Source: a virus | Virus record (IMG/VR): IMGVR_UViG_3300042924_003416 | Location: 21,774 to 85,773 of that record | Strand: one strand, 5' to 3' | Length of the DNA: 64,000 nucleotides | Part shown: one piece after another, positions 1 to 64,000 of the stretch | Position numbering within the stretch: position 1 is the first letter of the stretch | Layout of the letters: each line of letters opens with the position of its first letter | Notes under the pieces: generated by a model | The model's input: only the letters and a program-made list of their open reading frames with translations | Databases searched by the model: none | What the model was told of the DNA's origin: nothing | Made by a program: the position numbers and the translations under genes

Positions 1-2
1 AT

Positions 3-2570
3 AGTCCTACTGCAGTAAACATATCTAAAGGAAATAAAAGATATTTAGTAGCTGCTAGAGATTTACCTGCCGGTACTGAAATTACTACTAACTATAGATT
101 ACAACCTGAGTTAGAACAACCTGAAGACTTTATGCAAAAAGGAGGAATGACTCCTCAGAAAGATGGTTATAGAACTTATTCACCATTTAAAAATCTTCCT
201 TTTATTGATGTAGAAACAGACACTATTGATACAGACAATATAGTATATGATTTACAATTGAGGGCTAATAATGGAGTTACTAAAAATGTACAAAAAAATA
301 CAGGCTTACATAAAATTCCAGGAGCAACTGTTATAAGAGAAATTCCTATGGGTAGAAAAGGAGGATCTGCTCCTAAACTTCCTAAAAAGAAAAACTCTAA
401 AGGATACTCAAGAAGTCTTGAAGCAACAAATAGATTATTTGCAGAACATCCATTCTTTGCTCAATCAAAATCTAGAAAGAATAAAATATATGATCCTAAT
501 TCAAAGTACTTCCAATTTGGTGGTATGTTTACTGAAAAAGGAGCTAATGTATATTTTAATCCAACATACATGAATAACTTTACAGGTGGTACTAATTCAT
601 ATGAAAAAAATATGCTTGGTTCATACCGTACAGGTTTTTCTCCTGTTGTTGGTATAGAAGGTTCATTAAGTAAAAGTAGAAGAGCTGATGAAGAAAAGGG
701 AAGAGGTTGGTTATATAATGCATATGCCGGACTTAATCCTAATGCAATGAAAGAAGGTAACTATACTCCTTCTGCAGGTTTAAGTTTTGATTTTGAAAAT
801 TCACCACAAGATAGAGTCTTTAGACCTTTTGCTCAAATAGGTGCTGACTATAATCCTGATACTGGTCTTAATGCTGGAGCAACAACTGGTGCTAGATTTC
901 CTTTTACACCTTATGGAAATAAAAGAATTAAACCTGGATATGCAATAGGTCATTTAGATATATATGGTGGTATTAGAGGTGGTTATGGTAAAATGAAAGC
1001 TGATGGTGCAGGTCCTTCAGGAGGTTTAGCATATGGTGCAAGAGTTCATGGTAAATATATGCCTGAAAGAAAATCAGTTCTTGGTAAACTGATGGGTAAA
1101 GGTGCTTATTTTTATGGTGATGCAGGAATACAGTTTGATCCTCAAAAAGGTCAACTAAGTCAGAAAATGAAAGATTATACTATTCCTTCTGGAGCGGTTG
1201 ATTATTATGGTAATGCAGCAACAGCTAGTGGAAGTGATCAAGATTCAGGTCTTAAATTTGGTAATACTATTTATGCAAATGTTGGTGTCAAAAAAGAACT
1301 TGATGATATTAAGTTTAAAAAAGATGACAGAGCAAGAAAAATTCAAGAGATTGAAGATAATGAAAAAAGAGCATTTCAGGAAAATGAAATAAAACAAGTA
1401 ATAGAAAAACCTAAAAAAGAATGTCCTGAAGGAGAAGAAAGACATTGTGCTGATTGTCCTTGTGAACCAATAGAAAGAGTAAGTCATCCAAGATGGTTGC
1501 AAGAAGGTGGTGAGTATATTGAAACAGAACTTACTCCAGAAGAAATAGAACAGTATGCTAAAGGAGGGTATATCATAGAAGATATTTCTATACCTTCATT
1601 ACCTAAAGCTCAATTGGGTAAAATTATAAAAAGTACAAAGAATATAGTATTTCCACCAACTCCAGATCAAAAATTTCTTACTAATTATATATCAAATAAT
1701 TTTGGCCCTCATGTTACTTCTCAACATTCAGCAGATATTGCAAGAAGATTAGCAAGAGAACAATATCAACGTGCTGTACTAGATGCTCAACAGGCAGCAC
1801 TGTTTAATGCAAGTAATATAGATATATCTACACTACCTCAACAACGTGTTGCTGATTTACAAAATTTAGTTACACCAGCTATTCAAAGTAAAATAAATAA
1901 AGTTAACTTACATGAAGCAGAAGACTTATTAAAAACTTTAGATCCAAGTGAACTTGATAAATACATTGATTACAGACCATTTAGAATTTATACACCTTCA
2001 GGTAGTTTAGCACTTCATCAAAATACAGATAATTTAAAAGATAACTTATTTTCTTTTAATGTATTTATGAATAAACCTAGAGAAGCTGGATTAGCATTTA
2101 ATTATGCAAATAAGTTTTTTCCATATAAGAATCCATCAATTTTAGAAAAGAATAGTTTGAGTTTAGATTCATTTAACATGTTAGCTAACATGGGTCGTAG
2201 ACCAGAATGGGATATACAATTTGATGATATGATTGATATGAATGCTTTAGCTCGTCATAGTAAATTATTTGAAGGATTACCTTCTGTAGGTAGGATAGGT
2301 GCTGGTCATTTTGATAAAGCTACTGGTGAAGAGATGTTAAGAAGGTTAAATGCTATGATTGCTGAAAAAGGTTTTTCTGAAAAAGCAGACTGGCAATACA
2401 CTCCAATTTCAGGAGATAACTTAGGTATCCATAAATTTATGTTACCTAACTATAAAATAACTAGAAAATACAGTGAAGGTGGAGATTTTGAATATGAACT
2501 TGGAGATGAAGTAGATGAAACTACTATGCAAGAATTAGAAAAATTAGGTTATACATTTGAACAAATATAG
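3..2570 (+). CDS. 5'-truncated virion polyprotein-like protein: C-terminal part of a SET domain, beta-barrel-like segment, Cys-rich linker, repeated xxGG/LPKAQxG motifs
   Basis: The frame of the 132..2570 ORF is open back to position 3 (SPTAVNISKGNKRYLVAARDLPAGTEITTNY, matching the SET C-terminal motif). Motifs FMQKGG, GRKGG, FQFGG, LQEGG, LPKAQLG, YSEGG. Confidence 0.75.
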   Translation, partial: SPTAVNISKGNKRYLVAARDLPAGTEITTNYRLQPELEQPEDFMQKGGMTPQKDGYRTYSPFKNLPFIDVETDTIDTDNIVYDLQLRANNGVTKNVQKNTGLHKIPGATVIREIPMGRKGGSAPKLPKKKNSKGYSRSLEATNRLFAEHPFFAQSKSRKNKIYDPNSKYFQFGGMFTEKGANVYFNPTYMNNFTGGTNSYEKNMLGSYRTGFSPVVGIEGSLSKSRRADEEKGRGWLYNAYAGLNPNAMKEGNYTPSAGLSFDFENSPQDRVFRPFAQIGADYNPDTGLNAGATTGARFPFTPYGNKRIKPGYAIGHLDIYGGIRGGYGKMKADGAGPSGGLAYGARVHGKYMPERKSVLGKLMGKGAYFYGDAGIQFDPQKGQLSQKMKDYTIPSGAVDYYGNAATASGSDQDSGLKFGNTIYANVGVKKELDDIKFKKDDRARKIQEIEDNEKRAFQENEIKQVIEKPKKECPEGEERHCADCPCEPIERVSHPRWLQEGGEYIETELTPEEIEQYAKGGYIIEDISIPSLPKAQLGKIIKSTKNIVFPPTPDQKFLTNYISNNFGPHVTSQHSADIARRLAREQYQRAVLDAQQAALFNASNIDISTLPQQRVADLQNLVTPAIQSKINKVNLHEAEDLLKTLDPSELDKYIDYRPFRIYTPSGSLALHQNTDNLKDNLFSFNVFMNKPREAGLAFNYANKFFPYKNPSILEKNSLSLDSFNMLANMGRRPEWDIQFDDMIDMNALARHSKLFEGLPSVGRIGAGHFDKATGEEMLRRLNAMIAEKGFSEKADWQYTPISGDNLGIHKFMLPNYKITRKYSEGGDFEYELGDEVDETTMQELEKLGYTFEQI

Positions 2571-2572
2571 TC

Positions 2573-5500
2573 ATGGCTAAATATAGAATAACAAGCATTC
2601 CTGCTAATTTACCACAAGCTCAAGATGGAGGATCTTTTTGGAAAAAAAAATATAATGTTGCTAAGAGTAAAAAACTTAAAAGAAATAAAACAAATACTTC
2701 TAAAAGATCTGCAGGAAACTTTTCTAATGAAGTAGGAGAATCTATCTCACAAGACCTACCTATGGTAGAAGTCCAAGGTGTTGATCAACCTTCTTACTGG
2801 AATCAAATGTCAAGTGATGTTGTACAAGGTATAGAATGCCCTCCAGGAAAAGAAAACTTTGAAGGAAATTGTTTAACTGAAGATGAAATTCTTAGTATTC
2901 TAGATGCTAGAACTGCAGAGATGAAACAAAAGAATTTTGATAGACGTGTAGAACAAGGTTTTAAAAAATCAAATGTTTTTGCAGATTCAGAATATGCTTC
3001 AAAAATGTTAGGTCGTTATATTTCTGCTAGGAATCAACAAGAACAAGACTATGATAATTATGCAAATAAGTACTATGATACTTTTAAAAAATCTAAAAAA
3101 AGTGATAAAATACAACCGTTTAAAAAGTTTTCTGCAGAAGAACTAGATCAATTACAAGATGTAGTTGATCAAGAAGGTAATGTAGTTATTGATGAAACAA
3201 CAGGACAACCACTGCAACAAGCTAAAATTGATGCATTTAAAAATAACTTTTTAATTAATAAAACAAAAGATGGTTTTTATGAACTGTATCCAAAAGATAT
3301 TGTTAGAGATAGAATTTTACAAAGTGGTTTTAACGAAGAACAATTTAAAAATTTTTGGGGATTAGATCCAGAACAAGTAAAGGAACAGGTAGGTGATATG
3401 ATAGGTACGGCTAATGAAATCTATAATCAAAGATTACAACAACGTATTATTAAAACAGCCATTGATAAAAATATATCTGTTGAAGATGCAATTAAAACAA
3501 TACCTAAATCTGAAGGTACTCAAACTGGATTAACAAATAGATTTAAAAAATCTACTCAAAAAATAATTGATGACACTTTTGATATCTATACAAATAGTAT
3601 GTTAGAGTCTATGTTGTATGATCCTGATGTTGCAAAAAAAGATGAAGATGTATTTTATTCAGAAGATCCTAAAACAGCATGGGAAAATAAATATCATGCA
3701 GGTGATTTAAAATATATTTCTGACAAACAAAGAAAAGGTCAAAAAGCATATGATGAAGCAATTAAAAATTTTAGTAATATAGGTAGTAGTGGTGCATCAG
3801 ATGAATATTATCAAAATCAAGGTAGGTATGATGACAGGATGGCACAACAAAGATTAAAAAATCAAGGTGTACAAAAAGCAATAAATTTATCAAGAGCTGA
3901 ATCGGCAAGACAAGGAGCACAAGATAAAAAGTTTAATGATGCATTTGGTCAGTATTTAAGTAATCAAGGAACATCTTATCAAAAAGAATTATTAGGAAAA
4001 GCATTTGATAAACTTAGAGCTGACCCTAAAGCAAAAATAAATTTTTTAAGAGATATTGAAAAATATCCAGACTTGGTTATGGGGGATGTTTTTAATTTAA
4101 CAGATGATGAGTCTGGTAAAACATATTCTGATTTATATTCAGAACGTCTTAATGATAGCTATATGAATAGTTTAAAGGCAAGACAAAATACATTTAAAGA
4201 AGGTAGTTATAAACCTGAACTTACAACAGGTAATAAAATATTTGACTATCTTAGACATCCTTTTCATGCAGCATATTATGCAATGCACCCAACACAAGAT
4301 ATGCATGGTAATTGGAATATTGATTATGATACAAGACTAAAGCTTGAAAAAGAAAAAGGTATAAATTTAGGTACTATGGATAAAGTACAAGGATTTAATC
4401 CTATGTCAGTTTTAAATTTGACACCACTTCAAGCTCTTAATCCTTTTAAAATAGGTAGTAATTTAAGACAGGGATATGATAAAGGAAATTTTATAGGAGC
4501 ATTAGGTGATGAAATTGTTGATATTGGTACATCAGTTGGAGCTGCAAAAGGTTTTAATGCATTATCAGGAAGTGGTTTAGGATTAACAAAGGGAGCAGGA
4601 ACTTTAGTAAGTAGTATATTTAATCCCTTTAGTGATATAGGATATGCTTTAAAAGCTGGAAAAAATTTAGATAATGCAACTGATTATATTAAAAAAGGTG
4701 ATTATAAAAATGCAGCTTGGGAAGGTTTAGAAGGTGGATTAAATGCTATACCACTTATAGGCTTACCAAAGTATTTAAAAGGTTTTAATAGATTTAATGA
4801 TGCAACAAGTGGATTTAATTTTAATAGAACATTTAATAATGCAAATCAATTAAATTTTAATAGCCCTAACTTACTTGGAACACAACAAATACCTAAATAT
4901 AATATATTGAATAAAGATGGACAACTCATTCGTAATCAATATAAAAATGGAGGGTCTCTTCCTAAAGCACAATTAGGTAAAATAGTTAGTAGTTTAAAAT
5001 TATTGGAACCTGTAGAAGTATATGGTAAACAATTTTTAAGATCACATTATAATCCTTTATCTTATCCTGTTAAACTTGCTGGTTCAAAAGTAGCAGGTTT
5101 AAGTTCAGGTGCATTTAGACAACCTGGAGAAATTGCAAAAGCATTACTTGCAAAAGAAGGTGATTTAACATACAAAGGTCAAAATACAGTTATAGTAAGA
5201 CCTGGAAGTGAAATTGAAAAAATATATACAGAAGGTGGTAGAGATTTAGTAAAAAATTATATGTTAGGTCAGACAAAAGGATTGCAAGAATTAATGTATG
5301 ATTTTGAAAAAGATCCTGGACTTAACCAAGCAATAGATTATTATGGACCATTAAAAGCATATGAATTATATTCTAAAATACCACATGGTGAAAACTTAGG
5401 TATACAAGATTTTATGAAACAGGCTTCAGGTTTTAGTTTTAATAAAGATAAAGTTATTGATGATCTTATGAGTGGGTTTGATCAAAATCTTAATATATTT

Positions 5501-7018
5501 GATCAATCAAAAAATACTAGATTACTTTTTGATTTAAAAAGAGATTTGGGTGAAGAAGCAGGTAATGCAAAATATAGTGAAATTGCAAAAGATAATTTAA
5601 AATATTTGTTTGATCAGTATGGTAATGACGTTATACCTTTTCAAGCAAATGTAGATCCTATGCATACAAAAGATTTAATACTAAGAGGTAATCCCATAAT
5701 GCCGCTAGATGATATTGGAGGTCATATGGGATTTTTAAAAAAAGGTCCTGATGGTAATTATGATTTTACAACTAGAGATTTGTGGAGTTTTAGACCTAGT
5801 GCTTATGGTAAAAGATATGCTGGAGATAGTACTGCAAAAGCTTTATTTAAAGATGCTCAAGTTCAGTTGATGGATACTTTTGGTAAACCATTTATTCTAC
5901 ATCAAACTAATCCTATTAAATTTAAAGAAGGTGGTGATTTACCAAAAGCTAAGATGGGTTGGCCTCCTGGAGGTTTTAGATCCCTAAGAAAAATTCCAAC
6001 AGTATTTGGTAGAGAAGTTTACAGACCAAGCAGTACTATTTTTAACACAGGAATAAAAACAGGAAATATTCATGTTCCTAAAAAAATAGACTTTTTAAAA
6101 GAAACTGGACCAGAAATAGACGAACGTGTTAGAAGAAATTTAATATGGGATTTTGATGAGTATACTGGAGGAGATCCTGCTAACCTACCAGGAATATCAA
6201 GTTATATAGGTAGAGGTCTAGCATCTCCCACTGAATTAACAAAGTATTTAGGTGATTTTGATTTTAAACCTTTTTCAGATGGATGGCAAGTAAGAAATCA
6301 AATGATGAATGCATTTGATGGACCTCAATGGGCAGCAGGTAAAAATGATTTTTTTACTGAATCTGAATTAATAAACCTTGTTAATCAACAAAGTGAATGG
6401 CAAAAAGCAAGAAATTCATTTGATGATATGTATCCTGAAAATCCTGCTATGGGAATTATGAATGCATTTAGTGGGGATAACAGTAGAGAAGAGTTATTTA
6501 GTAATCTTTACCCTAATGCATCTATGCCAAATTTTAGAAGTAAGTTTACAACACCAGAACAAGAAGCTTTATTACAACAAAATTTACCTTGGCAATATTC
6601 AGTAAGAGATAAAGGTATGCTTAATAGTTGGAAATTAAATCCTTTTCTTGCTGATACACTTAATGATAAAATTTTACCTTCATTTAAAAGACTAACAAAC
6701 TTTAAAAAAGATTTAGCAGATGATAATCATATGGTTGGAGAATATAGAGGAATGTTAGGTGTAAAATATGAAGATTGGAAAAATGCATCACCAGAACAAA
6801 TTAGTAAATGGGCAAAAGAAATAAATAAAAAACTTTATAATAGAGATTTTAATCGTTATAAAAGTGATATAGAAAAACCATTTAAAGGAAGTGATGCATG
6901 GAATCAAATAACATCTCAACCAGGTTGGAAAAATAAAAATGGAGGTGTTGCTATGAAACTTACCAAAAAGGAAATAGACAAATATGTTCAAGGAGGATAC
7001 ATTGTAGAAGAAGAATAA
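2573..7018 (+). CDS. Large virion polyprotein-like protein (1481 aa) with at least three modules delimited by xxGG-LPKAxxG
   Basis: Long ORF starting 2 nt after the upstream stop. Motifs LPQAQDGG, YKNGGSLPKAQLG, FKEGGDLPKAKMG and C-terminal NKNGG...QGGYIVEEE. Confidence 0.7.
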   Translation: MAKYRITSIPANLPQAQDGGSFWKKKYNVAKSKKLKRNKTNTSKRSAGNFSNEVGESISQDLPMVEVQGVDQPSYWNQMSSDVVQGIECPPGKENFEGNCLTEDEILSILDARTAEMKQKNFDRRVEQGFKKSNVFADSEYASKMLGRYISARNQQEQDYDNYANKYYDTFKKSKKSDKIQPFKKFSAEELDQLQDVVDQEGNVVIDETTGQPLQQAKIDAFKNNFLINKTKDGFYELYPKDIVRDRILQSGFNEEQFKNFWGLDPEQVKEQVGDMIGTANEIYNQRLQQRIIKTAIDKNISVEDAIKTIPKSEGTQTGLTNRFKKSTQKIIDDTFDIYTNSMLESMLYDPDVAKKDEDVFYSEDPKTAWENKYHAGDLKYISDKQRKGQKAYDEAIKNFSNIGSSGASDEYYQNQGRYDDRMAQQRLKNQGVQKAINLSRAESARQGAQDKKFNDAFGQYLSNQGTSYQKELLGKAFDKLRADPKAKINFLRDIEKYPDLVMGDVFNLTDDESGKTYSDLYSERLNDSYMNSLKARQNTFKEGSYKPELTTGNKIFDYLRHPFHAAYYAMHPTQDMHGNWNIDYDTRLKLEKEKGINLGTMDKVQGFNPMSVLNLTPLQALNPFKIGSNLRQGYDKGNFIGALGDEIVDIGTSVGAAKGFNALSGSGLGLTKGAGTLVSSIFNPFSDIGYALKAGKNLDNATDYIKKGDYKNAAWEGLEGGLNAIPLIGLPKYLKGFNRFNDATSGFNFNRTFNNANQLNFNSPNLLGTQQIPKYNILNKDGQLIRNQYKNGGSLPKAQLGKIVSSLKLLEPVEVYGKQFLRSHYNPLSYPVKLAGSKVAGLSSGAFRQPGEIAKALLAKEGDLTYKGQNTVIVRPGSEIEKIYTEGGRDLVKNYMLGQTKGLQELMYDFEKDPGLNQAIDYYGPLKAYELYSKIPHGENLGIQDFMKQASGFSFNKDKVIDDLMSGFDQNLNIFDQSKNTRLLFDLKRDLGEEAGNAKYSEIAKDNLKYLFDQYGNDVIPFQANVDPMHTKDLILRGNPIMPLDDIGGHMGFLKKGPDGNYDFTTRDLWSFRPSAYGKRYAGDSTAKALFKDAQVQLMDTFGKPFILHQTNPIKFKEGGDLPKAKMGWPPGGFRSLRKIPTVFGREVYRPSSTIFNTGIKTGNIHVPKKIDFLKETGPEIDERVRRNLIWDFDEYTGGDPANLPGISSYIGRGLASPTELTKYLGDFDFKPFSDGWQVRNQMMNAFDGPQWAAGKNDFFTESELINLVNQQSEWQKARNSFDDMYPENPAMGIMNAFSGDNSREELFSNLYPNASMPNFRSKFTTPEQEALLQQNLPWQYSVRDKGMLNSWKLNPFLADTLNDKILPSFKRLTNFKKDLADDNHMVGEYRGMLGVKYEDWKNASPEQISKWAKEINKKLYNRDFNRYKSDIEKPFKGSDAWNQITSQPGWKNKNGGVAMKLTKKEIDKYVQGGYIVEEE

Positions 7019-7034
7019 ACTTTATAAGTTTATT
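7016..7034 (+). promoter_or_regulatory. Palindromic intergenic motif, copy 1 (candidate late promoter or operator)
   Basis: TAAACTTTATAAGTTTATT, 18/19 identical to 15607-15625; contains the inverted repeat TAAACTT-n3-AAGTTTA. Confidence 0.5.
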
Positions 7035-7075
7035 GATTAAATTAAAATTTAGTATATTAGTATATAACACATCTT

Positions 7076-10000
7076 ATGAAAAAATCAGTAAGAATAAGAA
7101 AAGCTCTTCCAGGTGAAAAACCTGGTTACTATAATAAGACTGCAAAGTTTTTACAAAAAGCTCAAATGGGTATGCAAGTTGGTTCTCCAAGTATGGATCC
7201 TCAAAGATTAAATAAGGTATATGAGAATGTATATATATCATTAAAACAGTCTACTCCTCCTGATGTAGTTTATAATGAACTTGTTACAGAATATGCTTTA
7301 GATCAGGATACTTCATTAAGTATTCTTAGAGCTGCTTTAGGTCAGTTATCTCAAGAAGGTTATTTTGATGAATCTGAATTAGAGGGTGAGAGTACATCTC
7401 AAAGTGAAGAAGAAACTCAAGAAGAAGATACTTCTGCCCAAGAAGAACAACAAGCATCAGATGATGCAGAACAACAACAACTTGCTGAGTCATCTGAAGG
7501 TTATTATGATGATGAAGAAGCATTAAACAATGACACATCCCATCTTGAAGATGAACAGTATGAGCAACAAGAAGCATTTAGATATGGTGGGTACTGGCAA
7601 GATGGTGGAGAAAGTGAAGAAGTATATGATGAATCAGAGTATCAAGATGAAGAAAATTATTCTGATGAATCTGATACACGTGAAAATGTAGTTGATCAAT
7701 ATAATTATCCTGGACAATCAACAATGGAGAAACCTTTCTCTATAGAAGATTTAATGGCTATTACTCCAGGGATGCAAGGACAAGAAGCATTTCCAGATAT
7801 ATCAGCTTATTTAGGTGATTATCAACCTGTAGCAGATTCATATCAACCAGAGAATTATTTACCTCAAGCACAGTATGGTACTATTATTAAAGCTGCTAAA
7901 GCTGCTGCAGATGCACTTAAAGTAGACCCTCCTATCTTAAGACAACCGTTTACTAACTTAAGTACTTTACGTAAGTACATACCTATTTCTACTCTTACAG
8001 GAGAAGCAGTAACTAAATTACCATTAATTGGATCTAAACTTGCACCTAAATTAGCAACTACTTTTACTCAAAATAGAGATGAGTTGTTTAAAGTAATGCA
8101 GGGTCAGTCCCCTAAGACAGGTATATTTAGTCAAACTGGTAGTTATGCTGGTGGAGCTGATGGTAGTTTATCTGCTGATAGATTATTGTTGTATCAAGAT
8201 GATGTATTTAATATTATTGATCAAATAGAAAATGGAGGACGTTCTGCTTTTCAATTTATGGATATTGATCCTGTTGCAAAAAATGATGGATTAATAAGTG
8301 GATTGTATCCATTAGATTCTAAAATTGTAAGTGGTGTTGATGATAATGGTTTTAAATTCTTTGAATTAAATAAAACATTTACTCCAGGTGAAAAATTACC
8401 ATTTGGTACTTTACCTTCTAAAGCTAAAGAAGTTACATTTAAAAATAGATTCTATTATAAGACTGATGAGGCTGGTCAAGTACAAGTATTTGATTCTTTA
8501 GGTAATCCTTTATCTCAAGGTGCTCAAACTAAATTTGAAGTTGCAAGACCTTTTGGAACAACTGTTTCAAGAACACTTACTGATCCAATACTAAGAAATT
8601 CTAATACACCATTTCCTAGTTTTAGAACAGGATACGAAGGTGGAAGACTTACTGAAACTATGGGTGAAAAACCTATGACTTTTGCAGACATGGGTGTAAG
8701 AGGTAAGATTGGTAGAGGATTAGAAACATTTGGTTTTACTGGTTTAAATCTTCCTTTTAGAACAGGAGCTGATGCTATTCAAAAAGTTGACTATCCAGTA
8801 TTTGGATATACTAATAAAGCTTTAGGACCTAATGTAATAGATCCTGCTACTGAAGGATCTTATGCAAAAGATATTGCAAATGCAATGAACTATAAATATA
8901 GAGTTGGCCGTAATACATTACTTGGTCTTGGTGCTCTAGGTGCATTAGGTTATACAGGATATAATGCTTATAATAAATGTCAATGTGAAGATCCTCTTGC
9001 TCCAAACTATCAAATGAAAGATAAGTATGATAACTGTCCTTGTGGTACTGATGTAGGTAGTAGGAGAACTTTAGATCCAACAGCTAATCCTTTTACTGAA
9101 CAAGTTGATCCAAGATCTTTAACTATGCCTGATAGTATGCAATTTCTTATTCAAAAAGGAATTTATCCAAGTGCAGAAAATTATTACAGGTATCAAGATA
9201 GTAATGTTGTAAATCCAAATATGGAGAACAGTATTCCTGCAGATGATTTTGCATATGGTGGTGCATTACCAAGAGCACAAAAAGGTCGTATTATTAAAGG
9301 TGTTGCAAAAACAATGAAAACTTTAAAAGCACAACCTACACCAAAAGGAGTAACCATACCAAAAAATATGTCTGACATTCCAATACCTAAATATAATGTA
9401 AAAGGTATGGATGCAAGAAAAGCATTTGAAGATGATTTAAGACTTGATCAAGATTTTATAGATTTTCAAAATAATGATCAATTTTTACAGTACAGTCCAG
9501 GTTTTCAAACTAACCAACAACGCTTAGATTCTGAACCTCTTCGTGATTTCTTTAAATATGTAACTGGATATTCTGATCCTCTTGAAATAAAACAATTTTT
9601 AAATACCCCTGGTATAACAAAATATAATAAATTTGGTGTCCCTTTTGCAACAAGAGATTTTAAAATGATGCAAACACCTTTTGAAGATCCTTTTAATCTT
9701 TTAGATGATGGTTTTAATATACCACCTTATCAAAAAGGAGGTATTTCAAAAAATCAGTTTATTAAAAAGTTTACTTCAATGTATCAAGAAGGTGGGGAAA
9801 AAGATCCAAAAGATCCTTCACTAGGTAAAGGAAAAAGGTTTGATACTCTTACTAATGATGTAGAAGCTAGAAAAGATATATTTAAAAGTAAACTTAAAAA
9901 TAATTCTAATGTAGCTCTTACAGAAGAGATATATAAAAATGCTCAGAGTAATCCTCAGATTCTAAGCATGTTAATGCAAGATGGTCAAAAAGAAAATCTT

Positions 10001-12127
10001 GCAGAAAATGATAATATGCAAACAGCACAATATGGTGGTGTTAAAGAAGATAGTATACCAAATTGGTATAGAGGTTATCAATCTATGATGACTCCTGCAC
10101 AATATAAAAAACTGTACAAACAGTTACGTAGAATGATACCTAAAGGTGTAGATATTTCAAAAGCTAATATTGCATCTAACTTTTTTGATAGGGGAACAAC
10201 TTTACCACCATATGGTCATGTTATGACATATCCTCAATATGATGATATGATGAATAGAATGACTATGCCAATGATGATAGATCCAAATACTTTTGGATTT
10301 AGAGGTACTAGTATTCCTTCACAACTTCAAGCAGAAGATGCAGTAAATAAAAATAATCAAAAAGGTACACAATTTTTACCTGAACTATCTCCTGACTTTA
10401 TTGATTCACCATTAACACCTGAATTAAAAGGTCAAGATTTTTTACAGTTTTATGAAGACTATCCAACTCAACTTCAACAAAAAGATTTTTTTCCATTTGT
10501 TGATTATCCTGCAGTTGCTGAACATGGTGGGTTTGTAGATACTGATGCTGAAGAACCTTTATATAAGTTTATATATGGTGGTGATGAACCAGAATATTAT
10601 GAACAGTATGGTTTACCAGAAGCACAGTACGGTGCTGATGTTTCTGGTATTTATGACTATATTGATGGTCTTCAGAAGAATGCTAAGAATAATGATCCTG
10701 ATCCTAATCCTAAAGAAAATGAAGATAAGAAAGATGATCAAGATATAATTGAATGTGGACCAGGAACAGTATGGAGTAAAACATATCAATCTTGTATTCC
10801 TAGATCTAAAGTAACATATAATCAAAGACAAGTAAGAAGAAGTCCTGGATTCTTTAATACTATGTTACCTTGGAATGCACCATTTGGTTATGCCGGTTCA
10901 TGGACAAAACAGATGTCTTTACCATATTATTTAGGAAGTAAAGATCCTTATAAAGGTCAATTAACAGGAGCTCCTGTTGCTAGATACGTAACTAAAAAAG
11001 GTATTTTAGGTAGACCTAAAAAATGGATAGACATTTACAATACTGGCAGCGGTTCTGGTAGCATAAATCCTATAGAGTTAGAAAAACTGATGGAACAAAA
11101 CAGAAGAGGTTCCAATAGAAACATGAATAAAAATCAGTTTAATAATCCTTCAGAAGATAGAGTAAGTGGTAGAGATCAGTTAGAAAGTGATCTTAAAAAG
11201 AGAATGGGTTATTCAGATGAAGAGTGGGAAAGCACTAGTGAAAAAGATAAGAGAAGAGAGATAAGAGCTGAGAGATATAACCAAGGTAAAGGTTTAAGAT
11301 ATAAGACTAATGAAGCTTATGAAAATCTTAAAGATTCTGCATTAGGTAATACTGCTAAATTTTATGGAAACATAGGTAAAAAAGTAAAAAACTTTCTTAC
11401 TAGAAAAGATTATGGTGGTGCTGGTGGATGGGATCCTTTTGCATTAGGTAGTGGATTAAGTACTGGTGTTGGTCAAAACATGTCTGCATTTGCACCTTAT
11501 TCACAACAACAACAATTTGAGAATAGTTTGTTTGGTACTAAAGGTCCTTCTGCAGCTCCTAAACCACAACAGAATCCTCTTGCTAATGTTAATTTTGGTA
11601 CGGGCTCTTATGCTGAGACTGCAAATACTGGACATACATTAGGTGCACAAGGTCAAGAAATTATTCCACAAAAAGAACCAGAAGCACCTGAAAATGAATA
11701 TGTAGGTGTTGAAAACAAAAGAAAAGATATGCAAAATGTAGATCCTGAAGCAGGAGTAAATGTTACTAATGCAGCTATCAGAGGTGGTTTAGGAGTACTA
11801 AGTAGAATGCAGAATGCAGGAAGAGAAAGAAATTTCTTATTAGATACTGTTGATCCAATGAACTTATATGCATCTGCAAATGAAACTGACAGAGGTGACT
11901 GGCAAGACTTTGGTTCTAAATCTGGTATGTTAAGATATGATCAAGAAGGACAAGACAGAAGTAGTAGAGCTACCTATGGTAATTATGCTAATGCAGCATA
12001 TGGTGGATACATGCAAGAGGGTGGATTCTATGAAGAACCATACTTTGAAGAAGACGAAGAAGTATATATGACTCCAGATGAATTAGAACAATTTTTACAA
12101 GCCGGAGGACAAGTTGAATATTTATAA
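7076..12127 (+). CDS. Large virion polyprotein-like protein (1683 aa) with acidic region and many YGG/QxGG motifs
   Basis: Long ORF with more than 10 copies of xxGG/AQxG motifs, Cys-rich mini-motifs and an E/D-rich tract. Confidence 0.7.
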   Translation: MKKSVRIRKALPGEKPGYYNKTAKFLQKAQMGMQVGSPSMDPQRLNKVYENVYISLKQSTPPDVVYNELVTEYALDQDTSLSILRAALGQLSQEGYFDESELEGESTSQSEEETQEEDTSAQEEQQASDDAEQQQLAESSEGYYDDEEALNNDTSHLEDEQYEQQEAFRYGGYWQDGGESEEVYDESEYQDEENYSDESDTRENVVDQYNYPGQSTMEKPFSIEDLMAITPGMQGQEAFPDISAYLGDYQPVADSYQPENYLPQAQYGTIIKAAKAAADALKVDPPILRQPFTNLSTLRKYIPISTLTGEAVTKLPLIGSKLAPKLATTFTQNRDELFKVMQGQSPKTGIFSQTGSYAGGADGSLSADRLLLYQDDVFNIIDQIENGGRSAFQFMDIDPVAKNDGLISGLYPLDSKIVSGVDDNGFKFFELNKTFTPGEKLPFGTLPSKAKEVTFKNRFYYKTDEAGQVQVFDSLGNPLSQGAQTKFEVARPFGTTVSRTLTDPILRNSNTPFPSFRTGYEGGRLTETMGEKPMTFADMGVRGKIGRGLETFGFTGLNLPFRTGADAIQKVDYPVFGYTNKALGPNVIDPATEGSYAKDIANAMNYKYRVGRNTLLGLGALGALGYTGYNAYNKCQCEDPLAPNYQMKDKYDNCPCGTDVGSRRTLDPTANPFTEQVDPRSLTMPDSMQFLIQKGIYPSAENYYRYQDSNVVNPNMENSIPADDFAYGGALPRAQKGRIIKGVAKTMKTLKAQPTPKGVTIPKNMSDIPIPKYNVKGMDARKAFEDDLRLDQDFIDFQNNDQFLQYSPGFQTNQQRLDSEPLRDFFKYVTGYSDPLEIKQFLNTPGITKYNKFGVPFATRDFKMMQTPFEDPFNLLDDGFNIPPYQKGGISKNQFIKKFTSMYQEGGEKDPKDPSLGKGKRFDTLTNDVEARKDIFKSKLKNNSNVALTEEIYKNAQSNPQILSMLMQDGQKENLAENDNMQTAQYGGVKEDSIPNWYRGYQSMMTPAQYKKLYKQLRRMIPKGVDISKANIASNFFDRGTTLPPYGHVMTYPQYDDMMNRMTMPMMIDPNTFGFRGTSIPSQLQAEDAVNKNNQKGTQFLPELSPDFIDSPLTPELKGQDFLQFYEDYPTQLQQKDFFPFVDYPAVAEHGGFVDTDAEEPLYKFIYGGDEPEYYEQYGLPEAQYGADVSGIYDYIDGLQKNAKNNDPDPNPKENEDKKDDQDIIECGPGTVWSKTYQSCIPRSKVTYNQRQVRRSPGFFNTMLPWNAPFGYAGSWTKQMSLPYYLGSKDPYKGQLTGAPVARYVTKKGILGRPKKWIDIYNTGSGSGSINPIELEKLMEQNRRGSNRNMNKNQFNNPSEDRVSGRDQLESDLKKRMGYSDEEWESTSEKDKRREIRAERYNQGKGLRYKTNEAYENLKDSALGNTAKFYGNIGKKVKNFLTRKDYGGAGGWDPFALGSGLSTGVGQNMSAFAPYSQQQQFENSLFGTKGPSAAPKPQQNPLANVNFGTGSYAETANTGHTLGAQGQEIIPQKEPEAPENEYVGVENKRKDMQNVDPEAGVNVTNAAIRGGLGVLSRMQNAGRERNFLLDTVDPMNLYASANETDRGDWQDFGSKSGMLRYDQEGQDRSSRATYGNYANAAYGGYMQEGGFYEEPYFEEDEEVYMTPDELEQFLQAGGQVEYL

Positions 12128-12135
12128 CAATACCA

Positions 12136-15100
12136 ATGATAAAAGTTAGAATTAAAAAAGTACCTAAAGCAAGAACTGGATACCAAGTTCAAGGAGCATT
12201 AGTTAATGATGTACCTGCAATGGGAGGTATGGACTACAATGCTTATATAGGTAAAGAAAAACTTAAGGAAAGTAAGTACATCACCGCTGTCCCTAGAGAA
12301 GAAGCAAATCTTGAAGCAGAGGGAGGTGAAACAGTATATGGAGACATCAATGGTGATGGAATGCCAGAACATAAAATCATCAAAGGACCAAGACATGCTC
12401 AAGGTGGAGTTCCTCTAAGTCTTCCTGAAGATACTTTTATCTTTAGTGATACCAGAGCTATGAGGATAAAAGATCCTGAGATACTTACTATGTTTGGTAA
12501 AGGTGGTGCAAATAAATCTTTTACACCTGCAGAACTTGCTAAACAATATGATGTACAGAAATATAGAAAACTTTTAGAAGATCCTGATACAGATGCAATA
12601 GAAAGAAAGACTGCTGAGTTGATGATCAAAAAGTATGTTATAAAACTTGGTTGTCTTGCTCTTACACAAGAGTCTATGAAAGGATTCCCTCAAGGAATTC
12701 CTGCCGTAGCAAAACCTTGTATGGAAGCTAAAGGTCTTACAGAACAAGATATATTACCAAGTAAAGAAATACAAGGTCTAAATGAACAGTTGAAGCAACA
12801 AATGCAACAACAAGAAGGAGGAGATGAAAATCAAGTTCAAGAGGCTGTTGACATGAATGAAGGAAATCCTGTTGCTGAACCTACACAACAAGAACCTCAA
12901 GGTGAAATGCCTCCATCTCCAGAAGAAATGATGATGTATGGTGGTCATAGAAGATTAAGAAGAGGTCAAATGGGAATGGAACAAGTTCCACAAGAAATGA
13001 TGGAGCCTCAACAAGAACAAGGAGGAGGAGATGAGATGATGGAAATTGTTCAAGAAGTTCAATCTGCTTTAGAAAGAGGTGCTGACCCTTCTGAAGTTGT
13101 TATGAATTTATTAGAGAATAATGTTCCTCCACAAGCAATAGTAGAAATCTTTGCTCAATTGGGTGCAGATCCACAACAAGCTGCTGGTCTTGTAGAACAA
13201 GTAATAAGTCAAGCTCAAGGTGGTGGTCAAGAACAAATGATGCAAGAACAACCTATGTCAGAAGAAGAAGCAATGATGATGCAACAACAACAGATGCAAC
13301 AACAAGCTCCTCCAATGGCAATGTATGGGATGACTATGGGTGGTTATGATATGCCTTTTTTTGACATACCTCAAGCTGAATATGGAATGTCTATGGGTTC
13401 TGGTATGTCTCAAAACTATCAGGGAAGACCTAAAAGAATTCCTGGATCAGGTCCTATGTTTCCATTAACAAGAGCAGACAATGGTATTGTGGTTGATGGT
13501 AGTAATATGACAGAAGAACAACTACAAAGAGCAATTTGGAATGAACAACAAAAAGCACTTAAAGATTGGAAAGATAAAAATCCCGGTAAAGATCCAAAAA
13601 CATCTGGTTATAAAGAACCACAAATTAATGTAAAACGTAAAGATGCATCAGGTAAAGTTATAACTTCAAAGTTAAAATCATCAGGATTTATTATTCCTGA
13701 AGGTAAAGATATTAGTGATTTAAAAGGTTTTCCTGATACACCAAGAGGGAGAACTGTTGCTGCACAGTATATGTTAATTGAAGATAACTTAAAAAATCCT
13801 ATAGTTCAAGCTGAGATTATTAAAAATACTAAAGAAGCAATTGAAAATCCTGATGCTTGGACAGGTAAAGGTGGTAAAAGAAATGCAAATAACACATGGT
13901 CTAAAAAATATGGATCTTTACCAGATGACGAAGAAATTATAAAACAAGCATTAAATCATCAAAAAAGAAATTTAATGTTTGAAGCTAATGAAGTAGATCC
14001 TCAATTATTTACAGATGTTGGTGATGCTTTAGATAAAGCAAGTACAGTTGTATCTGAAAAATATATAAATCCTAAAACAGGAAAACCCTATACTTTAAAA
14101 GAAGCCCAATCTGAATTAAAAAGATTAACTGATAAGGGATACACAAGTATAGCAAAGATGTCAGAGAAACTTAAAGTTCCTTTAGATCCTTTAGGAAAAG
14201 ATCGAGTTTTACAACAAGCTACAATGCATTCATATGCAAAGTCTTATCAAAATTTTCAAAAAGGTGACTATGATTCTAATCCAGATGCTAAATATGCTAT
14301 GGATAATTTTTTAGGTAATGTAAGTTTAGTACATGCCGGAGCAAATGATGAAACCTCAATGGGTGCTTTATATGGTACAATTGGTAATAAAATATCACCT
14401 CTTGATGATAAATATAATTATGCTAATAATAACTGGTATGATTTTGCAAATAGTTCAAAAGGAGATAGTAGATTTACAACTTATGGTGATACAAGTGCTG
14501 GTCATAGATATATGGTTGGTAAAAGAAATTATGAATTTGAAGATTTACCACCCGAAGTAGATCCAAATTGTCAATGTGCAGATCCTAATAAACCTAACTA
14601 TGGTCAGTATAAAGATGCTAATGGAAATTGTAGTTGTACTCCTCCAGATGTTCCAAAAGATAAACCAAAGAATTGCCCATGTAGAAAGTCTGATGGAACA
14701 GAAATAAACATGACTCCTGATAAAGATGGTAACTGTCCTCCTTGTACAGAAGAACAAACTATTGAAACTCCTGCACCTCCTGCTGAATGGTGGTTACAAG
14801 ATACTATTAAAACTACTGGTGCATTTGGAGACTTAATGGGTATTAAAAAATATATGCCGTGGGCACCAGGAGTTGAACTTGGAACACCAAGACCAACTTT
14901 TATGGATCCTACAAGAGAACTTGCTGCTAATGCAGAACAAGCAAACATCCAAACCCAAGGTATGGCACAGTTTGCAGGACCTCAAGCATTGTCTGCAAGA
15001 TCATCTGGTATACAAGGTCAAGCTGCTAAGAATGCTGCTGATGTACTTGCTAAGTATAATAATGCTAATGTTAATGTTGCAAATCAATTTGAAATGAAAG

Positions 15101-15609
15101 CAAATGACATTAGAAATCAAGAGAGTATGTTAAAACAAGCAACTGCTCAAAGAGTCTATGATCAGAATACAGTTGCTAACCAACAGTTTGATAATGCTAA
15201 GTTGGCAATGAGAAATCAGTTAAGAAACTACTATACTAATGCAATTACTAACAGATGGAAAACAGATGCTCTTAATCAAATGTTCCCTAACTATGCTGTA
15301 TCTGCTGGAGTAGGTGGAAGAATGGATTATAGACCTTCAGAAAGAACTCCTAACCCAACACAGACTACAGGTAAAACTAGAGAAGAGTGGTTCATGTGGT
15401 GTAAAAACAATGGAGATCCTAATCCTTCTGCATGTGCTCAAAGAATGATGGATAATAAAGGAAGTTCAAGTAGTAGCAGTGATGGGGCAGATGCAAACAT
15501 GATTAAAACTATGTATGGTCAATATGGTGGGGCTATGTATCCAGATGATGATTTTTATGAAGATGGAGGATATGTACATGTTAATTCATGGCTACCATTT
15601 ATAATGTAA
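12136..15609 (+). CDS. Virion/cargo protein (1157 aa) with EAEGGE...GPRHAQGG domain, Met/Gln-rich linker and Cys-rich repeats
   Basis: Long ORF; NLEAEGGETV...GPRHAQGGVP...FIFSD motif that I recall from crAss-like structural modules; Gln/Asn/Ala-rich C-terminal helix. Confidence 0.65.
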   Translation: MIKVRIKKVPKARTGYQVQGALVNDVPAMGGMDYNAYIGKEKLKESKYITAVPREEANLEAEGGETVYGDINGDGMPEHKIIKGPRHAQGGVPLSLPEDTFIFSDTRAMRIKDPEILTMFGKGGANKSFTPAELAKQYDVQKYRKLLEDPDTDAIERKTAELMIKKYVIKLGCLALTQESMKGFPQGIPAVAKPCMEAKGLTEQDILPSKEIQGLNEQLKQQMQQQEGGDENQVQEAVDMNEGNPVAEPTQQEPQGEMPPSPEEMMMYGGHRRLRRGQMGMEQVPQEMMEPQQEQGGGDEMMEIVQEVQSALERGADPSEVVMNLLENNVPPQAIVEIFAQLGADPQQAAGLVEQVISQAQGGGQEQMMQEQPMSEEEAMMMQQQQMQQQAPPMAMYGMTMGGYDMPFFDIPQAEYGMSMGSGMSQNYQGRPKRIPGSGPMFPLTRADNGIVVDGSNMTEEQLQRAIWNEQQKALKDWKDKNPGKDPKTSGYKEPQINVKRKDASGKVITSKLKSSGFIIPEGKDISDLKGFPDTPRGRTVAAQYMLIEDNLKNPIVQAEIIKNTKEAIENPDAWTGKGGKRNANNTWSKKYGSLPDDEEIIKQALNHQKRNLMFEANEVDPQLFTDVGDALDKASTVVSEKYINPKTGKPYTLKEAQSELKRLTDKGYTSIAKMSEKLKVPLDPLGKDRVLQQATMHSYAKSYQNFQKGDYDSNPDAKYAMDNFLGNVSLVHAGANDETSMGALYGTIGNKISPLDDKYNYANNNWYDFANSSKGDSRFTTYGDTSAGHRYMVGKRNYEFEDLPPEVDPNCQCADPNKPNYGQYKDANGNCSCTPPDVPKDKPKNCPCRKSDGTEINMTPDKDGNCPPCTEEQTIETPAPPAEWWLQDTIKTTGAFGDLMGIKKYMPWAPGVELGTPRPTFMDPTRELAANAEQANIQTQGMAQFAGPQALSARSSGIQGQAAKNAADVLAKYNNANVNVANQFEMKANDIRNQESMLKQATAQRVYDQNTVANQQFDNAKLAMRNQLRNYYTNAITNRWKTDALNQMFPNYAVSAGVGGRMDYRPSERTPNPTQTTGKTREEWFMWCKNNGDPNPSACAQRMMDNKGSSSSSSDGADANMIKTMYGQYGGAMYPDDDFYEDGGYVHVNSWLPFIM

Positions 15610-15631
15610 ACTTTACAAGTTTATTAAACTT
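15607..15631 (+). promoter_or_regulatory. Palindromic intergenic motif, copy 2 (candidate late promoter or operator)
   Basis: TAAACTTTACAAGTTTATTAAACTT, a near-identical copy of 7016-7034 upstream of the ejection-protein genes. Confidence 0.5.
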
Positions 15632-15665
15632 AAAAAATTTTAATAGTTTTACACAAACATAAATT

Positions 15666-18600
15666 ATGGCAACGTATTTACAAGGAGTCACAGATTATAT
15701 ACCAGATTATCAGCCGTTTCAGCCGGATTTAAATTTCTATTCTAATCTATTACAGGCTAAACAAAGTCAATATGATACTAATTGGAAACAATTAAATAAT
15801 CTTTATGGTCAATTATATGGTGCTGATTTAACTCATGATATGAATATCAAGAAGAAAGATGAACTATTAAAACAAATTGACTTTAATCTTAAAAGAGTAT
15901 CTGGGTTAGATCTTTCTCTAGAGCAGAATGTAGATCAAGCAACACAAGTATTTAGACCATTTTATGAAGATCAGTATCTTATGAAAGATATGGCTTGGAC
16001 TAAAAACTGGAAAAATACATATCAGTATGCTGAAGGTTTAAGAAAGTCACAAGATAAAAAACAAAGAGAACAGTGGTGGAAAGAAGGTGTTCAAGGTCTT
16101 GAGTTAAGAAGACAAATGTTTAAAGATGCAAATCTTGAAGAAACATTAGGAATGGCAAATGCTGAATATACACCCTTTGTCAATGCTGGTCAAACATACT
16201 TTGATCTTGCTAAAAAATATAATGTAGGAAAGATAGAGGAAAAACCTGATTCTTCTGGATTATATATGGTAAGAAAAAAGAATGGAGAACTTATTCTTCC
16301 TACATTACAAAATATGTTTTTAGCTGAATATGCAAATAATCCTGGAATACAGGACATGTATAGAGAAGCTGCTTTTGTAGAAAGGATGAACTATGCTTAT
16401 CAAAATAAAGATAAATTTGGTAGTGTACTTGAAGCAGAAAAAGATTACATTAAAACTAAGTATGATTATATTAAAAATTATGCTTCAAAAAATAATGCTA
16501 AAGCTCAAGATGAGTTAAGTGTTACTAAAAACTTACAAGGTTCATTAGAAGAAGATGTTAAAAAAGGAAATGTTAATCCTCAGCAACAATCTTATGCAGA
16601 ACAACTTCAAAGTCTTTTAGCAGTAAATAGTGCTGTAGCAGACAATGCTGAAAAAGTAAATAGTCAAATTAATGATAAACAAGCTACTACTACACAAAAA
16701 GGTTATGATGAAGATATACTATCTGATTTAGACTTAGCAAGATTAAAAGTTGATGCTGGATTTGCATCTATAAGAGCAGAACAAGATATACTAGGTGCTG
16801 CAAATAATTATGCAGATCTAAATAGTGAATTTATAGTTAAAGCAAATCCTGTTGGTCTTGAGTTCTTAAGACATAAACATGCTACTCAAAGACAAGCACA
16901 ATCAGCTAGAGATAGACAAGCAGAGATACAACAGAGACATGAGAATGCAATGTTTCAAAAAGCTGTTGATTATAATGTGAGTAGAAATTACTGGTCATTT
17001 GATGAGAATGGTAAATTAAATACTAACCCTCAAGCAAATGGATTTAATTCCACATTTACAACTCCAGATGGAACAAATACTGAAGGTAAATTTACTTTTG
17101 ATGCTTTGCAAAAAATGGCAAGAGAACAGTTAATTAAAAATAATGCTGCTGGTGGTGTTGATGCTTTAATGAAAATGATTCATGCAGGTGTTACTAGTAA
17201 TGGAGGTTCACAATTTACTGCAGCTCAATTAGCAAAAATGATAACTAAAATTAATCCTAGTGATCCTACTGCTAAAAGAATTCTTAAAGAAGGAAGTACT
17301 CCAGAGAATTTAAAACAAATTCAACAAGTATGGAATAATGTTTGGAATAGTTATAAAAAAGATCCTAATGGTTTCACAATGAGAACAGCAAGTTCAGGAC
17401 AAATTCATAATCTACATGAGGTTATGAAAAACTGGGCTGGTGCACATTCTGCTACATCATTAGCACAAGACTTTAGTAAGAATCAATCTTTAATTCAATT
17501 AGAGCAACTTGGAAGAGCTGACATGGCACTGAATGAAACACGTAATAAAAACTATGACAATATTAAAGCTAAGTTTTCACAAGACTTAAATTATATAGTT
17601 AAGAAAGTTAAAGAAAAAGATCCTAAAGCATATGCTAATGTAACAGATGCTAAAATAGAGCAAGCTGTTAATTTAATGATTAATAGATATGTTCTTGATG
17701 GTAAAGGTCATACAGAAGAGTTTAACAAAATTGCTCCTGAAATAGATAGACAGGTGTCAGCAATACTTGGATTTAATATTGGTAAAAGTACTAATCAAGC
17801 TTCAGAAGCTAAATGGTATAACTATGTGTTTCCTTTAACTAATATACCAAGAATTCTTGGTGACGGAAGAGAAACTGTAGAAGGTTCAGCATCATGGGTA
17901 GCTGATGTATTTGATCAATCTTTTGATGAACTTACAAATTTAGATCCTGATAATGGTGGTTTAACACCTTATTTTCCTAATATTAAAAAGTCAGGAGATG
18001 ATAATCAATATGGTCTTGCTACTGAAACAACAAATATAAAAGTTGCTCCAGGAGTTAATTGGGATCCAGGAAATCAATCTGCATCAGGTATGTTCTCTAC
18101 AATTTTAGGAACTCTTTGGGATCAAGATATAAATCAATATAGGATAACATTGGAAGGTAATCAATTACCAGCAGACGTAGAAGCTCCAACAGGTATTGAT
18201 AAATCTGAAGCACTTGCAATTGTAAGAGAACTTCAAGGAAGATTAAATACTGATGATAAACTAGAACCATTTTTTATAGGTGCAACATCTATGTCAATGG
18301 AAAGTGAAAAGCTAGGTTCTATGAAATTAATGGCACCAAGAGATGTTATTGAAAAAGTTATTAAAAGTATGGCTGGTGATGATGTTAAAGAATTAGATAT
18401 AAAAGCTAAAATAGATAATATTTATCAGAAAGGTATTACATTTATTGCTCCTAAACAAACTTGGGAAAGTAATAGATTATTTAACATGCAATTTGCTACT
18501 CCTACAGAAGCAGCATTAAGAGTTGGACCAATTAAATATGAGGATCCTAATGGTAACGGTAGATACAGAATTGAGAAAGTACCAGGTTCTGGAGACTATA

Positions 18601-18863
18601 TTGGTATAGTTGAATTAAATGAACTTAAACCTAATGGTGAGGTAAATGTCCTTACTAGACAGTGGGATGTAAATGTAAAAAGTGGAAAGACTATTGATTT
18701 AAAAGAACAAGAAAGTTTTAACATGATTCAAAGTGCAATTCCATTAAATCTTGATATGTTTAAAAGAATACATCAATCTGGAGATCCTGCTACATTAGAA
18801 AAGGCAACTAAAAATCTCGGACAAAGACCTAATAATCCTTTTTGGAACTATAATAAGAAATAA
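15666..18863 (+). CDS. Putative virion/ejection protein (1065 aa)
   Basis: N-terminus YQPFQPDLNFYSNLLQAKQSQYD resembles crAss-like internal virion proteins; no Cys seen; lies directly upstream of the giant-protein trio. Confidence 0.6.
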   Translation: MATYLQGVTDYIPDYQPFQPDLNFYSNLLQAKQSQYDTNWKQLNNLYGQLYGADLTHDMNIKKKDELLKQIDFNLKRVSGLDLSLEQNVDQATQVFRPFYEDQYLMKDMAWTKNWKNTYQYAEGLRKSQDKKQREQWWKEGVQGLELRRQMFKDANLEETLGMANAEYTPFVNAGQTYFDLAKKYNVGKIEEKPDSSGLYMVRKKNGELILPTLQNMFLAEYANNPGIQDMYREAAFVERMNYAYQNKDKFGSVLEAEKDYIKTKYDYIKNYASKNNAKAQDELSVTKNLQGSLEEDVKKGNVNPQQQSYAEQLQSLLAVNSAVADNAEKVNSQINDKQATTTQKGYDEDILSDLDLARLKVDAGFASIRAEQDILGAANNYADLNSEFIVKANPVGLEFLRHKHATQRQAQSARDRQAEIQQRHENAMFQKAVDYNVSRNYWSFDENGKLNTNPQANGFNSTFTTPDGTNTEGKFTFDALQKMAREQLIKNNAAGGVDALMKMIHAGVTSNGGSQFTAAQLAKMITKINPSDPTAKRILKEGSTPENLKQIQQVWNNVWNSYKKDPNGFTMRTASSGQIHNLHEVMKNWAGAHSATSLAQDFSKNQSLIQLEQLGRADMALNETRNKNYDNIKAKFSQDLNYIVKKVKEKDPKAYANVTDAKIEQAVNLMINRYVLDGKGHTEEFNKIAPEIDRQVSAILGFNIGKSTNQASEAKWYNYVFPLTNIPRILGDGRETVEGSASWVADVFDQSFDELTNLDPDNGGLTPYFPNIKKSGDDNQYGLATETTNIKVAPGVNWDPGNQSASGMFSTILGTLWDQDINQYRITLEGNQLPADVEAPTGIDKSEALAIVRELQGRLNTDDKLEPFFIGATSMSMESEKLGSMKLMAPRDVIEKVIKSMAGDDVKELDIKAKIDNIYQKGITFIAPKQTWESNRLFNMQFATPTEAALRVGPIKYEDPNGNGRYRIEKVPGSGDYIGIVELNELKPNGEVNVLTRQWDVNVKSGKTIDLKEQESFNMIQSAIPLNLDMFKRIHQSGDPATLEKATKNLGQRPNNPFWNYNKK

Positions 18864-18865
18864 AA

Positions 18866-21800
18866 ATGGCAGAAGAAACAATAGGTGGTGCTGAAAATTT
18901 AGAAAGTCAACCATCTGCTTTTGATCAATTACTAGCAAAAAGTGATATGTTAAATCCAGCAAGGATTGAACAACCTATGGCTCCAAAAGTTAATTGGCAA
19001 GATAACTTTGTTAACCCAACTAATTATATAAAAGATAATACTGCAGGTGTATCTCCTAACTATCCTCCTTCAGAAGTAAAAGCTGCACAAAGAAGTGGTG
19101 CAATGGGTGGTAGTTTTGAAGCAATCCTAGATAAAGGGATGGCTAAAATTAATGGTATGTCTGACGTAGGTTCATATGCAGAACCTTATGCATATGATAC
19201 ATCTCCTAAAGGTACATTTAGAGATAGATACAAAGGATATGGTCAAGAAACATTTAATAAAATTGGATTTCATCCACTTATAGATAATGAAACTTGGTTT
19301 AATCAGAATACTACATTTGGTGATGATTTAAAAAGATGGTCAACTAATTCTCTTTGGCCAATGGTTTCTAAAGGATTTATGGATCCTATTAAATCATATC
19401 AAAGTATAATGAATGGTGATGGTCTTTTCAATGCAGATGAACAAAGTGCAAGAGACTATGAATATTATAATGCAATTGGTGCATCAACTAAAGGTGGTCT
19501 AGGTGGGTTTACTGTAAACTTACTTAACTCTGCATCTTATTCTATGGGTATCTTACTTGAAGGTGCTGTAGAAGGAGCACTAATTGGAGGAATGTTTAGT
19601 GGTGGTAATCCAACTGCTGGTGCATTAGAAGGAGGTGCTGCATTTGCAAGAAAGTTAGGTAGTTTACCTAAGTCATTAATAGATGCTACAAAAGCAACTG
19701 GTAAGTTACTTTCTAGTGTAAAAAATTATTCCAACTTAGCAAAAGCAAAAGAACTATATAAATCTGCCGGCTCAAGTTTTGGAAATTTTATAAATCCATT
19801 ACATAATACATTTGAAGCATATCATCAATTAAAAAATACTGATAACATAACAAACCTTGCAAGAAGTTCTGCTACTGCAGGAGCACTTTGGCATGATATG
19901 ATGTCTATGAACCTAGCACTTTCAGAAGGTAAACTTGAAGGTGGTTTTACAAGATATCAAGGATATGATAAATTATATAATGAATTTATGGCTGATCCTA
20001 AGAATGGGGGTAAACCTCCTTCATTAGAAGAGCAAGAGTCAATGATGAGACAGGCATCTAAAGGTGCATGGTTAAATACTACTCTTAACACAGGCCTTAT
20101 ATTTCTTAGTAATAAAATAGCATTCCCATCTATTACAAATGCAAGTTTTCTAAAAGGAGTTCCTAAGTTTGCTTTTGGTAAAGTTGTTGGTAATGTTGGA
20201 AAAGAGTATCAAATATTATTTGATCCTGGTAAAAAAGCTTTAGAAGGTGTATTTGCAAAACAAAAAATAAGTTTTGGAAATGCAATTAAATCATTAGCAA
20301 AACCAGCAACATATGGTAAAGTAGGTTTAAACTATTTTAAAGCCAATGTTGTTGAAGGTGGTCAAGAAGTTTCTCAAGATGTATTACAAGAAGCAGTTCA
20401 AGATTATTATGTTCAATCTTATAAAAATAAAGATGCAAGAAATTATAGATACGGTGCTGGTTTATTAGGTAGTGCAATCAGTAAACAATGGAACACTCAA
20501 GGTCTTGAAACATTTCTTTCTGGTTTTTTAATGGGTAGTATATTACAAGCTCCTGGAAAAATTAAGAGTTATGCAACAATGGGGTATAATGATTACTTTA
20601 AAAAAGATGCAAGTTATCAAGAATATATAAAAGGTAGAGAACAAGTTGCTGATGATGTAGTAAATGAATTAAACACCATGTACAAAAGTGGTGATTATTT
20701 TTTTGATCCAAGAATTAATAACTATGCTAATCAAGCACTAGCTGCTAATGTAGTAGATGATCCAGATAGTCATACTACAAAAGAAATAAAAGATACTGAA
20801 TTTGCTGCTTTCCAATCAGCTGTACTTGGTTCATTACAAAGAGGAACATTTGATATGTTCTTAAATCATTATAAGGGTTATAAACAAGCAACTCCAGAAG
20901 ATATTGAACAAGCATGGAATTTAAAACCAGGTGAAGGTGTAAAAGCATTAGAAAGATTTGACAAAGCAATAGAAAATGCAGAAAAAATCCGTGATAGATG
21001 GAACACTGCAAAAGACAAAATGAAATTCATGGCAAATCTTGATGACTATGAAGAAGGTAGTGATGAGTATAAGATAGCTGAAATTTATAACAAAGCATAT
21101 AATCAGTCTTTATATAATTATGTTTTCTTACATAACTCATATGATGACAATGTCAATAGATTAGGTAAGCTGTATCAAAATCTTTCTTCTTTATCTGTAA
21201 TAAAAAATTCTACTTTCTCTGACTTTGTGGGGTTAGTTGATTCTAACAGACTGTCTCAAGAAATTGAAATGCTTAAAACAGAAGTAGAAAGTTTAGAAAG
21301 TTTTGGAACAACAGAAGCACTTACTGAAGCTGCAAGAAAAAGAGGATTATCTGAATTGTATTCAAAATTTCAAGAGAAACAAGAGGAACTTGTAGATTTG
21401 TTTGTAAACAAAAGTTTCCTTGACAATATTGTTAATGAAATAAAACAAGAAGATCCAGATCTTACTGATAATCAGGCTACTATAAAAGCAATTAATAAAG
21501 TAGTTGATGATTATGATCAAGGTAAAAGTAATGAGTTCATAGAATATAAAGAAGCATTTTCTGAATTACTTTATGGAATGGCTGAGACTCCTGAAAAGAA
21601 ACTAAAACTTGAGGAGGAAATACAAAATGTTGGTGGTATTGATGTTCTATTTGATGAACTTTTAGATACACATATTCTTAAAAATGAAAATGCAAGATTA
21701 ATTCAATATGTTAATACACTTGCAAATCCAAGAGAGTTCTATGAACACTTGATGAGAAACTTTAAGTTTATGAAAGACCTCTATGATAATAGAGAGGAAA

Positions 21801-24800
21801 CCATAAAGGAAATTGTAAATGGAGAAATTGAAGCAATTGAGAACAATACTTTATTAAATACATTAGCTGATCAAGGTATATACATTGATCTAGAGGAGTT
21901 TGCTAAGTGGGTTGAAAATAAAAGATACTTACCTGAAGAATTTTTTGATGTTAAAAATAAAAGAGTTATTACTAAAGGTTCTGTACTTTATCAAGACATA
22001 CTAGATATCTTTTTTAGAGCAGCACAACTTGCTGAAAAAAAACCGGCAGGTGATCCTTTAACTCAGAAACAATTACTTGATAAAAAAATTGAGGATCTTG
22101 AAAATGATAGAGGTATAGCTTTACAAAAAGAATTTGATAAGTATGTTGAAGCTTTTAAGAAAAGATATGGATTTACTCCAGAAGAATATGAAGCACAAGA
22201 AGAAGCAAGAGTTGCAGAAGAAGAAATTAGTGAAGAAGATAGAAAAGAAGCAGAAAGTTTAAAAAAGTTTCTTGAAAATGCTGCAGAAAAACTACAGTCA
22301 GATAATTATATTGAAGTACAAGCAGCAGCTGAAGCTGTTGTAGAGAGGATATTTGATAAAGAAGGAGAAAGAGCTCCAGAAGAGTTCTTTCAAGAACAAG
22401 TTGAAATTTATGAAAATGATCCTGAAAAAAATGCAGTAATCAGAGAACTGATTAAAAAGTTTGATAGTGAAGACATAGCTGATAATGTTGATGCAGCATT
22501 AAAATCTCAAATCTATGGAGAGGCTGTTGCTACTGCACTTAATTTAATAAATGAAACACTTAGTAAAACACCTGCAGCACCTACAATAGATGTAGAGAAT
22601 ACCAAAGAATACCTTGCATATCAAGAAGCAATTCAAGCTATCAATGATAAGTTTGATGCTCTTATTTCTGAGGTAAAAGAAACTTTTAGACAAAAAGGAG
22701 TAGATGAAAATACTCCAGATGAATATACTACTAAAACTGATTTTGAAGACTTTGATTTACCTTATCAAGAAGAAATAACAAATCTATTTGATCAGTATTT
22801 AGTAGATATATTAGGTGAGTCAATTGATATTAAAACCAAAGATCCTCTTGAATATGAAAGATTAAGAACAAACTGGTTGGAACAACAAACACCTTTGATT
22901 GCAAAGTTTAATCAACAAGCAAAAGAAATTGCTTTAGAAAAAGCAAGAAAACTTGCTGAACCACCTCAATTAAAATTTATTCCTGATCTTAAAATTAATG
23001 CTCAAACTACTACATATACTATAGCTTCTTTAATAAATAGATTTAAAAAGTTTTTAGAAAATGGAGAATATACTGATCCTAAGAGTAAAAAATTAATACA
23101 GTTAACTCCTGAAGATATTCAAAATATTAATGATGATATAGAATCATTAAATGGATATCTTAATGCAAGAGTAGCTGTAGCTGCACCAAGAAATATTGCA
23201 GAACAAACTATTGACATTATTCAAGAGTATGTGATTAACAAACAAAGTGAACTTGTTGATTTACTTGATGAAGACGGCAATGTAATAGGTAGAACTTTTA
23301 AAGACAGAGGTCCTGGAGATCCTGTTCCTGATCGTACTACTCAAGTAGCAGAAGAAATAGAGAATAGTTTAAAGGACAAAGATTCATTTGAGTATAGTCC
23401 AATTAAACCTCAAGTAGATGAAGAAGGGAATGTTTCACTTTCTCCTGTTGAAAGATTGTATAATCAGTTTTTTAAAGATCCTGAAATTGTCCCTGAAGAT
23501 CGTATTAGACTATTCATGGATGCATTTAAGAGAGAAGCATTTAGAGGTTGGAAAGAATTTAGATATCCTGAAAAACTTGAGGCAGTTGAAAATTCATTAA
23601 AGACTGTTGGTACATATGATGACTTAAGAAAAACTATAAGTAAATATGCATTTAAAGAATCAGCAGATGCTGGTGATTATGTTGATGGACTAATTAGAAT
23701 ATTCTTAACTCCTAATGCAGCTACAGCATCTAACTTTAGTGAGTTTACTCATGATTCTACTGTACAAATTAAAGGTCGTGATATTAAGGTATCAGATATA
23801 ATGTCTAGAAAAGCATTTGACAAATTGTTTTCTCCTGTTACTCCAACAAGTCCAGGTGGTATTATTACTAAGTTTAGACTAGGTATTGTAGATGGAACAT
23901 ACATGATTCTTTCTGAAAACGTAAAATTATTTGACAAGTCTTTAAGAAATGGTAAAGGTGTTACAGGTGAGGTAGATTTACTTCTTGTTAGAGAAGATGG
24001 TTCAGTAGCTATTGTAGATATTAAAACTAAATCTCTTAAAGAAAGAAAAGGTAAATTAGTTAGTGGTTGGAAAGACTTTGGTAATCCAGATGCTAAATAT
24101 GAAAGTTCAACATACTTTAGAGCTCAACAATCTATATACGGATATCAGTTTTATAATAATACAGCTATTACTCCTGATCTTAAACTAATGCCATTTGATA
24201 TGTTGCTTAGTAAAGAGAAGATAGGTTATATAGAAGATATAGATTTAGCAGAGATTCTTGAAGATGGTAAAGATACTATTGACTTAGAATACTTACCAGA
24301 GATAGAAAACTTTGGTATTCAAAAGATAACTCCAGAGATCAAAGCTCCAATTAAAAGAGAAGAAGTAGAAGCTAAAGTTGAAGAAGGTCTTCCTGAATCA
24401 GATCCTACAATGAACACATTAAAAGACAACTTAAACAAAGCTGTAATCTATAATGGTCGTTCAGGTAAACTAGTAAGAATGCCTGATGGTGGATTTGGTG
24501 TTGAAGTAATAACAAATGATGATATAACTACATTACAACTTACATTAGATACATTACAAGCCAATCTTGATATAGAAAAACAATATGGTTCAGAAGAATC
24601 TATTGCTGAATTAGAAAGAGATATCAAAAGAATATCTGATGCTATTGAATCTAATAAAGGTATTACAGAAATATTTCCATTACAAGAAAATCTAAATAAA
24701 GTTACTAATGGAGATGTTTCTTTTGATAAAGTGGGTCTTCAACTTGTAATACCAATTGATAAAGTAGGTCAGTTATCAACTGTTAAAGGCCAAGTCATTA

Positions 24801-26338
24801 ATGCATCTTTCTCTAATAAAGAAGAAACAATAGCTAGTATTAATGGTGTTAGATATGATGTATTACGTGATGCTTCAGGAAATATAACTACTCTTAGTTA
24901 TATGATTAATGATCAAGCAATTAGTAAACTAAACAAAGAAATCAAAGATATAAATGATAAGATTACTAAGTTACGTAATAATCAAGCTGTAGAAGAAACA
25001 GATGGAACAGTAAGTCGGAATTATAAACAAGATTCAATTATAACACGTATTGCTGATTTACAAAATCAAGTAAGAACTCTTACTGGTAAAAAGACATTTC
25101 TTTCAGAAACTAATAAGAAGATGTATTTATATGGTGAGAATGCTAATGATTATATATTTGCATTAAACAGATTACCTAATAACTTTCAAAGATTAACTAA
25201 AGAAAATACAAAAGCTCAAGAAACTCAAGATCTTAAATCTATTAGTAACTTATCATTGAGTACAGCTATTGCAGATACTATTACTGAAATACTATCAGAA
25301 AACTATCCTGCAGAATTAGATATGTTATTTGATGGTACTTTTGATTACAAGTTTAAAGCTAAACCAAAAATCAACAAGTGGATAGATACATCTATTGAAA
25401 AATTATATGCACTAGGTTATACTGTTATAAACAGAGGTGATCTAGTTGATGATATACAAAATCAAATTAATGCTTTGTTAGAATTAAAAAATGATCTAAC
25501 ATTAATTAAATTAACAAGAGAACGTAAAATTAAAAATTATGCAGAAGTCAGAAAAATCTTTACAGAAGGACAACGAGTACAGGAAGGGACTAGTGTACCT
25601 AAGAATGAAAGGACTACCAGAGGAAAAACAGAAGGAGTTCCTAGACAAGCTACAAGAGAGGAACTTAAAGACCTTGTCAAACAAGCAAGAGAAGAAATCT
25701 TAACTGATGTTTTTGATGAACCAGTAGTATTTGAAGAAGTAGGTACTCTTAGTGAAGCTATGTTAAACGATATAGGTACTATAGAAAATATAGCTAAATT
25801 AAATACTATAGAATTAATCTATCAAAAAGCATTTTTAGAGGCACAAGAAAGAGGAGAGGATGCAACTGAACTTACTAAATCATATAAGAAAAGATTGCAA
25901 GAATTAAAAACAATTAATGCTGTTTCAAATGTAGAAATTGGAGAGTATCTTATCAGTAAAAATCCTATCTTTACAGATATTTCTGGAGAAATAGTACAAG
26001 TAGTAGATATTTTTGATATATATGAAGAAGAAGTTGCTTATCCTCCAGGAACTCAAAGTACTGTTACTTTAAAGAATATTAAAACCGGAGAAGTTAAAGA
26101 ATTTACAGACGCATTCTTTGCAGAAAATTTTGAAAAAACAACTATGGAAGCAACACAACCAGAACCAGAAGTAGAATTAACACCAGTAGATATAGAAGAT
26201 TCTAAAGAGTCAAAAGATACTATTGATGATTTAATTAAAAATGGACAAGATGCTATTGCTGAAGCTAAAGAAAAAGCAAAAACATCAGATAGTCAATCAA
26301 GATGGAATAAATTAGGAAACAACTCAAAATTTTGTTAA
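18866..26338 (+). CDS. Giant ejection protein (2490 aa) with Gly-rich hydrophobic N-terminal region and PD-(D/E)xK nuclease domain
   Basis: GVTGEVDLLLVREDGSVAIVDIKT...RAQQSIY at about 23957-24140; Gly/Ala-rich hydrophobic segments; long acidic helical regions; immediately upstream of the vRNAP. Confidence 0.7.
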   Translation: MAEETIGGAENLESQPSAFDQLLAKSDMLNPARIEQPMAPKVNWQDNFVNPTNYIKDNTAGVSPNYPPSEVKAAQRSGAMGGSFEAILDKGMAKINGMSDVGSYAEPYAYDTSPKGTFRDRYKGYGQETFNKIGFHPLIDNETWFNQNTTFGDDLKRWSTNSLWPMVSKGFMDPIKSYQSIMNGDGLFNADEQSARDYEYYNAIGASTKGGLGGFTVNLLNSASYSMGILLEGAVEGALIGGMFSGGNPTAGALEGGAAFARKLGSLPKSLIDATKATGKLLSSVKNYSNLAKAKELYKSAGSSFGNFINPLHNTFEAYHQLKNTDNITNLARSSATAGALWHDMMSMNLALSEGKLEGGFTRYQGYDKLYNEFMADPKNGGKPPSLEEQESMMRQASKGAWLNTTLNTGLIFLSNKIAFPSITNASFLKGVPKFAFGKVVGNVGKEYQILFDPGKKALEGVFAKQKISFGNAIKSLAKPATYGKVGLNYFKANVVEGGQEVSQDVLQEAVQDYYVQSYKNKDARNYRYGAGLLGSAISKQWNTQGLETFLSGFLMGSILQAPGKIKSYATMGYNDYFKKDASYQEYIKGREQVADDVVNELNTMYKSGDYFFDPRINNYANQALAANVVDDPDSHTTKEIKDTEFAAFQSAVLGSLQRGTFDMFLNHYKGYKQATPEDIEQAWNLKPGEGVKALERFDKAIENAEKIRDRWNTAKDKMKFMANLDDYEEGSDEYKIAEIYNKAYNQSLYNYVFLHNSYDDNVNRLGKLYQNLSSLSVIKNSTFSDFVGLVDSNRLSQEIEMLKTEVESLESFGTTEALTEAARKRGLSELYSKFQEKQEELVDLFVNKSFLDNIVNEIKQEDPDLTDNQATIKAINKVVDDYDQGKSNEFIEYKEAFSELLYGMAETPEKKLKLEEEIQNVGGIDVLFDELLDTHILKNENARLIQYVNTLANPREFYEHLMRNFKFMKDLYDNREETIKEIVNGEIEAIENNTLLNTLADQGIYIDLEEFAKWVENKRYLPEEFFDVKNKRVITKGSVLYQDILDIFFRAAQLAEKKPAGDPLTQKQLLDKKIEDLENDRGIALQKEFDKYVEAFKKRYGFTPEEYEAQEEARVAEEEISEEDRKEAESLKKFLENAAEKLQSDNYIEVQAAAEAVVERIFDKEGERAPEEFFQEQVEIYENDPEKNAVIRELIKKFDSEDIADNVDAALKSQIYGEAVATALNLINETLSKTPAAPTIDVENTKEYLAYQEAIQAINDKFDALISEVKETFRQKGVDENTPDEYTTKTDFEDFDLPYQEEITNLFDQYLVDILGESIDIKTKDPLEYERLRTNWLEQQTPLIAKFNQQAKEIALEKARKLAEPPQLKFIPDLKINAQTTTYTIASLINRFKKFLENGEYTDPKSKKLIQLTPEDIQNINDDIESLNGYLNARVAVAAPRNIAEQTIDIIQEYVINKQSELVDLLDEDGNVIGRTFKDRGPGDPVPDRTTQVAEEIENSLKDKDSFEYSPIKPQVDEEGNVSLSPVERLYNQFFKDPEIVPEDRIRLFMDAFKREAFRGWKEFRYPEKLEAVENSLKTVGTYDDLRKTISKYAFKESADAGDYVDGLIRIFLTPNAATASNFSEFTHDSTVQIKGRDIKVSDIMSRKAFDKLFSPVTPTSPGGIITKFRLGIVDGTYMILSENVKLFDKSLRNGKGVTGEVDLLLVREDGSVAIVDIKTKSLKERKGKLVSGWKDFGNPDAKYESSTYFRAQQSIYGYQFYNNTAITPDLKLMPFDMLLSKEKIGYIEDIDLAEILEDGKDTIDLEYLPEIENFGIQKITPEIKAPIKREEVEAKVEEGLPESDPTMNTLKDNLNKAVIYNGRSGKLVRMPDGGFGVEVITNDDITTLQLTLDTLQANLDIEKQYGSEESIAELERDIKRISDAIESNKGITEIFPLQENLNKVTNGDVSFDKVGLQLVIPIDKVGQLSTVKGQVINASFSNKEETIASINGVRYDVLRDASGNITTLSYMINDQAISKLNKEIKDINDKITKLRNNQAVEETDGTVSRNYKQDSIITRIADLQNQVRTLTGKKTFLSETNKKMYLYGENANDYIFALNRLPNNFQRLTKENTKAQETQDLKSISNLSLSTAIADTITEILSENYPAELDMLFDGTFDYKFKAKPKINKWIDTSIEKLYALGYTVINRGDLVDDIQNQINALLELKNDLTLIKLTRERKIKNYAEVRKIFTEGQRVQEGTSVPKNERTTRGKTEGVPRQATREELKDLVKQAREEILTDVFDEPVVFEEVGTLSEAMLNDIGTIENIAKLNTIELIYQKAFLEAQERGEDATELTKSYKKRLQELKTINAVSNVEIGEYLISKNPIFTDISGEIVQVVDIFDIYEEEVAYPPGTQSTVTLKNIKTGEVKEFTDAFFAENFEKTTMEATQPEPEVELTPVDIEDSKESKDTIDDLIKNGQDAIAEAKEKAKTSDSQSRWNKLGNNSKFC

Positions 26339-26339
26339 A

Positions 26340-29300
26340 ATGGCATGTAAACTAGATAAAGATCAAGTATTAGATCTTTATGAAGCACTTTATGGAGAAG
26401 TAGCAGATAGATTAAAAGACTCATCGTTACCTCCTGTTGATTTAAATCAATTAGTACAATCAGCATATGCTGTTGTAAAACTTAATTCTGAAGATCAAGT
26501 AAAGGCTATGTTATATGCACAGGCTGTTCCTGATGTATTTCATTTAGTAACACAAGACACAGAAGTAAATGATTATTTAGTTGATAATAATTTTGACTTT
26601 ACTGGTCTTGCAAAAATGAGAAAACAGTTTGCTGATCTTGCTGAAGTTGGTAAAACTGTTGCAACTAAAAAAAAGAGCAAGGACGAAATTGATTCTGAAA
26701 TAAAAGATACAAATAAAACTAAAAAAGATTTTGTACCTAAGATTGATATTGATAACGAAACACTTTGGTCATATAATGAATACAATGGTGCTAAAGTTAC
26801 TAGTGCATGGACTACATCTATTCAAATTGCCTACTCTGAAAATCCTGAAGAAGTATCTGAAGAAGACAGGAATAAAATTGATCCAGAAAAAATACTTTTT
26901 AGTGATGTAATAAAAGCTATATCTCAAATATCTAAAGATAGAGTTGGTACTGAAGATATACAATATCAAGGTAAAACAATTGCACTTACTGCTCAGTTAA
27001 CTAGAAGTGTTCCAAAAGAACTTCTTGTACAAAATGATAGAGATCATTTAGAAAAATATCCAAATACTAATGGTGTAATTGCAATTCTTACTGATGAGAA
27101 AGGTAACAATTTATACTTTAAACCAGATGGTTCTTTGACTGATAACCCATCTGAGGGTAGGATAGTGTATCAATATTTACGTAGAGTAAATCTTGTAGAT
27201 GGTAAATTACTGCTTTCTAATAGAAGTAACAGATTATATAATTTAGTTGATCCAGTTAAAATAGCTGAAAGACAAAGAGATCAAATAGTTGAAGCTAAAG
27301 GAGAAGTTACTGAAACACAGTTTAAACAACTTGTAAAAGATATTGCTGCCCGTCAAGAAAAAGAACTAAATGATTTATATCAACTTAGAACATTACTAGA
27401 ATCATCGGAACAAAATCTACAATTAACTCTTCCTATTACAGGAGGAACATTTGGTATTCCAACAACATCAGTTAAAACTGTAACTTTAGAAGAGGCTGGA
27501 GTAACTGAAACTGATTTAAAAAGTTATACTCCAATTACTACTGGTGAAAAAAAGGGTCTACAATACATTATTGTAAACAAACAAAAAGCCGGTGGTCTTA
27601 CAGTTAGTCAACAGTTATTTTTACAACGATCAGATATAGATCCTGAATTAGCAGATAAAATTGCTACTATCTTAACTACCACAGTTGAGTTAAAAGGTAG
27701 ACAACTTTCTCCAGATGAAAGAAAATCATACTTTGAAATCTTTATTAATAATGCTCGTGCAAAAAAATCTAATACAAACCGTGATAGAATTCAAGCTAAA
27801 GTATTGACAATTAATAATCAAAAGACATTAGTTGTAGAAATAAATGGTAAAAAAATTGATGATGCTATTCTTTATACTGAAGAAGGTAAACAAATGATTT
27901 TAAATCATTTACTTGCAGCTAGACCTAAGAAAGTTAGTAAAGGTAAAGAAGAAGGTTCTAATGGATATTGGCCAGCAAATGTTCAATACAATAATAAATA
28001 TAGAAACACTACATTCACTGATTATACAATTGAGGATGGTAAGATTATTAGTACAAGTAGAAAATACTTTGATGTAATTAAACCTTATGTAAAGATTACA
28101 TATACAGATGAGGTATTAGCACAAGAAAAAGGTATTAATGCATATCTTAATTATGTTATCCCAGAAGGAACAATTGAGTATGAAGGATATATACCTGTAG
28201 GAAGACCTAAACCAAAAGCTGAACCTGAAAAGAAAACTAAAAAGGATAAAGAAGAAACTAAAAAAGCTCCTAAAAAACAAGCAAGAACTAAACCTGTAAC
28301 TACTGGTGCATCAAAAGAAGTGTCTGCATATGAGATTTCTATGAAGAAACAAATTAAAGATGCAGGTGGAAAAGTTGAAGGTTATAAAACTAGAATGAAG
28401 GTTGCTGATTTAGCTGAAGCAGTTGGGTTAACTGAAAAACAAATAACTGAGTTTAGGTCTATTGCATTAGAAGCTACTGCTGATACTAAGACTACAGTAA
28501 AACCAGAACCATTAACAGCACCAGAAGTTAAAGAAGTTAATATACAAAGTAATCCTTCTACTAGAATAACATTAGTAGATGATATTATTAATGGTTCTTC
28601 TAACTCGGCTTTTTATAAAAGAGATAAACTTAACAGAGATAAACTCCGTAATAAGTTTCTTGATAAAGTATTTACTTCAAAATCAGATAGAGCTGCAGCA
28701 GAAAAATGGTGGAATAATTCTCCATTAAGTAAGTTCATTTCTCTTGAAAGAATTACTGAAGTAGTGAACTCTGATGCATTTGCAACATGGTCAGGTTATG
28801 GTATTACATTATATGAAGCTGATGGTGGGACATCTGTAGATTTATACCATGAAGCATGGCATGGATTCTCTCAACTATTACTTACTAAAGATGAGAAAGT
28901 AAAACTTTATGAAGAAATACAAAGTCTTCCTAAATATAAAGGAAAAAGTTTCTTTGATATAGAAGAAGATTTAGCTGAAGAGTTTAGAGGGTATGCAAAA
29001 TCTAAAGGTAAAAAAGCAACTCGTGGTTTCTTAGGTAAAATCTTTGATAAGATTTATCAGTTTATACAAAAGCTTTTTGGAAAAACTACTAAGAAAGAAG
29101 TAGCAACAAAACTTCAAGATATTGAATCTGTCAAAGAATTATTTGACAAACTATACAGAGCCTCTGAAAATCCAGAGATTCTATCTAATCTAAAACCTTC
29201 TATGGATAATGTAATGTTTGGGAAACTAAATAGAAGCAAAGTCATCAATGATAATTTTACATTAGAAGAGTCTAAAGAAATTGCAGATGCTATAGATAGT

Positions 29301-32300
29301 ATGATGGCTGTTATTTTCCAAAACTATAACAGAGACTTTAATACTACATCTGCAGCATTAAAACTTTTAAAAGATCCGGAAAACAAAAAAGATCTTTACA
29401 AAGATATTTATGACAGATTTGAAAGACTAAGAATAAAATATGCTGAAGAAGCTGAAAAGAATATTGATCTTATTATTGATCCACAATTTAGCAAAGAGTT
29501 TGAATTATTAATTAAGATAACAGACAATTTTGGAAATCTTACTGATTCACTTAGTGGTAAAGAAAAGAATAATGTTATTGCATATCATTTAGAAAAATCT
29601 AGATACAAAGTACTTGCTGATGAATATGATGAGATCGAAGATCCAAGTAATATTGAGAAGAGTTATTTGTTTAGATTAAATGAAGGAGGTAATACAGTTT
29701 CATCTAAAGAACTTGCTAGTCAAGAAACTATGATGTTATTGGCAAGTATCTTTGATGTAACTAGAGAAAATGGAGAGATCATTTATAATCGAGATGGTTT
29801 GTTTGGTCTTCCTAAATTACAAGATATAACTATTACGTGGAATAGACTTGCTAAAATTTTAGAGGGTTCATTTGATGAAATAGATATGTATGTAAGAATT
29901 TTTGAAAATTCTGAAAACTATCCTGAGCTACAACAACTTCAGACTTTATTACCTAATCCTTTCTTTACAATTGAAAGTGCTATGGGTATGTATAATCCTT
30001 TAGAGTTTGAAGCAGAAACAAATTTCTGGCAAGACTTTAAAAAACCAAGGGTGCCGTTTATTCAATTAAACTTAAATAAGGAAGAAATAAAATCTAAAGA
30101 TGTACTTGTAAGAGCATTTGAAGCACGGGTTGCAAAAGCAAACTTTGATGTGTATCAAGTAATCCAGGACTGGAAAAATAACTTTACTACTGCAGATTCT
30201 ACAGTTAATCCATATGTATCTAAACACTCAAAACTAGGTTACAACATTTTAAACACTGGTAAGATTGTAAAAGACTTTGGAGTAAATGGTGTATTTAATT
30301 ATAAAAAAGCAGATGAATTTTTAAGAGCAATTGGTATAGTACTAGACCCATCTAGTGCAGCTATAAGATCAATTATAAACAGTACGTCAGAACCATTTGG
30401 AACTACATTTGGTGTAGACAGAATGTATGAAGTAATCAAAAAAGTAAATAAGAGTACATCTCCTGATGCATTTCAATTTAAAAGAGATCCACTTACATAT
30501 TTTATCAACGGTCTTCCAACTTCATTAAGAGATAATGAGGAAGAAAGTGAAGAAGTAAGAGGTAGAATCAGAGCTCTTGCAGAGATACAAAATGCATTCT
30601 CTGATAGTTATTCTAACTTTAGTGTTCAGACTCCAGAAGGAAATAGAGTTTGGGAACATATGGTAGACAATACTATTACAAGAATTGTAACTGCAATTAA
30701 TCATGCAGAGTCTTGGGAAGAACTAACTACTGATGAAGGGGATCCTGCACGTAGATTCCAACATATGAGATGGCTAAATGAAAAGAATAATACATTTAGT
30801 CCTTTTTCAAAACTACTTAACTCTATCTTTGATTTAGATCCTATGTCAGATACATATGGTCAAAAAATTACTGATACTAAAATACTACTACAACATGTGG
30901 CTGGTACTCAAATGGTGAGTAAAAGAAATGAAGGTGGAACTTCTACAGCTGCTATGGATGCAACAAGTAAGTTTTTGCAAGAGTTTCATACAATGTTGTT
31001 AAGTGGTGTTGAAGAGTTTATGAGACATGCTTCTAAGAATACATCTATGGGTATGACTCTTGACGGTGAAGTTAAAACATACAATGGTAAAAAAGCTTCT
31101 AAATTATATATAGATGTTGAATCTTTCTTAGAGTATGCTGATGGAGAAATAAAAGGGTATGATATTGTTGAAGGATATATTGCTGCAGAAGCAAACAGAA
31201 TAGTTAGATTCCAACAAGGAATTGATAAGTTTAAAAACTATGCCGGCTACAATAGAAAAGTAAAAAGAAAAGACAATAAAAAAACTCCTGTAATGGCTGG
31301 TCAAGCATTTACAGCATTTGATGATATATTGTCTCAGGATCTACAAGCAGATCTTTATTCTATATTAGATGCAGCTTCAGAAAATCCATTAACTGATTTT
31401 GATCTTATGAAAGAATTGGATAACAATCCTGAAATAAGAAACAGAATTAGAAAAGATGTAGCTCAATATTTTAATCTTGAGACTAATAAAAACTTAGCTA
31501 GATTACAAAAAGCTAAGTATGTAGATAATGGATTAATGGAAAGAATCCGTGTTACAAATGAAGATCTTACAGATAAAGATATAGAACGTGCACTAATGAA
31601 AGCATATACATATAACTCTTTCATCCATAAGATGGAAACAGTAATACTTGCATATGGTGACTTAGCACAATATAATCATGCTAAAGAAGAATTCCATAAA
31701 AGAAATGCTGGTTTAGGTTCTGGAGGTAGAGGATTCCGTGCAGATAAAAGAGCTCAGATATATTTAAGTTCTTTGAAAAACTATTATGCTGATAGACAAG
31801 GTTATGAAACTAGAAACTATGATGGTACTCTTGTAACTGCTATCATGAAAGAAATGACATTTAATTCTGTAATGTATAATGAATACAGAGATGCCATTGA
31901 AGAAGCAACCTATGAAAGAACTAAAGATAGAAAGAAAGCAAAACAAATTGCAGATACAGCAGCATCAGAATACTTTGGATCTAACAAACCTCAGATGAAG
32001 ATTGCTGATGGTCAGGGTTTTATTACTATGGAATACTACAGGATCCTTAAGAAAGCTGAAGGTAACTGGAGTGATCAACAAGAGTTACTTTATAGAAAAA
32101 TTTCTATGGGAGAAAATATAACTGCAGAAAATGTAGTAGAATTTTTTCCACCTTATAAATTACAGTACTTTGGTAATATTCAATCAGAGGGTCTTCCTGT
32201 AAATTCATTCCATAAGTTTTCACTTGCTCCGTTAATTCCTGGAGTATGGAAATCTGGTACACCAATTTATGATTTACATGAAAAAATGATGAAAGATCAA

Positions 32301-35300
32301 GTAGATTATGTTTTATTTGAGTCAGGATCAAAAGTAAGTCATATTGGAAATGGAGATAACATGCTTAATGAAGACGGTAGTCTAAACAAAAAGGCAGAAT
32401 TTACTAAGAATATTGTCTATGCTGAATTCTTAAAAAACCAAACAGAAATTAACTCTACCTATAAACAAAAATCAATCTTCTCAACTCAGTTAAGAAAATT
32501 AATTTTAGAGGGTCTTTATGCTCAAGGTTCAATTAAGTCTACAAAATATAAAGACATAACAAATACTAGAGTTAAAAAATATATAGACCACGTAGAAGAG
32601 TATACTGAGCTATTAAAGTTGGAACTTCTAGAAGAAATGGGATATGAAGAAACATCCCCTGGAGAATATAAAGCAAAAGATAAATCAAGTACAGCTAAAC
32701 TAATAAACATTATCAGAACTAATCTTGAAAGAGAAGATCTTTTAAGTGATAATCTTATTGAGTTTATTGATGTGTATGATAATAGTGGAGACTTAGTTCA
32801 TGACTTATCATTTCATCCAGAGGCTGCTAAAATAGAGAAGTTATTATTATCTATGATTAATAAGAGAATTATTAAACAGAAAGTTGCCGGAGAACCACTT
32901 GTACAAGTATCTGTTGGACTAACTGCTAATCAATTTTCTAAACCTGACTTAAAAAAAGCAACTAAAGATGAGATTAAAAAATGGGCTTCTACAACATATA
33001 CACTTCCAACTTATCATAGAAAGTCAAATGGTTATACTGCAGCTGCAAAAGTTATGATTGCAATGCAAGGGACTTATTATAATCTTTTTAATCTAGAATA
33101 TGATAATGATGAAACTGTTGGTGTTTATGATGAGAGTGGTGTTTTAAATATGGATGAATCTTTAGCTAGATTAAATGAGAAGATTAAAGATGACAAATGG
33201 TTAGATGCTAATAATGAAGCTAACAGAAAAGCAATAACATTAGTTGGTGTTAGGATTCCTGTTCAGGGTCTAAACTCTATGGAATTTGCTGAGGTATTTG
33301 AATTCTTACCACCACAAGCCGGTAATATTATTGTTCCTCCTGCTGAGATAGTTGCTAAGTCTGGTGGTGACTTTGACATTGATAAACTTACAATCTTCAT
33401 GAATACACTTGATGAAGATGGGAAAGTTATTGAAAGACAGTACAAAGACAACAATGACATTAAAAAACTTAGAGGTACTGATGAATTTGAAAATGCTGTT
33501 AAAGCTCAGAAAGCAGGATTAGAAAATGAACTAATTCAAGATATTAAAAATATTCTTGAACTTCCTGAGAACTATGCTTCTTTGATCATGCCAAATGGTA
33601 CTTTCATTCTTAAAGAAATTGCAGAAAAATTATCTGCAGACGTAATGGAATATAATCCAAAAGAAAATAGAATGACAGATGATACTGGGGAGATCAGTCC
33701 TACAAGAGTATTAGAATCATTGTATAACGTATACAAACATGAATCTAATATTGTAGGTAAGAAAACTCTAGGTCTTGGTGCAATTGAAAATACATTTAAT
33801 GTTATCATGAATACCATTGGTGCTTATATGCCAGATACTTATGTAATAAAAGAAGTAACAAGAAAAAGTAACATGAGGCTGAGACATAATAAGATGGAAA
33901 GAAGAGGTAAAGAGGTCATCTCTATGTCAGACCTTTACGATGTTGATGGAACAAATAAAATATCAGATGTTATTTCTCAGATGATCAATGGATGGGTGGA
34001 CGTTGAAAAAGATGCATGGATCTTCTTTATCCAGGGTAACTATGAGGTTGCTCCAACATTATTATATCTTATTAAAGCTGGTGTACCTGTAAAAGAAGCA
34101 ATTTACTTTGTATCTAATCCATTGGTTAGAGAGTATGTAGATGAGCAACGTCTTGCAAAATCTACATTTGCCGATGTACTTAACAAAAAACCTGACGGTC
34201 CAGGACTTGCAAAATATAAAGCAGCATCTGAAGTAATTAAAAAATACTTTACTAAAGATGAACTTGCAGGTAATTCAAAAAATGATGATAGATATTTAAA
34301 AGGACAAGAACTTTTAGAAGATTATTTTAAAGATAAAAAACAAAAGCATTTTACTGAAGAAAACATGTTGAATCTTATTCAAACGGATGATAGAAAAAGT
34401 AATATGGCAAAAGCTATGTTCTTACATTATCTAGAACTAGAACAACAGATTGCTGGTTATACTGCACTTAAAATGGCATCTAATCCAGATACTGCTACTA
34501 AGTCTACTCTTTCTGATGTAGAACAGACAGAGGCTAATATTGAGAATTTATTCTTTGACCCAAGAGTTCCATTAGAGATTGTTGAAGCTATGATGGAGGA
34601 TTCTATTTTAAAGTCATTCTTTAATGGTCCCCTTGCACTAGCTGTAAGTAGACCTTTATTTAAATTAAGATATCACAAGGAAATTAGTGAATATTTAATT
34701 GCTAGAAAAGGTCAAATAAATAATGATCTTCAAACTACATTCCCTGGACAGAATATTGAGATGTTTAGTAATATCTTTAGAAATGACCTTGTAAGTTTTA
34801 TTCTGCAAAATGCTATTAGAAAATATAAAAAACAGGATGGATTTATGTCTTTAGATATGGAAACAACTATTCCTGTATCAATGGCTAAAGAATTAAAAAG
34901 AGGAGCCTTTGTAAAGAACGGTACTTTGTACATGGATATGAAGCAGATTAAAAAAGAATTTAAAGATAGTGCTTGGGTTAGAAACTCTGAAGTAGAGAAC
35001 AGTTATAAAGACAGAGAACTTTATGAATTAGATCCTTCTACTTTCATGAATCATTACGGTGCAAACTTTGATGAATATTTAAAATTTGTTGCTGAGAGAG
35101 AATATATTAGATATATAAAACCATTGAATACTGAGTTTACAAATTCATTTGAATTTCAAGAAGAACTTGATAGCACTAAAGAATTATTTCCAGATTTAAC
35201 TAATGAAAAAGCTGTAAGGTATACATATGAAAAACTGATTGCTATAAAAGCATTAGATAATTCATATAATTTCTTCCATCTTTTTAGAGATGATGATAAT

Positions 35301-36494
35301 TCATTTTCTGTAAGATTGTCTAAGTTGATACAAAACTATCCTGAACTAGCTAAAAATTATCCTATTATAGGTAAATTAAAACTTGATTCAACTAAAGAGA
35401 ATGATGCATTTAATATATTACTTGCTGATAAAGACTTTGATAATGATAAATCAAATCTTTATACACAAGATTTAAAAAAACTTTCTGATAGAACAGTTGT
35501 AAAATTAACTGACCCAGAAGAAAATGCTAGACTAAGTGACATGTTTAAATACTTAAACACTTTTGCTTTTTTACAAACCGGATTAAACAAGACTAAGTTA
35601 AGCTTTACTAATGTAGTGGACTATACAGACTTTTTATCTATTGTAGAAGGTGAGTCTAGTAAGTTTATTGAAGCTTTAAATAAAAAAGGATTTACACTTT
35701 TAGATAATTTCTATGATCAATTCATAAGAGAGAATAATAAAAAAATTAGTCCAAATAGAGATCGATTTAAAGATTATTTATCTACTATTGATTATGAAAA
35801 TGTAGAAAGAATACTTCCTGTAGAAAATCCTACTATAAAGAAAGATAGAAATGCTGAATCAGATGTAGAAGAAGTTATTTTAGATTCTACTAATCAAGAT
35901 ACAATAGCTGAAGTAAAAAGATTTAATCTTAAGAATACAGATGATCCTAATGTTTATACTTACAATGATAAGAATGCTACAAATGCAACTTACTATTTAA
36001 ATCTTGGTAAAAATAATCCTGATGTTGTCTTTGTACATAACATAAGTATTTATGAAATTAAACCGGAACAAATTGCTGCAGGTAGAAATCTTGGAGGTTC
36101 TGCTTACTTTATGACAGAAGTAGGAGATATGTCAGTTAATTTCCCAACTGATTTATTTGCAAGTGTTGTTAATGGTAGAAAGATAGACATTGCATCAGAT
36201 CAATATCAAACACTTAAAAATATTTGGGAGAAAAGAATTAATATACTTAAACAAATTCAAGAAAAAGGTGGTAAACTTGCATTTCCTGAGTATGGTTTTG
36301 GTGATCCTAACACCATGCCTCAAGAATTATTCGTATATTTAAGTAAGAGATTGTTTGAAGAGTTTGGATATATCAATCCTGGTTCTACAAAATATAACCA
36401 GGTAAGAGAAATGATAATAAAAACTCAAGGAATCTCTGATGAAGAAATAGAAATGCAATTAGAATTAGAAGAAGACCCTTTTAAATGTTCATAA
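26340..36494 (+). CDS. Virion-packaged DNA-dependent RNA polymerase polyprotein (phi14:2 gp66/crAss-like), with zincin domain
   Basis: Catalytic GGDFDIDKL (D codon at 33369), upstream RIPVQG (33252) and ADGQG (about 32004); zincin HEAWH (28848) followed by EEDLAEEF; 3384 aa. Confidence 0.9.
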   Translation: MACKLDKDQVLDLYEALYGEVADRLKDSSLPPVDLNQLVQSAYAVVKLNSEDQVKAMLYAQAVPDVFHLVTQDTEVNDYLVDNNFDFTGLAKMRKQFADLAEVGKTVATKKKSKDEIDSEIKDTNKTKKDFVPKIDIDNETLWSYNEYNGAKVTSAWTTSIQIAYSENPEEVSEEDRNKIDPEKILFSDVIKAISQISKDRVGTEDIQYQGKTIALTAQLTRSVPKELLVQNDRDHLEKYPNTNGVIAILTDEKGNNLYFKPDGSLTDNPSEGRIVYQYLRRVNLVDGKLLLSNRSNRLYNLVDPVKIAERQRDQIVEAKGEVTETQFKQLVKDIAARQEKELNDLYQLRTLLESSEQNLQLTLPITGGTFGIPTTSVKTVTLEEAGVTETDLKSYTPITTGEKKGLQYIIVNKQKAGGLTVSQQLFLQRSDIDPELADKIATILTTTVELKGRQLSPDERKSYFEIFINNARAKKSNTNRDRIQAKVLTINNQKTLVVEINGKKIDDAILYTEEGKQMILNHLLAARPKKVSKGKEEGSNGYWPANVQYNNKYRNTTFTDYTIEDGKIISTSRKYFDVIKPYVKITYTDEVLAQEKGINAYLNYVIPEGTIEYEGYIPVGRPKPKAEPEKKTKKDKEETKKAPKKQARTKPVTTGASKEVSAYEISMKKQIKDAGGKVEGYKTRMKVADLAEAVGLTEKQITEFRSIALEATADTKTTVKPEPLTAPEVKEVNIQSNPSTRITLVDDIINGSSNSAFYKRDKLNRDKLRNKFLDKVFTSKSDRAAAEKWWNNSPLSKFISLERITEVVNSDAFATWSGYGITLYEADGGTSVDLYHEAWHGFSQLLLTKDEKVKLYEEIQSLPKYKGKSFFDIEEDLAEEFRGYAKSKGKKATRGFLGKIFDKIYQFIQKLFGKTTKKEVATKLQDIESVKELFDKLYRASENPEILSNLKPSMDNVMFGKLNRSKVINDNFTLEESKEIADAIDSMMAVIFQNYNRDFNTTSAALKLLKDPENKKDLYKDIYDRFERLRIKYAEEAEKNIDLIIDPQFSKEFELLIKITDNFGNLTDSLSGKEKNNVIAYHLEKSRYKVLADEYDEIEDPSNIEKSYLFRLNEGGNTVSSKELASQETMMLLASIFDVTRENGEIIYNRDGLFGLPKLQDITITWNRLAKILEGSFDEIDMYVRIFENSENYPELQQLQTLLPNPFFTIESAMGMYNPLEFEAETNFWQDFKKPRVPFIQLNLNKEEIKSKDVLVRAFEARVAKANFDVYQVIQDWKNNFTTADSTVNPYVSKHSKLGYNILNTGKIVKDFGVNGVFNYKKADEFLRAIGIVLDPSSAAIRSIINSTSEPFGTTFGVDRMYEVIKKVNKSTSPDAFQFKRDPLTYFINGLPTSLRDNEEESEEVRGRIRALAEIQNAFSDSYSNFSVQTPEGNRVWEHMVDNTITRIVTAINHAESWEELTTDEGDPARRFQHMRWLNEKNNTFSPFSKLLNSIFDLDPMSDTYGQKITDTKILLQHVAGTQMVSKRNEGGTSTAAMDATSKFLQEFHTMLLSGVEEFMRHASKNTSMGMTLDGEVKTYNGKKASKLYIDVESFLEYADGEIKGYDIVEGYIAAEANRIVRFQQGIDKFKNYAGYNRKVKRKDNKKTPVMAGQAFTAFDDILSQDLQADLYSILDAASENPLTDFDLMKELDNNPEIRNRIRKDVAQYFNLETNKNLARLQKAKYVDNGLMERIRVTNEDLTDKDIERALMKAYTYNSFIHKMETVILAYGDLAQYNHAKEEFHKRNAGLGSGGRGFRADKRAQIYLSSLKNYYADRQGYETRNYDGTLVTAIMKEMTFNSVMYNEYRDAIEEATYERTKDRKKAKQIADTAASEYFGSNKPQMKIADGQGFITMEYYRILKKAEGNWSDQQELLYRKISMGENITAENVVEFFPPYKLQYFGNIQSEGLPVNSFHKFSLAPLIPGVWKSGTPIYDLHEKMMKDQVDYVLFESGSKVSHIGNGDNMLNEDGSLNKKAEFTKNIVYAEFLKNQTEINSTYKQKSIFSTQLRKLILEGLYAQGSIKSTKYKDITNTRVKKYIDHVEEYTELLKLELLEEMGYEETSPGEYKAKDKSSTAKLINIIRTNLEREDLLSDNLIEFIDVYDNSGDLVHDLSFHPEAAKIEKLLLSMINKRIIKQKVAGEPLVQVSVGLTANQFSKPDLKKATKDEIKKWASTTYTLPTYHRKSNGYTAAAKVMIAMQGTYYNLFNLEYDNDETVGVYDESGVLNMDESLARLNEKIKDDKWLDANNEANRKAITLVGVRIPVQGLNSMEFAEVFEFLPPQAGNIIVPPAEIVAKSGGDFDIDKLTIFMNTLDEDGKVIERQYKDNNDIKKLRGTDEFENAVKAQKAGLENELIQDIKNILELPENYASLIMPNGTFILKEIAEKLSADVMEYNPKENRMTDDTGEISPTRVLESLYNVYKHESNIVGKKTLGLGAIENTFNVIMNTIGAYMPDTYVIKEVTRKSNMRLRHNKMERRGKEVISMSDLYDVDGTNKISDVISQMINGWVDVEKDAWIFFIQGNYEVAPTLLYLIKAGVPVKEAIYFVSNPLVREYVDEQRLAKSTFADVLNKKPDGPGLAKYKAASEVIKKYFTKDELAGNSKNDDRYLKGQELLEDYFKDKKQKHFTEENMLNLIQTDDRKSNMAKAMFLHYLELEQQIAGYTALKMASNPDTATKSTLSDVEQTEANIENLFFDPRVPLEIVEAMMEDSILKSFFNGPLALAVSRPLFKLRYHKEISEYLIARKGQINNDLQTTFPGQNIEMFSNIFRNDLVSFILQNAIRKYKKQDGFMSLDMETTIPVSMAKELKRGAFVKNGTLYMDMKQIKKEFKDSAWVRNSEVENSYKDRELYELDPSTFMNHYGANFDEYLKFVAEREYIRYIKPLNTEFTNSFEFQEELDSTKELFPDLTNEKAVRYTYEKLIAIKALDNSYNFFHLFRDDDNSFSVRLSKLIQNYPELAKNYPIIGKLKLDSTKENDAFNILLADKDFDNDKSNLYTQDLKKLSDRTVVKLTDPEENARLSDMFKYLNTFAFLQTGLNKTKLSFTNVVDYTDFLSIVEGESSKFIEALNKKGFTLLDNFYDQFIRENNKKISPNRDRFKDYLSTIDYENVERILPVENPTIKKDRNAESDVEEVILDSTNQDTIAEVKRFNLKNTDDPNVYTYNDKNATNATYYLNLGKNNPDVVFVHNISIYEIKPEQIAAGRNLGGSAYFMTEVGDMSVNFPTDLFASVVNGRKIDIASDQYQTLKNIWEKRINILKQIQEKGGKLAFPEYGFGDPNTMPQELFVYLSKRLFEEFGYINPGSTKYNQVREMIIKTQGISDEEIEMQLELEEDPFKCS

Positions 36495-36495
36495 T

Positions 36496-39400
36496 ATGGT
36501 TTGCCAAGTACAATTAAATTCAATAAAGTTTTTAGAAAAAAATGGAGCTACAGATGATATAAGAAGAATTATCAATGAAGATCTGTTTAATAAATTAAAT
36601 GATAGCCTTACTGATAAGGCAGAAAGAATATATGGTCTTGAAACTAATGGTAGTAAACTTTTTAGTGTAAATACTTCTGAACATATTGATCCATATAGAT
36701 CAACCTACTGGAGAGATGCTAAGGTTAGAGTACTAAGAGCTGAACCTAATGTAAAACTTTTTGAAAGACTTCAGGAACTTTTTAATGCACGTAATGACAA
36801 ACCGATGTTTATGAAAGCTCCAGAAGTGGATTATTCATTAAAGATTGTTAATGCTTTAAATAAAATTAATAGAAATAAATTTGAATCTTCAAAATTACAA
36901 GGTTGGTTAAATGATCTTCAGAAACAAGGAGTATCTGCTCAACAATTAGAACTTTTTAAAGAAGTAGCTAAACCAGGTATGACTAAAGATGAAATAGCTG
37001 CTGCTATTGCTGCTACTTATAGTTATACTATTGAGATTAATACTGCTAAAACACCAAAAGTAGGTGAAAAATTTTTAGATAGAGAATATGGTTATGAATT
37101 AGAAGTGACAGAAGAAACTTTACAAAATCAAATTAATGATGGTTTTGTAGATAATAATTTAAATACTCAATATTATTCTAATCTAACAGTTCCCGGAGGT
37201 ACTAACTATACAGAACAAGAAATAGCTACACCAGCAATTACACCAAGTATTAAAGGACATGCTCAGTTTGCTACAGATAAAGGTATAGGTTGGTTTAGAA
37301 GTGATGAGCAATCTATTAAAGAAACTGGTCCTATTAAATATTTTGTAGAAAATGCATTTGAAGATATACAATCTGAGTTATTTACTAATATAGAAGAAGC
37401 TAAAAAATTACAAAAAAAATGGTCACAAGATTATCCTGAATTAAAATTTGAAATAGTAAAATCTTCAACATATATTTCTATATTATCAAAAACCCGTAGA
37501 GTACTAGAAGTACAATCTGATTTGTTTCAGAAAGGTAGAGATAGAGAAAATTTAATAGAAGATAAAAACATGTCTTCTAACATAACAGATTCTAATAAAG
37601 AAGAATTTGAAGTTGCAAAAAGATTAGGAATTGAAGAAGAAGATGAAGAAGGAAATTTATCATATACTTATAAAGGTGTAAATTATTTTCAAGACATCTT
37701 TACAGATAACTATTTAAAATATGGATTACCTAGTTCTAATACAAAAGGAAACCAATTCCTACAACTACTAAACAAAGACAATAACTGGATTAATTTCTTT
37801 ACTAAGTCTATTATACAAGATAGTGCTAAGAAAGGATATGAAAAAGTATTGTTTCCTTCTGGTAATACAGCTAGTAAAGTAGAAGGACACACTACTTTAG
37901 AAGAGTTTAAAAAACAAAAAGAGGATAGAATTAGATTTTTAGATGGTGAAATTAATGACCCTGAAAATATAGAAAGAAGAATTGAAGAAGCTAAAAAAGA
38001 AAAAGAACAGGTTAAACAAGAACTTGAAAGAGTAGAGAGAGAAGGTTTTGGTGCTTTAAAACCTATCTATAACTTCTATGAAAATACTGTAACTAATATT
38101 CTTAAAAAACAAGGCTATAGTCCTAAAAAAATTACAGATGAGTATGGTAATACTTGGAATGAAATTACTATAGATCAAACAAGAGATACATCTCCTATAG
38201 CTTTTATGAGAGAAAATGTAAACCCTGCTCTTCAAGAGATCAACGGAGTTCTTTTTATGGATGTAAATCTAGATCAATTACAAGATCAAAGATCAAAAGA
38301 AATTGCTGAAGTACTTGCTCAAAGATTATCACTTAGTACTAATACACAGTTTAGAAATGTATCAGCTGAAGAGGCTGCAAATATTTTAAAGAACCGACCT
38401 GTTAAGTATAACGGAGAACCAGCATTTTACTATGCAGGAACAGTTTATGTAGTAGGAGAAAATATTAATGTGAGGACTGTACTACATGAATTCTCACATC
38501 CGGTCTTGAATGCATTAAGACAGACCAACAACATCCTATTTCAGAATCTCTATAATCAAGCACTTGCTACTGAAGAAGGTCAGGGTATCTATTACTATGT
38601 AGTAAACAACTATCCAGAACTAGAAGAAAACTCAGATCTATTCAAAGAGGAAGTACTTGCTTATGCAATGCAGTTAAAAGCACTCAACAGAATCAACAAT
38701 GACATTGAGACAGAAGGGTATCAAAACTTCATGAATAAACTTCTTGCTGCTATCAAACAACTACTTAGAAAACTATTTGGTAGTAAAATAGATGTAGCTA
38801 AGTTAGATGTAGATACTTCATTAGAGGAGATGGCAGATATGCTCTTGGATAAAGACTTTGAATTCAAGACAGATAGAATAAATGAAGAAGACCTTGCAAT
38901 GTTTTCCAGGGAAGTTGTTGAAAGGGCTCGTGAACTAAACAAGTTTTCTAATAAGGAGTCTATGCAGAAAGTTGTTAAAAGTACTTTTGAAACAACTAGA
39001 AGAGTACTCTCTGAAGCTGAAGGATTTAAAGGAGATAAAGCATCTAGAAAATTATTAAGAGAATCTTTATTTGAAAAAGGTACTAATAGATACATCCGTG
39101 AAGTCTTAAGAACATTAAGAGACAACTTAGATAGTAATATTGAAGACCAAGCTCAAAATCAACTCATACAAAATGCATTAGATACTGCTAGAGAAGAAAT
39201 GGATGTGGATTTAGAAAGAGCAACGGCACTGGTAAATTCATTGGATACAATCAATAGCATGACTAAGAACATGTTATTAGATATATCTAAACTTAGTGGA
39301 ACTAATATCAATAACAGAAGTACTATTGCACTATTGATGCTTTACAAATCTAATTCAAAAGCCTGGTTAAAAATGGTTCAAGAAATAGATGAGGCATTGA

Positions 39401-42400
39401 CATCTGAAGGTGGTTTTGTGGATACTAATAATCCTTTCTATAAAACTTTAAATGAAATAGTATTAAACATCACAAGAGTCAATACTAACATTGCAAATAT
39501 TCTTAAGAATAACAATGTTCAGTTTTATGTAGAGATTACGGGATACATGTCCAAGTATGTTCAAGATAGACTTAAGGGTAACTTAGGTATAGCACTGAAA
39601 CAAACTTTTCCAACAGAACAATTAGAACGTGAGGTAAATGACCTATATGACAAAGTAGTTCAACAAAAACTTACTGAAGATGATATAGATGCATTGGTAA
39701 AGAAAGGTGTTCCTGAAAATGTTCTAACAGGCTTTTTAAAAGAATATAAAGAACTTGTTGTTGATGAAGATAAAATCAAAGCTGCTCTTACTGGAGGAGC
39801 TCATGATGTTACTTGGTTTAATAGATGGTTGGAAAGTTATAGCTCTAGTAATGATGTTATAGTGGGACCATTAGCAATGTTTATTCAAAATGAAAAGACC
39901 CAGGTACAGAATCTTGTTTGGGAACAGTCTATGAAGTTTAGAAATAAACTTGAGAAACTTTTACCTAAAGTAGGATTTAGTAAACTTAATTCCGTTGCAA
40001 TGAGAGAGAGAATGGGATTTAAGGATAAAATATTCTACATGGATAAGAAGACAGGAAAACCTGTTGAAAAAGAAATTTGGAGTTATTTAGGTGCATTTAA
40101 AGATTATAGATATCACTATGATTTATTAGACTATAACTTAGAAGAAGCAAAGAAAACTGAAGATGTCAATAAAATTGCTCAAGCTCAGATGGAGTTTGAT
40201 GAATTCAAAAGAGACTACATGTGGCAGGAGTTTGTTCCTGAGTTCTATGAGAAAGATGATATCTTTAAACAGTCTGAGGTAGGTCAATTAGCATACTATG
40301 TAAGGAAACAAAAACTGCAGGCTTTTAATAACTTGGTTAACTCCATGGAAAATGAGCTTGAAAGATTTGAGAAGTACTCAACTATACAAGCTGCATTTAG
40401 AGAGTTCCAACAGTTATATTCTCTTACCTATGAAGATGGTACTCCTAAAATTGATGATCCGGCCAGAGGTGTTTATGATTTAAGTATTGCAAAAGTATTG
40501 CAAGAACATAGAGCAGCTACAAAAGGGTTCTACGAATGGAGACCAATTGAGGGTATGTTACAAAGTGCTTACAATGAATTTATAGATTTACTTGCAACAA
40601 AACAAATTTTTCCTGGATCCGGAGAATTTAAAAGAGAACTTGAAAAATGGAGAAGACAAAACCTTAGAATGGAGTATAACCAAGAATATTGGGACTCTAG
40701 AGTTGCTTTAACAACTGAACTAAGGGAACTTCAAGCAAAAATGAATGAAGTTGCAAATTCTAGATTTGATGTTGCTGCAGCATTTCAAACCATAAATGAC
40801 TTAATATATAGCTATCGGGATGAACAAGGTGAACCTGATAGTAATGCAATGGGTAAAACAAGACTTGAAAGAATTAAAGATGCAGAACAAGCTATTGCAG
40901 ACTTTAAGTTTCAGTATGATATATCCACAGGTCTTTCTAAAGAAGATTCTGAGGAGTTAAAAAATCTACAGTATAAAGCAAGAAAAGGTTTACTACAAGC
41001 TGGTTCTCCAGAATCTAAAAGATATTTCTATCTATTAGAACTGCAAGAAAAAGAAGGTATTAATCCTGCAGATGCAGCAAGAATTCAAGAGATATTTACT
41101 GAGTTATCACAATTAACTGAAAATCTTCCTACTGTATATTACATAGAGACATTAAACTATAATCTCTCTAAACAAAATATAAAAGAAGTTGATGAAGATG
41201 ACGTTGATAATTTTATAAATTCAGATGAGTTCCAAGACATGCTGGATGCTGATGAAGGATTTAAAGAATGGTTTAATCTTAATCATTATACAATAAATGT
41301 ATATGATGAAAAATCAAGAAGTTACATACCTAGATATAAAAGAACAAAAGCAAATACTGTTGCTATACCAAAAGATTCTTCTCAAATAAAATATACTAGA
41401 ATATTAAATAGAGAAGGTAATGAGGTTTTACTTATGGGTGCTCCTAATGCTAGACACTCTAGATATGAAGTAAAAGATCAGTATAGAACTATTCCTTTTG
41501 GAGCTGCTAAAGAAGATTATGTAGGTAAGTTTATTGATAATAAAAATCAATGGCTACCAAGGATGTATCAACCTGGACAAAAATATAGTGCTAAGGATAA
41601 CAGGTTCATGAATGAAAGATACTTTCAGATGCAAGCTAGTAATTCTGCAGAGTTTCAACTATTAGAAGCCATTAAAGAATATCATCTACAGAATCAGAAA
41701 GGTATGAGTAACTATAGTAAACTCTATCTTGATATGCCTAGATATGCTCTTAGAAAAGGGGACATTTATCAGTCATTACAAAAAGCAAATTATGGTTCTA
41801 GGTTTTCTGAAATAGGAAGTAATATTCAAGAGTGGACTAAGCAGTTAATTGGTAGATCAGTTACTGATTCTGAAAGAACTTCAGATAAGTATTCTATTTC
41901 TAATGAAAATAATTATGATCCAAATAATAACTTAGTTAATACAGATCTTGACGGTAATCAAATTACTTATGTTCCTGTATCAGGTATTTATAATCTTGAT
42001 ATAGAAAATCAAGATGCTGATATCTTCCAGGGATTATTTAAATATGCATTAAGTATTCAGACACAAGGAAAACTTTTAGAGAGTTTACCTCTTGTTAACT
42101 CTATACTAGATACATTAGAAGATCCTGACAATGCTCCAAAAGATTTAGAAAAATTTGATAAGAATATTTATAGTCTAAAAGGGGCCCTAACTTTTGCAAA
42201 GAAAAAATTCTCAACTAATAACCGTCTTGGTCAGGTTAAATCTCTTATTGAAAGAGAGTACTATGGTAAGATGGTTGAAGGTATAGAGGAAACTCATCCA
42301 CAATTTGGTAAATGGATAAATGGATTACAAGGTTTATCTGCTAGAGGTTCATTAGCTATCAATCTACCTTCTGACTTAAAAAACAAGTATGGTGCATATG

Positions 42401-43830
42401 TGCAGTTAATCATTGAAGGTAGTGGTGCTGAGTTTATAAATCTTAAAGATATTGCATTAGCAAGACCTTGGGCAGAAAAAGCTATGTTAGAATGGACTAC
42501 AAAAGGTATTTACCAAACAGGTCCAGGAGCTATATCAACTCAACTTGTTCAGATTTTTGATCCTAACTTTAAGTCTAAAGATGAGTTTGGTAGAGAGATA
42601 GAAAGATCTATGTTAAAAGATCTTGCCAATATGGAATGGTTATACATGCATAGAAAATTTGGTGAGATGCAAGTTGCAATGTCTTTATTTGGAGCTTTTA
42701 TGTATGGTCAAAAAGTAGAACAAGTTATGAGTGATGGTTCTAAAAAGACTTTAAGATATATTGAAGCTTGGGAAAAAGATGATGAAGGTATCATTAGATT
42801 AAAACCTGGTATACATCCTGGTTGGAGTAATCTTCCTGTATATCATGAATATACTAAAGGTGAAAGTCTTGAAAGTATTGCTAAGAAATACTACATTCCT
42901 TTAGAAGAACTAAAAGCTAAAAATAGAATTAAGTCTGAAGTACAACTTGAAGATGGTCAAGAACTTATTATATCTAAGTCAGAGTTATTTATGGGATTGA
43001 AAAATAGAATTCAAGGTACGTCTCGTAAATTATTTGGTACTTATGATGAAATGGGACAGCCTGAAGGTAATAAGTTACTTCTCTATAGAATGTTCTTCTT
43101 TATGAGAAAATGGTTTACTCCTATGTTGATGAATAGATTTGGATTTGATTCTAAAACTATTGGTTGGACACGAGGTGGTGAAAGATATGATTGGGCAACT
43201 ACATCTTATGGAAAAGGTTTTTATATTACAGCATTCCAAGCAATGTTGAAAACAATGAAATCTGGATTTAGAAACTATAACTATCTTACTGATCAAGAAA
43301 AAACTGCAGTAAGAAAACTTTCTGCTGAAGCATTCTTTGCAATTGGTCTTGCTCTAATTGGTCTAATGGTGTTTGGATTTGATCCAGATGATGATGACAA
43401 ATGGAAAAAACTAAGAGCTAAGTCTGGTGCAATGGGTCAAGATTCATTTAACACATATGGTTTTATGTCAAATCACATGTTACTTTTGATGATGGGTGTA
43501 CAAGCAGAAACTTCGGCTTTTGTACCACTACCTTCTATGAAAGGAGTAAATTTTGGTGCAGATGATTATGTAAAGATGCTAACACAAACAACAAGTGCAT
43601 GGTATAACACTGTAGTACTTTATATTGATATCTTTGGAGATGCATTAGATTTTGTAACATTCTCTGAAATGGATAGATATAAACGTGATACAGGTCCATA
43701 TTCATGGAAAGAAGAAGGAGATTTAAAATTATGGAGTAAATTAGGAAAAGCAATAGGGTTCACTGGTTCTACTGGAGATCCAGTAACATCATTTGAAAAT
43801 CAATTTAAAAGTCAATCTAAAGGAAATTAA
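36496..43830 (+). CDS. Giant ejection/polyvalent protein (2444 aa): EVQSD domain, zincin HExxH, LysM domain, C-terminal hydrophobic helices
   Basis: RRVLEVQSD (about 37500); HEFSH...EEVLA (38485); LysM YTKGESLESIAKKYYIPLEELKAKNRI...LEDGQELII (about 42850-42970); hydrophobic AFFAIGLALIGLMVFGF. Confidence 0.75.
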   Translation: MVCQVQLNSIKFLEKNGATDDIRRIINEDLFNKLNDSLTDKAERIYGLETNGSKLFSVNTSEHIDPYRSTYWRDAKVRVLRAEPNVKLFERLQELFNARNDKPMFMKAPEVDYSLKIVNALNKINRNKFESSKLQGWLNDLQKQGVSAQQLELFKEVAKPGMTKDEIAAAIAATYSYTIEINTAKTPKVGEKFLDREYGYELEVTEETLQNQINDGFVDNNLNTQYYSNLTVPGGTNYTEQEIATPAITPSIKGHAQFATDKGIGWFRSDEQSIKETGPIKYFVENAFEDIQSELFTNIEEAKKLQKKWSQDYPELKFEIVKSSTYISILSKTRRVLEVQSDLFQKGRDRENLIEDKNMSSNITDSNKEEFEVAKRLGIEEEDEEGNLSYTYKGVNYFQDIFTDNYLKYGLPSSNTKGNQFLQLLNKDNNWINFFTKSIIQDSAKKGYEKVLFPSGNTASKVEGHTTLEEFKKQKEDRIRFLDGEINDPENIERRIEEAKKEKEQVKQELERVEREGFGALKPIYNFYENTVTNILKKQGYSPKKITDEYGNTWNEITIDQTRDTSPIAFMRENVNPALQEINGVLFMDVNLDQLQDQRSKEIAEVLAQRLSLSTNTQFRNVSAEEAANILKNRPVKYNGEPAFYYAGTVYVVGENINVRTVLHEFSHPVLNALRQTNNILFQNLYNQALATEEGQGIYYYVVNNYPELEENSDLFKEEVLAYAMQLKALNRINNDIETEGYQNFMNKLLAAIKQLLRKLFGSKIDVAKLDVDTSLEEMADMLLDKDFEFKTDRINEEDLAMFSREVVERARELNKFSNKESMQKVVKSTFETTRRVLSEAEGFKGDKASRKLLRESLFEKGTNRYIREVLRTLRDNLDSNIEDQAQNQLIQNALDTAREEMDVDLERATALVNSLDTINSMTKNMLLDISKLSGTNINNRSTIALLMLYKSNSKAWLKMVQEIDEALTSEGGFVDTNNPFYKTLNEIVLNITRVNTNIANILKNNNVQFYVEITGYMSKYVQDRLKGNLGIALKQTFPTEQLEREVNDLYDKVVQQKLTEDDIDALVKKGVPENVLTGFLKEYKELVVDEDKIKAALTGGAHDVTWFNRWLESYSSSNDVIVGPLAMFIQNEKTQVQNLVWEQSMKFRNKLEKLLPKVGFSKLNSVAMRERMGFKDKIFYMDKKTGKPVEKEIWSYLGAFKDYRYHYDLLDYNLEEAKKTEDVNKIAQAQMEFDEFKRDYMWQEFVPEFYEKDDIFKQSEVGQLAYYVRKQKLQAFNNLVNSMENELERFEKYSTIQAAFREFQQLYSLTYEDGTPKIDDPARGVYDLSIAKVLQEHRAATKGFYEWRPIEGMLQSAYNEFIDLLATKQIFPGSGEFKRELEKWRRQNLRMEYNQEYWDSRVALTTELRELQAKMNEVANSRFDVAAAFQTINDLIYSYRDEQGEPDSNAMGKTRLERIKDAEQAIADFKFQYDISTGLSKEDSEELKNLQYKARKGLLQAGSPESKRYFYLLELQEKEGINPADAARIQEIFTELSQLTENLPTVYYIETLNYNLSKQNIKEVDEDDVDNFINSDEFQDMLDADEGFKEWFNLNHYTINVYDEKSRSYIPRYKRTKANTVAIPKDSSQIKYTRILNREGNEVLLMGAPNARHSRYEVKDQYRTIPFGAAKEDYVGKFIDNKNQWLPRMYQPGQKYSAKDNRFMNERYFQMQASNSAEFQLLEAIKEYHLQNQKGMSNYSKLYLDMPRYALRKGDIYQSLQKANYGSRFSEIGSNIQEWTKQLIGRSVTDSERTSDKYSISNENNYDPNNNLVNTDLDGNQITYVPVSGIYNLDIENQDADIFQGLFKYALSIQTQGKLLESLPLVNSILDTLEDPDNAPKDLEKFDKNIYSLKGALTFAKKKFSTNNRLGQVKSLIEREYYGKMVEGIEETHPQFGKWINGLQGLSARGSLAINLPSDLKNKYGAYVQLIIEGSGAEFINLKDIALARPWAEKAMLEWTTKGIYQTGPGAISTQLVQIFDPNFKSKDEFGREIERSMLKDLANMEWLYMHRKFGEMQVAMSLFGAFMYGQKVEQVMSDGSKKTLRYIEAWEKDDEGIIRLKPGIHPGWSNLPVYHEYTKGESLESIAKKYYIPLEELKAKNRIKSEVQLEDGQELIISKSELFMGLKNRIQGTSRKLFGTYDEMGQPEGNKLLLYRMFFFMRKWFTPMLMNRFGFDSKTIGWTRGGERYDWATTSYGKGFYITAFQAMLKTMKSGFRNYNYLTDQEKTAVRKLSAEAFFAIGLALIGLMVFGFDPDDDDKWKKLRAKSGAMGQDSFNTYGFMSNHMLLLMMGVQAETSAFVPLPSMKGVNFGADDYVKMLTQTTSAWYNTVVLYIDIFGDALDFVTFSEMDRYKRDTGPYSWKEEGDLKLWSKLGKAIGFTGSTGDPVTSFENQFKSQSKGN

Positions 43831-43832
43831 AA

Positions 43833-43973
43833 ATGGCAAAGACAACAACAGGGTCCGTAAAGACCTACATGAAAACTAAGAAATCCCGTCCAGGTGTACA
43901 TTCTAAAACTAAAAGTTCTAAGATGAAAAAGTCTAGGAATTATAAAAAAGCATACAGAGCACAAGGAAGGTAA
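43833..43973 (+). CDS. Small very basic protein (46 aa), absent from the ORF track
   Basis: MAKTTTGSVKTYMKTKKSRPGVHSKTKSSKMKKSRNYKKAYRAQGR; starts 2 nt after the upstream stop and ends at the terminator. Confidence 0.7.
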   Translation: MAKTTTGSVKTYMKTKKSRPGVHSKTKSSKMKKSRNYKKAYRAQGR

Positions 43974-44006
43974 AAAAAAAGAGGAGAACCTTTTACAGTT
44001 CTCCTC
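43972..44006. terminator. Intrinsic terminator at the convergence of the two modules
   Basis: Stem GAGGAGAAC/GTTCTCCTC (43981-43989/43998-44006) preceded by an A9 tract, which is a U-tract on the - strand. Confidence 0.75.
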
Positions 44007-44250
44007 CTTCATTTTCATAGAAGTCTAAGACTTCATATTTGTCTTTAAAGTGTATTACTTTAAAGTTATTTTCTTTAAAATCATATCTTACAACAGACAG
44101 TGTACTTAATGCTTTGTGAAAAGAACATGCTTTACACACAATACATTTACCCTTTGCACTTTTTATTTGATACTTTCTGGTGTTATCCTTAAATTTTTCT
44201 AATGGCTTTTCTACACCACAATTAAAACATCTAAGAGTCTCCATCTTCAT
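43993..44250 (-). CDS. Small Zn-ribbon protein
   Basis: CFNC...KPLEKF...CIVCKAC; start codon uncertain. Confidence 0.6.
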   Translation of the reverse strand: MKMETLRCFNCGVEKPLEKFKDNTRKYQIKSAKGKCIVCKACSFHKALSTLSVVRYDFKENNFKVIHFKDKYEVLDFYENEGGEL

Positions 44251-44419
44251 CTTCACAGCAGTCACATTCTTCATTAGTAACTGTTAATCCATACTCATTG
44301 TCAAACCAATCTCTAGCCTCTTTTTTAGAAGGAGATTCTATTATACCTGACTCAACTACTGATTCAGCACCTGCAAGGTATGCTTCAATCATTGCTTTCC
44401 TGAATGTTATTGGGTGCAT
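44231..44419 (-). CDS. Hypothetical protein
   Basis: 62-aa ORF overlapping its neighbours in the operon. Confidence 0.5.
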   Translation of the reverse strand: MHPITFRKAMIEAYLAGAESVVESGIIESPSKKEARDWFDNEYGLTVTNEECDCCEDEDGDS

Positions 44420-44807
44420 CTTTTCTAAGTTTAAAAAGTTTATTCAACTCTGGTTTAAAGTATCCAGGTCCTTTTAGTATTTTACCATCATGTCTAAATA
44501 ATGGCTTACCATCTCCACCTAACTTACTCATGTTGCTTGCTTGTATCTCATCAAATACATCTTCTATAATATGTTGCATACCATGTTTTAGAATAGTCCC
44601 ACATAAGATATATAACTGGTCTCCTAAAGCATCAGCAATCTCTACTAAAGATTGTTTCTCACATGCTTCAAGATACTCATCATTCTCTTCTTTCATAAGA
44701 CTATGTCTAAGATTGTATTCTGCATCAGATACTAATGAAGGCCATTGACCATCTATTTGACCAAATGCTTTGTGGAACTCTGCCACTGCTTGTAATTGTT
44801 TTTCCAT
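44385..44807 (-). CDS. MazG-like NTP pyrophosphohydrolase (PRA-PH/DR2231-like, possible dUTPase)
   Basis: EENDEY...EIADALGDQLY...SNMSK...GKILKGPGYFKP motifs. Confidence 0.85.
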   Translation of the reverse strand: MEKQLQAVAEFHKAFGQIDGQWPSLVSDAEYNLRHSLMKEENDEYLEACEKQSLVEIADALGDQLYILCGTILKHGMQHIIEDVFDEIQASNMSKLGGDGKPLFRHDGKILKGPGYFKPELNKLFKLRKDAPNNIQESND

Positions 44808-44821
44808 AATACTAAATTAAG

Positions 44822-44854
44822 AAAAAAAAGGGATAGCCTAAGCTACCCCTTTTC
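44822..44854 (-). terminator. Intrinsic terminator
   Basis: A8-GGGATAGC-CTAA-GCTACCCC-TTTT hairpin downstream of the 44878 gene. Confidence 0.6.
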
Positions 44855-44877
44855 CAAAAAAAATAATTATTCATCAA

Positions 44878-46110
44878 CTAAAAGAAGTCAGGAATTGAAT
44901 CCTTATCTTCTTCAGTATCGTCTGTGAAGTCTAGATCAAAATTATCTGCCTCAGCAAATACATCATCTAGGTCTTCTGCAACTTCATTAACTACAACTGC
45001 AGCTACAGTAGTTTCATTAAGTTGTACATGTTCTACTTTAACTTCTTGGGGAAAAATGTCCTCCAAATTTTCTTGCTGAATTTCCCTTTCTGTTTCTGCA
45101 TCATGTGCAGCACATGGAGCAACTACTGGAGCTTCAAATGTATTACCTGCTGGATCTACATATTGTACAATTTCATCTTCAATTAATTCTGTGTCATCTT
45201 CAGTAACATCTTCAATGATTTCTTCTGACTGGTACAAAATCACTTCATTTTCATCATATTTTGTTCCAGTTTGTTCCAAATTTTCAACTTCAGCAATCTG
45301 ATCTAGAATATTAGTTTGATTTGGATCTTCATATAAAGGATCTTCAACTGGTGTACTTAAATTGTTGACTGGTGTACTTACCGGTTGAGGTGGTGCACTA
45401 AAATCACAAATTGTACCTATAAAATAATGCAAGATTCTTTGGTCTTCCATCCAAGTCTTAGGATGTGATGACTGTAATGCATTAGTTACAAAGTTATAGA
45501 AGGCCCACAAACTATCAGTACTTTTAAATACTTGTAATGGTCTTTTCATTTGATCTCTAATCATACTAGCTTGCTCAGTAGTAAGTATCTCATACTCAGC
45601 AAATAATACTCCTAGTAACTGAGACTGTTTTCTCTTATTCAAACTTACTACTTCCATAGCAGCTTTATCAGAACATAGCTGATTATAATACATATATGCA
45701 TTAGAGATATATTGATCAATAGTATCTTTTGTCTCTGTGTCTGCCGTACCTGTGTGTTTTCTAACCCAGCTACCAACTTCTCCAGAAATCATAACAGAAC
45801 CACTATTGTTTATATATGCACCTACTACACATTTAAACTTTACTTGTTTATTATAACTGTTTGTCCATGCAAACATCATTGACAACTCAGGGTCATTATT
45901 AAAATTTAGTTTATAAATTCCCTGGGCAATCTGTCCATCAGCAGTACATCTGTACTCCTCATCTACAATACCAAACCCTGCAGCAGCAAGGGATTGATAA
46001 GCATAATCAATAACAAACTGGTGACTTATAACTGTATAAGTAGCAGCATGATTTGGTAAAGGCACACTTACCAAATGTGCCTTTGTTGTGTTTTGTATTT
46101 TCTTTGGCAT
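44878..46110 (-). CDS. DUF932-like protein with long acidic C-terminal tail
   Basis: TYTVISH...NSYNKQ...RKHTG...SLWAFYNFVT pattern; about 170-aa D/E-rich tail ending in DFF. Confidence 0.6.
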   Translation of the reverse strand: MPKKIQNTTKAHLVSVPLPNHAATYTVISHQFVIDYAYQSLAAAGFGIVDEEYRCTADGQIAQGIYKLNFNNDPELSMMFAWTNSYNKQVKFKCVVGAYINNSGSVMISGEVGSWVRKHTGTADTETKDTIDQYISNAYMYYNQLCSDKAAMEVVSLNKRKQSQLLGVLFAEYEILTTEQASMIRDQMKRPLQVFKSTDSLWAFYNFVTNALQSSHPKTWMEDQRILHYFIGTICDFSAPPQPVSTPVNNLSTPVEDPLYEDPNQTNILDQIAEVENLEQTGTKYDENEVILYQSEEIIEDVTEDDTELIEDEIVQYVDPAGNTFEAPVVAPCAAHDAETEREIQQENLEDIFPQEVKVEHVQLNETTVAAVVVNEVAEDLDDVFAEADNFDLDFTDDTEEDKDSIPDFF

Positions 46111-46112
46111 AA

Positions 46113-48011
46113 TTAAAATAAACTTAATTGATTTGTACTTGGATCTAGAGATTCTATTTCTTTTCTAATCTTCTCTAGATAATAATCATAATTAATATCA
46201 TATTCGTCAAATGGTTTTTCTACATAATTAATCATTGTAGTTTGTAACCATCTTCCAGCTTCTATCTGTATATCTCTCCCGTCACTGTTATGTTTCTTAA
46301 TAATCTTAGAGCCCTGTTTAGACACATAATACCTGATAGTTTCTTGAAGTTTTGTTTCACTATAATCTCCAAGTTCTATTTTACGTTCAATAAATTCCCA
46401 ATCTCCTTTTATCTTAACACCACCACAAAAATCAAAAATGTTTAGATTTTCTTTAATAAACTTTTCAGGTTTAATACCTTCTACAAAGTATGCATGTAGT
46501 GCTTTAGGTATAACTAAAAAACTTTTGTTTTTATGTAATGCCAGATTCTCATACTCAAATCTACCTTTACATTTAGATTTACCTTTCTCTGTAACAGCAA
46601 TATAGTTATTGACATCACCAAGAACTAGCTTAGAATATGTATCATGTTCTAGCTCTAGTTTAGTAATACCTTCCCATATTTTACAAATTTCCATATACTT
46701 GTCTACATACTCTCTAGGTATTATTGTCTCAAGACCATCTGTATTCTGCATTAGAGGAATTGCTCCGGGAATACCTTCACAAATCATCTCATACAACATA
46801 GTTAAAGACAACTGACCATTAATAGTAATACTCATAGTAAACTGTGGATCATACAGGAAGCTGTTCTCATCATTACTGAGTCCATAAGTTGAGTTAAGTA
46901 TAATCTTATATACATAATTCCGTGGATCTGATTTTGGTATCTTTTTTCTTTCATCAAAAAACCATTCATACTGTTCAGAAAATTCTTGTTTTGGTAAATG
47001 TGCAGGTGCCCATCCATTTCTAATAGCTAGATTAGGATAAAAACTTATAACATCTGAAGTTATGATAACCATATCTTCAGTAGAGTTATAAACTTTACTT
47101 GTTCTAGCACCATGAATACCACCAAGACCATAATCTGTCTTAACTCCTTTATATTGCACAGAATATTTAAAACCACCTTTTGTTTGGCCAGGATACAGTA
47201 CTACATCTTGAAACTTCTTTAGAAGATTTTGAAATGTAGCTGTCTCAAAACTAATATAAGGTAGAATAATATCCTTAAATATAATCTGTTCTCTACTAGT
47301 CCTCATCTTTCTTAAATCAGACTTTCTAATTTTAGTAGATTTACTTAAGAAATACAAGAATAACTCTTTAGATATTCTAGGCTCAGAGGCTGAGAACAAA
47401 TCTATGTTATAGTCTTCTGTCAAAGTTCTTCTAAGATTAATTTGCTCTTTACTCAAATGCATAATCTGTTTAGTAGACTTGACATCATTAATACAGTATT
47501 TAATAATCATACTTATTTCAGATTCTATTACATGGAAACTATGATGAATAGGCATATCCATTATATTTTTCCAATCCATAGTATACTGAATCCATTTCAA
47601 ACTAGATCTTTTAGCTGGGTTGTCCCAGTGATTAAGTTTAAATACATCTACTTGTCTAATACTTAAGTCTCTAGAACCAAATTCAGGAAATTCTCCATCA
47701 CGAGATTTACTAATAACTAATTGTGCTTTGTCATATAGAAATCTAGCAATAGTATCACCATCTTGTTCTAATAACTGTTCTTTATTCCGTAGAATATGTT
47801 CAGTAATTTGACTGTCAAATGAAAGACCATTAAAACTAACATGCCATTCATTAAGGGTCACATTTCTTTCTAGAAAAGTAACTAGTTCTAATATGTCATT
47901 TTTGGATTCGTGACAGACAAATACTTCTGTGTGTTCAGACTTTACGTCTTCAAAGACTGCTACAAAACAATTACTAAGAGTTTCGTAGTCCATTACCCAA
48001 TGTGTTCTCAT
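46113..48011 (-). CDS. polB: Family B DNA polymerase
   Basis: Exonuclease motifs DYET and FNGLSFD; polymerase motifs SDVISFYP, YKIILNSTYG, NTDG; C-terminal QLSLF. Confidence 0.92.
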   Translation of the reverse strand: MRTHWVMDYETLSNCFVAVFEDVKSEHTEVFVCHESKNDILELVTFLERNVTLNEWHVSFNGLSFDSQITEHILRNKEQLLEQDGDTIARFLYDKAQLVISKSRDGEFPEFGSRDLSIRQVDVFKLNHWDNPAKRSSLKWIQYTMDWKNIMDMPIHHSFHVIESEISMIIKYCINDVKSTKQIMHLSKEQINLRRTLTEDYNIDLFSASEPRISKELFLYFLSKSTKIRKSDLRKMRTSREQIIFKDIILPYISFETATFQNLLKKFQDVVLYPGQTKGGFKYSVQYKGVKTDYGLGGIHGARTSKVYNSTEDMVIITSDVISFYPNLAIRNGWAPAHLPKQEFSEQYEWFFDERKKIPKSDPRNYVYKIILNSTYGLSNDENSFLYDPQFTMSITINGQLSLTMLYEMICEGIPGAIPLMQNTDGLETIIPREYVDKYMEICKIWEGITKLELEHDTYSKLVLGDVNNYIAVTEKGKSKCKGRFEYENLALHKNKSFLVIPKALHAYFVEGIKPEKFIKENLNIFDFCGGVKIKGDWEFIERKIELGDYSETKLQETIRYYVSKQGSKIIKKHNSDGRDIQIEAGRWLQTTMINYVEKPFDEYDINYDYYLEKIRKEIESLDPSTNQLSLF

Positions 48012-48053
48012 ACCATAAGTTCAGTTAAGCTGTCCCCCCATTTAAGTTAATAA

Positions 48054-48088
48054 AAAAAGGGAGGTTACTATACTTCGTCTCCCTTTTT
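48054..48088. terminator. Hairpin/terminator-like element
   Basis: AAAAAGGGAG...CTCCCTTTTT inverted repeat with a 15-nt loop. Confidence 0.5.
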
Positions 48089-48148
48089 CACCTTTTAAAT
48101 CTTAAGTCATGAATACATCACCATGTCCGGCAAGTACCATCCCTTGTT

Positions 48149-48505
48149 TTATGTTGGATTAGAATCCACCATAAATTTCTTATAATCAAACTTTTTTGTA
48201 TTAACTGCAAAAGTTTTAATTAGTTCTTCCATAGATTCAGTATGTTCAATGTAAAACTCTTGAAAGACTTCAATCTTGTGTCTTTCTTGTTTTACACCTT
48301 TTGTACCAGAAACAGCTTGACCATACTCATCTAATTTAGGGAGCATATGCAAACTAGTTTTCTTAATCTTAGAGATAATTACAAATACTTTTGTCCCGGG
48401 ATCAAAGATACATTCCACATATGGACATTCATCTTTAATAGGGATCATTCTAAAGGTTTGTTGTTCTTGCCATGTGGCCTGAACTAACATCATTGATTCA
48501 TTCAT
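48149..48505 (-). CDS. Hypothetical protein
   Basis: 118-aa ORF overlapping the upstream gene. Confidence 0.65.
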   Translation of the reverse strand: MNESMMLVQATWQEQQTFRMIPIKDECPYVECIFDPGTKVFVIISKIKKTSLHMLPKLDEYGQAVSGTKGVKQERHKIEVFQEFYIEHTESMEELIKTFAVNTKKFDYKKFMVDSNPT

Positions 48506-49094
48506 TTTCTGTTGGTTTTGACAAATTTAATAATTTATTTTCACTTAGATCATCTAAGTCTGCAGGTTCTAGAAATAAAGTTTCTTTTTCCATGTCAGGC
48601 TTAGTACATAACTCTCCCACTTGTATCAACATTTCTGGTTCTACACCTAATAGTTCTGCATAGTTACTAAAATACTTTTCAGGTATTAAATAACTGTGCA
48701 TATAGGCATAATTACCACTGTATTTGTCAAAAAAGTTAAGGATTTTTTGCTTTAAATTCATACTTATTTTACTGTATTTTCCATTAATAAAATGGAACCA
48801 GTCATCCCCTAAATCAGATAAATCAAATGTAAGAACTAATTGATTGCCTATTTTTACATAGTCATTTAGTCTGTTGTGGTTAAGTAAAACATTCTTTTCA
48901 AAATGTTTATACTCATCATCTGTTCTTACATCATACACGCATATTAATTTCATATCCTCAGAGTTGCAGTATCCTTTCCAACTTATATAAGTTTCAATTG
49001 GAACAACACTTACCCCTCTTTTAATGCCCAAGATTGGATATAAAAACACCTTGGACTTTTGAAAGTACTTCTTATAAACAGAATTTAAAGCCAT
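48498..49094 (-). CDS. Hypothetical protein
   Basis: 198-aa ORF in the operon. Confidence 0.65.
   Translation of the reverse strand: MALNSVYKKYFQKSKVFLYPILGIKRGVSVVPIETYISWKGYCNSEDMKLICVYDVRTDDEYKHFEKNVLLNHNRLNDYVKIGNQLVLTFDLSDLGDDWFHFINGKYSKISMNLKQKILNFFDKYSGNYAYMHSYLIPEKYFSNYAELLGVEPEMLIQVGELCTKPDMEKETLFLEPADLDDLSENKLLNLSKPTENE
48522..48529 (-). promoter_or_regulatory. Bacteroidota sigma70-type -7 element (TAnnTTTG)
   Basis: TAAATTTG on the - strand, about 17 nt upstream of the 48505 start codon. Confidence 0.4.
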
Positions 49095-49099
49095 AAAAT

Positions 49100-50110
49100 C
49101 TACAATTTAATATTACCTACTGCTAAGTCATATGGTAGGTCATATCTTTTGTTTTCATAATGCCATTTGGCAATTTTCAAAACTTCTCCGAAATCACTTT
49201 TCCATTGACTCATTGATTCTTTAGAGACTTGGAAAGGATAAACTAAATTGTATTTGTCAATTACAATAAAGGTTACTTGAACTTGCCAGTCTCTTGCATC
49301 TGGTTTGTCTTTCAAAAATTTATCTGAAGCTAAAATAGTATAGATTACTGCTTGTATCCAATACTTGTAATATTCTACTGCATCAGGGAAATCTTGGACA
49401 GACTTACCAGTTGTTTTAAGGTCATTGATGAATAACACCTTTGCCTCATTGTCAACAACAACATTGTCAAGTACTCCGTGAAAACCAAAAGGTAATTTTT
49501 CATGATCCATTTTAATGTGCAACTCATTATGGGTATCAATGTGTGTGTCTTCCTCAGTTACATCTAGTGCTAATAGTGTTCTCACATCACTATTAGTTTT
49601 TAGTATCTCAACCTGTGCTTTGCAGCCATTCAAAGTAGGTTCATCTACTACTGTTTTGTCTAGACTTTGTTTAAGGAATTCAAAATACTCTTTGTGGTCA
49701 TCAGTAAGTATCTTATCAAGTCGTTGTTGATCTGTTTTAAGATTCTGATAAAGATTTGCTGTAAGTAGCTGTGTAAGTATATCTTGTGAGTAGTCTTCCA
49801 AAGTTAATGAATTATTTGAATATCCAAGATGTATTCTAAAAATATTATCAATAATTTTCTTTGGGTTATCACTAGGGAGTTTCCCTGGTAATGATAAAAA
49901 GTAATCATCATATTTCTCAGGTTCAAACAAGAGACAGTGTAAGACTCTCCCTCCTACAAGGTGAGAGTCTGTACTGTCTTCCCGCTGGTTGAGCACATAA
50001 TGATTGTAAAATGCAGCAGGTGAATAAAGTAATTTATTCAACCCACTATAGCTAAAATAAAATTTATTCTGATAGAATTTCTCCATTTCATCAGAACCAT
50101 TCAAAACCAT
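49100..50110 (-). CDS. PD-(D/E)xK exonuclease (RecE/DUF3799-like)
   Basis: FSYSGL...GRVLHCLLFEP...GVLDNVVVD...INDLKTT...YWIQAVIY; start codon uncertain. Confidence 0.8.
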   Translation of the reverse strand: MVLNGSDEMEKFYQNKFYFSYSGLNKLLYSPAAFYNHYVLNQREDSTDSHLVGGRVLHCLLFEPEKYDDYFLSLPGKLPSDNPKKIIDNIFRIHLGYSNNSLTLEDYSQDILTQLLTANLYQNLKTDQQRLDKILTDDHKEYFEFLKQSLDKTVVDEPTLNGCKAQVEILKTNSDVRTLLALDVTEEDTHIDTHNELHIKMDHEKLPFGFHGVLDNVVVDNEAKVLFINDLKTTGKSVQDFPDAVEYYKYWIQAVIYTILASDKFLKDKPDARDWQVQVTFIVIDKYNLVYPFQVSKESMSQWKSDFGEVLKIAKWHYENKRYDLPYDLAVGNIKL

Positions 50111-51482
50111 CGTCATCTTTTGTTTGTGTTGTTTGATTATTATTTGACTCTTCTTCAGCAAGTTTACTTATTATCTCTCCTAGAGCATAGTCTTCTGCTT
50201 CAGTAAAGACAGATTCATTTTCAGGAAACTCTTTTTCTTCTTCTAATTCTATTAACTCTGACTTAAGTTCATTTCTTTCAATTCTAGTAAATGCATCTTC
50301 TATGTCTTTATCAGAAATTTCAATGTCATCTGCAACCCCCGCAACCCCTGGAGAGTTATTATCAAAAGAATTAAGATCAGCAAGGTCTCCATGTATTTCA
50401 GATACCTCTACACCACCTTCAGGAACAAAATCTGGGAGCTCTTCATAAACATAGTTAGTATTTAGTAACTGCAGAGTTTCTTCATTGACAGTTATACTTT
50501 TTACTTTGAAGAATGTGCTGTCTCCTCTTCTACCAAGTTCATCAGAATAATGCAACATAAGAATATCTATTTTATCTGTATCAAGGACATCTTTGTTAAT
50601 AAGAGACTGCATAATATTATCCACACTTGTATCCATGTTGGTTTTACATTTACCTAGATAACTAAGTAAAGACTTGAAATTCACATGGTTCTTAGTATGA
50701 CAGTTATACATTTTGCCAGCATGATCTTTAAATAACATTTCAAGATACAATAAGCTATCTATATAATTACAATTAGCCATAATCTCCATTGCAAGTACAT
50801 GATTGTCTCCATCTGAGCTCTTAAACATGTCAGAAATCTGATTGAACATAGTTGCATCTATAGTAGCAGCATCTTCACCATTAATATGTTTAATTAACTT
50901 ACTCTCATCGTAAACATCCATGGTTAAGATATCTGGGAATAAATCTATATGGTCATCATCTACTGAATAATATGCACTAGAGTGTCTAGAAATACTATTA
51001 TAAGTGTATCTTTTTACAAATGCTAATTCTGAATTTCTAAGTTGACCAGCTGCAGAATAATCTATAATAACTACATCTTCAGTATAAAACTCTAAAGCTT
51101 GTGTAAGATTTTCTTTATAATAGTCATCCATAGCTAGTTCAGGGTCTAGAAGAATAGCTCTAACAGCTGAAGTTTGTATAGAATAATACCAAGCTCCACT
51201 TGTAATCTTATCTTTAGTGTTCTTACCAGCAAAGATATGTGTAGCATCATTTATATTTCTGACAGTTTTAATACCATGTTGCAAAGACAAGTCTTTTAGT
51301 TTTACTCTAGGAATATTAACCCCGGGTAGAAAATAAAGTTTATCTCCTTTTGAAGGGGTATAATCTTTATCAGTTACAGTTACTATGTTTGTACTACTGT
51401 CAGCACAATATAAAGGTTCAACCTTTATGATTAGCTCATTATGCATTGCATCTACTTCATAAATATGTAAGTATGTTTTCAT
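50091..51482 (-). CDS. Hypothetical protein with possible BRCT-like N-terminal region and acidic tail
   Basis: KLYFLPGVNIPRVKLK...GIKTVRNINDATHIF resembles BRCT beta1-alpha1-beta2-beta3; acidic tail ending in EWF. Confidence 0.55.
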   Translation of the reverse strand: MKTYLHIYEVDAMHNELIIKVEPLYCADSSTNIVTVTDKDYTPSKGDKLYFLPGVNIPRVKLKDLSLQHGIKTVRNINDATHIFAGKNTKDKITSGAWYYSIQTSAVRAILLDPELAMDDYYKENLTQALEFYTEDVVIIDYSAAGQLRNSELAFVKRYTYNSISRHSSAYYSVDDDHIDLFPDILTMDVYDESKLIKHINGEDAATIDATMFNQISDMFKSSDGDNHVLAMEIMANCNYIDSLLYLEMLFKDHAGKMYNCHTKNHVNFKSLLSYLGKCKTNMDTSVDNIMQSLINKDVLDTDKIDILMLHYSDELGRRGDSTFFKVKSITVNEETLQLLNTNYVYEELPDFVPEGGVEVSEIHGDLADLNSFDNNSPGVAGVADDIEISDKDIEDAFTRIERNELKSELIELEEEKEFPENESVFTEAEDYALGEIISKLAEEESNNNQTTQTKDDDGFEWF

Positions 51483-51498
51483 TTTTTTAAGTTTAATA

Positions 51499-51520
51499 AA
51501 GGGGAGTTTTACCTCCCCTT
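51499..51520. terminator. Hairpin between the AAA gene and the downstream gene
   Basis: AAGGGGAG-TTTTAC-CTCCCCTT. Confidence 0.5.
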
Positions 51521-51576
51521 ATCATTGTTTTTAATTAGACTAGTGGTTTATTAAAGGGGAAACCTTCTACGTTGAC

Positions 51577-52746
51577 TTATTTTACAGCCATCTTCACCAC
51601 GTCCTGATTCATCATCAGTTGTGAGAACTTAACTTTGTTACCGTTGACAATCTCTTTAACCATATAATATCTAAGGTCATCAGTAAATGCATCACAGTCA
51701 GTAGTAAGTTTAGCTATCCTGTCAATGATTGGTTTACCTATTGAACCTTTGTCAGCCAAAGCAAGAGAATAGTTAATTACCCTAGTTGCAATAACACTAG
51801 AGATATCAGCACGGAAGTCATCATCCTTCCCTACTGCATTAGTAAGAGAGTTCATAACATACTGCTCATCTTTAGTTAGGATGTCAACTGGACTGATAAT
51901 TCTATCTAACTTGTTATTAATAAACATAGTAAACATTGAACTAAAGTCTACACCTACAGAACCCTCACCAATCATTTGGATTAGTGGTAAACTATCTTCA
52001 AACTTAGGTACAGAACTAATAGCATTAAAGAAAGTAGTAATAGCTCTTGGATTAACTCTTTGAGTTACCAATTCTGGGTGCATCAACATGAAGTTAATAC
52101 ATCTACCATCTATGTTTGCTTTCTCTGCCCACTTAGCCCATACATCAGAATCATACTTTAACTCAACAGAGATAAATCTAGTCTTCTGAGCAACATCTAG
52201 ACTAGTTACATTATAGTCACCATTGTCTGGATTAGTAGTCAAGATAACATGCCAGTTCTTTGGTAGTTTCCAAGATACATATTCTTGTCTATCTAGAATC
52301 TCCATAGTTGCTTGCATAAATCTTGCATCAGCACGAGTATAGTCATCCAAGATTAGGAAACCACCCTCACCTTTACCTTGAATCCACTCAGGAGCAGCAT
52401 GAGACATTCTCTTTCCAACAACTTTGTACCCTTTTGCACTAGCTGCATTTATCTGAGATTCATTAATCCAGGTCTTCTTACCTTCAGCATTTTGTATTTC
52501 AAATTCTTTTACAGGAAAACCTACTAAGTCACCTAATTCTTCTAACTGAGATAAATTAAGCTTAACTACATCCATTTTTAATTCTTTACCCAACTGCATG
52601 ATTGCAGAAGTTTTACCCAAACCAGCATCACCCTCAATGTTTACAGCTACAGGTACTTTACCTTCAGCTTGGATATGTTGGTTATTACTAACCATATGTT
52701 TAATAAAATCTTTTAACTCGTTTACGTTTAATTGTACTTGATTCAT
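51577..52746 (-). CDS. MoxR-like AAA+ ATPase
   Basis: Walker A GDAGLGKT, Walker B LILDD, sensor TTNP, arginine finger KTRF. Confidence 0.85.
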   Translation of the reverse strand: MNQVQLNVNELKDFIKHMVSNNQHIQAEGKVPVAVNIEGDAGLGKTSAIMQLGKELKMDVVKLNLSQLEELGDLVGFPVKEFEIQNAEGKKTWINESQINAASAKGYKVVGKRMSHAAPEWIQGKGEGGFLILDDYTRADARFMQATMEILDRQEYVSWKLPKNWHVILTTNPDNGDYNVTSLDVAQKTRFISVELKYDSDVWAKWAEKANIDGRCINFMLMHPELVTQRVNPRAITTFFNAISSVPKFEDSLPLIQMIGEGSVGVDFSSMFTMFINNKLDRIISPVDILTKDEQYVMNSLTNAVGKDDDFRADISSVIATRVINYSLALADKGSIGKPIIDRIAKLTTDCDAFTDDLRYYMVKEIVNGNKVKFSQLMMNQDVVKMAVK

Positions 52747-52757
52747 AACACTAATTT

Positions 52758-53939
52758 TTATAATTCTAATTTAATAACTTTACCCGGTAATTGTGTATTC
52801 ATATAAGACTGTTCTGACAAAACCCATAGAGTATTACCTCTAGGTTTTACAGAGTAACCACATTCACCATCAGTAAAATACACCAGGCTTGTATATTTCT
52901 TCAGGTTGGCATTAAAATATTCCAGGACGGGATCAAACTCAGTCCCACCTCTACCTTGTACACCCATCTCAAATTTACCTTTGTAAGGTTCAATAGATCT
53001 AATAACAGTATCACACTGTACTACAGTAATATCAACACCACATTTGTAAATATGGTAGATTTCACTCATAAATTCTTGTAACTCAGAATCACTTACAGAT
53101 CCTGAAGTATCAATAGCTAGCAACATGTGCTGTCTCATTTTTACTTTTAGACCAGGATTAGCATCAAATCTACGGTTCTCTTTTCTCCTGATTTTCTTAG
53201 TAAATACCTTAGTACTTACACCAGTAAATCTTCTAATGTAACCTCTCCAATTAAACTTAGGTTTTACAACTTCTTCAATGATAATTACTCCTTCAATTTC
53301 TCCAGGAATAGTACCACGTTTCTTTTCAGTTTGTTCCTTAGCATCACCAAGAACTTTTTGTAATTGTTTATCAATTAACTTCTGTTCTGCCTCAGTCATA
53401 TCTTCAAACTCTTCCCAGGTAGCATGTTCATCTAACTCACCATTTGCCATAGCATCTAGTAACTGATCCATAGGAGCATTACCACAACTACCTTTTTGAT
53501 TTTTCTCATCTTGTAGTTGTTTTAGCTTGTCATAGTAATATCTACAACCAGCTTTTCTATCAAGATTTAAGTCAGCATAATTATCTATATCAATACCACC
53601 TTCAGGTAGCCATTCTTTAGATATATACTGATTGATCTCCATATCCATTGCAACATTTGCAAGTTTTCTATCACTAAACTTAAAGAAAGTAGTGAGATGT
53701 CCAAATGCAATATGTAGCAATTCATGTTTAAGTAAACCAAGCTTGTGGTCATCACTAAGAGATTCCCAAAACTCAGGATTAATAGCAAGCTGATAATTAA
53801 TATTATTCTTACTTACACCTGCTGTAGGAACCTTTTGACCCCAGACTTTATTTAGAGCAATAAGAAAGAACCCATAAAAGGGCTCTTTCAGCATCAACTC
53901 TTTTGCAATTTTACTAAGACTCTGTTGTTTGTCCATCAT
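52758..53939 (-). CDS. DUF2201-type metallopeptidase-like plus vWA domain protein
   Basis: HELLH...NVAMDMEINQ; MIDAS IDTSGS, GRGGT, YFTDG. Confidence 0.85.
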   Translation of the reverse strand: MMDKQQSLSKIAKELMLKEPFYGFFLIALNKVWGQKVPTAGVSKNNINYQLAINPEFWESLSDDHKLGLLKHELLHIAFGHLTTFFKFSDRKLANVAMDMEINQYISKEWLPEGGIDIDNYADLNLDRKAGCRYYYDKLKQLQDEKNQKGSCGNAPMDQLLDAMANGELDEHATWEEFEDMTEAEQKLIDKQLQKVLGDAKEQTEKKRGTIPGEIEGVIIIEEVVKPKFNWRGYIRRFTGVSTKVFTKKIRRKENRRFDANPGLKVKMRQHMLLAIDTSGSVSDSELQEFMSEIYHIYKCGVDITVVQCDTVIRSIEPYKGKFEMGVQGRGGTEFDPVLEYFNANLKKYTSLVYFTDGECGYSVKPRGNTLWVLSEQSYMNTQLPGKVIKLEL

Positions 53940-54333
53940 CTTTAAATTTAATATCAATTTCAAATTTGTCAGTAGGATAGCCAATAGACTCTAACATCCT
54001 TGACATATCCCTAATAAAGAATTCCATAAATAGCTCAACCGAAGCTTTAGAACCTTTGTGTTTTGTAATCAGACTTAAAGTCTTAGGACTACTAAGTGGT
54101 ACTTCACTTACAAATGTATTTTGGAGTCTCATTGCTATTTTATTACAGTTTGCTAACCAATTACTCATACTATGCCCACTAAACTTATAGAGAACTAATA
54201 GTTCTCCTATATACTTATTATAATCAACATTCTTCAAGGATTCAAATGCTATAAGATGATTATCTGCATCTTCAGATTGTAACATCATAAGTAAGTTCCT
54301 TGTTTCTTCTTTACTAAAAATCATCTTTGCCAT
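53914..54333 (-). CDS. Hypothetical protein
   Basis: 139-aa ORF overlapping its neighbours. Confidence 0.6.
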   Translation of the reverse strand: MAKMIFSKEETRNLLMMLQSEDADNHLIAFESLKNVDYNKYIGELLVLYKFSGHSMSNWLANCNKIAMRLQNTFVSEVPLSSPKTLSLITKHKGSKASVELFMEFFIRDMSRMLESIGYPTDKFEIDIKFKDDGQTTES

Positions 54334-54680
54334 CAGTCTTCAATTTTTAATGTTTTTATTGCCCACATATGTGGTTTACCAGATTCAATCATATCTACCC
54401 ACTCTTTTGCAGTAGGGATGTAATTATTACAATCTTCCTTGACATGCTGCTCACCAACATATCTTACATATACATCTTTGCCATCAGAGTTGGTAATTAC
54501 CATACCAAATCTTTGCTCACATTCAAATATACCTTCACTATGATGTCTAAACATTCTATGCATACTATGACCTACCCAGGCCTTAGTTTCATCAAACCAG
54601 TTATGTATTGCTAGGTAATCCACAGGAGAACCACCAAACTTCTTAGCTGATGATTTTGCATGTTGCCAAGGATGTGCCAT
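54333..54680 (-). CDS. DUF6915-like His-rich protein
   Basis: MAHPWQHAKSSAKKFGG...HNWFD...HRMFRHHSEG...GEQHVKED. Confidence 0.7.
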   Translation of the reverse strand: MAHPWQHAKSSAKKFGGSPVDYLAIHNWFDETKAWVGHSMHRMFRHHSEGIFECEQRFGMVITNSDGKDVYVRYVGEQHVKEDCNNYIPTAKEWVDMIESGKPHMWAIKTLKIED

Positions 54681-55087
54681 TAGTCTTCTTCTGCTTTATC
54701 TAGAATACTACCATCATGAAAATGAGTCTCATGGTCAGTAATTCTAATATTATTATTAATAATATACTTACCTGAAGGAACACAAATACATAACTCTCCC
54801 CAACCACCTTCATTATTCCACCAGTCTTCTATGTCATCAAGAAGTTTGTTTTCTGCAAATGTTTCAAGCTCCATAAAAAGATCATGATCAATATTTAACA
54901 ATTTTGAATCTTCTTCCCAATCTTCTACATTATCACTTACATCTTCTGGAGTTTCACAAGGTTTCTTTGTATAACCTATCCATTCTATGGCTCCTGAGTC
55001 TCCTCCACCATCATATTTTACTTTAACACCTGTAATACCAAAATCAGCCAACCTAAATAGGAGGCTTGTTAATTCTAATTCTGTCAT
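54680..55087 (-). CDS. DUF6878-like protein
   Basis: YDGGGDSG...WWNNEGGWG motifs. Confidence 0.65.
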   Translation of the reverse strand: MTELELTSLLFRLADFGITGVKVKYDGGGDSGAIEWIGYTKKPCETPEDVSDNVEDWEEDSKLLNIDHDLFMELETFAENKLLDDIEDWWNNEGGWGELCICVPSGKYIINNNIRITDHETHFHDGSILDKAEED

Positions 55088-55094
55088 AATTATT

Positions 55095-55520
55095 TTATTT
55101 TACCTTAAAGAAGCGGCCCAGTATATTACCATTCAAATACTCATCTTTTTCAAGAACCTCTCTTAAAAACTGATACTTAGTTTCAAAATATGTGAGTTCC
55201 ATTTTAGAAAAACATATCTTAACTATATACCTTTTAATTGGTATACCAGCTTTGTGAGCTTCTTTAAGAACTGCATTACTACTATAGTAGTTTTGGTAAC
55301 TAGCCTTAGAAACAGTCTCATATTTCTTGTTTCTTTTATCAGTCATCTGAGCAACAGCTCTTTTACCAAACTTCTTCTTTGTAGTAGAGTAAAAATTCTT
55401 CTTACCTACATACCTTACAGACTTACCATCAATAATGGCTTCCATCTCATACACAAATCCTACAGCTCCTTCAGGAATCATACTGTTAGTAAACTCTCTA
55501 CCTTGATACATCCAGCTCAT
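55095..55520 (-). CDS. GIY-YIG-like endonuclease
   Basis: GFVY...YVGKK...YYSSN...TYFETKYQF...LNGNI. Confidence 0.65.
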   Translation of the reverse strand: MSWMYQGREFTNSMIPEGAVGFVYEMEAIIDGKSVRYVGKKNFYSTTKKKFGKRAVAQMTDKRNKKYETVSKASYQNYYSSNAVLKEAHKAGIPIKRYIVKICFSKMELTYFETKYQFLREVLEKDEYLNGNILGRFFKVK

Positions 55521-56497
55521 AATGCTTGTTTTAATAGTGGAAATAATTTATCTCTGACAGCTTCAATACCATGATCTCTAACTGAATCTGATAAATCTTT
55601 AGACATATCCAAATTTACATAATTAAAACCATATTTCTTTTTATACTTATCAGCAGACTTTAGTCCCGGCTCATCATTATCAAACAATACAATAATCTTT
55701 TGATACTTATCTAGGAGTGGTCTCATAAAATTTTCTGGTATTACACTATTCTCACTGTCTGGAGAAATAGATTCAATACCACTAATTCCCAATCTTTTAA
55801 AACACATCAAGTCCTTTAGAGAAGAAGTGATTATCAGATACTTAGACTTATACTCAAGTTGATCAGAACCTTGTATGTAATCATGTACTTTAATAAACTT
55901 GTTGTCTTTGTTTTTTGGAGTATAGATCTTATACAGTGTACCATCTTCCCGAAAATAACCATAGATAAAGTTACCTTTGATGTGTACAGTATCTAGTATA
56001 CGTCCTTCATCATCTTCCTTAATCATAGTATAAAAAGACAGTGGATAAACATTATGACCCTCTAGCAAAGTAGAAGATAATTTAAAACCTTTCCAATAAG
56101 CTTGATCTAATGTATTCCAGTGTCTCATCTCATAATCAGAAACTACATATTTGTTATGTGGTTTATATGTAATAGGAACATAAGTATTATTAGAAATATA
56201 AATAGCATAGTCTTCCATTATTCTAAAAGAAGCTTTACCTCTACTTTCTAGATTATACAAATGCATTACAAGATTAAGTCCATCACCACCATAGCCTGAA
56301 GAAAAATCTTTAAACTTGTAGTGACCCTTACTATCTGTATAAATACACATAGAAGGAACTTTGTCTCTTGAACTAAATATAGATTTGATTTTTAGACTTT
56401 GACCGGATAGTCTTTCAGTCAGTTTAAGATAGTGTTCAAATACCCATTCTCTAGGTACATCATTTAAATCAGAAATTATTGTTGTAGTTGAAATCAT
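55517..56497 (-). CDS. DNA primase (Toprim)
   Basis: ITSSLKDLM, LFDNDEPG and KDLSD motifs; N-terminal PSM...FKDFSSG.GGD. Confidence 0.85.
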   Translation of the reverse strand: MISTTTIISDLNDVPREWVFEHYLKLTERLSGQSLKIKSIFSSRDKVPSMCIYTDSKGHYKFKDFSSGYGGDGLNLVMHLYNLESRGKASFRIMEDYAIYISNNTYVPITYKPHNKYVVSDYEMRHWNTLDQAYWKGFKLSSTLLEGHNVYPLSFYTMIKEDDEGRILDTVHIKGNFIYGYFREDGTLYKIYTPKNKDNKFIKVHDYIQGSDQLEYKSKYLIITSSLKDLMCFKRLGISGIESISPDSENSVIPENFMRPLLDKYQKIIVLFDNDEPGLKSADKYKKKYGFNYVNLDMSKDLSDSVRDHGIEAVRDKLFPLLKQAL

Positions 56498-56515
56498 ATT
56501 CTAAAATTTAAAATA

Positions 56516-56541
56516 AGGGGGAACCCCTGTTGATTCCCCCT
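56516..56541. terminator. Hairpin downstream of the SSB-like gene
   Basis: AGGGGGAA...TTCCCCCT inverted repeat. Confidence 0.45.
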
Positions 56542-56550
56542 AACTATTTT

Positions 56551-57234
56551 TTAGTCTAGAGAGAAATCAGTAGAAGGTTTATTTGATTTAAAAACATCCT
56601 CATCATCACCAAATTTAGAAATCTCAGTATTCTCAAGTTTCTTCAAATGAAGTTTTTCATCATATCTAATTACTTTACCTTCTTCTACTTCACCAAATGC
56701 ATACTTACCTTTTTCTGCTTTTGGCAACCACATGTCATAATTAGTATAACCAGTTTTACCCACATATTCTTTACCTGCAATACAGAATTCCAAATAAATA
56801 TCTCTAATAGGAGCAGATGCATTAAATGATTCTACAAAGTCTTCAATAGTATCATGTTTGTTATGTTGAGCTTGCATCCAATCATTAACACCCATAGTCT
56901 TACAAAGATTCTGTAAGAATATCAAAATAGATCTATCTCTTTGAATTTTAATACCAGATTTAGTTTCACCATCTGCAAATGCATACTGAGAAGCTTTAAT
57001 TTTACCAATCTGACCTTTAAAGTGTCCTTTCTCAGGATTATCTTTATCAAGAGCAAAACCTTCAAAACCTGGAATAGGTTCAGTTTCCACGTGCAATACT
57101 AAATGATATGCACCTGGAATAAATTTAAACTCCTCCAGTTCTACGTTGTTGATTTTTAATACTTTGTTACCTGGACTAATTGTTTTTGGTAGGCCGGATC
57201 CACCGGTACCAAGATCTTCTGTACTTAAAGCCAT
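56551..57234 (-). CDS. Putative ssDNA-binding protein
   Basis: Lies between the Sak4-like ATPase and primase; beta-rich; acidic C-terminus. Confidence 0.45.
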   Translation of the reverse strand: MALSTEDLGTGGSGLPKTISPGNKVLKINNVELEEFKFIPGAYHLVLHVETEPIPGFEGFALDKDNPEKGHFKGQIGKIKASQYAFADGETKSGIKIQRDRSILIFLQNLCKTMGVNDWMQAQHNKHDTIEDFVESFNASAPIRDIYLEFCIAGKEYVGKTGYTNYDMWLPKAEKGKYAFGEVEEGKVIRYDEKLHLKKLENTEISKFGDDEDVFKSNKPSTDFSLD

Positions 57235-57257
57235 TTTACTTTACTTTTTTTTAATTA

Positions 57258-57977
57258 TTAAACAAAAACTTTTTCCCATGATGTCTTTAAAACACCATCA
57301 ATCATCTCAGAAATTACTATTTCTTCATTACGTAAATGCTCTGGTCTTGCACCACAAGTAACTTCTTCATTAGTCTTAAAAGACAAAATGGTCTTGTTAC
57401 CCTTACGGTACATATATCCAATAGCATCTGCATTTGCACAAATTAAAGATTTAATCTTACCTGTCAAGTCTATATTTGCAGACATGACCATCTCTCCCTT
57501 ATCATCAACTACCTTGTCTTTAATATGACCAGATAGGATAATTGTGGGTGCTAAGGTATCAATAAAATCTAAAACTTGAAAGAATGCTTGACGGATATAT
57601 AAATATCCGGCACCATTTGGTAGTGTAGTTACATTATCTCCATCATAGTTTTTACCCATTGATGTACCTCTGTAAAGTTTAATTGCAAGTGGCATAATCA
57701 TATCCTCTAATGCAGTTACAGTATCAATAGTAATAAACTTATATGGATTACCTGCAGCTTTAATTGCTTTACCAGTATCCAATAGTTCTTGTAAACTACC
57801 AATTTTTACTTTAAGAGCTTCAACATAATCAGCACCATTTTCCAAGTCAAGAATTAAATTGTCTTCTAAACCTGCATAAGCTGTTGTTTTACCAGTCTTA
57901 GGTTTAGAATAAATCACAATCCTTTTAGGATTTTGTCTTTCAGCTTTTACTTTCTTAGTTGGAAGTACTATACTCAT
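57258..57977 (-). CDS. AAA_24/Sak4-like ATPase (ssDNA-annealing recombinase family)
   Basis: YSKPKTGKT, LDLENG, TIDTVT, ILSGH, ADAIGY. Confidence 0.8.
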   Translation of the reverse strand: MSIVLPTKKVKAERQNPKRIVIYSKPKTGKTTAYAGLEDNLILDLENGADYVEALKVKIGSLQELLDTGKAIKAAGNPYKFITIDTVTALEDMIMPLAIKLYRGTSMGKNYDGDNVTTLPNGAGYLYIRQAFFQVLDFIDTLAPTIILSGHIKDKVVDDKGEMVMSANIDLTGKIKSLICANADAIGYMYRKGNKTILSFKTNEEVTCGARPEHLRNEEIVISEMIDGVLKTSWEKVFV

Positions 57978-58633
57978 ATATCACTTTTTGTTTGTTTAAT
58001 CAGATCATTCAACCAAGGTCTAGCACTAACAGGTTTTAGTAACATAATTGCTGCTAAATCTCTGATAGTAATTTCTGACAATGGTGCATCAGCAATTTCT
58101 TCATTAAAAATCTCTGCTTCTACTTTAGGAGCAAATTCTTGCTCAAAATCTGGAAACAAACTTAATGACTTCTGTAACTGTGGTACTTCAAGTTTAGCTT
58201 CTTCTTTTCTCTTTTCATAAAGAGAATAACTAATCTCTTGTCCACTAGGTAGTACAGCAACCATCTCACCTAAAGAAACTAGATATTTTCTATCTACTTT
58301 ACCGTCAGCATCAACTGTTTCTGTAACATCATACTCCTCATTGTAAAAAGGATTAAACTTAAGTTTAAACAACTGTCTGTCTTCAATACCTGGTACAATG
58401 TCTGTATTCTTTCCTGCTCCATCATACACGTTTTCGTAGAACTCAATATAGATGTCTTCTCCTTTCTTCAATTCCCATTCAAAGAACTGACATTGTTTTC
58501 CAAACTTACCTTTCTTAAAGAAAGCAGTTTTAATAGTAAAAAATGGATCTGCTAATCCAATTGCTTTGAAAGTGTCCATATGCTGCATATAGAACTCTCT
58601 TTCTTTTTCTTTTCTTAAATTGTTGTTATTCAT
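57974..58633 (-). CDS. Hypothetical protein
   Basis: 219-aa ORF in the replication operon. Confidence 0.65.
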   Translation of the reverse strand: MNNNNLRKEKEREFYMQHMDTFKAIGLADPFFTIKTAFFKKGKFGKQCQFFEWELKKGEDIYIEFYENVYDGAGKNTDIVPGIEDRQLFKLKFNPFYNEEYDVTETVDADGKVDRKYLVSLGEMVAVLPSGQEISYSLYEKRKEEAKLEVPQLQKSLSLFPDFEQEFAPKVEAEIFNEEIADAPLSEITIRDLAAIMLLKPVSARPWLNDLIKQTKSDI

Positions 58634-58638
58634 GTTAA

Positions 58639-59646
58639 TTAATTTACTTGGATTTTTGCTGTGGTTTCCCTAGCAGGTGTTGGTATTTCTACTATTCTCA
58701 TAGTAGCTCTATCTAATTTAAAGAAACTGATTCTGGTCATACCATTACGTGACTTCAGGAAGTGGAACACTAATGTATCCGGATCTTCAATTAGGAACTT
58801 CTCAGGACCATATTTCTGTATTTTTCTAATAGAGGGTTTATTAATACCAATAACTACATCAGCATGTTGTAATAAAGCATCAGAACCATAAATGTCAGAA
58901 TCTAATACATAATTGCCATAGTTGGCTTCTACTTGTCTTTTAACATCATCTATGTTTCTATTCAACTGACTTAGGACAACAAATGCTACGGGATAATTCT
59001 TCTTCATATAGGTCAAGGCTTCACCTAATGCACCTAGCATATCAAACTTGTCTTTCTGTCCAACATCATTTTTGAATAGAGCAGAGTGATCTATTGTAAC
59101 AAGCATGTTTGGATAAGTACCATCTTCATTCTTGTATCTTTCCAATTCATAATGAATTGTAGCACACATTTCATTGACAGTACACGTATCGTAGATGACA
59201 TTAATTAAATCATTATTTATTGTTGATTTGTAGTATTCTACACACTTCTCAAATAATTTTTTGTCAACTAACTTTCCATCCTTACTCATTAATGTATTGT
59301 AATCAGCACCTGTAATCAGACCAAACTTTCTAATTGCACTAGTTTCATCAACCATTTCCATTTGAAATTTAAGTACTCTAAATTTCTGATCTGGATTCTT
59401 TTCTATAATATCAGAAACCACCTGTTCCATAAACAGGGTCTTACCTGTACCAGGTCGTGCACCTACAACTGTTATAGTTCTCCACTCAAGTCCATCACAA
59501 AAGGCATCATTAAATTTAGGCCATGCAGTTATTAATGCAGGTATTTTACCTTCTCTCTTTGCCTTCATTTTAACAAGACCTTTTTCAAGACTGTTTCTTT
59601 CACTAACTGGTAACAGATGTCGTGCACCATTAAATAGTTTTCCCAT
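58639..59646 (-). CDS. dnaB: DnaB-like replicative helicase (RecA-fold domain only)
   Basis: GARPGTGKT, FQMEM, IDH, LSQLNR, ADVV, KSRNG. Confidence 0.88.
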   Translation of the reverse strand: MGKLFNGARHLLPVSERNSLEKGLVKMKAKREGKIPALITAWPKFNDAFCDGLEWRTITVVGARPGTGKTLFMEQVVSDIIEKNPDQKFRVLKFQMEMVDETSAIRKFGLITGADYNTLMSKDGKLVDKKLFEKCVEYYKSTINNDLINVIYDTCTVNEMCATIHYELERYKNEDGTYPNMLVTIDHSALFKNDVGQKDKFDMLGALGEALTYMKKNYPVAFVVLSQLNRNIDDVKRQVEANYGNYVLDSDIYGSDALLQHADVVIGINKPSIRKIQKYGPEKFLIEDPDTLVFHFLKSRNGMTRISFFKLDRATMRIVEIPTPARETTAKIQVN

Positions 59647-59664
59647 AAACTTTTAAAATTTAAA

Positions 59665-60252
59665 TTATACAATTAAGTCACTAAATACATTTTTATCTTC
59701 ATCAGGATTATCATTTAGATATTCACAATAAGTTGCTAAGTCAGAATCCCAACTTTTGTCTACATTTTGTTTTCTCAAAAAGTATTGAGAGTTTCTCATG
59801 TATTCATAGTTTTTAGATTCATATTCTAGTACATACTTTTGTGTTGCTAAAAATATAGTTTCCCAATCATAATTGAAGTTATCAAAGAACCATCTAAATG
59901 CATTCTCAAGATTTTTGGCTGGAACTCTTGCATATTTTCCAGAGGATAGTTTCTTATTAGGAAATATTTTTACATATGCCTCTATGTTCTGCATGAAATT
60001 CTGCCCCATTAAATCTTTAGAAGTTTTCTTCTTGGATTTCTTAAAATATCCATCAATTTCTGCCATAAAGATAATGCTTTTATCTGTCAATTCCAAGGAT
60101 TCTGACAGCCAGTGATTCATATGCAGTCTTTTGCACTCAAGTGCTTTATTAATTGAATTGTGAGGTACTATTTTTTCTTTAATACAGTACAAAACATAGA
60201 ATGAATTTGGTGTCAAATCATTCTGAATTAGTTTAGTGAAGATTTCTATCAT
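59665..60252 (-). CDS. Hypothetical replication-associated protein
   Basis: Directly upstream of the helicase; FP...KYV...YMRNSQYFL pattern. Confidence 0.55.
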   Translation of the reverse strand: MIEIFTKLIQNDLTPNSFYVLYCIKEKIVPHNSINKALECKRLHMNHWLSESLELTDKSIIFMAEIDGYFKKSKKKTSKDLMGQNFMQNIEAYVKIFPNKKLSSGKYARVPAKNLENAFRWFFDNFNYDWETIFLATQKYVLEYESKNYEYMRNSQYFLRKQNVDKSWDSDLATYCEYLNDNPDEDKNVFSDLIV

Positions 60253-60253
60253 T

Positions 60254-60952
60254 TTACCACGTTATTATATTATTACTAGTGTTATTTACTATTGAAGATA
60301 TTTTAACAAATATATCATTACTATCCCATTTAGAACCGTTATAAGCAGCAGAAGCAGGATGTTTAACAGTAAACTTATACTCAGTGTTAGTAGTAAGTTC
60401 AGACCATTCTTCAGCTTTTTTACCCATGTATACATAAATCAATCCCGGATTATAATTATTTAACCAATCTAACAAGTAGGCAGTAAAAGGTTTCCATATA
60501 TCATAATGACTACCAATCTTACCTACTTCAACTGTAAGAGCTGTATTAAGCATAAGTATACCTTGATTAGACCATCTGGTAAGATCTACATCTTCACTTA
60601 CTGGATGACCATTGTATACTGTCCTGTTTACTTCTCCTAAGATATACTTAAGACTTGGTTGTAATTTACCTGTGTTACCACAACTAAATGATATACCGTC
60701 TGCAACTCCTAACTGTGGATATGGATCCTGACCTACTATTACTACTTGTAGTTTATCATATGGACACTCCTCAAAGGCCCTAAAGACTTGTTTAAGTGGT
60801 GGAGTAAACCTTTTATCCTCTTGACTCAGTGTATACAACTTAGTAAGTATATCATCAAAGTCACTGCTAAATACAAAAGATTTAAATATCCTGTCCCAGC
60901 CGCTGGGTCCAAGTTTAGTAAACATTTTTTGTTTAATTTCTTCTAAATCCAT
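60254..60952 (-). CDS. ung: Family 1 uracil-DNA glycosylase
   Basis: GQDPYP, GISFS, PSL, LNTALTV, HPAS motifs; probable start MDLEE at 60952. Confidence 0.93.
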   Translation of the reverse strand: MDLEEIKQKMFTKLGPSGWDRIFKSFVFSSDFDDILTKLYTLSQEDKRFTPPLKQVFRAFEECPYDKLQVVIVGQDPYPQLGVADGISFSCGNTGKLQPSLKYILGEVNRTVYNGHPVSEDVDLTRWSNQGILMLNTALTVEVGKIGSHYDIWKPFTAYLLDWLNNYNPGLIYVYMGKKAEEWSELTTNTEYKFTVKHPASAAYNGSKWDSNDIFVKISSIVNNTSNNIITW

Positions 60953-60960
60953 TTTTTTTC

Positions 60961-60968
60961 TATTTTTG
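60961..60968 (+). promoter_or_regulatory. Bacteroidota -7 promoter element TAnnTTTG
   Basis: TATTTTTG, 15 nt upstream of the ATG at 60984. Confidence 0.45.
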
Positions 60969-60983
60969 TTTAAAATTAATACT

Positions 60984-61301
60984 ATGATAAAAGTTAAAGA
61001 ATTGAAAGATGATGTAATATTAGACATCAAGGTTAATAAAAGTTTTTATTTAATGGCTAAAGCTGCATCTTTTCATGTACTTCAATCAATGAATATTCCC
61101 GAAAAAGGTGATGACTATTTTAAAGACATCATGAATAAAAAATATGAAGATTTAGATTCTGCTCAAAGAACATTTTATACAATAGTTCTTCTTCTTGCTG
61201 AAATAGAAAGACAGGCAAGTGAACAAAAACTATATGATGAAAAAGAAGTCTTAGAACCAGGAGATGAAGGTTACGTAGCACCTACCCTAGAGAAAGATTA
61301 A
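60984..61301 (+). CDS. Hypothetical protein, the only + strand gene in the - strand module
   Basis: Fills the gap between ung and the 61282 gene; protein-like composition; preceded by a promoter-like element. Confidence 0.65.
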   Translation: MIKVKELKDDVILDIKVNKSFYLMAKAASFHVLQSMNIPEKGDDYFKDIMNKKYEDLDSAQRTFYTIVLLLAEIERQASEQKLYDEKEVLEPGDEGYVAPTLEKD

Positions 61302-61644
61302 ACTGTTCTCTTCCTATTTGTATACAAGCTTCTATAGCTAACATAAGTTCATCTTTACTACAATCTGCAAAGGATTTACCCCCTAGACCAGATGCATCTT
61401 TTACTACATCTTTCATTTCATCAAAAGTGTATCCAGACTCTTTTGCCATTTCTCTAATACAAGCATGTACTTTTGCAAGTTGTGCTTTACTATGATCTGT
61501 ATTTGCAAGATCAATATACATTTCTACTTTTTGACCTTCTGAAATCTTATCTACAAAAATCTCATAAGCTAATTTATCTTGTGGACTATTAAAGATAAGT
61601 TTTCCATTTTTCTTAATGAATTTACCACTAAACATATCTAACAA
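61282..61644 (-). CDS. NinB/YbcN-like recombination protein
   Basis: HSKAQLAKVHACIREMAKESG...SFADCSKDELMLAIE pattern. Confidence 0.5.
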   Translation of the reverse strand: MLDMFSGKFIKKNGKLIFNSPQDKLAYEIFVDKISEGQKVEMYIDLANTDHSKAQLAKVHACIREMAKESGYTFDEMKDVVKDASGLGGKSFADCSKDELMLAIEACIQIGREQFNLSLG

Positions 61645-61889
61645 GTTATATTATCCATAATTTCTAGAAACTGATCATAATGAGCTTTTTCTGTGATATT
61701 TAATGCAGGAATCTCAAATGATTTTAATACCCATTTGTCATCTTTAACATCAATATTATCTGTACTATGTAAAAGTACCCCAGAACATAGTTCTTTATGA
61801 TAGTAGTAGTAATCATATCCATTTTGGCTTTCATCATCAAGTATATCTACTCTTTCAAAGCCGAGATCTATTAATTCTTGTTCACTCAT
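61638..61889 (-). CDS. Hypothetical protein
   Basis: 83-aa ORF (EQELIDLGF). Confidence 0.6.
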   Translation of the reverse strand: MSEQELIDLGFERVDILDDESQNGYDYYYYHKELCSGVLLHSTDNIDVKDDKWVLKSFEIPALNITEKAHYDQFLEIMDNITC

Positions 61890-61939
61890 TTTATTCTAAA
61901 TTTCTATAAATAATACTGATGATCGCTGTAAACATACAG

Positions 61940-62035
61940 TCAATCATCCCAGTTATGATAGTTTTCATCTTTTAAGTTATAAATTATTAAACCTGCAACT
62001 GCAAATACTACTACTGTTATAATCACAAATTCCAT
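61940..62035 (-). CDS. 31-aa single-TM microprotein, not in the ORF track
   Basis: MEFVIITVVVFAVAGLIIYNLKDENYHNWDD; TGATG overlap with the upstream gene. Confidence 0.55.
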   Translation of the reverse strand: MEFVIITVVVFAVAGLIIYNLKDENYHNWDD

Positions 62036-62217
62036 CACTTATCTTTTTTAGGTAAATACTTTTTCTCAAATTTCTCCCAGCCTTTCTTGTCAAACTGAGC
62101 AACCATAAGATCCATCATAATTTCATCAGTATGCTCAGCACACATTCCTATACCCTTGATATCAAGATCAGGACTATATCTCTTGGTTGCCGGAGCTCCA
62201 CATTTAACACATTCCAT
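62035..62217 (-). CDS. Small Zn-binding protein
   Basis: CVKC...CAEH. Confidence 0.6.
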   Translation of the reverse strand: MECVKCGAPATKRYSPDLDIKGIGMCAEHTDEIMMDLMVAQFDKKGWEKFEKKYLPKKDK

Positions 62218-62218
62218 A

Positions 62219-62311
62219 TTAATCCATTAACAGTTTATAAACTCCATACATAAATACCAGTGTTACTAGTGTTACACAAAGTGTATCAATAATTTGAACT
62301 AATTCTTTCAT
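62219..62311 (-). CDS. 30-aa hydrophobic microprotein, not in the ORF track
   Basis: MKELVQIIDTLCVTLVTLVFMYGVYKLLMD; ATGA overlap upstream and 1-nt gap to the next ATG. Confidence 0.55.
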   Translation of the reverse strand: MKELVQIIDTLCVTLVTLVFMYGVYKLLMD

Positions 62312-62532
62312 GATTCTATATTTAAGTTATCATCATTTAAAATCTCCCGGATCTTATCTCTAACAGCTTGATAAGCAGCATCTATTTCTCCAGATATCTT
62401 TTCATTATACTTTATCTCACCTCTAAGCCATTGATCAAGTTCCCACATAGCACCTTTCCATTTCCAACCATCTATTGCAGTTCTTGCATCTTCAAGTTCA
62501 TCTTCTTTGAATTTTAAAATTATTTCTGCCAT
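62308..62532 (-). CDS. Hypothetical protein
   Basis: 74-aa ORF (WELDQWLR...IKY). Confidence 0.65.
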   Translation of the reverse strand: MAEIILKFKEDELEDARTAIDGWKWKGAMWELDQWLRGEIKYNEKISGEIDAAYQAVRDKIREILNDDNLNIES

Positions 62533-62927
62533 TGTCCTATAAATATTTCAGTGTTAATAATATCTCTAATATAGTCAATTTCCTTGTATTTATCATTATC
62601 CAAAGTATAAACACCAAGGTCTTTTAGCCTATTATTTCTCAAAGTTAATAAAGAAAAAGCCATAATATTTGCATTGTCTTCATCTGAACTATCCAACATT
62701 CCAAGCAAATTAAGTTTCTCTTCTTCAGTAATATAACCTGTCTTAACAAGTAAATTTAATTCTGCAAAGAAAATAAATGGTCTGAATGTTCCAACTTTGG
62801 TACCTGCTGCATACATATACCATAAATATCCAATATTACTGTCACTTGGTTTTGCAACATGCCAATGTTCATGGCAAATACCCACGATTAATCCCTTAAT
62901 CTTTGGATCACTAAAATTCTTTATCAT
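62520..62927 (-). CDS. Hypothetical protein
   Basis: 135-aa ORF overlapping its neighbours. Confidence 0.6.
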   Translation of the reverse strand: MIKNFSDPKIKGLIVGICHEHWHVAKPSDSNIGYLWYMYAAGTKVGTFRPFIFFAELNLLVKTGYITEEEKLNLLGMLDSSDEDNANIMAFSLLTLRNNRLKDLGVYTLDNDKYKEIDYIRDIINTEIFIGQWQK

Positions 62928-63205
62928 CCTCTTAAAAATTTAAACATTGCTTGTAATTTCTTATGTTCTTCTACTAACCACTCTGGAGTAAATAAAGCTT
63001 CATATTCATCAAACTTAATTGTAGTATGTGCATCTATCTCATGAACTATTAAAGCTGACCACCCTACAACTCCATATCTTTGAAACTGAATAGTTATTGC
63101 TCCTTGAAGATTATGATATCTATAGTTTTGATGATCTGTTTTAGATCTGTAGAACCCATACTTTACAAGTCTCCTACCTATAAGTTCTGTATCTCTAAGT
63201 CTCAT
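62924..63205 (-). CDS. Hypothetical protein
   Basis: 93-aa ORF. Confidence 0.55.
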   Translation of the reverse strand: MRLRDTELIGRRLVKYGFYRSKTDHQNYRYHNLQGAITIQFQRYGVVGWSALIVHEIDAHTTIKFDEYEALFTPEWLVEEHKKLQAMFKFLRG

Positions 63206-63207
63206 AA

Positions 63208-63999
63208 CTAAAATATATATCTAATTGTATTCCAAGGTATTATCTTATCATGTAACTCAACAAACTGTTTGATGTAATCTGCTTTTCTGTTGTGTTCATA
63301 TCTAAGATTCTTTCCACCATACTGAGATACTTTACTTTCTTGTATTTTAGGTACCCAAAGTAAATCTTCACCTGGAAGTTTATGCTGTAGATTATACTGA
63401 TGCTTATCTTCATTATGAGTAAGAAATATTACTTCAGCTTTGATAGAGTTTTGTGGCCAATGATACATATAACAATGTTTGTCAATTATATCAAATAAGA
63501 ACTCATACTCTGTTAACCAATCATCATGTACTATTACAGGACTAAAGTTTAAGTGTACTTCATAGCCAGCATCAATAAACCATTTTACAGCTCTAAGTCT
63601 TTCATCAAGAGAATTTGTATTAGGTTCAAGAATCTTTCTCCATTTCTCAGGCATCAAACTAAATCTTATTCTAATTTTACCTTCTGGATTAAATAATAAT
63701 AATTCTCCATTTACATATTTAGTGGCAAATGAACCCATAGCAAGTGGATGATCTCTAAAGAATCCAAAGATTGTCTTCCATTCATGATATTTAGCATGCA
63801 GAGCAAAGTCTTCATTACAAGAGATATCATAGGTTACATACTCTCCTGTTTGATTTGGTTTCTCTACTGTAGAAAAATAAGCATGTGAATTAATTTCTGT
63901 CAGGATATCCATAGTATTTGTAGCTACAGATAATCCTTCCGGCTTATGTCTTTTCATATAACAGTAAGTACAGTTATACAAACAGCCATGACCAAAGGA
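63208..63999 (-). CDS. Spore photoproduct lyase-family radical SAM enzyme (5'-truncated by the window)
   Basis: The frame is open to the window end and reads SFGHGCLYNCTYCY (CxxxCxxC); DISCNED, FATK, RIRFSL, NFSPVI and KxxYGGxxLRY motifs typical of SplB-like proteins. Confidence 0.85.
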   Translation of the reverse strand, partial: SFGHGCLYNCTYCYMKRHKPEGLSVATNTMDILTEINSHAYFSTVEKPNQTGEYVTYDISCNEDFALHAKYHEWKTIFGFFRDHPLAMGSFATKYVNGELLLFNPEGKIRIRFSLMPEKWRKILEPNTNSLDERLRAVKWFIDAGYEVHLNFSPVIVHDDWLTEYEFLFDIIDKHCYMYHWPQNSIKAEVIFLTHNEDKHQYNLQHKLPGEDLLWVPKIQESKVSQYGGKNLRYEHNRKADYIKQFVELHDKIIPWNTIRYIF

Positions 64000-64000
64000 G

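Follow-up and report, generated by a model that had tools for sequence, protein, structure and literature searches.

The window analyzed here, 64,000 nucleotides of viral DNA (positions 21,774 to 85,773 of IMG/VR record IMGVR_UViG_3300042924_003416), belongs to an incomplete contig of a crAss-like phage. Its first four ORFs are neighboring genes (Table 1) that occupy the slot of the cargo proteins, since the ring and muzzle genes are located shortly upstream; they probably encode virion-packed, injected cargo proteins. All four are strings of swappable modules with one short conserved Gly-Gly peptide at nearly every seam, and a large group of uncultured crAss-like phages carries such seam peptides in probably injected cargo. 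We found no published description of the seam motif.

According to its AF2 model, ORF1 comprises an N leader, a SET methyltransferase, a small beta module, a beta-barrel-like module, a junction module, an alpha/beta C-domain and a C tail. The SET domain scores 23.9 bits in Pfam (cut-off, 22.4), and the top Foldseek match is vSET (3kma_A, E 1.5e-4, TMt 0.66). Homologues of ORF2 vary from 863 to 2084 aa in length but retain conserved ends. ORF4, the conserved core protein, belongs to a family of 1835 representative clusters at E<=0.001. Its model (mean pLDDT 75.9) contains a folded N domain (aa 40-225), two linkers, a folded middle, a long hairpin of helices (aa 883-1051) and a disordered C tail in which GQYGG and YEDGG occur; in the PDB it has no fold match except coiled-coil-like ones (Z<=8.4).

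Table 1. Features of the cargo locus and candidate zincin-type sites (window positions)
Feature	Position	Strand	Description
ORF1	3..2570	+	Cargo protein, 951 aa; real start 286 nt upstream (genome 21488)
ORF2	2573..7018	+	Cargo protein, 1481 aa
ORF3	7076..12127	+	Cargo protein, 1683 aa
ORF4	12136..15609	+	Conserved core cargo protein, 1157 aa
Fused (complete) junction in ORF1	1506..1628	+	GG, strand, helix TPEEIEQY, GG-YIIED, IPSLPKAQLG
ORF1/ORF2 split junction	2508..2629	+	Acidic C tail ...ELEKLGYTFEQI, stop, basic N head MAKYRITSIP..LPQAQDG
ORF2/ORF3 split junction	6959..7171	+	C tail LTKKEIDKYVQGGYIVEEE, stop, 57-nt gap, N head MKKSVRIRK...KAQMG
ORF3/ORF4 split junction	12056..12195	+	Acidic C tail ...MTPDELEQFLQAGGQVEYL, stop, basic N head MIKVRIKKVP-KARTGYQVQG
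ORF2 composite seams	4940-4978, 5921-5959		GG-x-LPKAQxG
ORF3 optional cassette A	9236..9715	+	aa 721-880, between FAYGG-ALPRAQKG and YQKGG
ORF3 optional cassette B	10016..10495	+	aa 981-1140, between AQYGG and AEHGG/FIYGG
ORF4 linkers	12814-13026, 13219-13476		Q/E/M-rich, disordered, motif-bearing
HEAWH (HExxH) in ORF7	28848..28862	+	Giant cargo protein; candidate zincin-type active site, kept in G004
HEFSH (HExxH) in ORF8	38485..38499	+	Giant cargo protein; second candidate zincin-type site, kept in G004

Enrichment and conservation of the seam motif

The seam peptides have two forms, [aromatic/Met]-[Q/K/A/R]-x-G-G and LPxAQxG. All 25 example peptides listed in an earlier note on this DNA occur where it had placed them, among them YKNGG (4940), FKEGG (5921), FRYGG (7577), LPQAQYG (7859), FAYGG (9248) and AAYGG (11993). 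The patterns [FYMA]xxGG and [LI]PxA[QKE]xG give 25 and 8 matches in the window portion of ORFs 1-4, counts that take in a few structural Gly-Gly pairs of folded domains (e.g. FGKGG and AGVGG in ORF4) and miss true seam copies (e.g. GRKGG and LQEGG in ORF1). ORF2 contains five [FYMA]xxGG and three LPxAQxG matches, and ORF3 ten and three, respectively. In full-length ORFs 1-4 (5273 aa), [FYWMA]xxGG occurs 28 times versus a residue-shuffle mean of 7.9, and [LIV]PxA[QKE]xG eight times versus 0.05 expected; none of 2000 shuffles reaches either count, and the motif frequency thus exceeds that given by composition. Outside ORFs 1-4, the two patterns match 11 times and once, respectively, in 39 ORFs (21,358 aa). 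The motif density in ORFs 1-4 is approximately 4-fold that of shuffled sequence and 10-fold that of the remaining proteome. The giant ORFs 5-8, which the same note had described as lacking enrichment, are indeed neither enriched nor depleted, as they carry 7 motifs versus 5.4 expected. At least 3-fold enrichment over composition was observed in 100 of 107 homologues of ORF3, in 114 of 119 of ORF1 and in 105 of 150 ORF4 representatives.

The motif positions, Gly-Gly pairs included, are invariant across diverse homologues; for nine motifs of ORF3, the pairs are invariant in 32 homologues of 35-60% identity. Among 1098 instances, an aromatic residue or Met at P5 and Gln or Lys at P4 are conserved before the invariant Gly-Gly, whereas at P1' Pro is depleted (0.028 versus 0.062 in the background) and Tyr or Phe is favored. 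The motifs are flanked by linkers rich in Gly, Pro and acidic residues around aromatic-rich cores, stand at the flanks of almost all cassettes and frequently form tandem pairs. In the AF2 models of ORF1 and ORF4, 8 of 10 strict motifs and both LP motifs fall in linkers of pLDDT <50 between folded domains, such segments making up 31% of ORF1 and 22% of ORF4. By these predictions, the seam peptides can be described as short linear motifs, located in the disordered linkers that join exchangeable modules.

Module boundaries, junction modules and end tags

The motifs mark the places of homology breakpoints and of optional cassettes. With a breakpoint cluster defined as at least five endpoints, 6 of 11 clusters in ORF1 have a strict motif no more than 12 aa away (0.14 at random; 3 of 5000 trials reach the observed value), and two more are located on GRKGG and LQEGG; in ORF3 the corresponding figure is 9 of 18 (0.18 at random; 9 of 5000 trials), the four largest clusters being at most 7 aa from a motif. 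Cassette A is present in only about 10% of diverse ORF3 homologues (occupancy, 0.03-0.23), and its clusters at aa 734 (56 endpoints) and aa 881 (85 endpoints) lie 0 and 7 aa from a motif. For cassette B (occupancy, 0.20-0.50), the clusters at aa 987 (58 endpoints) and aa 1148 (47 endpoints) lie 0 and 3 aa away. The homologues of ORF1 are mosaics of SET, GH24 lysozyme, SLT and Amidase_2 cassettes. The claim of the earlier note that the motifs bracket unrelated modules is borne out, and module boundaries in homologues do coincide with motifs.

These observations bear on the reading in which the motif itself is functionless, being a by-product of Gly-rich linker composition or a scar of cassette-shuffling recombination. 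The linker composition agrees with the former and the breakpoints are as expected of the latter; however, no shuffled sequence attains the counts found, Gly-Gly pairs and P5 residues stay invariant at 35-60% overall identity, and no part of the proteins is better conserved than the termini. The scar version is further weakened because GGN GGN alone is fixed in the DNA, which would be too short for homologous recombination. We therefore disfavor this reading and regard it as very improbable.

The fullest form of the seam is a junction module of 41-44 residues (GG, strand, helix LTxEEIxxY, GG-YIVE, LPxAQxG), found in homologues between the SET, lysozyme, SLT and Amidase_2 cassettes. An HMM derived from 52 distinct instances matches the fused junction in ORF1 with E 4e-23 and the C terminus of ORF2 with E 4.5e-8, and the complete relative G004 has the same pattern as ORF1/ORF2. 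In the AF2 model, the fused junction has pLDDT 27-42 with helix 608-615 alone predicted.

All three internal gene boundaries (ORF1|2, 2|3 and 3|4) split the junction module, and end tags are located exactly there, an acidic tail (...E-L-x-x-F/Y-x-x-G-G-x-V-E) facing a basic head (M-x-K-V-R-I-K-K-x-P ... A-Q-x-G). In nine genomes, the median tail/head charges at these boundaries are -1/+3, -2/+4 and -4/+6, versus -2/-2 at the 4|5 boundary; the charge pattern is not boundary-specific, since the N terminus of ORF1 is also basic (+1 to +4). The tags are present in L003 and in 13 related loci wherever the locus extends to a boundary, including the ORF1/ORF2 termini, which recur in L003 and in every one of the 13 loci that extends to that boundary. 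The termini are highly conserved in the 9-14 genomes compared; the N head is the best-conserved block of ORF3 (column identity, 0.93), and the ORF3/ORF4 junction attains 0.9-1.0. Of 118 ORF4 homologues encoded as separate genes, 52 have the N-head tag (its pattern matches just 44% of split forms), versus none of 14 natural ORF3-ORF4 fusions. The latter have neither tag and are joined by a plain xxGG-x5-7-GG linker. In addition, AQxG ends the N-terminal leader of five virion proteins.

Known systems and the search for a protease

The cargo proteins C1 (gp45) and C2 (gp46) of Bacteroides phage crAss001 (Bayfield et al. 2023, PMC10172136; Pfam PF25725 and PF25712) are encoded in the same slot as ORFs 1-4, with the ring and muzzle genes immediately before them and the giant RNA-polymerase-associated proteins after them. 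According to that paper, they are packed in the virion and believed to unfold in part and be extruded via the tail; for ORFs 1-4, a similar cargo status is probable from the gene slot. There are four cargo genes here and one or two in crAss001. A few similar peptides occur in gp45 (FDTGG at 17, FAEGG at 260 and FAYGG at 559), two of them just past the segments 214-245 and 425-552 given as resolved by cryo-EM in the available text. Comparison of C1/C2 with the ORFs gave nothing significant by BLASTP (E>=0.075) and nothing by profile search, Pfam CARG1 and CARGO2 were not detected in ORFs 1-5, and hhalign gave a probability of 6.5%. The accessible sections of the crAss001 paper contain no description of a seam motif, of a junction module or of end tags.

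The polyvalent proteins of phages and conjugative elements (Iyer, Burroughs, Anand, de Souza and Aravind 2017, PMC5512222) are, like ORFs 1-4, extensively mosaic and, as described in the available portion of that work, combine several unrelated effector domains delivered with DNA; the effector domains here are SET and the barrel-like module, with lysozyme, SLT and amidase in homologues. Neither the word 'linker' nor a seam motif occurs in that portion, whereas what stays constant here is a short peptide together with a junction module, which has matching end tags where the genes are broken.

The first proposal of the earlier note was that a phage protease cuts these precursors after Gly-Gly. 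Extended to cutting after AQxG in the N-terminal leaders, this proposal is a serious possibility, which we place below the one preferred in the next section. Cutting in the capsid or after injection would free the SET methyltransferase, the wall-degrading enzymes, the barrel module and others for different places. The position of the motifs beside almost all folded cassettes in predicted disordered linkers, the P5-P1' pattern with its invariant Gly-Gly, the frequent tandem sites and the presence in one chain of cassettes with differing likely destinations are all consistent with it. In T4 and phiKZ-like giant phages, the motif of the prohead protease ends in Glu; here it ends in Gly-Gly and is located between modules along the whole chain. 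The leaders ending in AQxG resemble the targeting and propeptide logic of these phages, where a prohead protease processes internal and ejection proteins, one short motif is common to many packaged or ejected proteins, leaders end in the motif, and one propeptide may contain several copies (SPN3US gp245; PMC10052503). In those phages, mass spectrometry has demonstrated the cut of a known protease, whereas no S77 or S78 member was found here.

No protease was identified for the proposed cut. The Pfam families C39, MPTase-PolyVal, S78, C48 (Ulp1), S77, ClpP and C5 (adenain) match none of five records (this incomplete contig and four relatives; one genome 100% and one 96% complete), Pfam scans of 45 contig ORFs revealed no protease, and ORF4 shows no protease fold. 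Adenovirus adenain, ASFV pS273R and the Ulp1-like proteases of clan CE are Gly-Gly-specific viral proteases, and a polyprotein or precursor cut in this way would look much like the pattern here; however, the hydrophobic residue is at P5 here versus P4 in adenain and LXGG sites, and the C5 and C48 families are absent from the five records. The known Gly-Gly-specific proteases are, to our knowledge, cysteine proteases and not zincins, which also counts against cutting.

The enzyme could have a yet-unrecognised fold or be a zincin-like HExxH domain of the co-packaged ORF7 or ORF8, the latter also with a LysM domain; both candidate sites are conserved in G004. The zincin idea for the giant cargo proteins comes from two sources: the available part of the phi14:2 preprint reports a zincin-like domain in gp65 orthologues, and that of Iyer et al. 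2017 (PMC5512222) proposes that embedded zincin-like peptidases process polyvalent phage proteins; MPTase-PolyVal is not detectable here. Further points against cutting are that the conserved stretch, the whole junction module, exceeds the need of a cleavage site, that other virion proteins show no motif avoidance (expected counts are low), and that the words protease, proteoly- and cleav- are absent from the crAss001 structure paper (PMC10172136). In addition, physical linkage seems to matter, because only split genes carry the added end tags.

Connector, loading tag and sticker readings

We tentatively prefer an uncut connector or loading tag, and place it above cutting. The seams would be the constant connector parts of a cassette system that could work without cutting: (i) in fused modules, the connector would be covalent; (ii) where the chain is split, the acidic C tail and the basic N head would re-join the pieces head to tail or, alternatively, present each piece to the same loading site; and (iii) ORF1 to ORF4 would form a single ordered string, both on loading and when it is later threaded out of the tail, whose flexible joints are the Gly-Gly pairs. 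Motif enrichment and conservation, linker position, breakpoints, junctions, tags and the absence of the protease families searched for count in its favor, as do four small basic proteins encoded upstream of the window, in which cutting at up to four copies in 178 aa would yield nothing but tiny peptides. From the interpretation of the earlier note, the modular seams are supported and no protease was found among the families searched; its second option, a capsid-loading signal, fits at least as well as cutting because the end tags occur only where genes are split.

Several points count against the connector. The P5 and P4 residues with the invariant Gly-Gly may equally reflect a protease subsite pattern; cassette-flanking, often tandem motifs are what a polyprotein needs and not a mere tether; the fused ORF1 junction is left unfolded in the AF2 prediction; the N-head pattern misses over half of the split forms and the basic ORF1 N terminus blurs the charge signature; and the conserved putative HExxH sites lie in co-packaged giant proteins.

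Another reading, which we consider unlikely, treats the motifs as multivalent stickers: aromatic-Gly-Gly peptides of the disordered linkers and small basic proteins with the same peptide would bind to one another or to some repeated site (on the capsid interior, the portal or DNA), condensing the cargo into one body that is loaded before the DNA and dissolves on ejection. The many copies per protein, with aromatic-rich cores and Pro/Gly/acidic flanks, agree with it, as does the storage of crAss001 cargo in a discrete capsid and tail zone, described in the accessible part of PMC10172136. Conservation, however, concerns position at module seams and not mere number. The four small basic proteins in question, encoded upstream of the window (genome 1380-3847), bear seven motif copies in 647 aa, in line with the sticker reading, but were not seen in the complete relative G004.

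Virion and replication genes around the cargo slot

The window corresponds to bases 21774-85773 of a single virus contig of 85,773 bp, whose completeness is about 71% (IMG/VR-CheckV). Directly upstream of the window, Pfam matches above the cut-off were obtained for crAss_MUZ (1.2e-29), CrAss_Ring_2 (1.7e-22) and CrAss_Ring_1 (6.2e-10), and a weak one for Ring_3_4 (0.0012). The true start of ORF1 is 286 nt before the window, so that the full-length protein has 951 aa. ORF1-4 are followed by a 1065-aa ORF and by giants of 2490, 3384 and 2444 aa, after which a replication module with PolA, primase, a DnaB-like helicase and an exonuclease is encoded on the opposite strand. This gene order, with R1/R2 rings and muzzle upstream of the cargo and RNA-polymerase giants as in the Crassvirales virion module, agrees with that of crAss001, where the cargo proteins gp45 and gp46 come after the muzzle gene and before the RNA-polymerase-associated giants, according to the available text of the crAss001 paper (PMC10172136). 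Because the layout is the same, ORF1-4 were assigned to the cargo slot. The virion gene block also includes a gene for a ferritin-like (Dps/rubrerythrin-type) protein (Pfam Ferritin, 7.2e-25).

The four-gene series is repeated in the related locus L003 and in 13 related IMG/VR loci wherever the locus extends to it. At E ≤ 0.001, ORF3 has 107 homologues besides itself, all of them metagenomic, and the ORF4 family comprises 1835 representative clusters. A search for cultured relatives (tblastn of ORF3, ORF4 and ORF5 against 50,697 GenBank phage records) gave no match. Comparison of ORF1-5 with Pfam and PHROGs yielded nothing useful apart from a SET domain, and PDB sequence searches with the ORF3 and ORF4 profiles and with single-sequence ORF4 and ORF2 yielded nothing significant.

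Positions of the features discussed in the text (L001, whole-contig coordinates; L004, crAss001; L026, phi14:2)
Feature	Position	Size or sequence	Remarks
Four very basic proteins	L001:1380-3847	114, 170, 178, 185 aa	between the 339-aa structural ORF and the ring-3/4-like gene
Ferritin-like protein	L001:4552-5166
ORF1		458-1810 aa in related loci
ORF2		863-2084 aa in related loci
ORF3		1256-1609 aa in related loci
ORF4		1003-1152 aa in related loci
C tails		...LGYTFEKI; ...GGYIVEE; ...FLAAGGQVEYL	acidic
N heads		MAKYRITSIP..LPxAQxG; MKKxVRIRKALPGETPGYYNKTAKFLKKAxMG; MIKVRIKKLPxARTGYQVQG	basic
ORF1 confident domains	aa 47-133, ~275-530, 724-920		AlphaFold2
Junction module in ORF1	aa 598-638		E 4e-23
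ORF3 invariant Gly-Gly pairs	aa 171-172, 888-889, 906-907, 1151-1152, 1168-1169, 1643-1644, 1649-1650, 1677-1678		also A1183/G1186 of LPEAQYG
ORF3 optional blocks	aa 721-880		in only ~10% of diverse homologues
	aa 981-1140		in 20-50% of diverse homologues
ORF4 helical hairpin	aa 883-1051		predicted, long
CxC...CxC-type clusters	window 1422-1466		ORF1 aa 570-584
	window 8978-9043		ORF3 aa 635-656
	window ~14569-14745		ORF4 aa 812-870
ORF7	window 26340-36494	HEAWH	HExxH at aa 837
ORF8	window 36496-43830	HEFSH	HExxH at aa 664
AAA ATPase and 408-aa protein	window 51577-53984 (-)	389 and 408 aa
SegE-like endonuclease	window 55095-55520 (-)
SPL-like radical SAM protein	window 63208-63981 (-)		truncated by window end
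crAss001 gp45	L004:11988-14516
phi14:2 g070	L026:10360-12141

A conserved peptide at module exchange points

Within the window, ORF1-4 contain 25 copies of the seam motif [FYMA]xxGG and eight of the LP motif LPxA[QKE]xG, and all example peptides of the earlier note were recovered at its positions. In the full-length proteins (5273 aa), the pattern [FYWMA]xxGG occurs 28 times compared with 7.9 in residue shuffles and the LP motif eight times compared with 0.05 expected; neither count was reached in any of 2000 shuffles. The other 39 ORFs (21,358 aa) hold 11 [FYWMA]xxGG peptides and one LP motif. The claim of the same note that the motif is not enriched in the giant proteins was borne out, as ORF5-8 carry 7 motifs with 5.4 expected; structural proteins (2, with 4.6 expected) and replication proteins (2, with 3.3 expected) likewise display neither enrichment nor significant depletion. 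No sign was seen that other virion proteins avoid the motif, as a protease might select; the expected counts are too low to be informative. Upstream of the window, the four small basic proteins hold 7 motifs in 647 aa, with the peptides KKYQKGG, KMQKGG (twice) and LKYQKGG, and the N-terminal LVKAQKG and KKAQDG. One of these proteins matches Pfam DUF6321 (3.7e-20), and they are not evident in the complete relative G004.

The motifs keep their order in ORF3 homologues, and the Gly-Gly pairs of nine ORF3 motifs are invariant in an alignment of 32 diverse homologues with 35-60% identity to ORF3. Enrichment of at least 3-fold over composition was found in 100 of the 107 ORF3 homologues, 114 of 119 ORF1 homologues and 105 of 150 ORF4 representatives. 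A logo built from 1098 instances in 264 diverse proteins has the core [Y/K/M]-[Y/F/M]-[Q/K/A/R]-x-G-G-[Y/E/S/F]-[I/T/S], with flanks rich in Pro, Gly and acidic residues and Pro depleted at -4, P4 and P1'. The seam peptide is real and widespread. A sortase-like LPXTG signal, a prepilin-type leader, GlyGly-CTERM and transglutaminase Gln sites were rejected on pattern alone, in view of a different spacing, the lack of a transmembrane segment and a Gln that is not invariant.

Two ORF3 blocks are optional among homologues, and each has motifs on both sides. The ends of BLASTP segments, used as breakpoints (ORF1 against 119 homologues, ORF3 against 107), accumulate at motifs in both proteins. Among clusters with at least 5 internal endpoints, 6 of 11 in ORF1 (random 0.14; 3 of 5000 random placements reach it) and 9 of 18 in ORF3 (random 0.18; 9 of 5000 placements) have a strict motif at most 12 aa away. 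The four biggest ORF3 clusters (56, 85, 58 and 47 endpoints) are 0, 7, 0 and 3 aa from a motif, and two further large ORF1 clusters (79 and 83 endpoints) fall on GRKGG and LQEGG, which are outside the strict pattern. When all small clusters are weighted equally, there is no excess at motifs (0.21 vs 0.15 in ORF1, 0.20 vs 0.19 in ORF3); the signal is one of recurrent breakpoints. ORF1 homologues are mosaics of SET, GH24 lysozyme, SLT, Amidase_2 and PG_binding_1 cassettes (precomputed Pfam labels and a scan of 7), and motif groups fall between the cassettes. Module boundaries unrelated to the motifs, named beforehand as evidence against a role of the motif, are not what the optional blocks and recurrent breakpoints reveal.

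The AlphaFold2 model of ORF1 (50-row alignment, mean pLDDT 63) has three confident domains. Segments with pLDDT below 50, which make up 31% of residues, contain the LP motif and every one of the five strict motifs, as well as GRKGG and LQEGG; the barrel-like domain has four Gly-Gly pairs of its own, which are structural. The first domain has a SET fold, with chlorovirus vSET as the top Foldseek match (3kma_A, E 1.5e-4, TMt 0.66, 105 columns), many other SET domains next, and a PF00856 score of 23.9 bits (cut-off 22.4). By fold and Pfam, the N-terminal module of ORF1 is a predicted SET-domain lysine methyltransferase. The barrel-like domain weakly matches an outer-membrane secretin (E 8.7e-4, TMt 0.32). 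In the ORF4 model (71 rows, mean pLDDT 75.9), three of five strict motifs and the LP motif are in low-confidence linkers, which comprise 22% of residues; the other two, FGKGG and AGVGG, are placed inside folded domains by the model and are probably not seam motifs. Foldseek found no PDB match to the ORF4 model at E ≤ 0.001, a wider structure search with the whole chain gave only coiled-coil-like matches to the helical hairpin (Z ≤ 8.4) and no protease fold, and residues 200-720 of ORF3 had no usable match in the ESM Atlas.

Taken together, these data show a conserved short peptide in disordered seams of modular cargo proteins, at positions that are module exchange points. The seams mark natural swap points of injected enzymes, namely the SET methyltransferase, lysozymes and amidases, which bears on host takeover and on payload study. 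CxC...CxC-type cysteine clusters were also observed near seams in ORF1, ORF3 and ORF4; in ORF3, the four cysteines hardly vary among the 32 homologues. The clusters may form small zinc knuckles or disulfide knots.

A junction module divided by gene boundaries

A fuller seam of 41-44 residues, the junction module, was described by an HMM of 52 distinct instances from ORF1-family proteins, with the consensus KEQEGG-YIELELTPEEIEEYAKGG-YIVEDISVPELNKAQKGG. Besides an internal site of ORF1, it recognizes the ORF2 C terminus (E 4.5e-8); in G004, the ORF1 homologue has two internal matches and the ORF2 homologue again one at its C terminus. The middles of ORF1-4 homologues vary in length and the ends are nearly constant. 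The termini of ORF3 are its best-conserved blocks (column identity: N-terminal, 0.93; C-terminal, 0.9-1.0), and the end tags, an acidic C tail and a basic N head at each gene break, are nearly invariant in the 9-14 genomes compared. Median tail/head charges in nine genomes are -1/+3 at the ORF1/ORF2 boundary, -2/+4 at ORF2/ORF3 and -4/+6 at ORF3/ORF4; the ORF4/ORF5 boundary (-2/-2) has no acidic-basic pairing. The N terminus of ORF1 itself is also basic.

ORF3 and ORF4 are fused into a single protein in some lineages, and 14 such fusions have a plain seam, ...YGG-x5-7-GG-(P)KxKTGxQV.... By a strict pattern, the [KR]VRIKK-type head tag is present in none of the 14 fusions vs 52 of 118 separately encoded ORF4 homologues. 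The larger junction module is divided by gene boundaries, and the end tags go with the gene splits. Two ORF4-family proteins, P0284 and P0292, have two tandem copies of the basic head tag at the N terminus (RRVRIKKYP...RKVRIKKMP), a doubling in the sequence that suggests that the tag may be a self-contained unit. DUF7210 (PF23843) matches the C-terminal tag of one homologue weakly and was dismissed, as nothing meaningful was found in this contig or its relatives.

The reading that we favour, albeit tentatively, is that the seams are an uncut connector or loading tag. It is preferred for several reasons: (i) tags appear only where the chain is broken, (ii) they are exactly at the three internal boundaries and have complementary charge, (iii) conservation reaches far beyond a cleavage site, (iv) no known protease is present, and (v) the small basic proteins hold many copies. 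If the sites are uncut, they would represent a new kind of non-covalent chain assembly among ejection proteins. Crassvirales are among the most abundant phages, and the choice, loading, order and release of their several megadaltons of cargo are not understood, according to the available text of PMC10172136. The seam peptide, the junction module and the matched end tags, found in hundreds to thousands of protein clusters, provide mutable handles on this question. Among the papers listed by searches of the open literature, we found none that describes the seam peptide, its junction module or the logic of the end tags.

Candidate proteases and known systems

The seams may instead be protease sites, a reading that is possible and remains strong, though we rate it below the connector. 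Several features agree with cutting: (i) Gly-Gly is invariant and P5 and P4 are conserved, which resembles a subsite pattern, (ii) motifs lie beside nearly every cassette, often in tandem, (iii) leaders of several virion proteins end in AQxG, (iv) one chain holds cassettes with different likely destinations, and (v) conserved HExxH domains accompany the cargo. If the sites are cut, phage biology would gain a protease specificity that is new to it, and probably the new enzyme as well. The phage protease that the earlier note had supposed to cut the precursors did not turn up. None was found in Pfam scans of 45 ORFs of the contig, and six-frame Pfam searches for Peptidase_C39, MPTase-PolyVal, S78, C48, S77, ClpP and C5 were each negative in all five records (this contig plus four relatives, two of which are 100% and 96% complete); control genomes gave matches, and the initial filter of this search may overlook divergent members.

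The same searches bear on known processing systems. Adenain/Ulp1-like Gly-Gly systems rely on a virus-encoded clan CE cysteine protease and on substrates cut after the Gly-Gly, whereas PF00770 and PF02902 matched none of the five records at E ≤ 1; a protease of divergent fold may still be encoded. T4/phiKZ-type maturation has an S77/S78 prohead protease, whereas PF03420 and PF04586 were found in 0/5 records; in G004, only a scaffold-like ORF lies between the portal and capsid genes, as assigned by position and size. Double-glycine leader systems combine a C39 peptidase with an amphipathic leader helix ending in Gly-Gly, whereas PF03412 was found in 0/5 records. The junction helix LTxEEIxxYxxGG resembles the double-glycine leader consensus, but it is shifted by one residue and serves as a lead only.

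Modular cargo proteins and polyvalent proteins are kinds already known. ORF1, encoded among virion genes, has at least two unrelated effector domains in one polypeptide, as polyvalent proteins do: it combines the SET domain with the barrel-like module and an alpha/beta module, and its homologues add GH24 lysozyme, SLT, Amidase_2 and PG_binding_1. Polyvalent phage proteins are proposed to be processed by embedded MPTase (zincin-like) domains (Iyer et al. 2017, PMC5512222, in the available text). PF18818 was found in 0/5 records, and conserved HExxH sites are in the neighboring giants ORF7 and ORF8, not in ORF1-4. Elsewhere, HExxH occurs in a 135-aa ORF and, within the replication module, in a 408-aa protein; the sites of ORF7, ORF8 and the 408-aa protein are conserved in G004. 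A Gly-rich strand pattern precedes the site of ORF7, and ORF8 also contains a LysM domain (Pfam 1.2e-5); neither protein matched a Pfam peptidase family. For gp65 orthologues, the available text of the phi14:2 preprint describes a zincin-like protease domain, with polymerase activation or peptidoglycan digestion as its possible roles. The words protease, scaffold, proteoly- and cleav- are absent from the crAss001 paper (PMC10172136).

The connector and protease readings are compatible, as linkage could serve loading and cutting could follow. A joint reading, which we regard as unlikely in its entirety, is a seam code of a large uncultured crAss-like branch, in which the Gly-Gly peptide would mark every module boundary for cutting by a virion-borne protease of unrecognized type, and acidic-tail/basic-head tags would order separate polyproteins into one chain, so that loading order, ejection order and effector release would all be written in linear motifs of ~8-40 residues. 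If true, tailed-phage cargo would here have its first system of polyprotein-style processing and delivery, which would also serve as a natural platform for payload swapping.

Homology of ORF4 or ORF2 to crAss001 gp45, suspected from an EGG...H...FSD pattern that gp45 and this cargo have in common and that also occurs in phi14:2 g070, was not supported by BLASTP, local HMM, Pfam CARG1 or hhalign and is kept as a lead. The crAss_CARG1 family (PF25725) had no Pfam match in ORF1-5 at E ≤ 0.01, and the six-frame search gave none in this contig and one sub-threshold match, inside a giant ORF, in the relative G003; the positive controls gp45 (2.3e-66) and g070 (2.8e-10) were recovered. Alignment of the ORF4 profile with the gp45 domain by hhalign reached a probability of 6.5% over 31 columns, and crAss_CARGO2 (PF25712) was found in 0/5 records at E ≤ 10. 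Aromatic-x-x-GG peptides are present in gp45 at residues 17, 260 and 559, and the latter two directly follow its segments 214-245 and 425-552, resolved by cryo-EM according to the available text; g070, despite its CARG1 domain, has little motif enrichment.

Several genes of the right part of the window deserve mention. An AAA ATPase (PHROG 1297) is paired with the 408-aa protein, labeled 'HNH endonuclease' in PHROG 1314, whose metallopeptidase-like HELLHIAFGH is also found in G004; together, the two genes may form a MoxR/VWA-type system. A SegE-like GIY-YIG homing endonuclease (Pfam 4.5e-21) is located among the replication genes, and a spore-photoproduct-lyase-like radical SAM protein (Pfam SPL, 3e-19) is encoded at the end of the window.

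Follow-up and report, generated by a model that had tools for sequence, protein, structure and literature searches.

Three consecutive genes in a viral genome fragment specify giant proteins, here called A, B and C, which together contain 8318 residues and, by translation of the open reading frames (ORFs), only four cysteines, all of them at ends where one protein faces the next. Judged by sequence comparison, the three are the virion RNA-polymerase module of crassviruses (gp47/gp67-like, catalytic vRNAP and gp49/gp65-like), and the analogy with known modules suggests that they are probably injected into the host. The explanation that we favor, and that taken as a whole we hold to be a little likelier right than wrong, is that in the crassvirus virion the C-terminal cysteine of each protein may be joined to Cys3 of the next, so as to form a head-to-tail disulfide-linked A-B-C chain.

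Cysteine content and placement

The window analyzed is a stretch of 64,000 nt (positions 21,774 to 85,773 of IMG/VR record IMGVR_UViG_3300042924_003416), in which ORFs were translated and cysteines counted. The genes and codons of interest are as follows.

15666..18863, + strand: 1065-aa ORF directly upstream of the trio; zero Cys in translation
18866..26338, + strand: protein A, 2490 aa; its single Cys is the last residue (...NNSKFC); orthologue, by sequence, of crAss001 gp47; corresponds to phi14:2 gp67 by position
26333..26335, + strand: TGT codon of A Cys2490, the C-terminal residue of A
26340..36494, + strand: protein B, 3384 aa, virion RNA polymerase (vRNAP); Cys at 3 and 3383 only
26346..26348, + strand: TGT codon of B Cys3, at the start of B (MAC...)
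36486..36488, + strand: TGT codon of B Cys3383, penultimate residue of B (...EEDPFKCS)
36496..43830, + strand: protein C, 2444 aa; single Cys at residue 3; orthologue, by sequence, of phi14:2 gp65 and crAss001 gp49
36502..36504, + strand: TGC codon of C Cys3, at the start of C (MVC...)

The computed count matches exactly what a first-pass annotation of this DNA had read by eye, namely four cysteines, confined to the facing ends of the 2490-, 3384- and 2444-aa proteins, and the codon coordinates that it gave are all correct. Translation also bears out its description of both junctions, A/B and B/C, as TAA-N-ATG, and of the outer ends as devoid of cysteine: A begins MAEETI... and C ends ...SQSKGN. 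Suppression of cysteine reaches the upstream 1065-aa ORF, but that ORF has no terminal cysteine and would therefore lie outside the chain.

In the 19 remaining ORFs of the window there are 72 cysteines in 10,042 aa (0.72%), and the 15 replication ORFs on the minus strand reach 0.98%. At the replication-ORF rate about 81 cysteines would be expected in 8318 aa, against the 4 observed (Poisson P(<=4) = 9e-30). The probability that four randomly placed cysteines would all land among the 12 residues closest to the four facing ends is ~4e-12.

Identity of the three proteins

By sequence, the trio is orthologous to gp67/gp66 (vRNAP)/gp65 of phi14:2 and to gp47/gp50/gp49 of crAss001. Pairwise BLASTP against these proteins gave E-values, referring to a tiny database, of 8e-13 (B-gp50), 1.5e-8 (B-gp66), 6e-8 (A-gp47), 1e-7 (C-gp65) and 2e-5 (C-gp49); the N-terminal 85 aa of C are 34% identical to gp65 (BLASTP, E 1e-7). 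Four motifs or domains were located.

28848..28862, + strand: HEAWH (HExxH), B residues 837-841; motif only, also present in the relative at locus L083
33369..33383, + strand: DFDID catalytic motif of the two-barrel vRNAP, B residues 2344-2348
38485..38499, + strand: HEFSH (HExxH, zincin-like), C residues 664-668; motif only
42856..42972, + strand: LysM peptidoglycan-binding domain, C residues 2121-2159; PF01476, E 1.2e-5, above the gathering score

The earlier labeling of B as a vRNAP was correct, the DFDID motif being present: GGDFDIDK of B (2344-2348) corresponds to GSDFDIDK of phi14:2 gp66 at residue 1361, and the motif is one named in preprint 10.1101/2020.03.07.982082. A tblastn search with B of 50,697 phage records returned 29 matching records, each bearing a crAss-type organism name; when PDB sequences were searched by HMMER, with a profile of the B core and with the whole of B, no gp66 chain was among the matches. 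Pfam and PHROGs yielded nothing for A or B, and Pfam yielded only LysM for C. At the level of motif only, HEFSH stands at residue 664 of C and HEIMH at residue 245 of gp65; Pfam detects no protease domain in C.

Conservation of the terminal cysteines

A census of cysteines in orthologous trios, proposed as a check in the first-pass annotation, found the terminal cysteines conserved in homologues, in sequence clusters, in IMG/VR loci and in cultured crassviruses. The homologue set comprised 360 proteins, 120 each of A, B and C. A cysteine occurs within the last 6 residues of A in 117/120 and within the first 6 in 0/120; for C the figures are 107/120 in the first 6 residues and 1/120 in the last 6, and every one of the 110 B homologues of at least 3000 aa has both end cysteines. 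Internal cysteines number 20 in the 972,614 aa of the whole set, with 1 in 298,516 aa of A and 10 in 406,229 aa of B (all 120). B was also surveyed through the best 150 representatives of 50%-identity clusters, out of 2253 hits. Among the 132 representatives of at least 3000 aa, 111 have cysteines no more than 6 residues from both ends, 8 more have the C-terminal cysteine at -7 or -8 (counting from the C-terminus), and 4 have the N-terminal one at 7-12. Eight representatives without an N-terminal cysteine (P0368, P0379, P0393, P0416, P0421, P0423, P0447 and P0461) look, from their sequences, to be N-terminally truncated by ~30 residues.

Across 63 IMG/VR loci the facing pair is found at 55/55 A/B junctions and 54/56 B/C junctions, the two misses being one start called 4 codons too early and one inserted ORF; at locus L087 the facing pair is kept despite an ORF inserted between the genes. 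Related loci were also sought with the 500 C-terminal residues of A as query, and no relative was returned. Alignments of the terminal regions show how closely conservation is focused on the thiols. Cys2490 is the sole invariant column in the last 300 residues of A (43 sequences), Cys3 and Cys3383 are each one of 3 invariant columns in the first 450 and the last 250 residues of B, respectively, and only M1, C3 and Y46 are invariant in the first 300 residues of C. The terminal cysteines are thus invariant or nearly so in regions whose flanking sequence has diverged to 20-30% identity. They are flanked by synonymous changes and encoded by both TGT and TGC, and selection therefore acts at the protein level.

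The pattern extends to cultured phages. Protein gp67 of phi14:2 ends ...NTIC, and cysteines stand at residues 3 and 2179 of gp66 (2180 aa) and at residue 3 of gp65. The crAss001 cysteines are at -3 in gp47, at 5 and -9 in gp50, which has one more internally, and at 5 in gp49; the gp47 gene lies on the opposite strand and the facing pair is still present. The rule is obeyed in 11 gut crAss genomes as well. The cysteine is not strictly terminal everywhere, standing at -9 in crAss001 gp50, at -10 in L055 and L069, at -11 in cr10_1 and at -50 in cr273_1, and some gut proteins have many internal cysteines (13 in cr7_1 gp32, 15 in cr271_1 64693). Internal cysteines are better tolerated in gut crass proteins; the clean pattern therefore belongs to the marine and freshwater clade. 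HMMs built from sequences of that clade for the four terminal regions found no match in gut crass proteins.

Fused and divided genes

Because the terminal HMMs matched no gut crass proteins, fusion boundaries were mapped by BLASTP with gp47 and gp66; they are rough, within ~100 residues, and the B/C boundary in Intestiviridae is too imprecise to place a cysteine. In 8 Suoliviridae genomes A and B form a single protein that has no N-terminal cysteine and keeps the C-terminal one (at -50 in one genome, at -1 to -11 in the other 7), and MxC or MxxC opens the protein that follows; the mapped A/B fusion region contains no conserved cysteine. In 2 Intestiviridae genomes an A-like protein has Cys -2, and the protein after it starts MSC, has no C-terminal cysteine and combines the DFDxD motif with gp65/gp49-like sequence. 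Read from these sequences, the cysteines left after fusion are exactly the predicted partners, in facing pairs.

Division of a gene has the converse outcome. At locus L086, C is split into two genes, the first with Cys 3 and a last-residue cysteine and the second starting MKGSC; at L079 the N-terminal domain of C stands alone as a protein of 165 aa, which has Cys 4 and ends in a cysteine, and the next protein starts MSDINC. The sequences indicate that the two splits are independent, each with a new facing pair. Two other giant genes are broken with no cysteine at the break (B at L047, with a 149-nt gap, and A at L062, with a 1-nt overlap); we tentatively read these breaks as intron, frameshift or assembly error.

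A possible disulfide-linked chain

The first-pass annotation had paired each C-terminal cysteine with the N-terminal cysteine of the next protein. This proposal now has partial support, with conservation, the fusions, the splits, the non-adjacent genes and the precedent of cyanophage A4 all in its favor. In the mechanism that we propose, A, B and C would be packed in the capsid as cargo and delivered into the host. The trio would have been purged of cysteine, like the ejection proteins of N4-like phages, with one thiol kept per facing end. In the assembled, oxidised virion, the C-terminal cysteine of one protein would be disulfide-bonded to Cys 3 of the next, which would make A-S-S-B-S-S-C, a linear concatemer 8318 residues long. 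With links only 0-2 residues from the chain ends, the joints would be nearly as thin as a single polypeptide, and such thin end-to-end links would therefore hold A, B and C at 1:1:1, in fixed order, and let them exit as one thread. The linked trio would leave through the portal and tail in this single, partly unfolded form, and reduction in the cytoplasm would separate A, B and C. We infer the bond itself for crassviruses; threading as one chain and reductive release are more weakly suggested. Against the bond stand the cysteines that are not strictly terminal and the internal ones of gut proteins, the breaks at L047 and L062, and the redox setting: the cytoplasm in which virions assemble is reducing, and the bacteria around gut crassviruses are strict anaerobes, which means that the thiols must be oxidised after assembly or release.

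One may take the idea further and imagine a ~1-MDa RNA-polymerase cargo delivered as a single covalent, disulfide-joined thread of fixed order, which the reducing cytoplasm of the host cuts apart. The cut might also switch on a self-inhibited polymerase, and gene fusion and cysteine pairs would be interchangeable routes to the same chain. This extended picture is tentative, and we think it rather unlikely to hold in full.

Structure prediction bears on the terminal regions. As modeled, the C-terminal 300 residues of A finish in long helices that stop 3 residues short of the cysteine, and mean pLDDT for the predicted terminal regions is 74.7 (A) and 81.3 (B). When the C-terminal 250 residues of B were co-folded with the N-terminal 130 of C, the scores were 0.23, 0.55 and 0.21 (alignments A2 and A3; mark 0.32), which we count neither for nor against a contact. 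A Foldseek search of the PDB with the model of B residues 1-450 found no match at E<=0.001, and the best match in a wide VIA-align search (Z 6.8) was a helical bundle, uninformative as to identity; these fold searches showed no likeness to A4 gp26 or gp66, a result to which we attach no weight as evidence.

Alternative explanations

The genes are tightly coupled and the cysteine codons lie no more than 10 nt from the junctions, so that the pattern might be thought to reflect chance, or a nucleotide-level signal at TAA-N-ATG that happens to encode cysteine. The probabilities computed for placement (~4e-12) and depletion (9e-30), the persistence of the facing pair when the genes are on opposite strands (crAss001) or separated by another ORF (L087), and the variation of the cysteine codons and adjoining synonymous sites rule out both, and leave the idea a vanishingly small probability. 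The same four cysteines would also be used if B were cyclised through Cys3-Cys3383 and A were linked to C. This arrangement would, however, leave two orphans in the A+B fusions, which keep the cysteines of the B C-end and the C N-end, and two more in the Intestiviridae, which keep those of the A C-end and the B N-end; four-member chains do not fit it either. We reject it on these data as very remote. It is also worth considering that each terminal cysteine acts singly, in homodimerisation, in attachment to another virion protein or in acylation, and that facing positions are a by-product. Sequence alone cannot tell which thiol meets which, and crAss001 virions are described as having disulfides between subunits, both within the gp57 dimer and linking tail hub to ring proteins (PMC10172136), so that other structural proteins of that phage do use cysteine in this way. 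But single action leaves unexplained why the outer ends are free of cysteine (A N-termini 0/120, C C-termini 1/120), why fusions spare exact partners and why each split has a cysteine at both new ends, and it strikes us as highly improbable.

Two further readings keep the pairs together. Each facing pair might share a metal ion (Zn, Fe or Cu(I)) in a non-covalent bridge of the termini. The fusions and splits fit any direct bridge equally well, and the conserved acidic residues before the C-terminal cysteine of B (EEDPFKC) could add ligands. A junction nevertheless offers only two thiolates, the alignments show no conserved His or further Cys nearby, and the identical signature in A4 is described as a disulfide (PMC12002296); we rate a metal bridge a shade less improbable than single action. 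More serious is the case in which the same inter-protein disulfides lock a folded internal core, like the A4 pre-ejectosome, for co-packaging and capsid stability, and are broken or irrelevant at ejection. In the sole structure with such a signature, that of A4, the bond belongs to a pentameric ring of folded proteins (PMC12002296), a folded state is predicted for the terminal regions of A and B (see pLDDT above), and the other disulfides described in crAss001 stabilise assemblies (PMC10172136). A clamp, however, could sit anywhere on an interface, whereas the cysteines are kept at extreme ends in many lineages and at new split points, as a thin threadable joint requires; moreover, crAss001 gp47, gp49 and gp50 are reported to have no resolved ordered density (PMC10172136). 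We regard a core lock as unlikely.

Significance

If A, B and C do form a disulfide-linked chain, the finding would touch the most abundant human gut viruses, as crassviruses are described (PMC10172136). How, in podovirus-like phages, a megadalton protein cargo passes a channel narrower than the folded proteins, and how its order and stoichiometry are set, is presented as an open question for N4 (PMC13434306) and for crassviruses (PMC10172136); a conserved, sequence-readable mark of end-to-end linkage offers a concrete hypothesis. The mark also provides a simple rule by which annotators of crAss-like genomes can recognise chain members and true start codons, and explains why the module comes as one, two, three or four genes according to lineage. 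A literature search, confined to the main texts of papers, found no description of terminal cysteines or disulfide linkage for crassvirus cargo. In the text available, preprint 10.1101/2020.03.07.982082 nowhere mentions cysteines or disulfides; that of Bayfield 2023 (PMC10172136) does not contain the word "cysteine" and has "disulfide" 7 times, with reference to gp57 and tail proteins; and those of PMC13434306 and PMC11445570 say nothing of such cysteines or bonds in crassvirus cargo.

Comparison with known systems

The N4 vRNAP had been cited in the first-pass annotation as free of cysteine, and our own count agrees (0 Cys in gp50, 3500 aa, and likewise in gp51 and gp52). Unlike the window, with its three chains and facing-end cysteines, N4 has its RNAP module in one 3500-aa chain with none. 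B, a DFDxD two-barrel RNAP, also belongs to a different polymerase family from the T7-like vRNAP of N4. The Schitoviridae (N4 gp50/gp51/gp52; DEV gp71-gp73) resemble the trio in that the giant vRNAP and its companions are almost devoid of cysteine; homologues of DEV gp71 are reported to contain 0.00075% Cys, and the suppression is explained there by passage through a periplasm with disulfide-forming enzymes (PMC11445570).

The closest precedent for the cysteine pattern is a cyanophage. In Anabaena phage A-4L, gp27 (1717 aa) has a single cysteine at 1715 and gp26 (1114 aa) a single one at 5; the cryo-EM structure of cyanophage A4 is described as having a Cys1715-Cys5 disulfide between the two, which clamps the C-terminal helix of gp27 in a cleft of gp26 within the folded pentameric ring of the pre-ejectosome (PNAS 2025, PMC12002296). 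The paper treats the bond as a stabilising detail and not as a general rule. The likeness lies in internal ejection proteins, encoded by adjacent genes, whose sole cysteines stand at -3 upstream and at residue 5 downstream. The A4 system differs in having two proteins instead of a three- or four-member chain and in being without an RNA polymerase; gp27 and gp26 gave a best BLASTP E of 0.27 with A, B and C, and no phmmer match at E<=1. The A4 disulfide belongs to a folded ring and not to a thread, so a threading role does not follow from it.

The nearest relatives by sequence are the modules of phi14:2, whose proteins are stated to be packaged in the virion (10.1101/2020.03.07.982082), and of crAss001, in which gp47, gp49 and gp50 are described as virion cargo needing partial unfolding for exit (PMC10172136). 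A matches gp47, B matches gp66 and gp50, with the DFDID motif shared, C matches gp65 and gp49, and the terminal-cysteine pattern is common to all. The phi14:2 proteins are 1797/2180/1421 aa long against 2490/3384/2444 aa in the window, where C adds a LysM domain.

Three giant proteins with cysteines at their facing ends

The 64 kb of the window (~31% G+C), the right-hand portion of an 85,773-bp virus record, carry eight large co-oriented ORFs on the plus strand and a replication module (DNA polymerase, primase, helicase, exonuclease) on the minus strand. The proteins considered here are encoded consecutively, B being the virion RNA polymerase (vRNAP):

18866-26338, +, protein A, 2490 aa, sole cysteine the final residue
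26340-36494, +, protein B, 3384 aa, Cys 3 and Cys 3383
36496-43830, +, protein C, 2444 aa, Cys 3

Translation bears out to the residue the cysteine positions claimed in the first-pass annotation; its codon coordinates proved correct on re-checking, and both the A/B and the B/C junction indeed read TAA-N-ATG. At the cysteine content of the window's replication ORFs (0.98%), 81 cysteines would be expected in the 8318 aa of the trio (Poisson P(<=4) = 9e-30), and the probability that four randomly placed cysteines all lie among the twelve residues closest to the four facing ends is ~4e-12. The 1065-aa ORF preceding the trio has no cysteine. A very basic, Cys-free ORF of 46 aa (MAKTTTGSVKTY...; 43833-43973, +) starts 2 nt past the C stop codon. 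Unlike the trio, the large upstream virion ORFs (7076-12127 and 12136-15609, +) have cysteines confined to tight clusters (CxC...CxC at 635/637/654/656; also 812/814/832/834/847/849/867/870), suggestive of metal-binding knuckles or of local disulfide loops.

The trio as a virion RNA polymerase module

Searches of Pfam and PHROGs with A, B and C returned LysM in C as the sole match. By tblastn against 50,697 phage records, B matched crAss-type genomes only, the matches covering parts of residues 700-2700 with 22-46% identity. In pairwise BLASTP comparisons, B matches crAss001 gp50 (8e-13) and phi14:2 gp66 (1.5e-8), A matches crAss001 gp47 (6e-8), and C matches the first 85 residues of phi14:2 gp65 (34% identity, 1e-7) as well as crAss001 gp49 (2e-5). 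The sequence GGDFDIDK at B residue 2344 is the counterpart of the gp66 catalytic motif 1361-DFDID-1365. On the strength of this orthology and motif, the trio is identified at the sequence level as the crassvirus virion RNA-polymerase module. The phi14:2 and crAss001 counterparts are reported to be present in the virion (10.1101/2020.03.07.982082; PMC10172136); gp66 is described as entering the cell with the DNA and then transcribing early genes (10.1101/2020.03.07.982082).

An HExxH motif occurs in C at residue 664. A second one (HEAWH; 28848-28862, B residues 837-841) is located within the first quarter of the vRNAP and is also found in the relative L083. Variable inserts in relatives' giant proteins (P0008, P0054, P0061, P0089, P0207-P0212, P0250-P0252, P0292, P0336 and others) correspond to Pfam domains: Zeta-toxin/AAA_33 kinase (PF06414/PF13671), NADAR (PF08719), 2OG-Fe(II) oxygenase (PF13532), GNAT (PF00583), PF25176, PF12694 and PF18760. 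The giant cargo proteins thus seem to be carriers of swappable enzyme modules.

Conservation of the terminal cysteines

The same rule holds in both reference phages. In phi14:2, gp67 (1797 aa) ends in its single cysteine, the cysteines of gp66 (2180 aa) are Cys 3 and Cys 2179, and gp65 (1421 aa) has Cys 3. In crAss001, gp47 has a single cysteine at -3 (counting from the C-terminus), gp50 has one internal cysteine besides Cys 5 and Cys 2404 (-9), and gp49 has Cys 5. Since the crAss001 gp47 gene lies on the strand opposite to gp50-gp49, the pattern is not a by-product of junction nucleotides, and that explanation is ruled out. Codons around the terminal cysteines show synonymous variation, and the cysteines themselves are encoded by TGT as well as by TGC.

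A whole-database search was made with each protein, and the best 120 matches, reaching down to ~44% identity, were considered. Among these, A homologues have a cysteine within the last six residues in 117/120 cases and within the first six in none, with 1 internal cysteine in 298,516 aa. Both end cysteines are present in all 110 B homologues of at least 3000 aa; the other ten, which come from truncated gene calls, are shorter, and one of them has both even so. Together the 120 contain ten internal cysteines in 406,229 aa. C homologues have a cysteine in the first six residues in 107/120 and within eight in 109/120, with one at the C-terminus in a single case; the N-terminus differs in 11/120, probably reflecting a wrong or truncated start. 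Six A homologues (P0178, P0181-P0185; 2378-2419 aa) form a subgroup with different, shorter C-termini, in which the cysteine is at -2 in two (IVHCY, IVDCY) and 6 residues from the end in one.

A B-core profile gave 2253 representatives of 50%-identity clusters. Of the 150 top-ranking ones, 132 have 3000 aa or more, and 111 of these have a cysteine within 6 residues of both ends (57 internal cysteines in 476,688 aa). Nine lack the C-terminal cysteine by this measure, eight of them having it at -7 or -8; twelve lack the N-terminal one, which four have at 7-12 behind an upstream start, while the other eight seem to be truncated by ~30 residues. The cysteine is the sole invariant column in the alignment of A C-termini and one of three in the other terminal-region alignments.

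In 63 IMG/VR loci taken with 10-kb flanks, the facing pair (C-terminal cysteine of one protein, N-terminal cysteine of the next) is present at 55/55 visible A/B junctions and at 54/56 B/C junctions. One miss comes from a gene call that begins four codons too early (MFLMMVC); in the other, a distant relative (L087), an unrelated 160-aa ORF (15417-15896) lies between the B and C genes and the facing cysteines are kept. An apparently Cys-less C in L083 was rejected as such: the gene is broken, and its first 128 codons begin MAC right at the B stop codon.

Split and fused genes

C is itself split in two loci. In L086, C1 (1096 aa) ends in a cysteine and also has Cys 3, and C2, starting MKGSC, aligns to C homologues from about residue 550 on. 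In L079, a 165-aa protein with Cys 4 and a last-residue cysteine corresponds to the N-terminal domain of C (HMM E 4e-6; gp65 residues 2-57), and the next protein (1075 aa, starting MSDINC) matches the C-terminal part of gp65. Judged from these alignments, they are two independent breaks of C at different sites, each with a new facing pair. There are counter-cases: in L047 (10708-10858) a conserved stretch of B is interrupted by a 149-nt gap, leaving B in two pieces, and A is in two frames in L062 (2418), with a 1-nt overlap, neither break having a cysteine. These look like an intron, frameshift or assembly error. In uncultured phage cr108_1 (L021, 21806-22097), the RNAP gene is interrupted inside DFDID, apparently by an intron or a comparable insertion: one CDS ends ...AGSD and the next starts LYDIDKMY 290 nt later.

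In eight Suoliviridae genomes (cr50_1, cr7_1, cr60_1, cr113_1, cr118_1, cr10_1, cr4_1, cr273_1), A and B form one protein of 4328-5794 aa. These fusions have no N-terminal cysteine; their C-terminal one is at -1 to -11 in 7/8 and at -50 in cr273_1, and the protein that follows (unannotated in cr10_1) starts MxC or MxxC. With the A|B boundary placed using gp47 and gp66, no conserved cysteine was found there in the eight fusions: by reading of listed positions, four have none within 150 residues (cr50_1, cr10_1, cr60_1, cr273_1); a single cysteine lies ~115-120 residues downstream in cr113_1 and in cr118_1, one coincides with the estimated boundary in cr4_1, and three are close by in cr7_1. In the Intestiviridae cr271_1 and cr110_1, the A-like protein retains Cys -2, and the next protein (4417-4620 aa), containing DFDxD and gp65/gp49-like sequence, has an MSC start (an internal Met in cr110_1) and no cysteine near its C-end.

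The Suoliviridae fusions carry HExxH ~1500 residues ahead of DFDxD. Giant genes of gut Suoliviridae (L023, L024, L088, L094, L095) contain many in-frame stop codons, all TAG in the two genes counted (148 in cr7_1 gp32, 36 in cr273_1 gp35), which fits TAG reassignment in late genes.

Discussion

The reading with the strongest support has each facing pair joined by a disulfide in the oxidised virion, yielding a linear A-B-C concatemer whose members would be freed by reduction in the cytoplasm. Read from the sequences, the cysteines remaining in every gene arrangement are the partners that junction pairing predicts; if B were instead cyclised and A linked to C, those kept after fusions would be orphans. 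We consider it probable that the facing ends are directly bridged, whether by disulfide or metal.

The main rival to the concatemer is that the same bond locks a folded internal core, as reported for gp27 and gp26 of Anabaena cyanophage A4 (PMC12002296). Predicted models give a mean pLDDT of 81.3 for the first 450 residues of B, where a helical domain (residues 7-127) comes first, and of 74.7 for the last 300 of A, whose three final helices run to three residues short of the cysteine; fold searches with the terminal-region model gave no informative match. Location of the links at extreme chain ends, and their recurrence at new split ends, is consistent with a joint that has to remain thin, as would be expected if the proteins left the capsid partly unfolded, one by one, along a narrow channel. 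The crAss001 counterparts are described as cargo requiring partial unfolding for tail passage, and inter-subunit disulfides are reported elsewhere in crAss001 virions (PMC10172136). Counting concatemer and locked core together, a disulfide at the facing ends is probable.

Ejection proteins free of cysteine are already known, as is one head-to-tail disulfide, that of A4. In the literature searched (supplements and the journal version of Drobysheva 2021 excepted), we found no description of the terminal-cysteine rule in Crassvirales and its extent, of three- or four-member chains including the vRNAP, or of the way gene fusions and terminal cysteine pairs stand in for one another.

The A-4L genome (KF356198) encodes a gp27 of 1717 aa whose sole cysteine is at 1715 (-3) and a gp26 of 1114 aa whose sole cysteine is at 5, a signature thus identical to that of the trio; gp29 has none. 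In A4 these two cysteines are disulfide-bonded in the cryo-EM structure (PMC12002296). The A4 proteins have no sequence similarity to A, B or C. Cysteine suppression has been reported for Schitoviridae ejected proteins, with periplasm passage the proposed reason (PMC11445570), and by our count N4 gp50, gp51 and gp52 and T7 gp15 and gp16 have none. T7 (L097) gp14 has a sole cysteine at residue 2 (MCW...) and no facing pair. A disulfide-linked trio would be the topological equal of the single 3500-aa vRNAP of N4, which comprises three regions; PMC13434306 raises this comparison as an open one.
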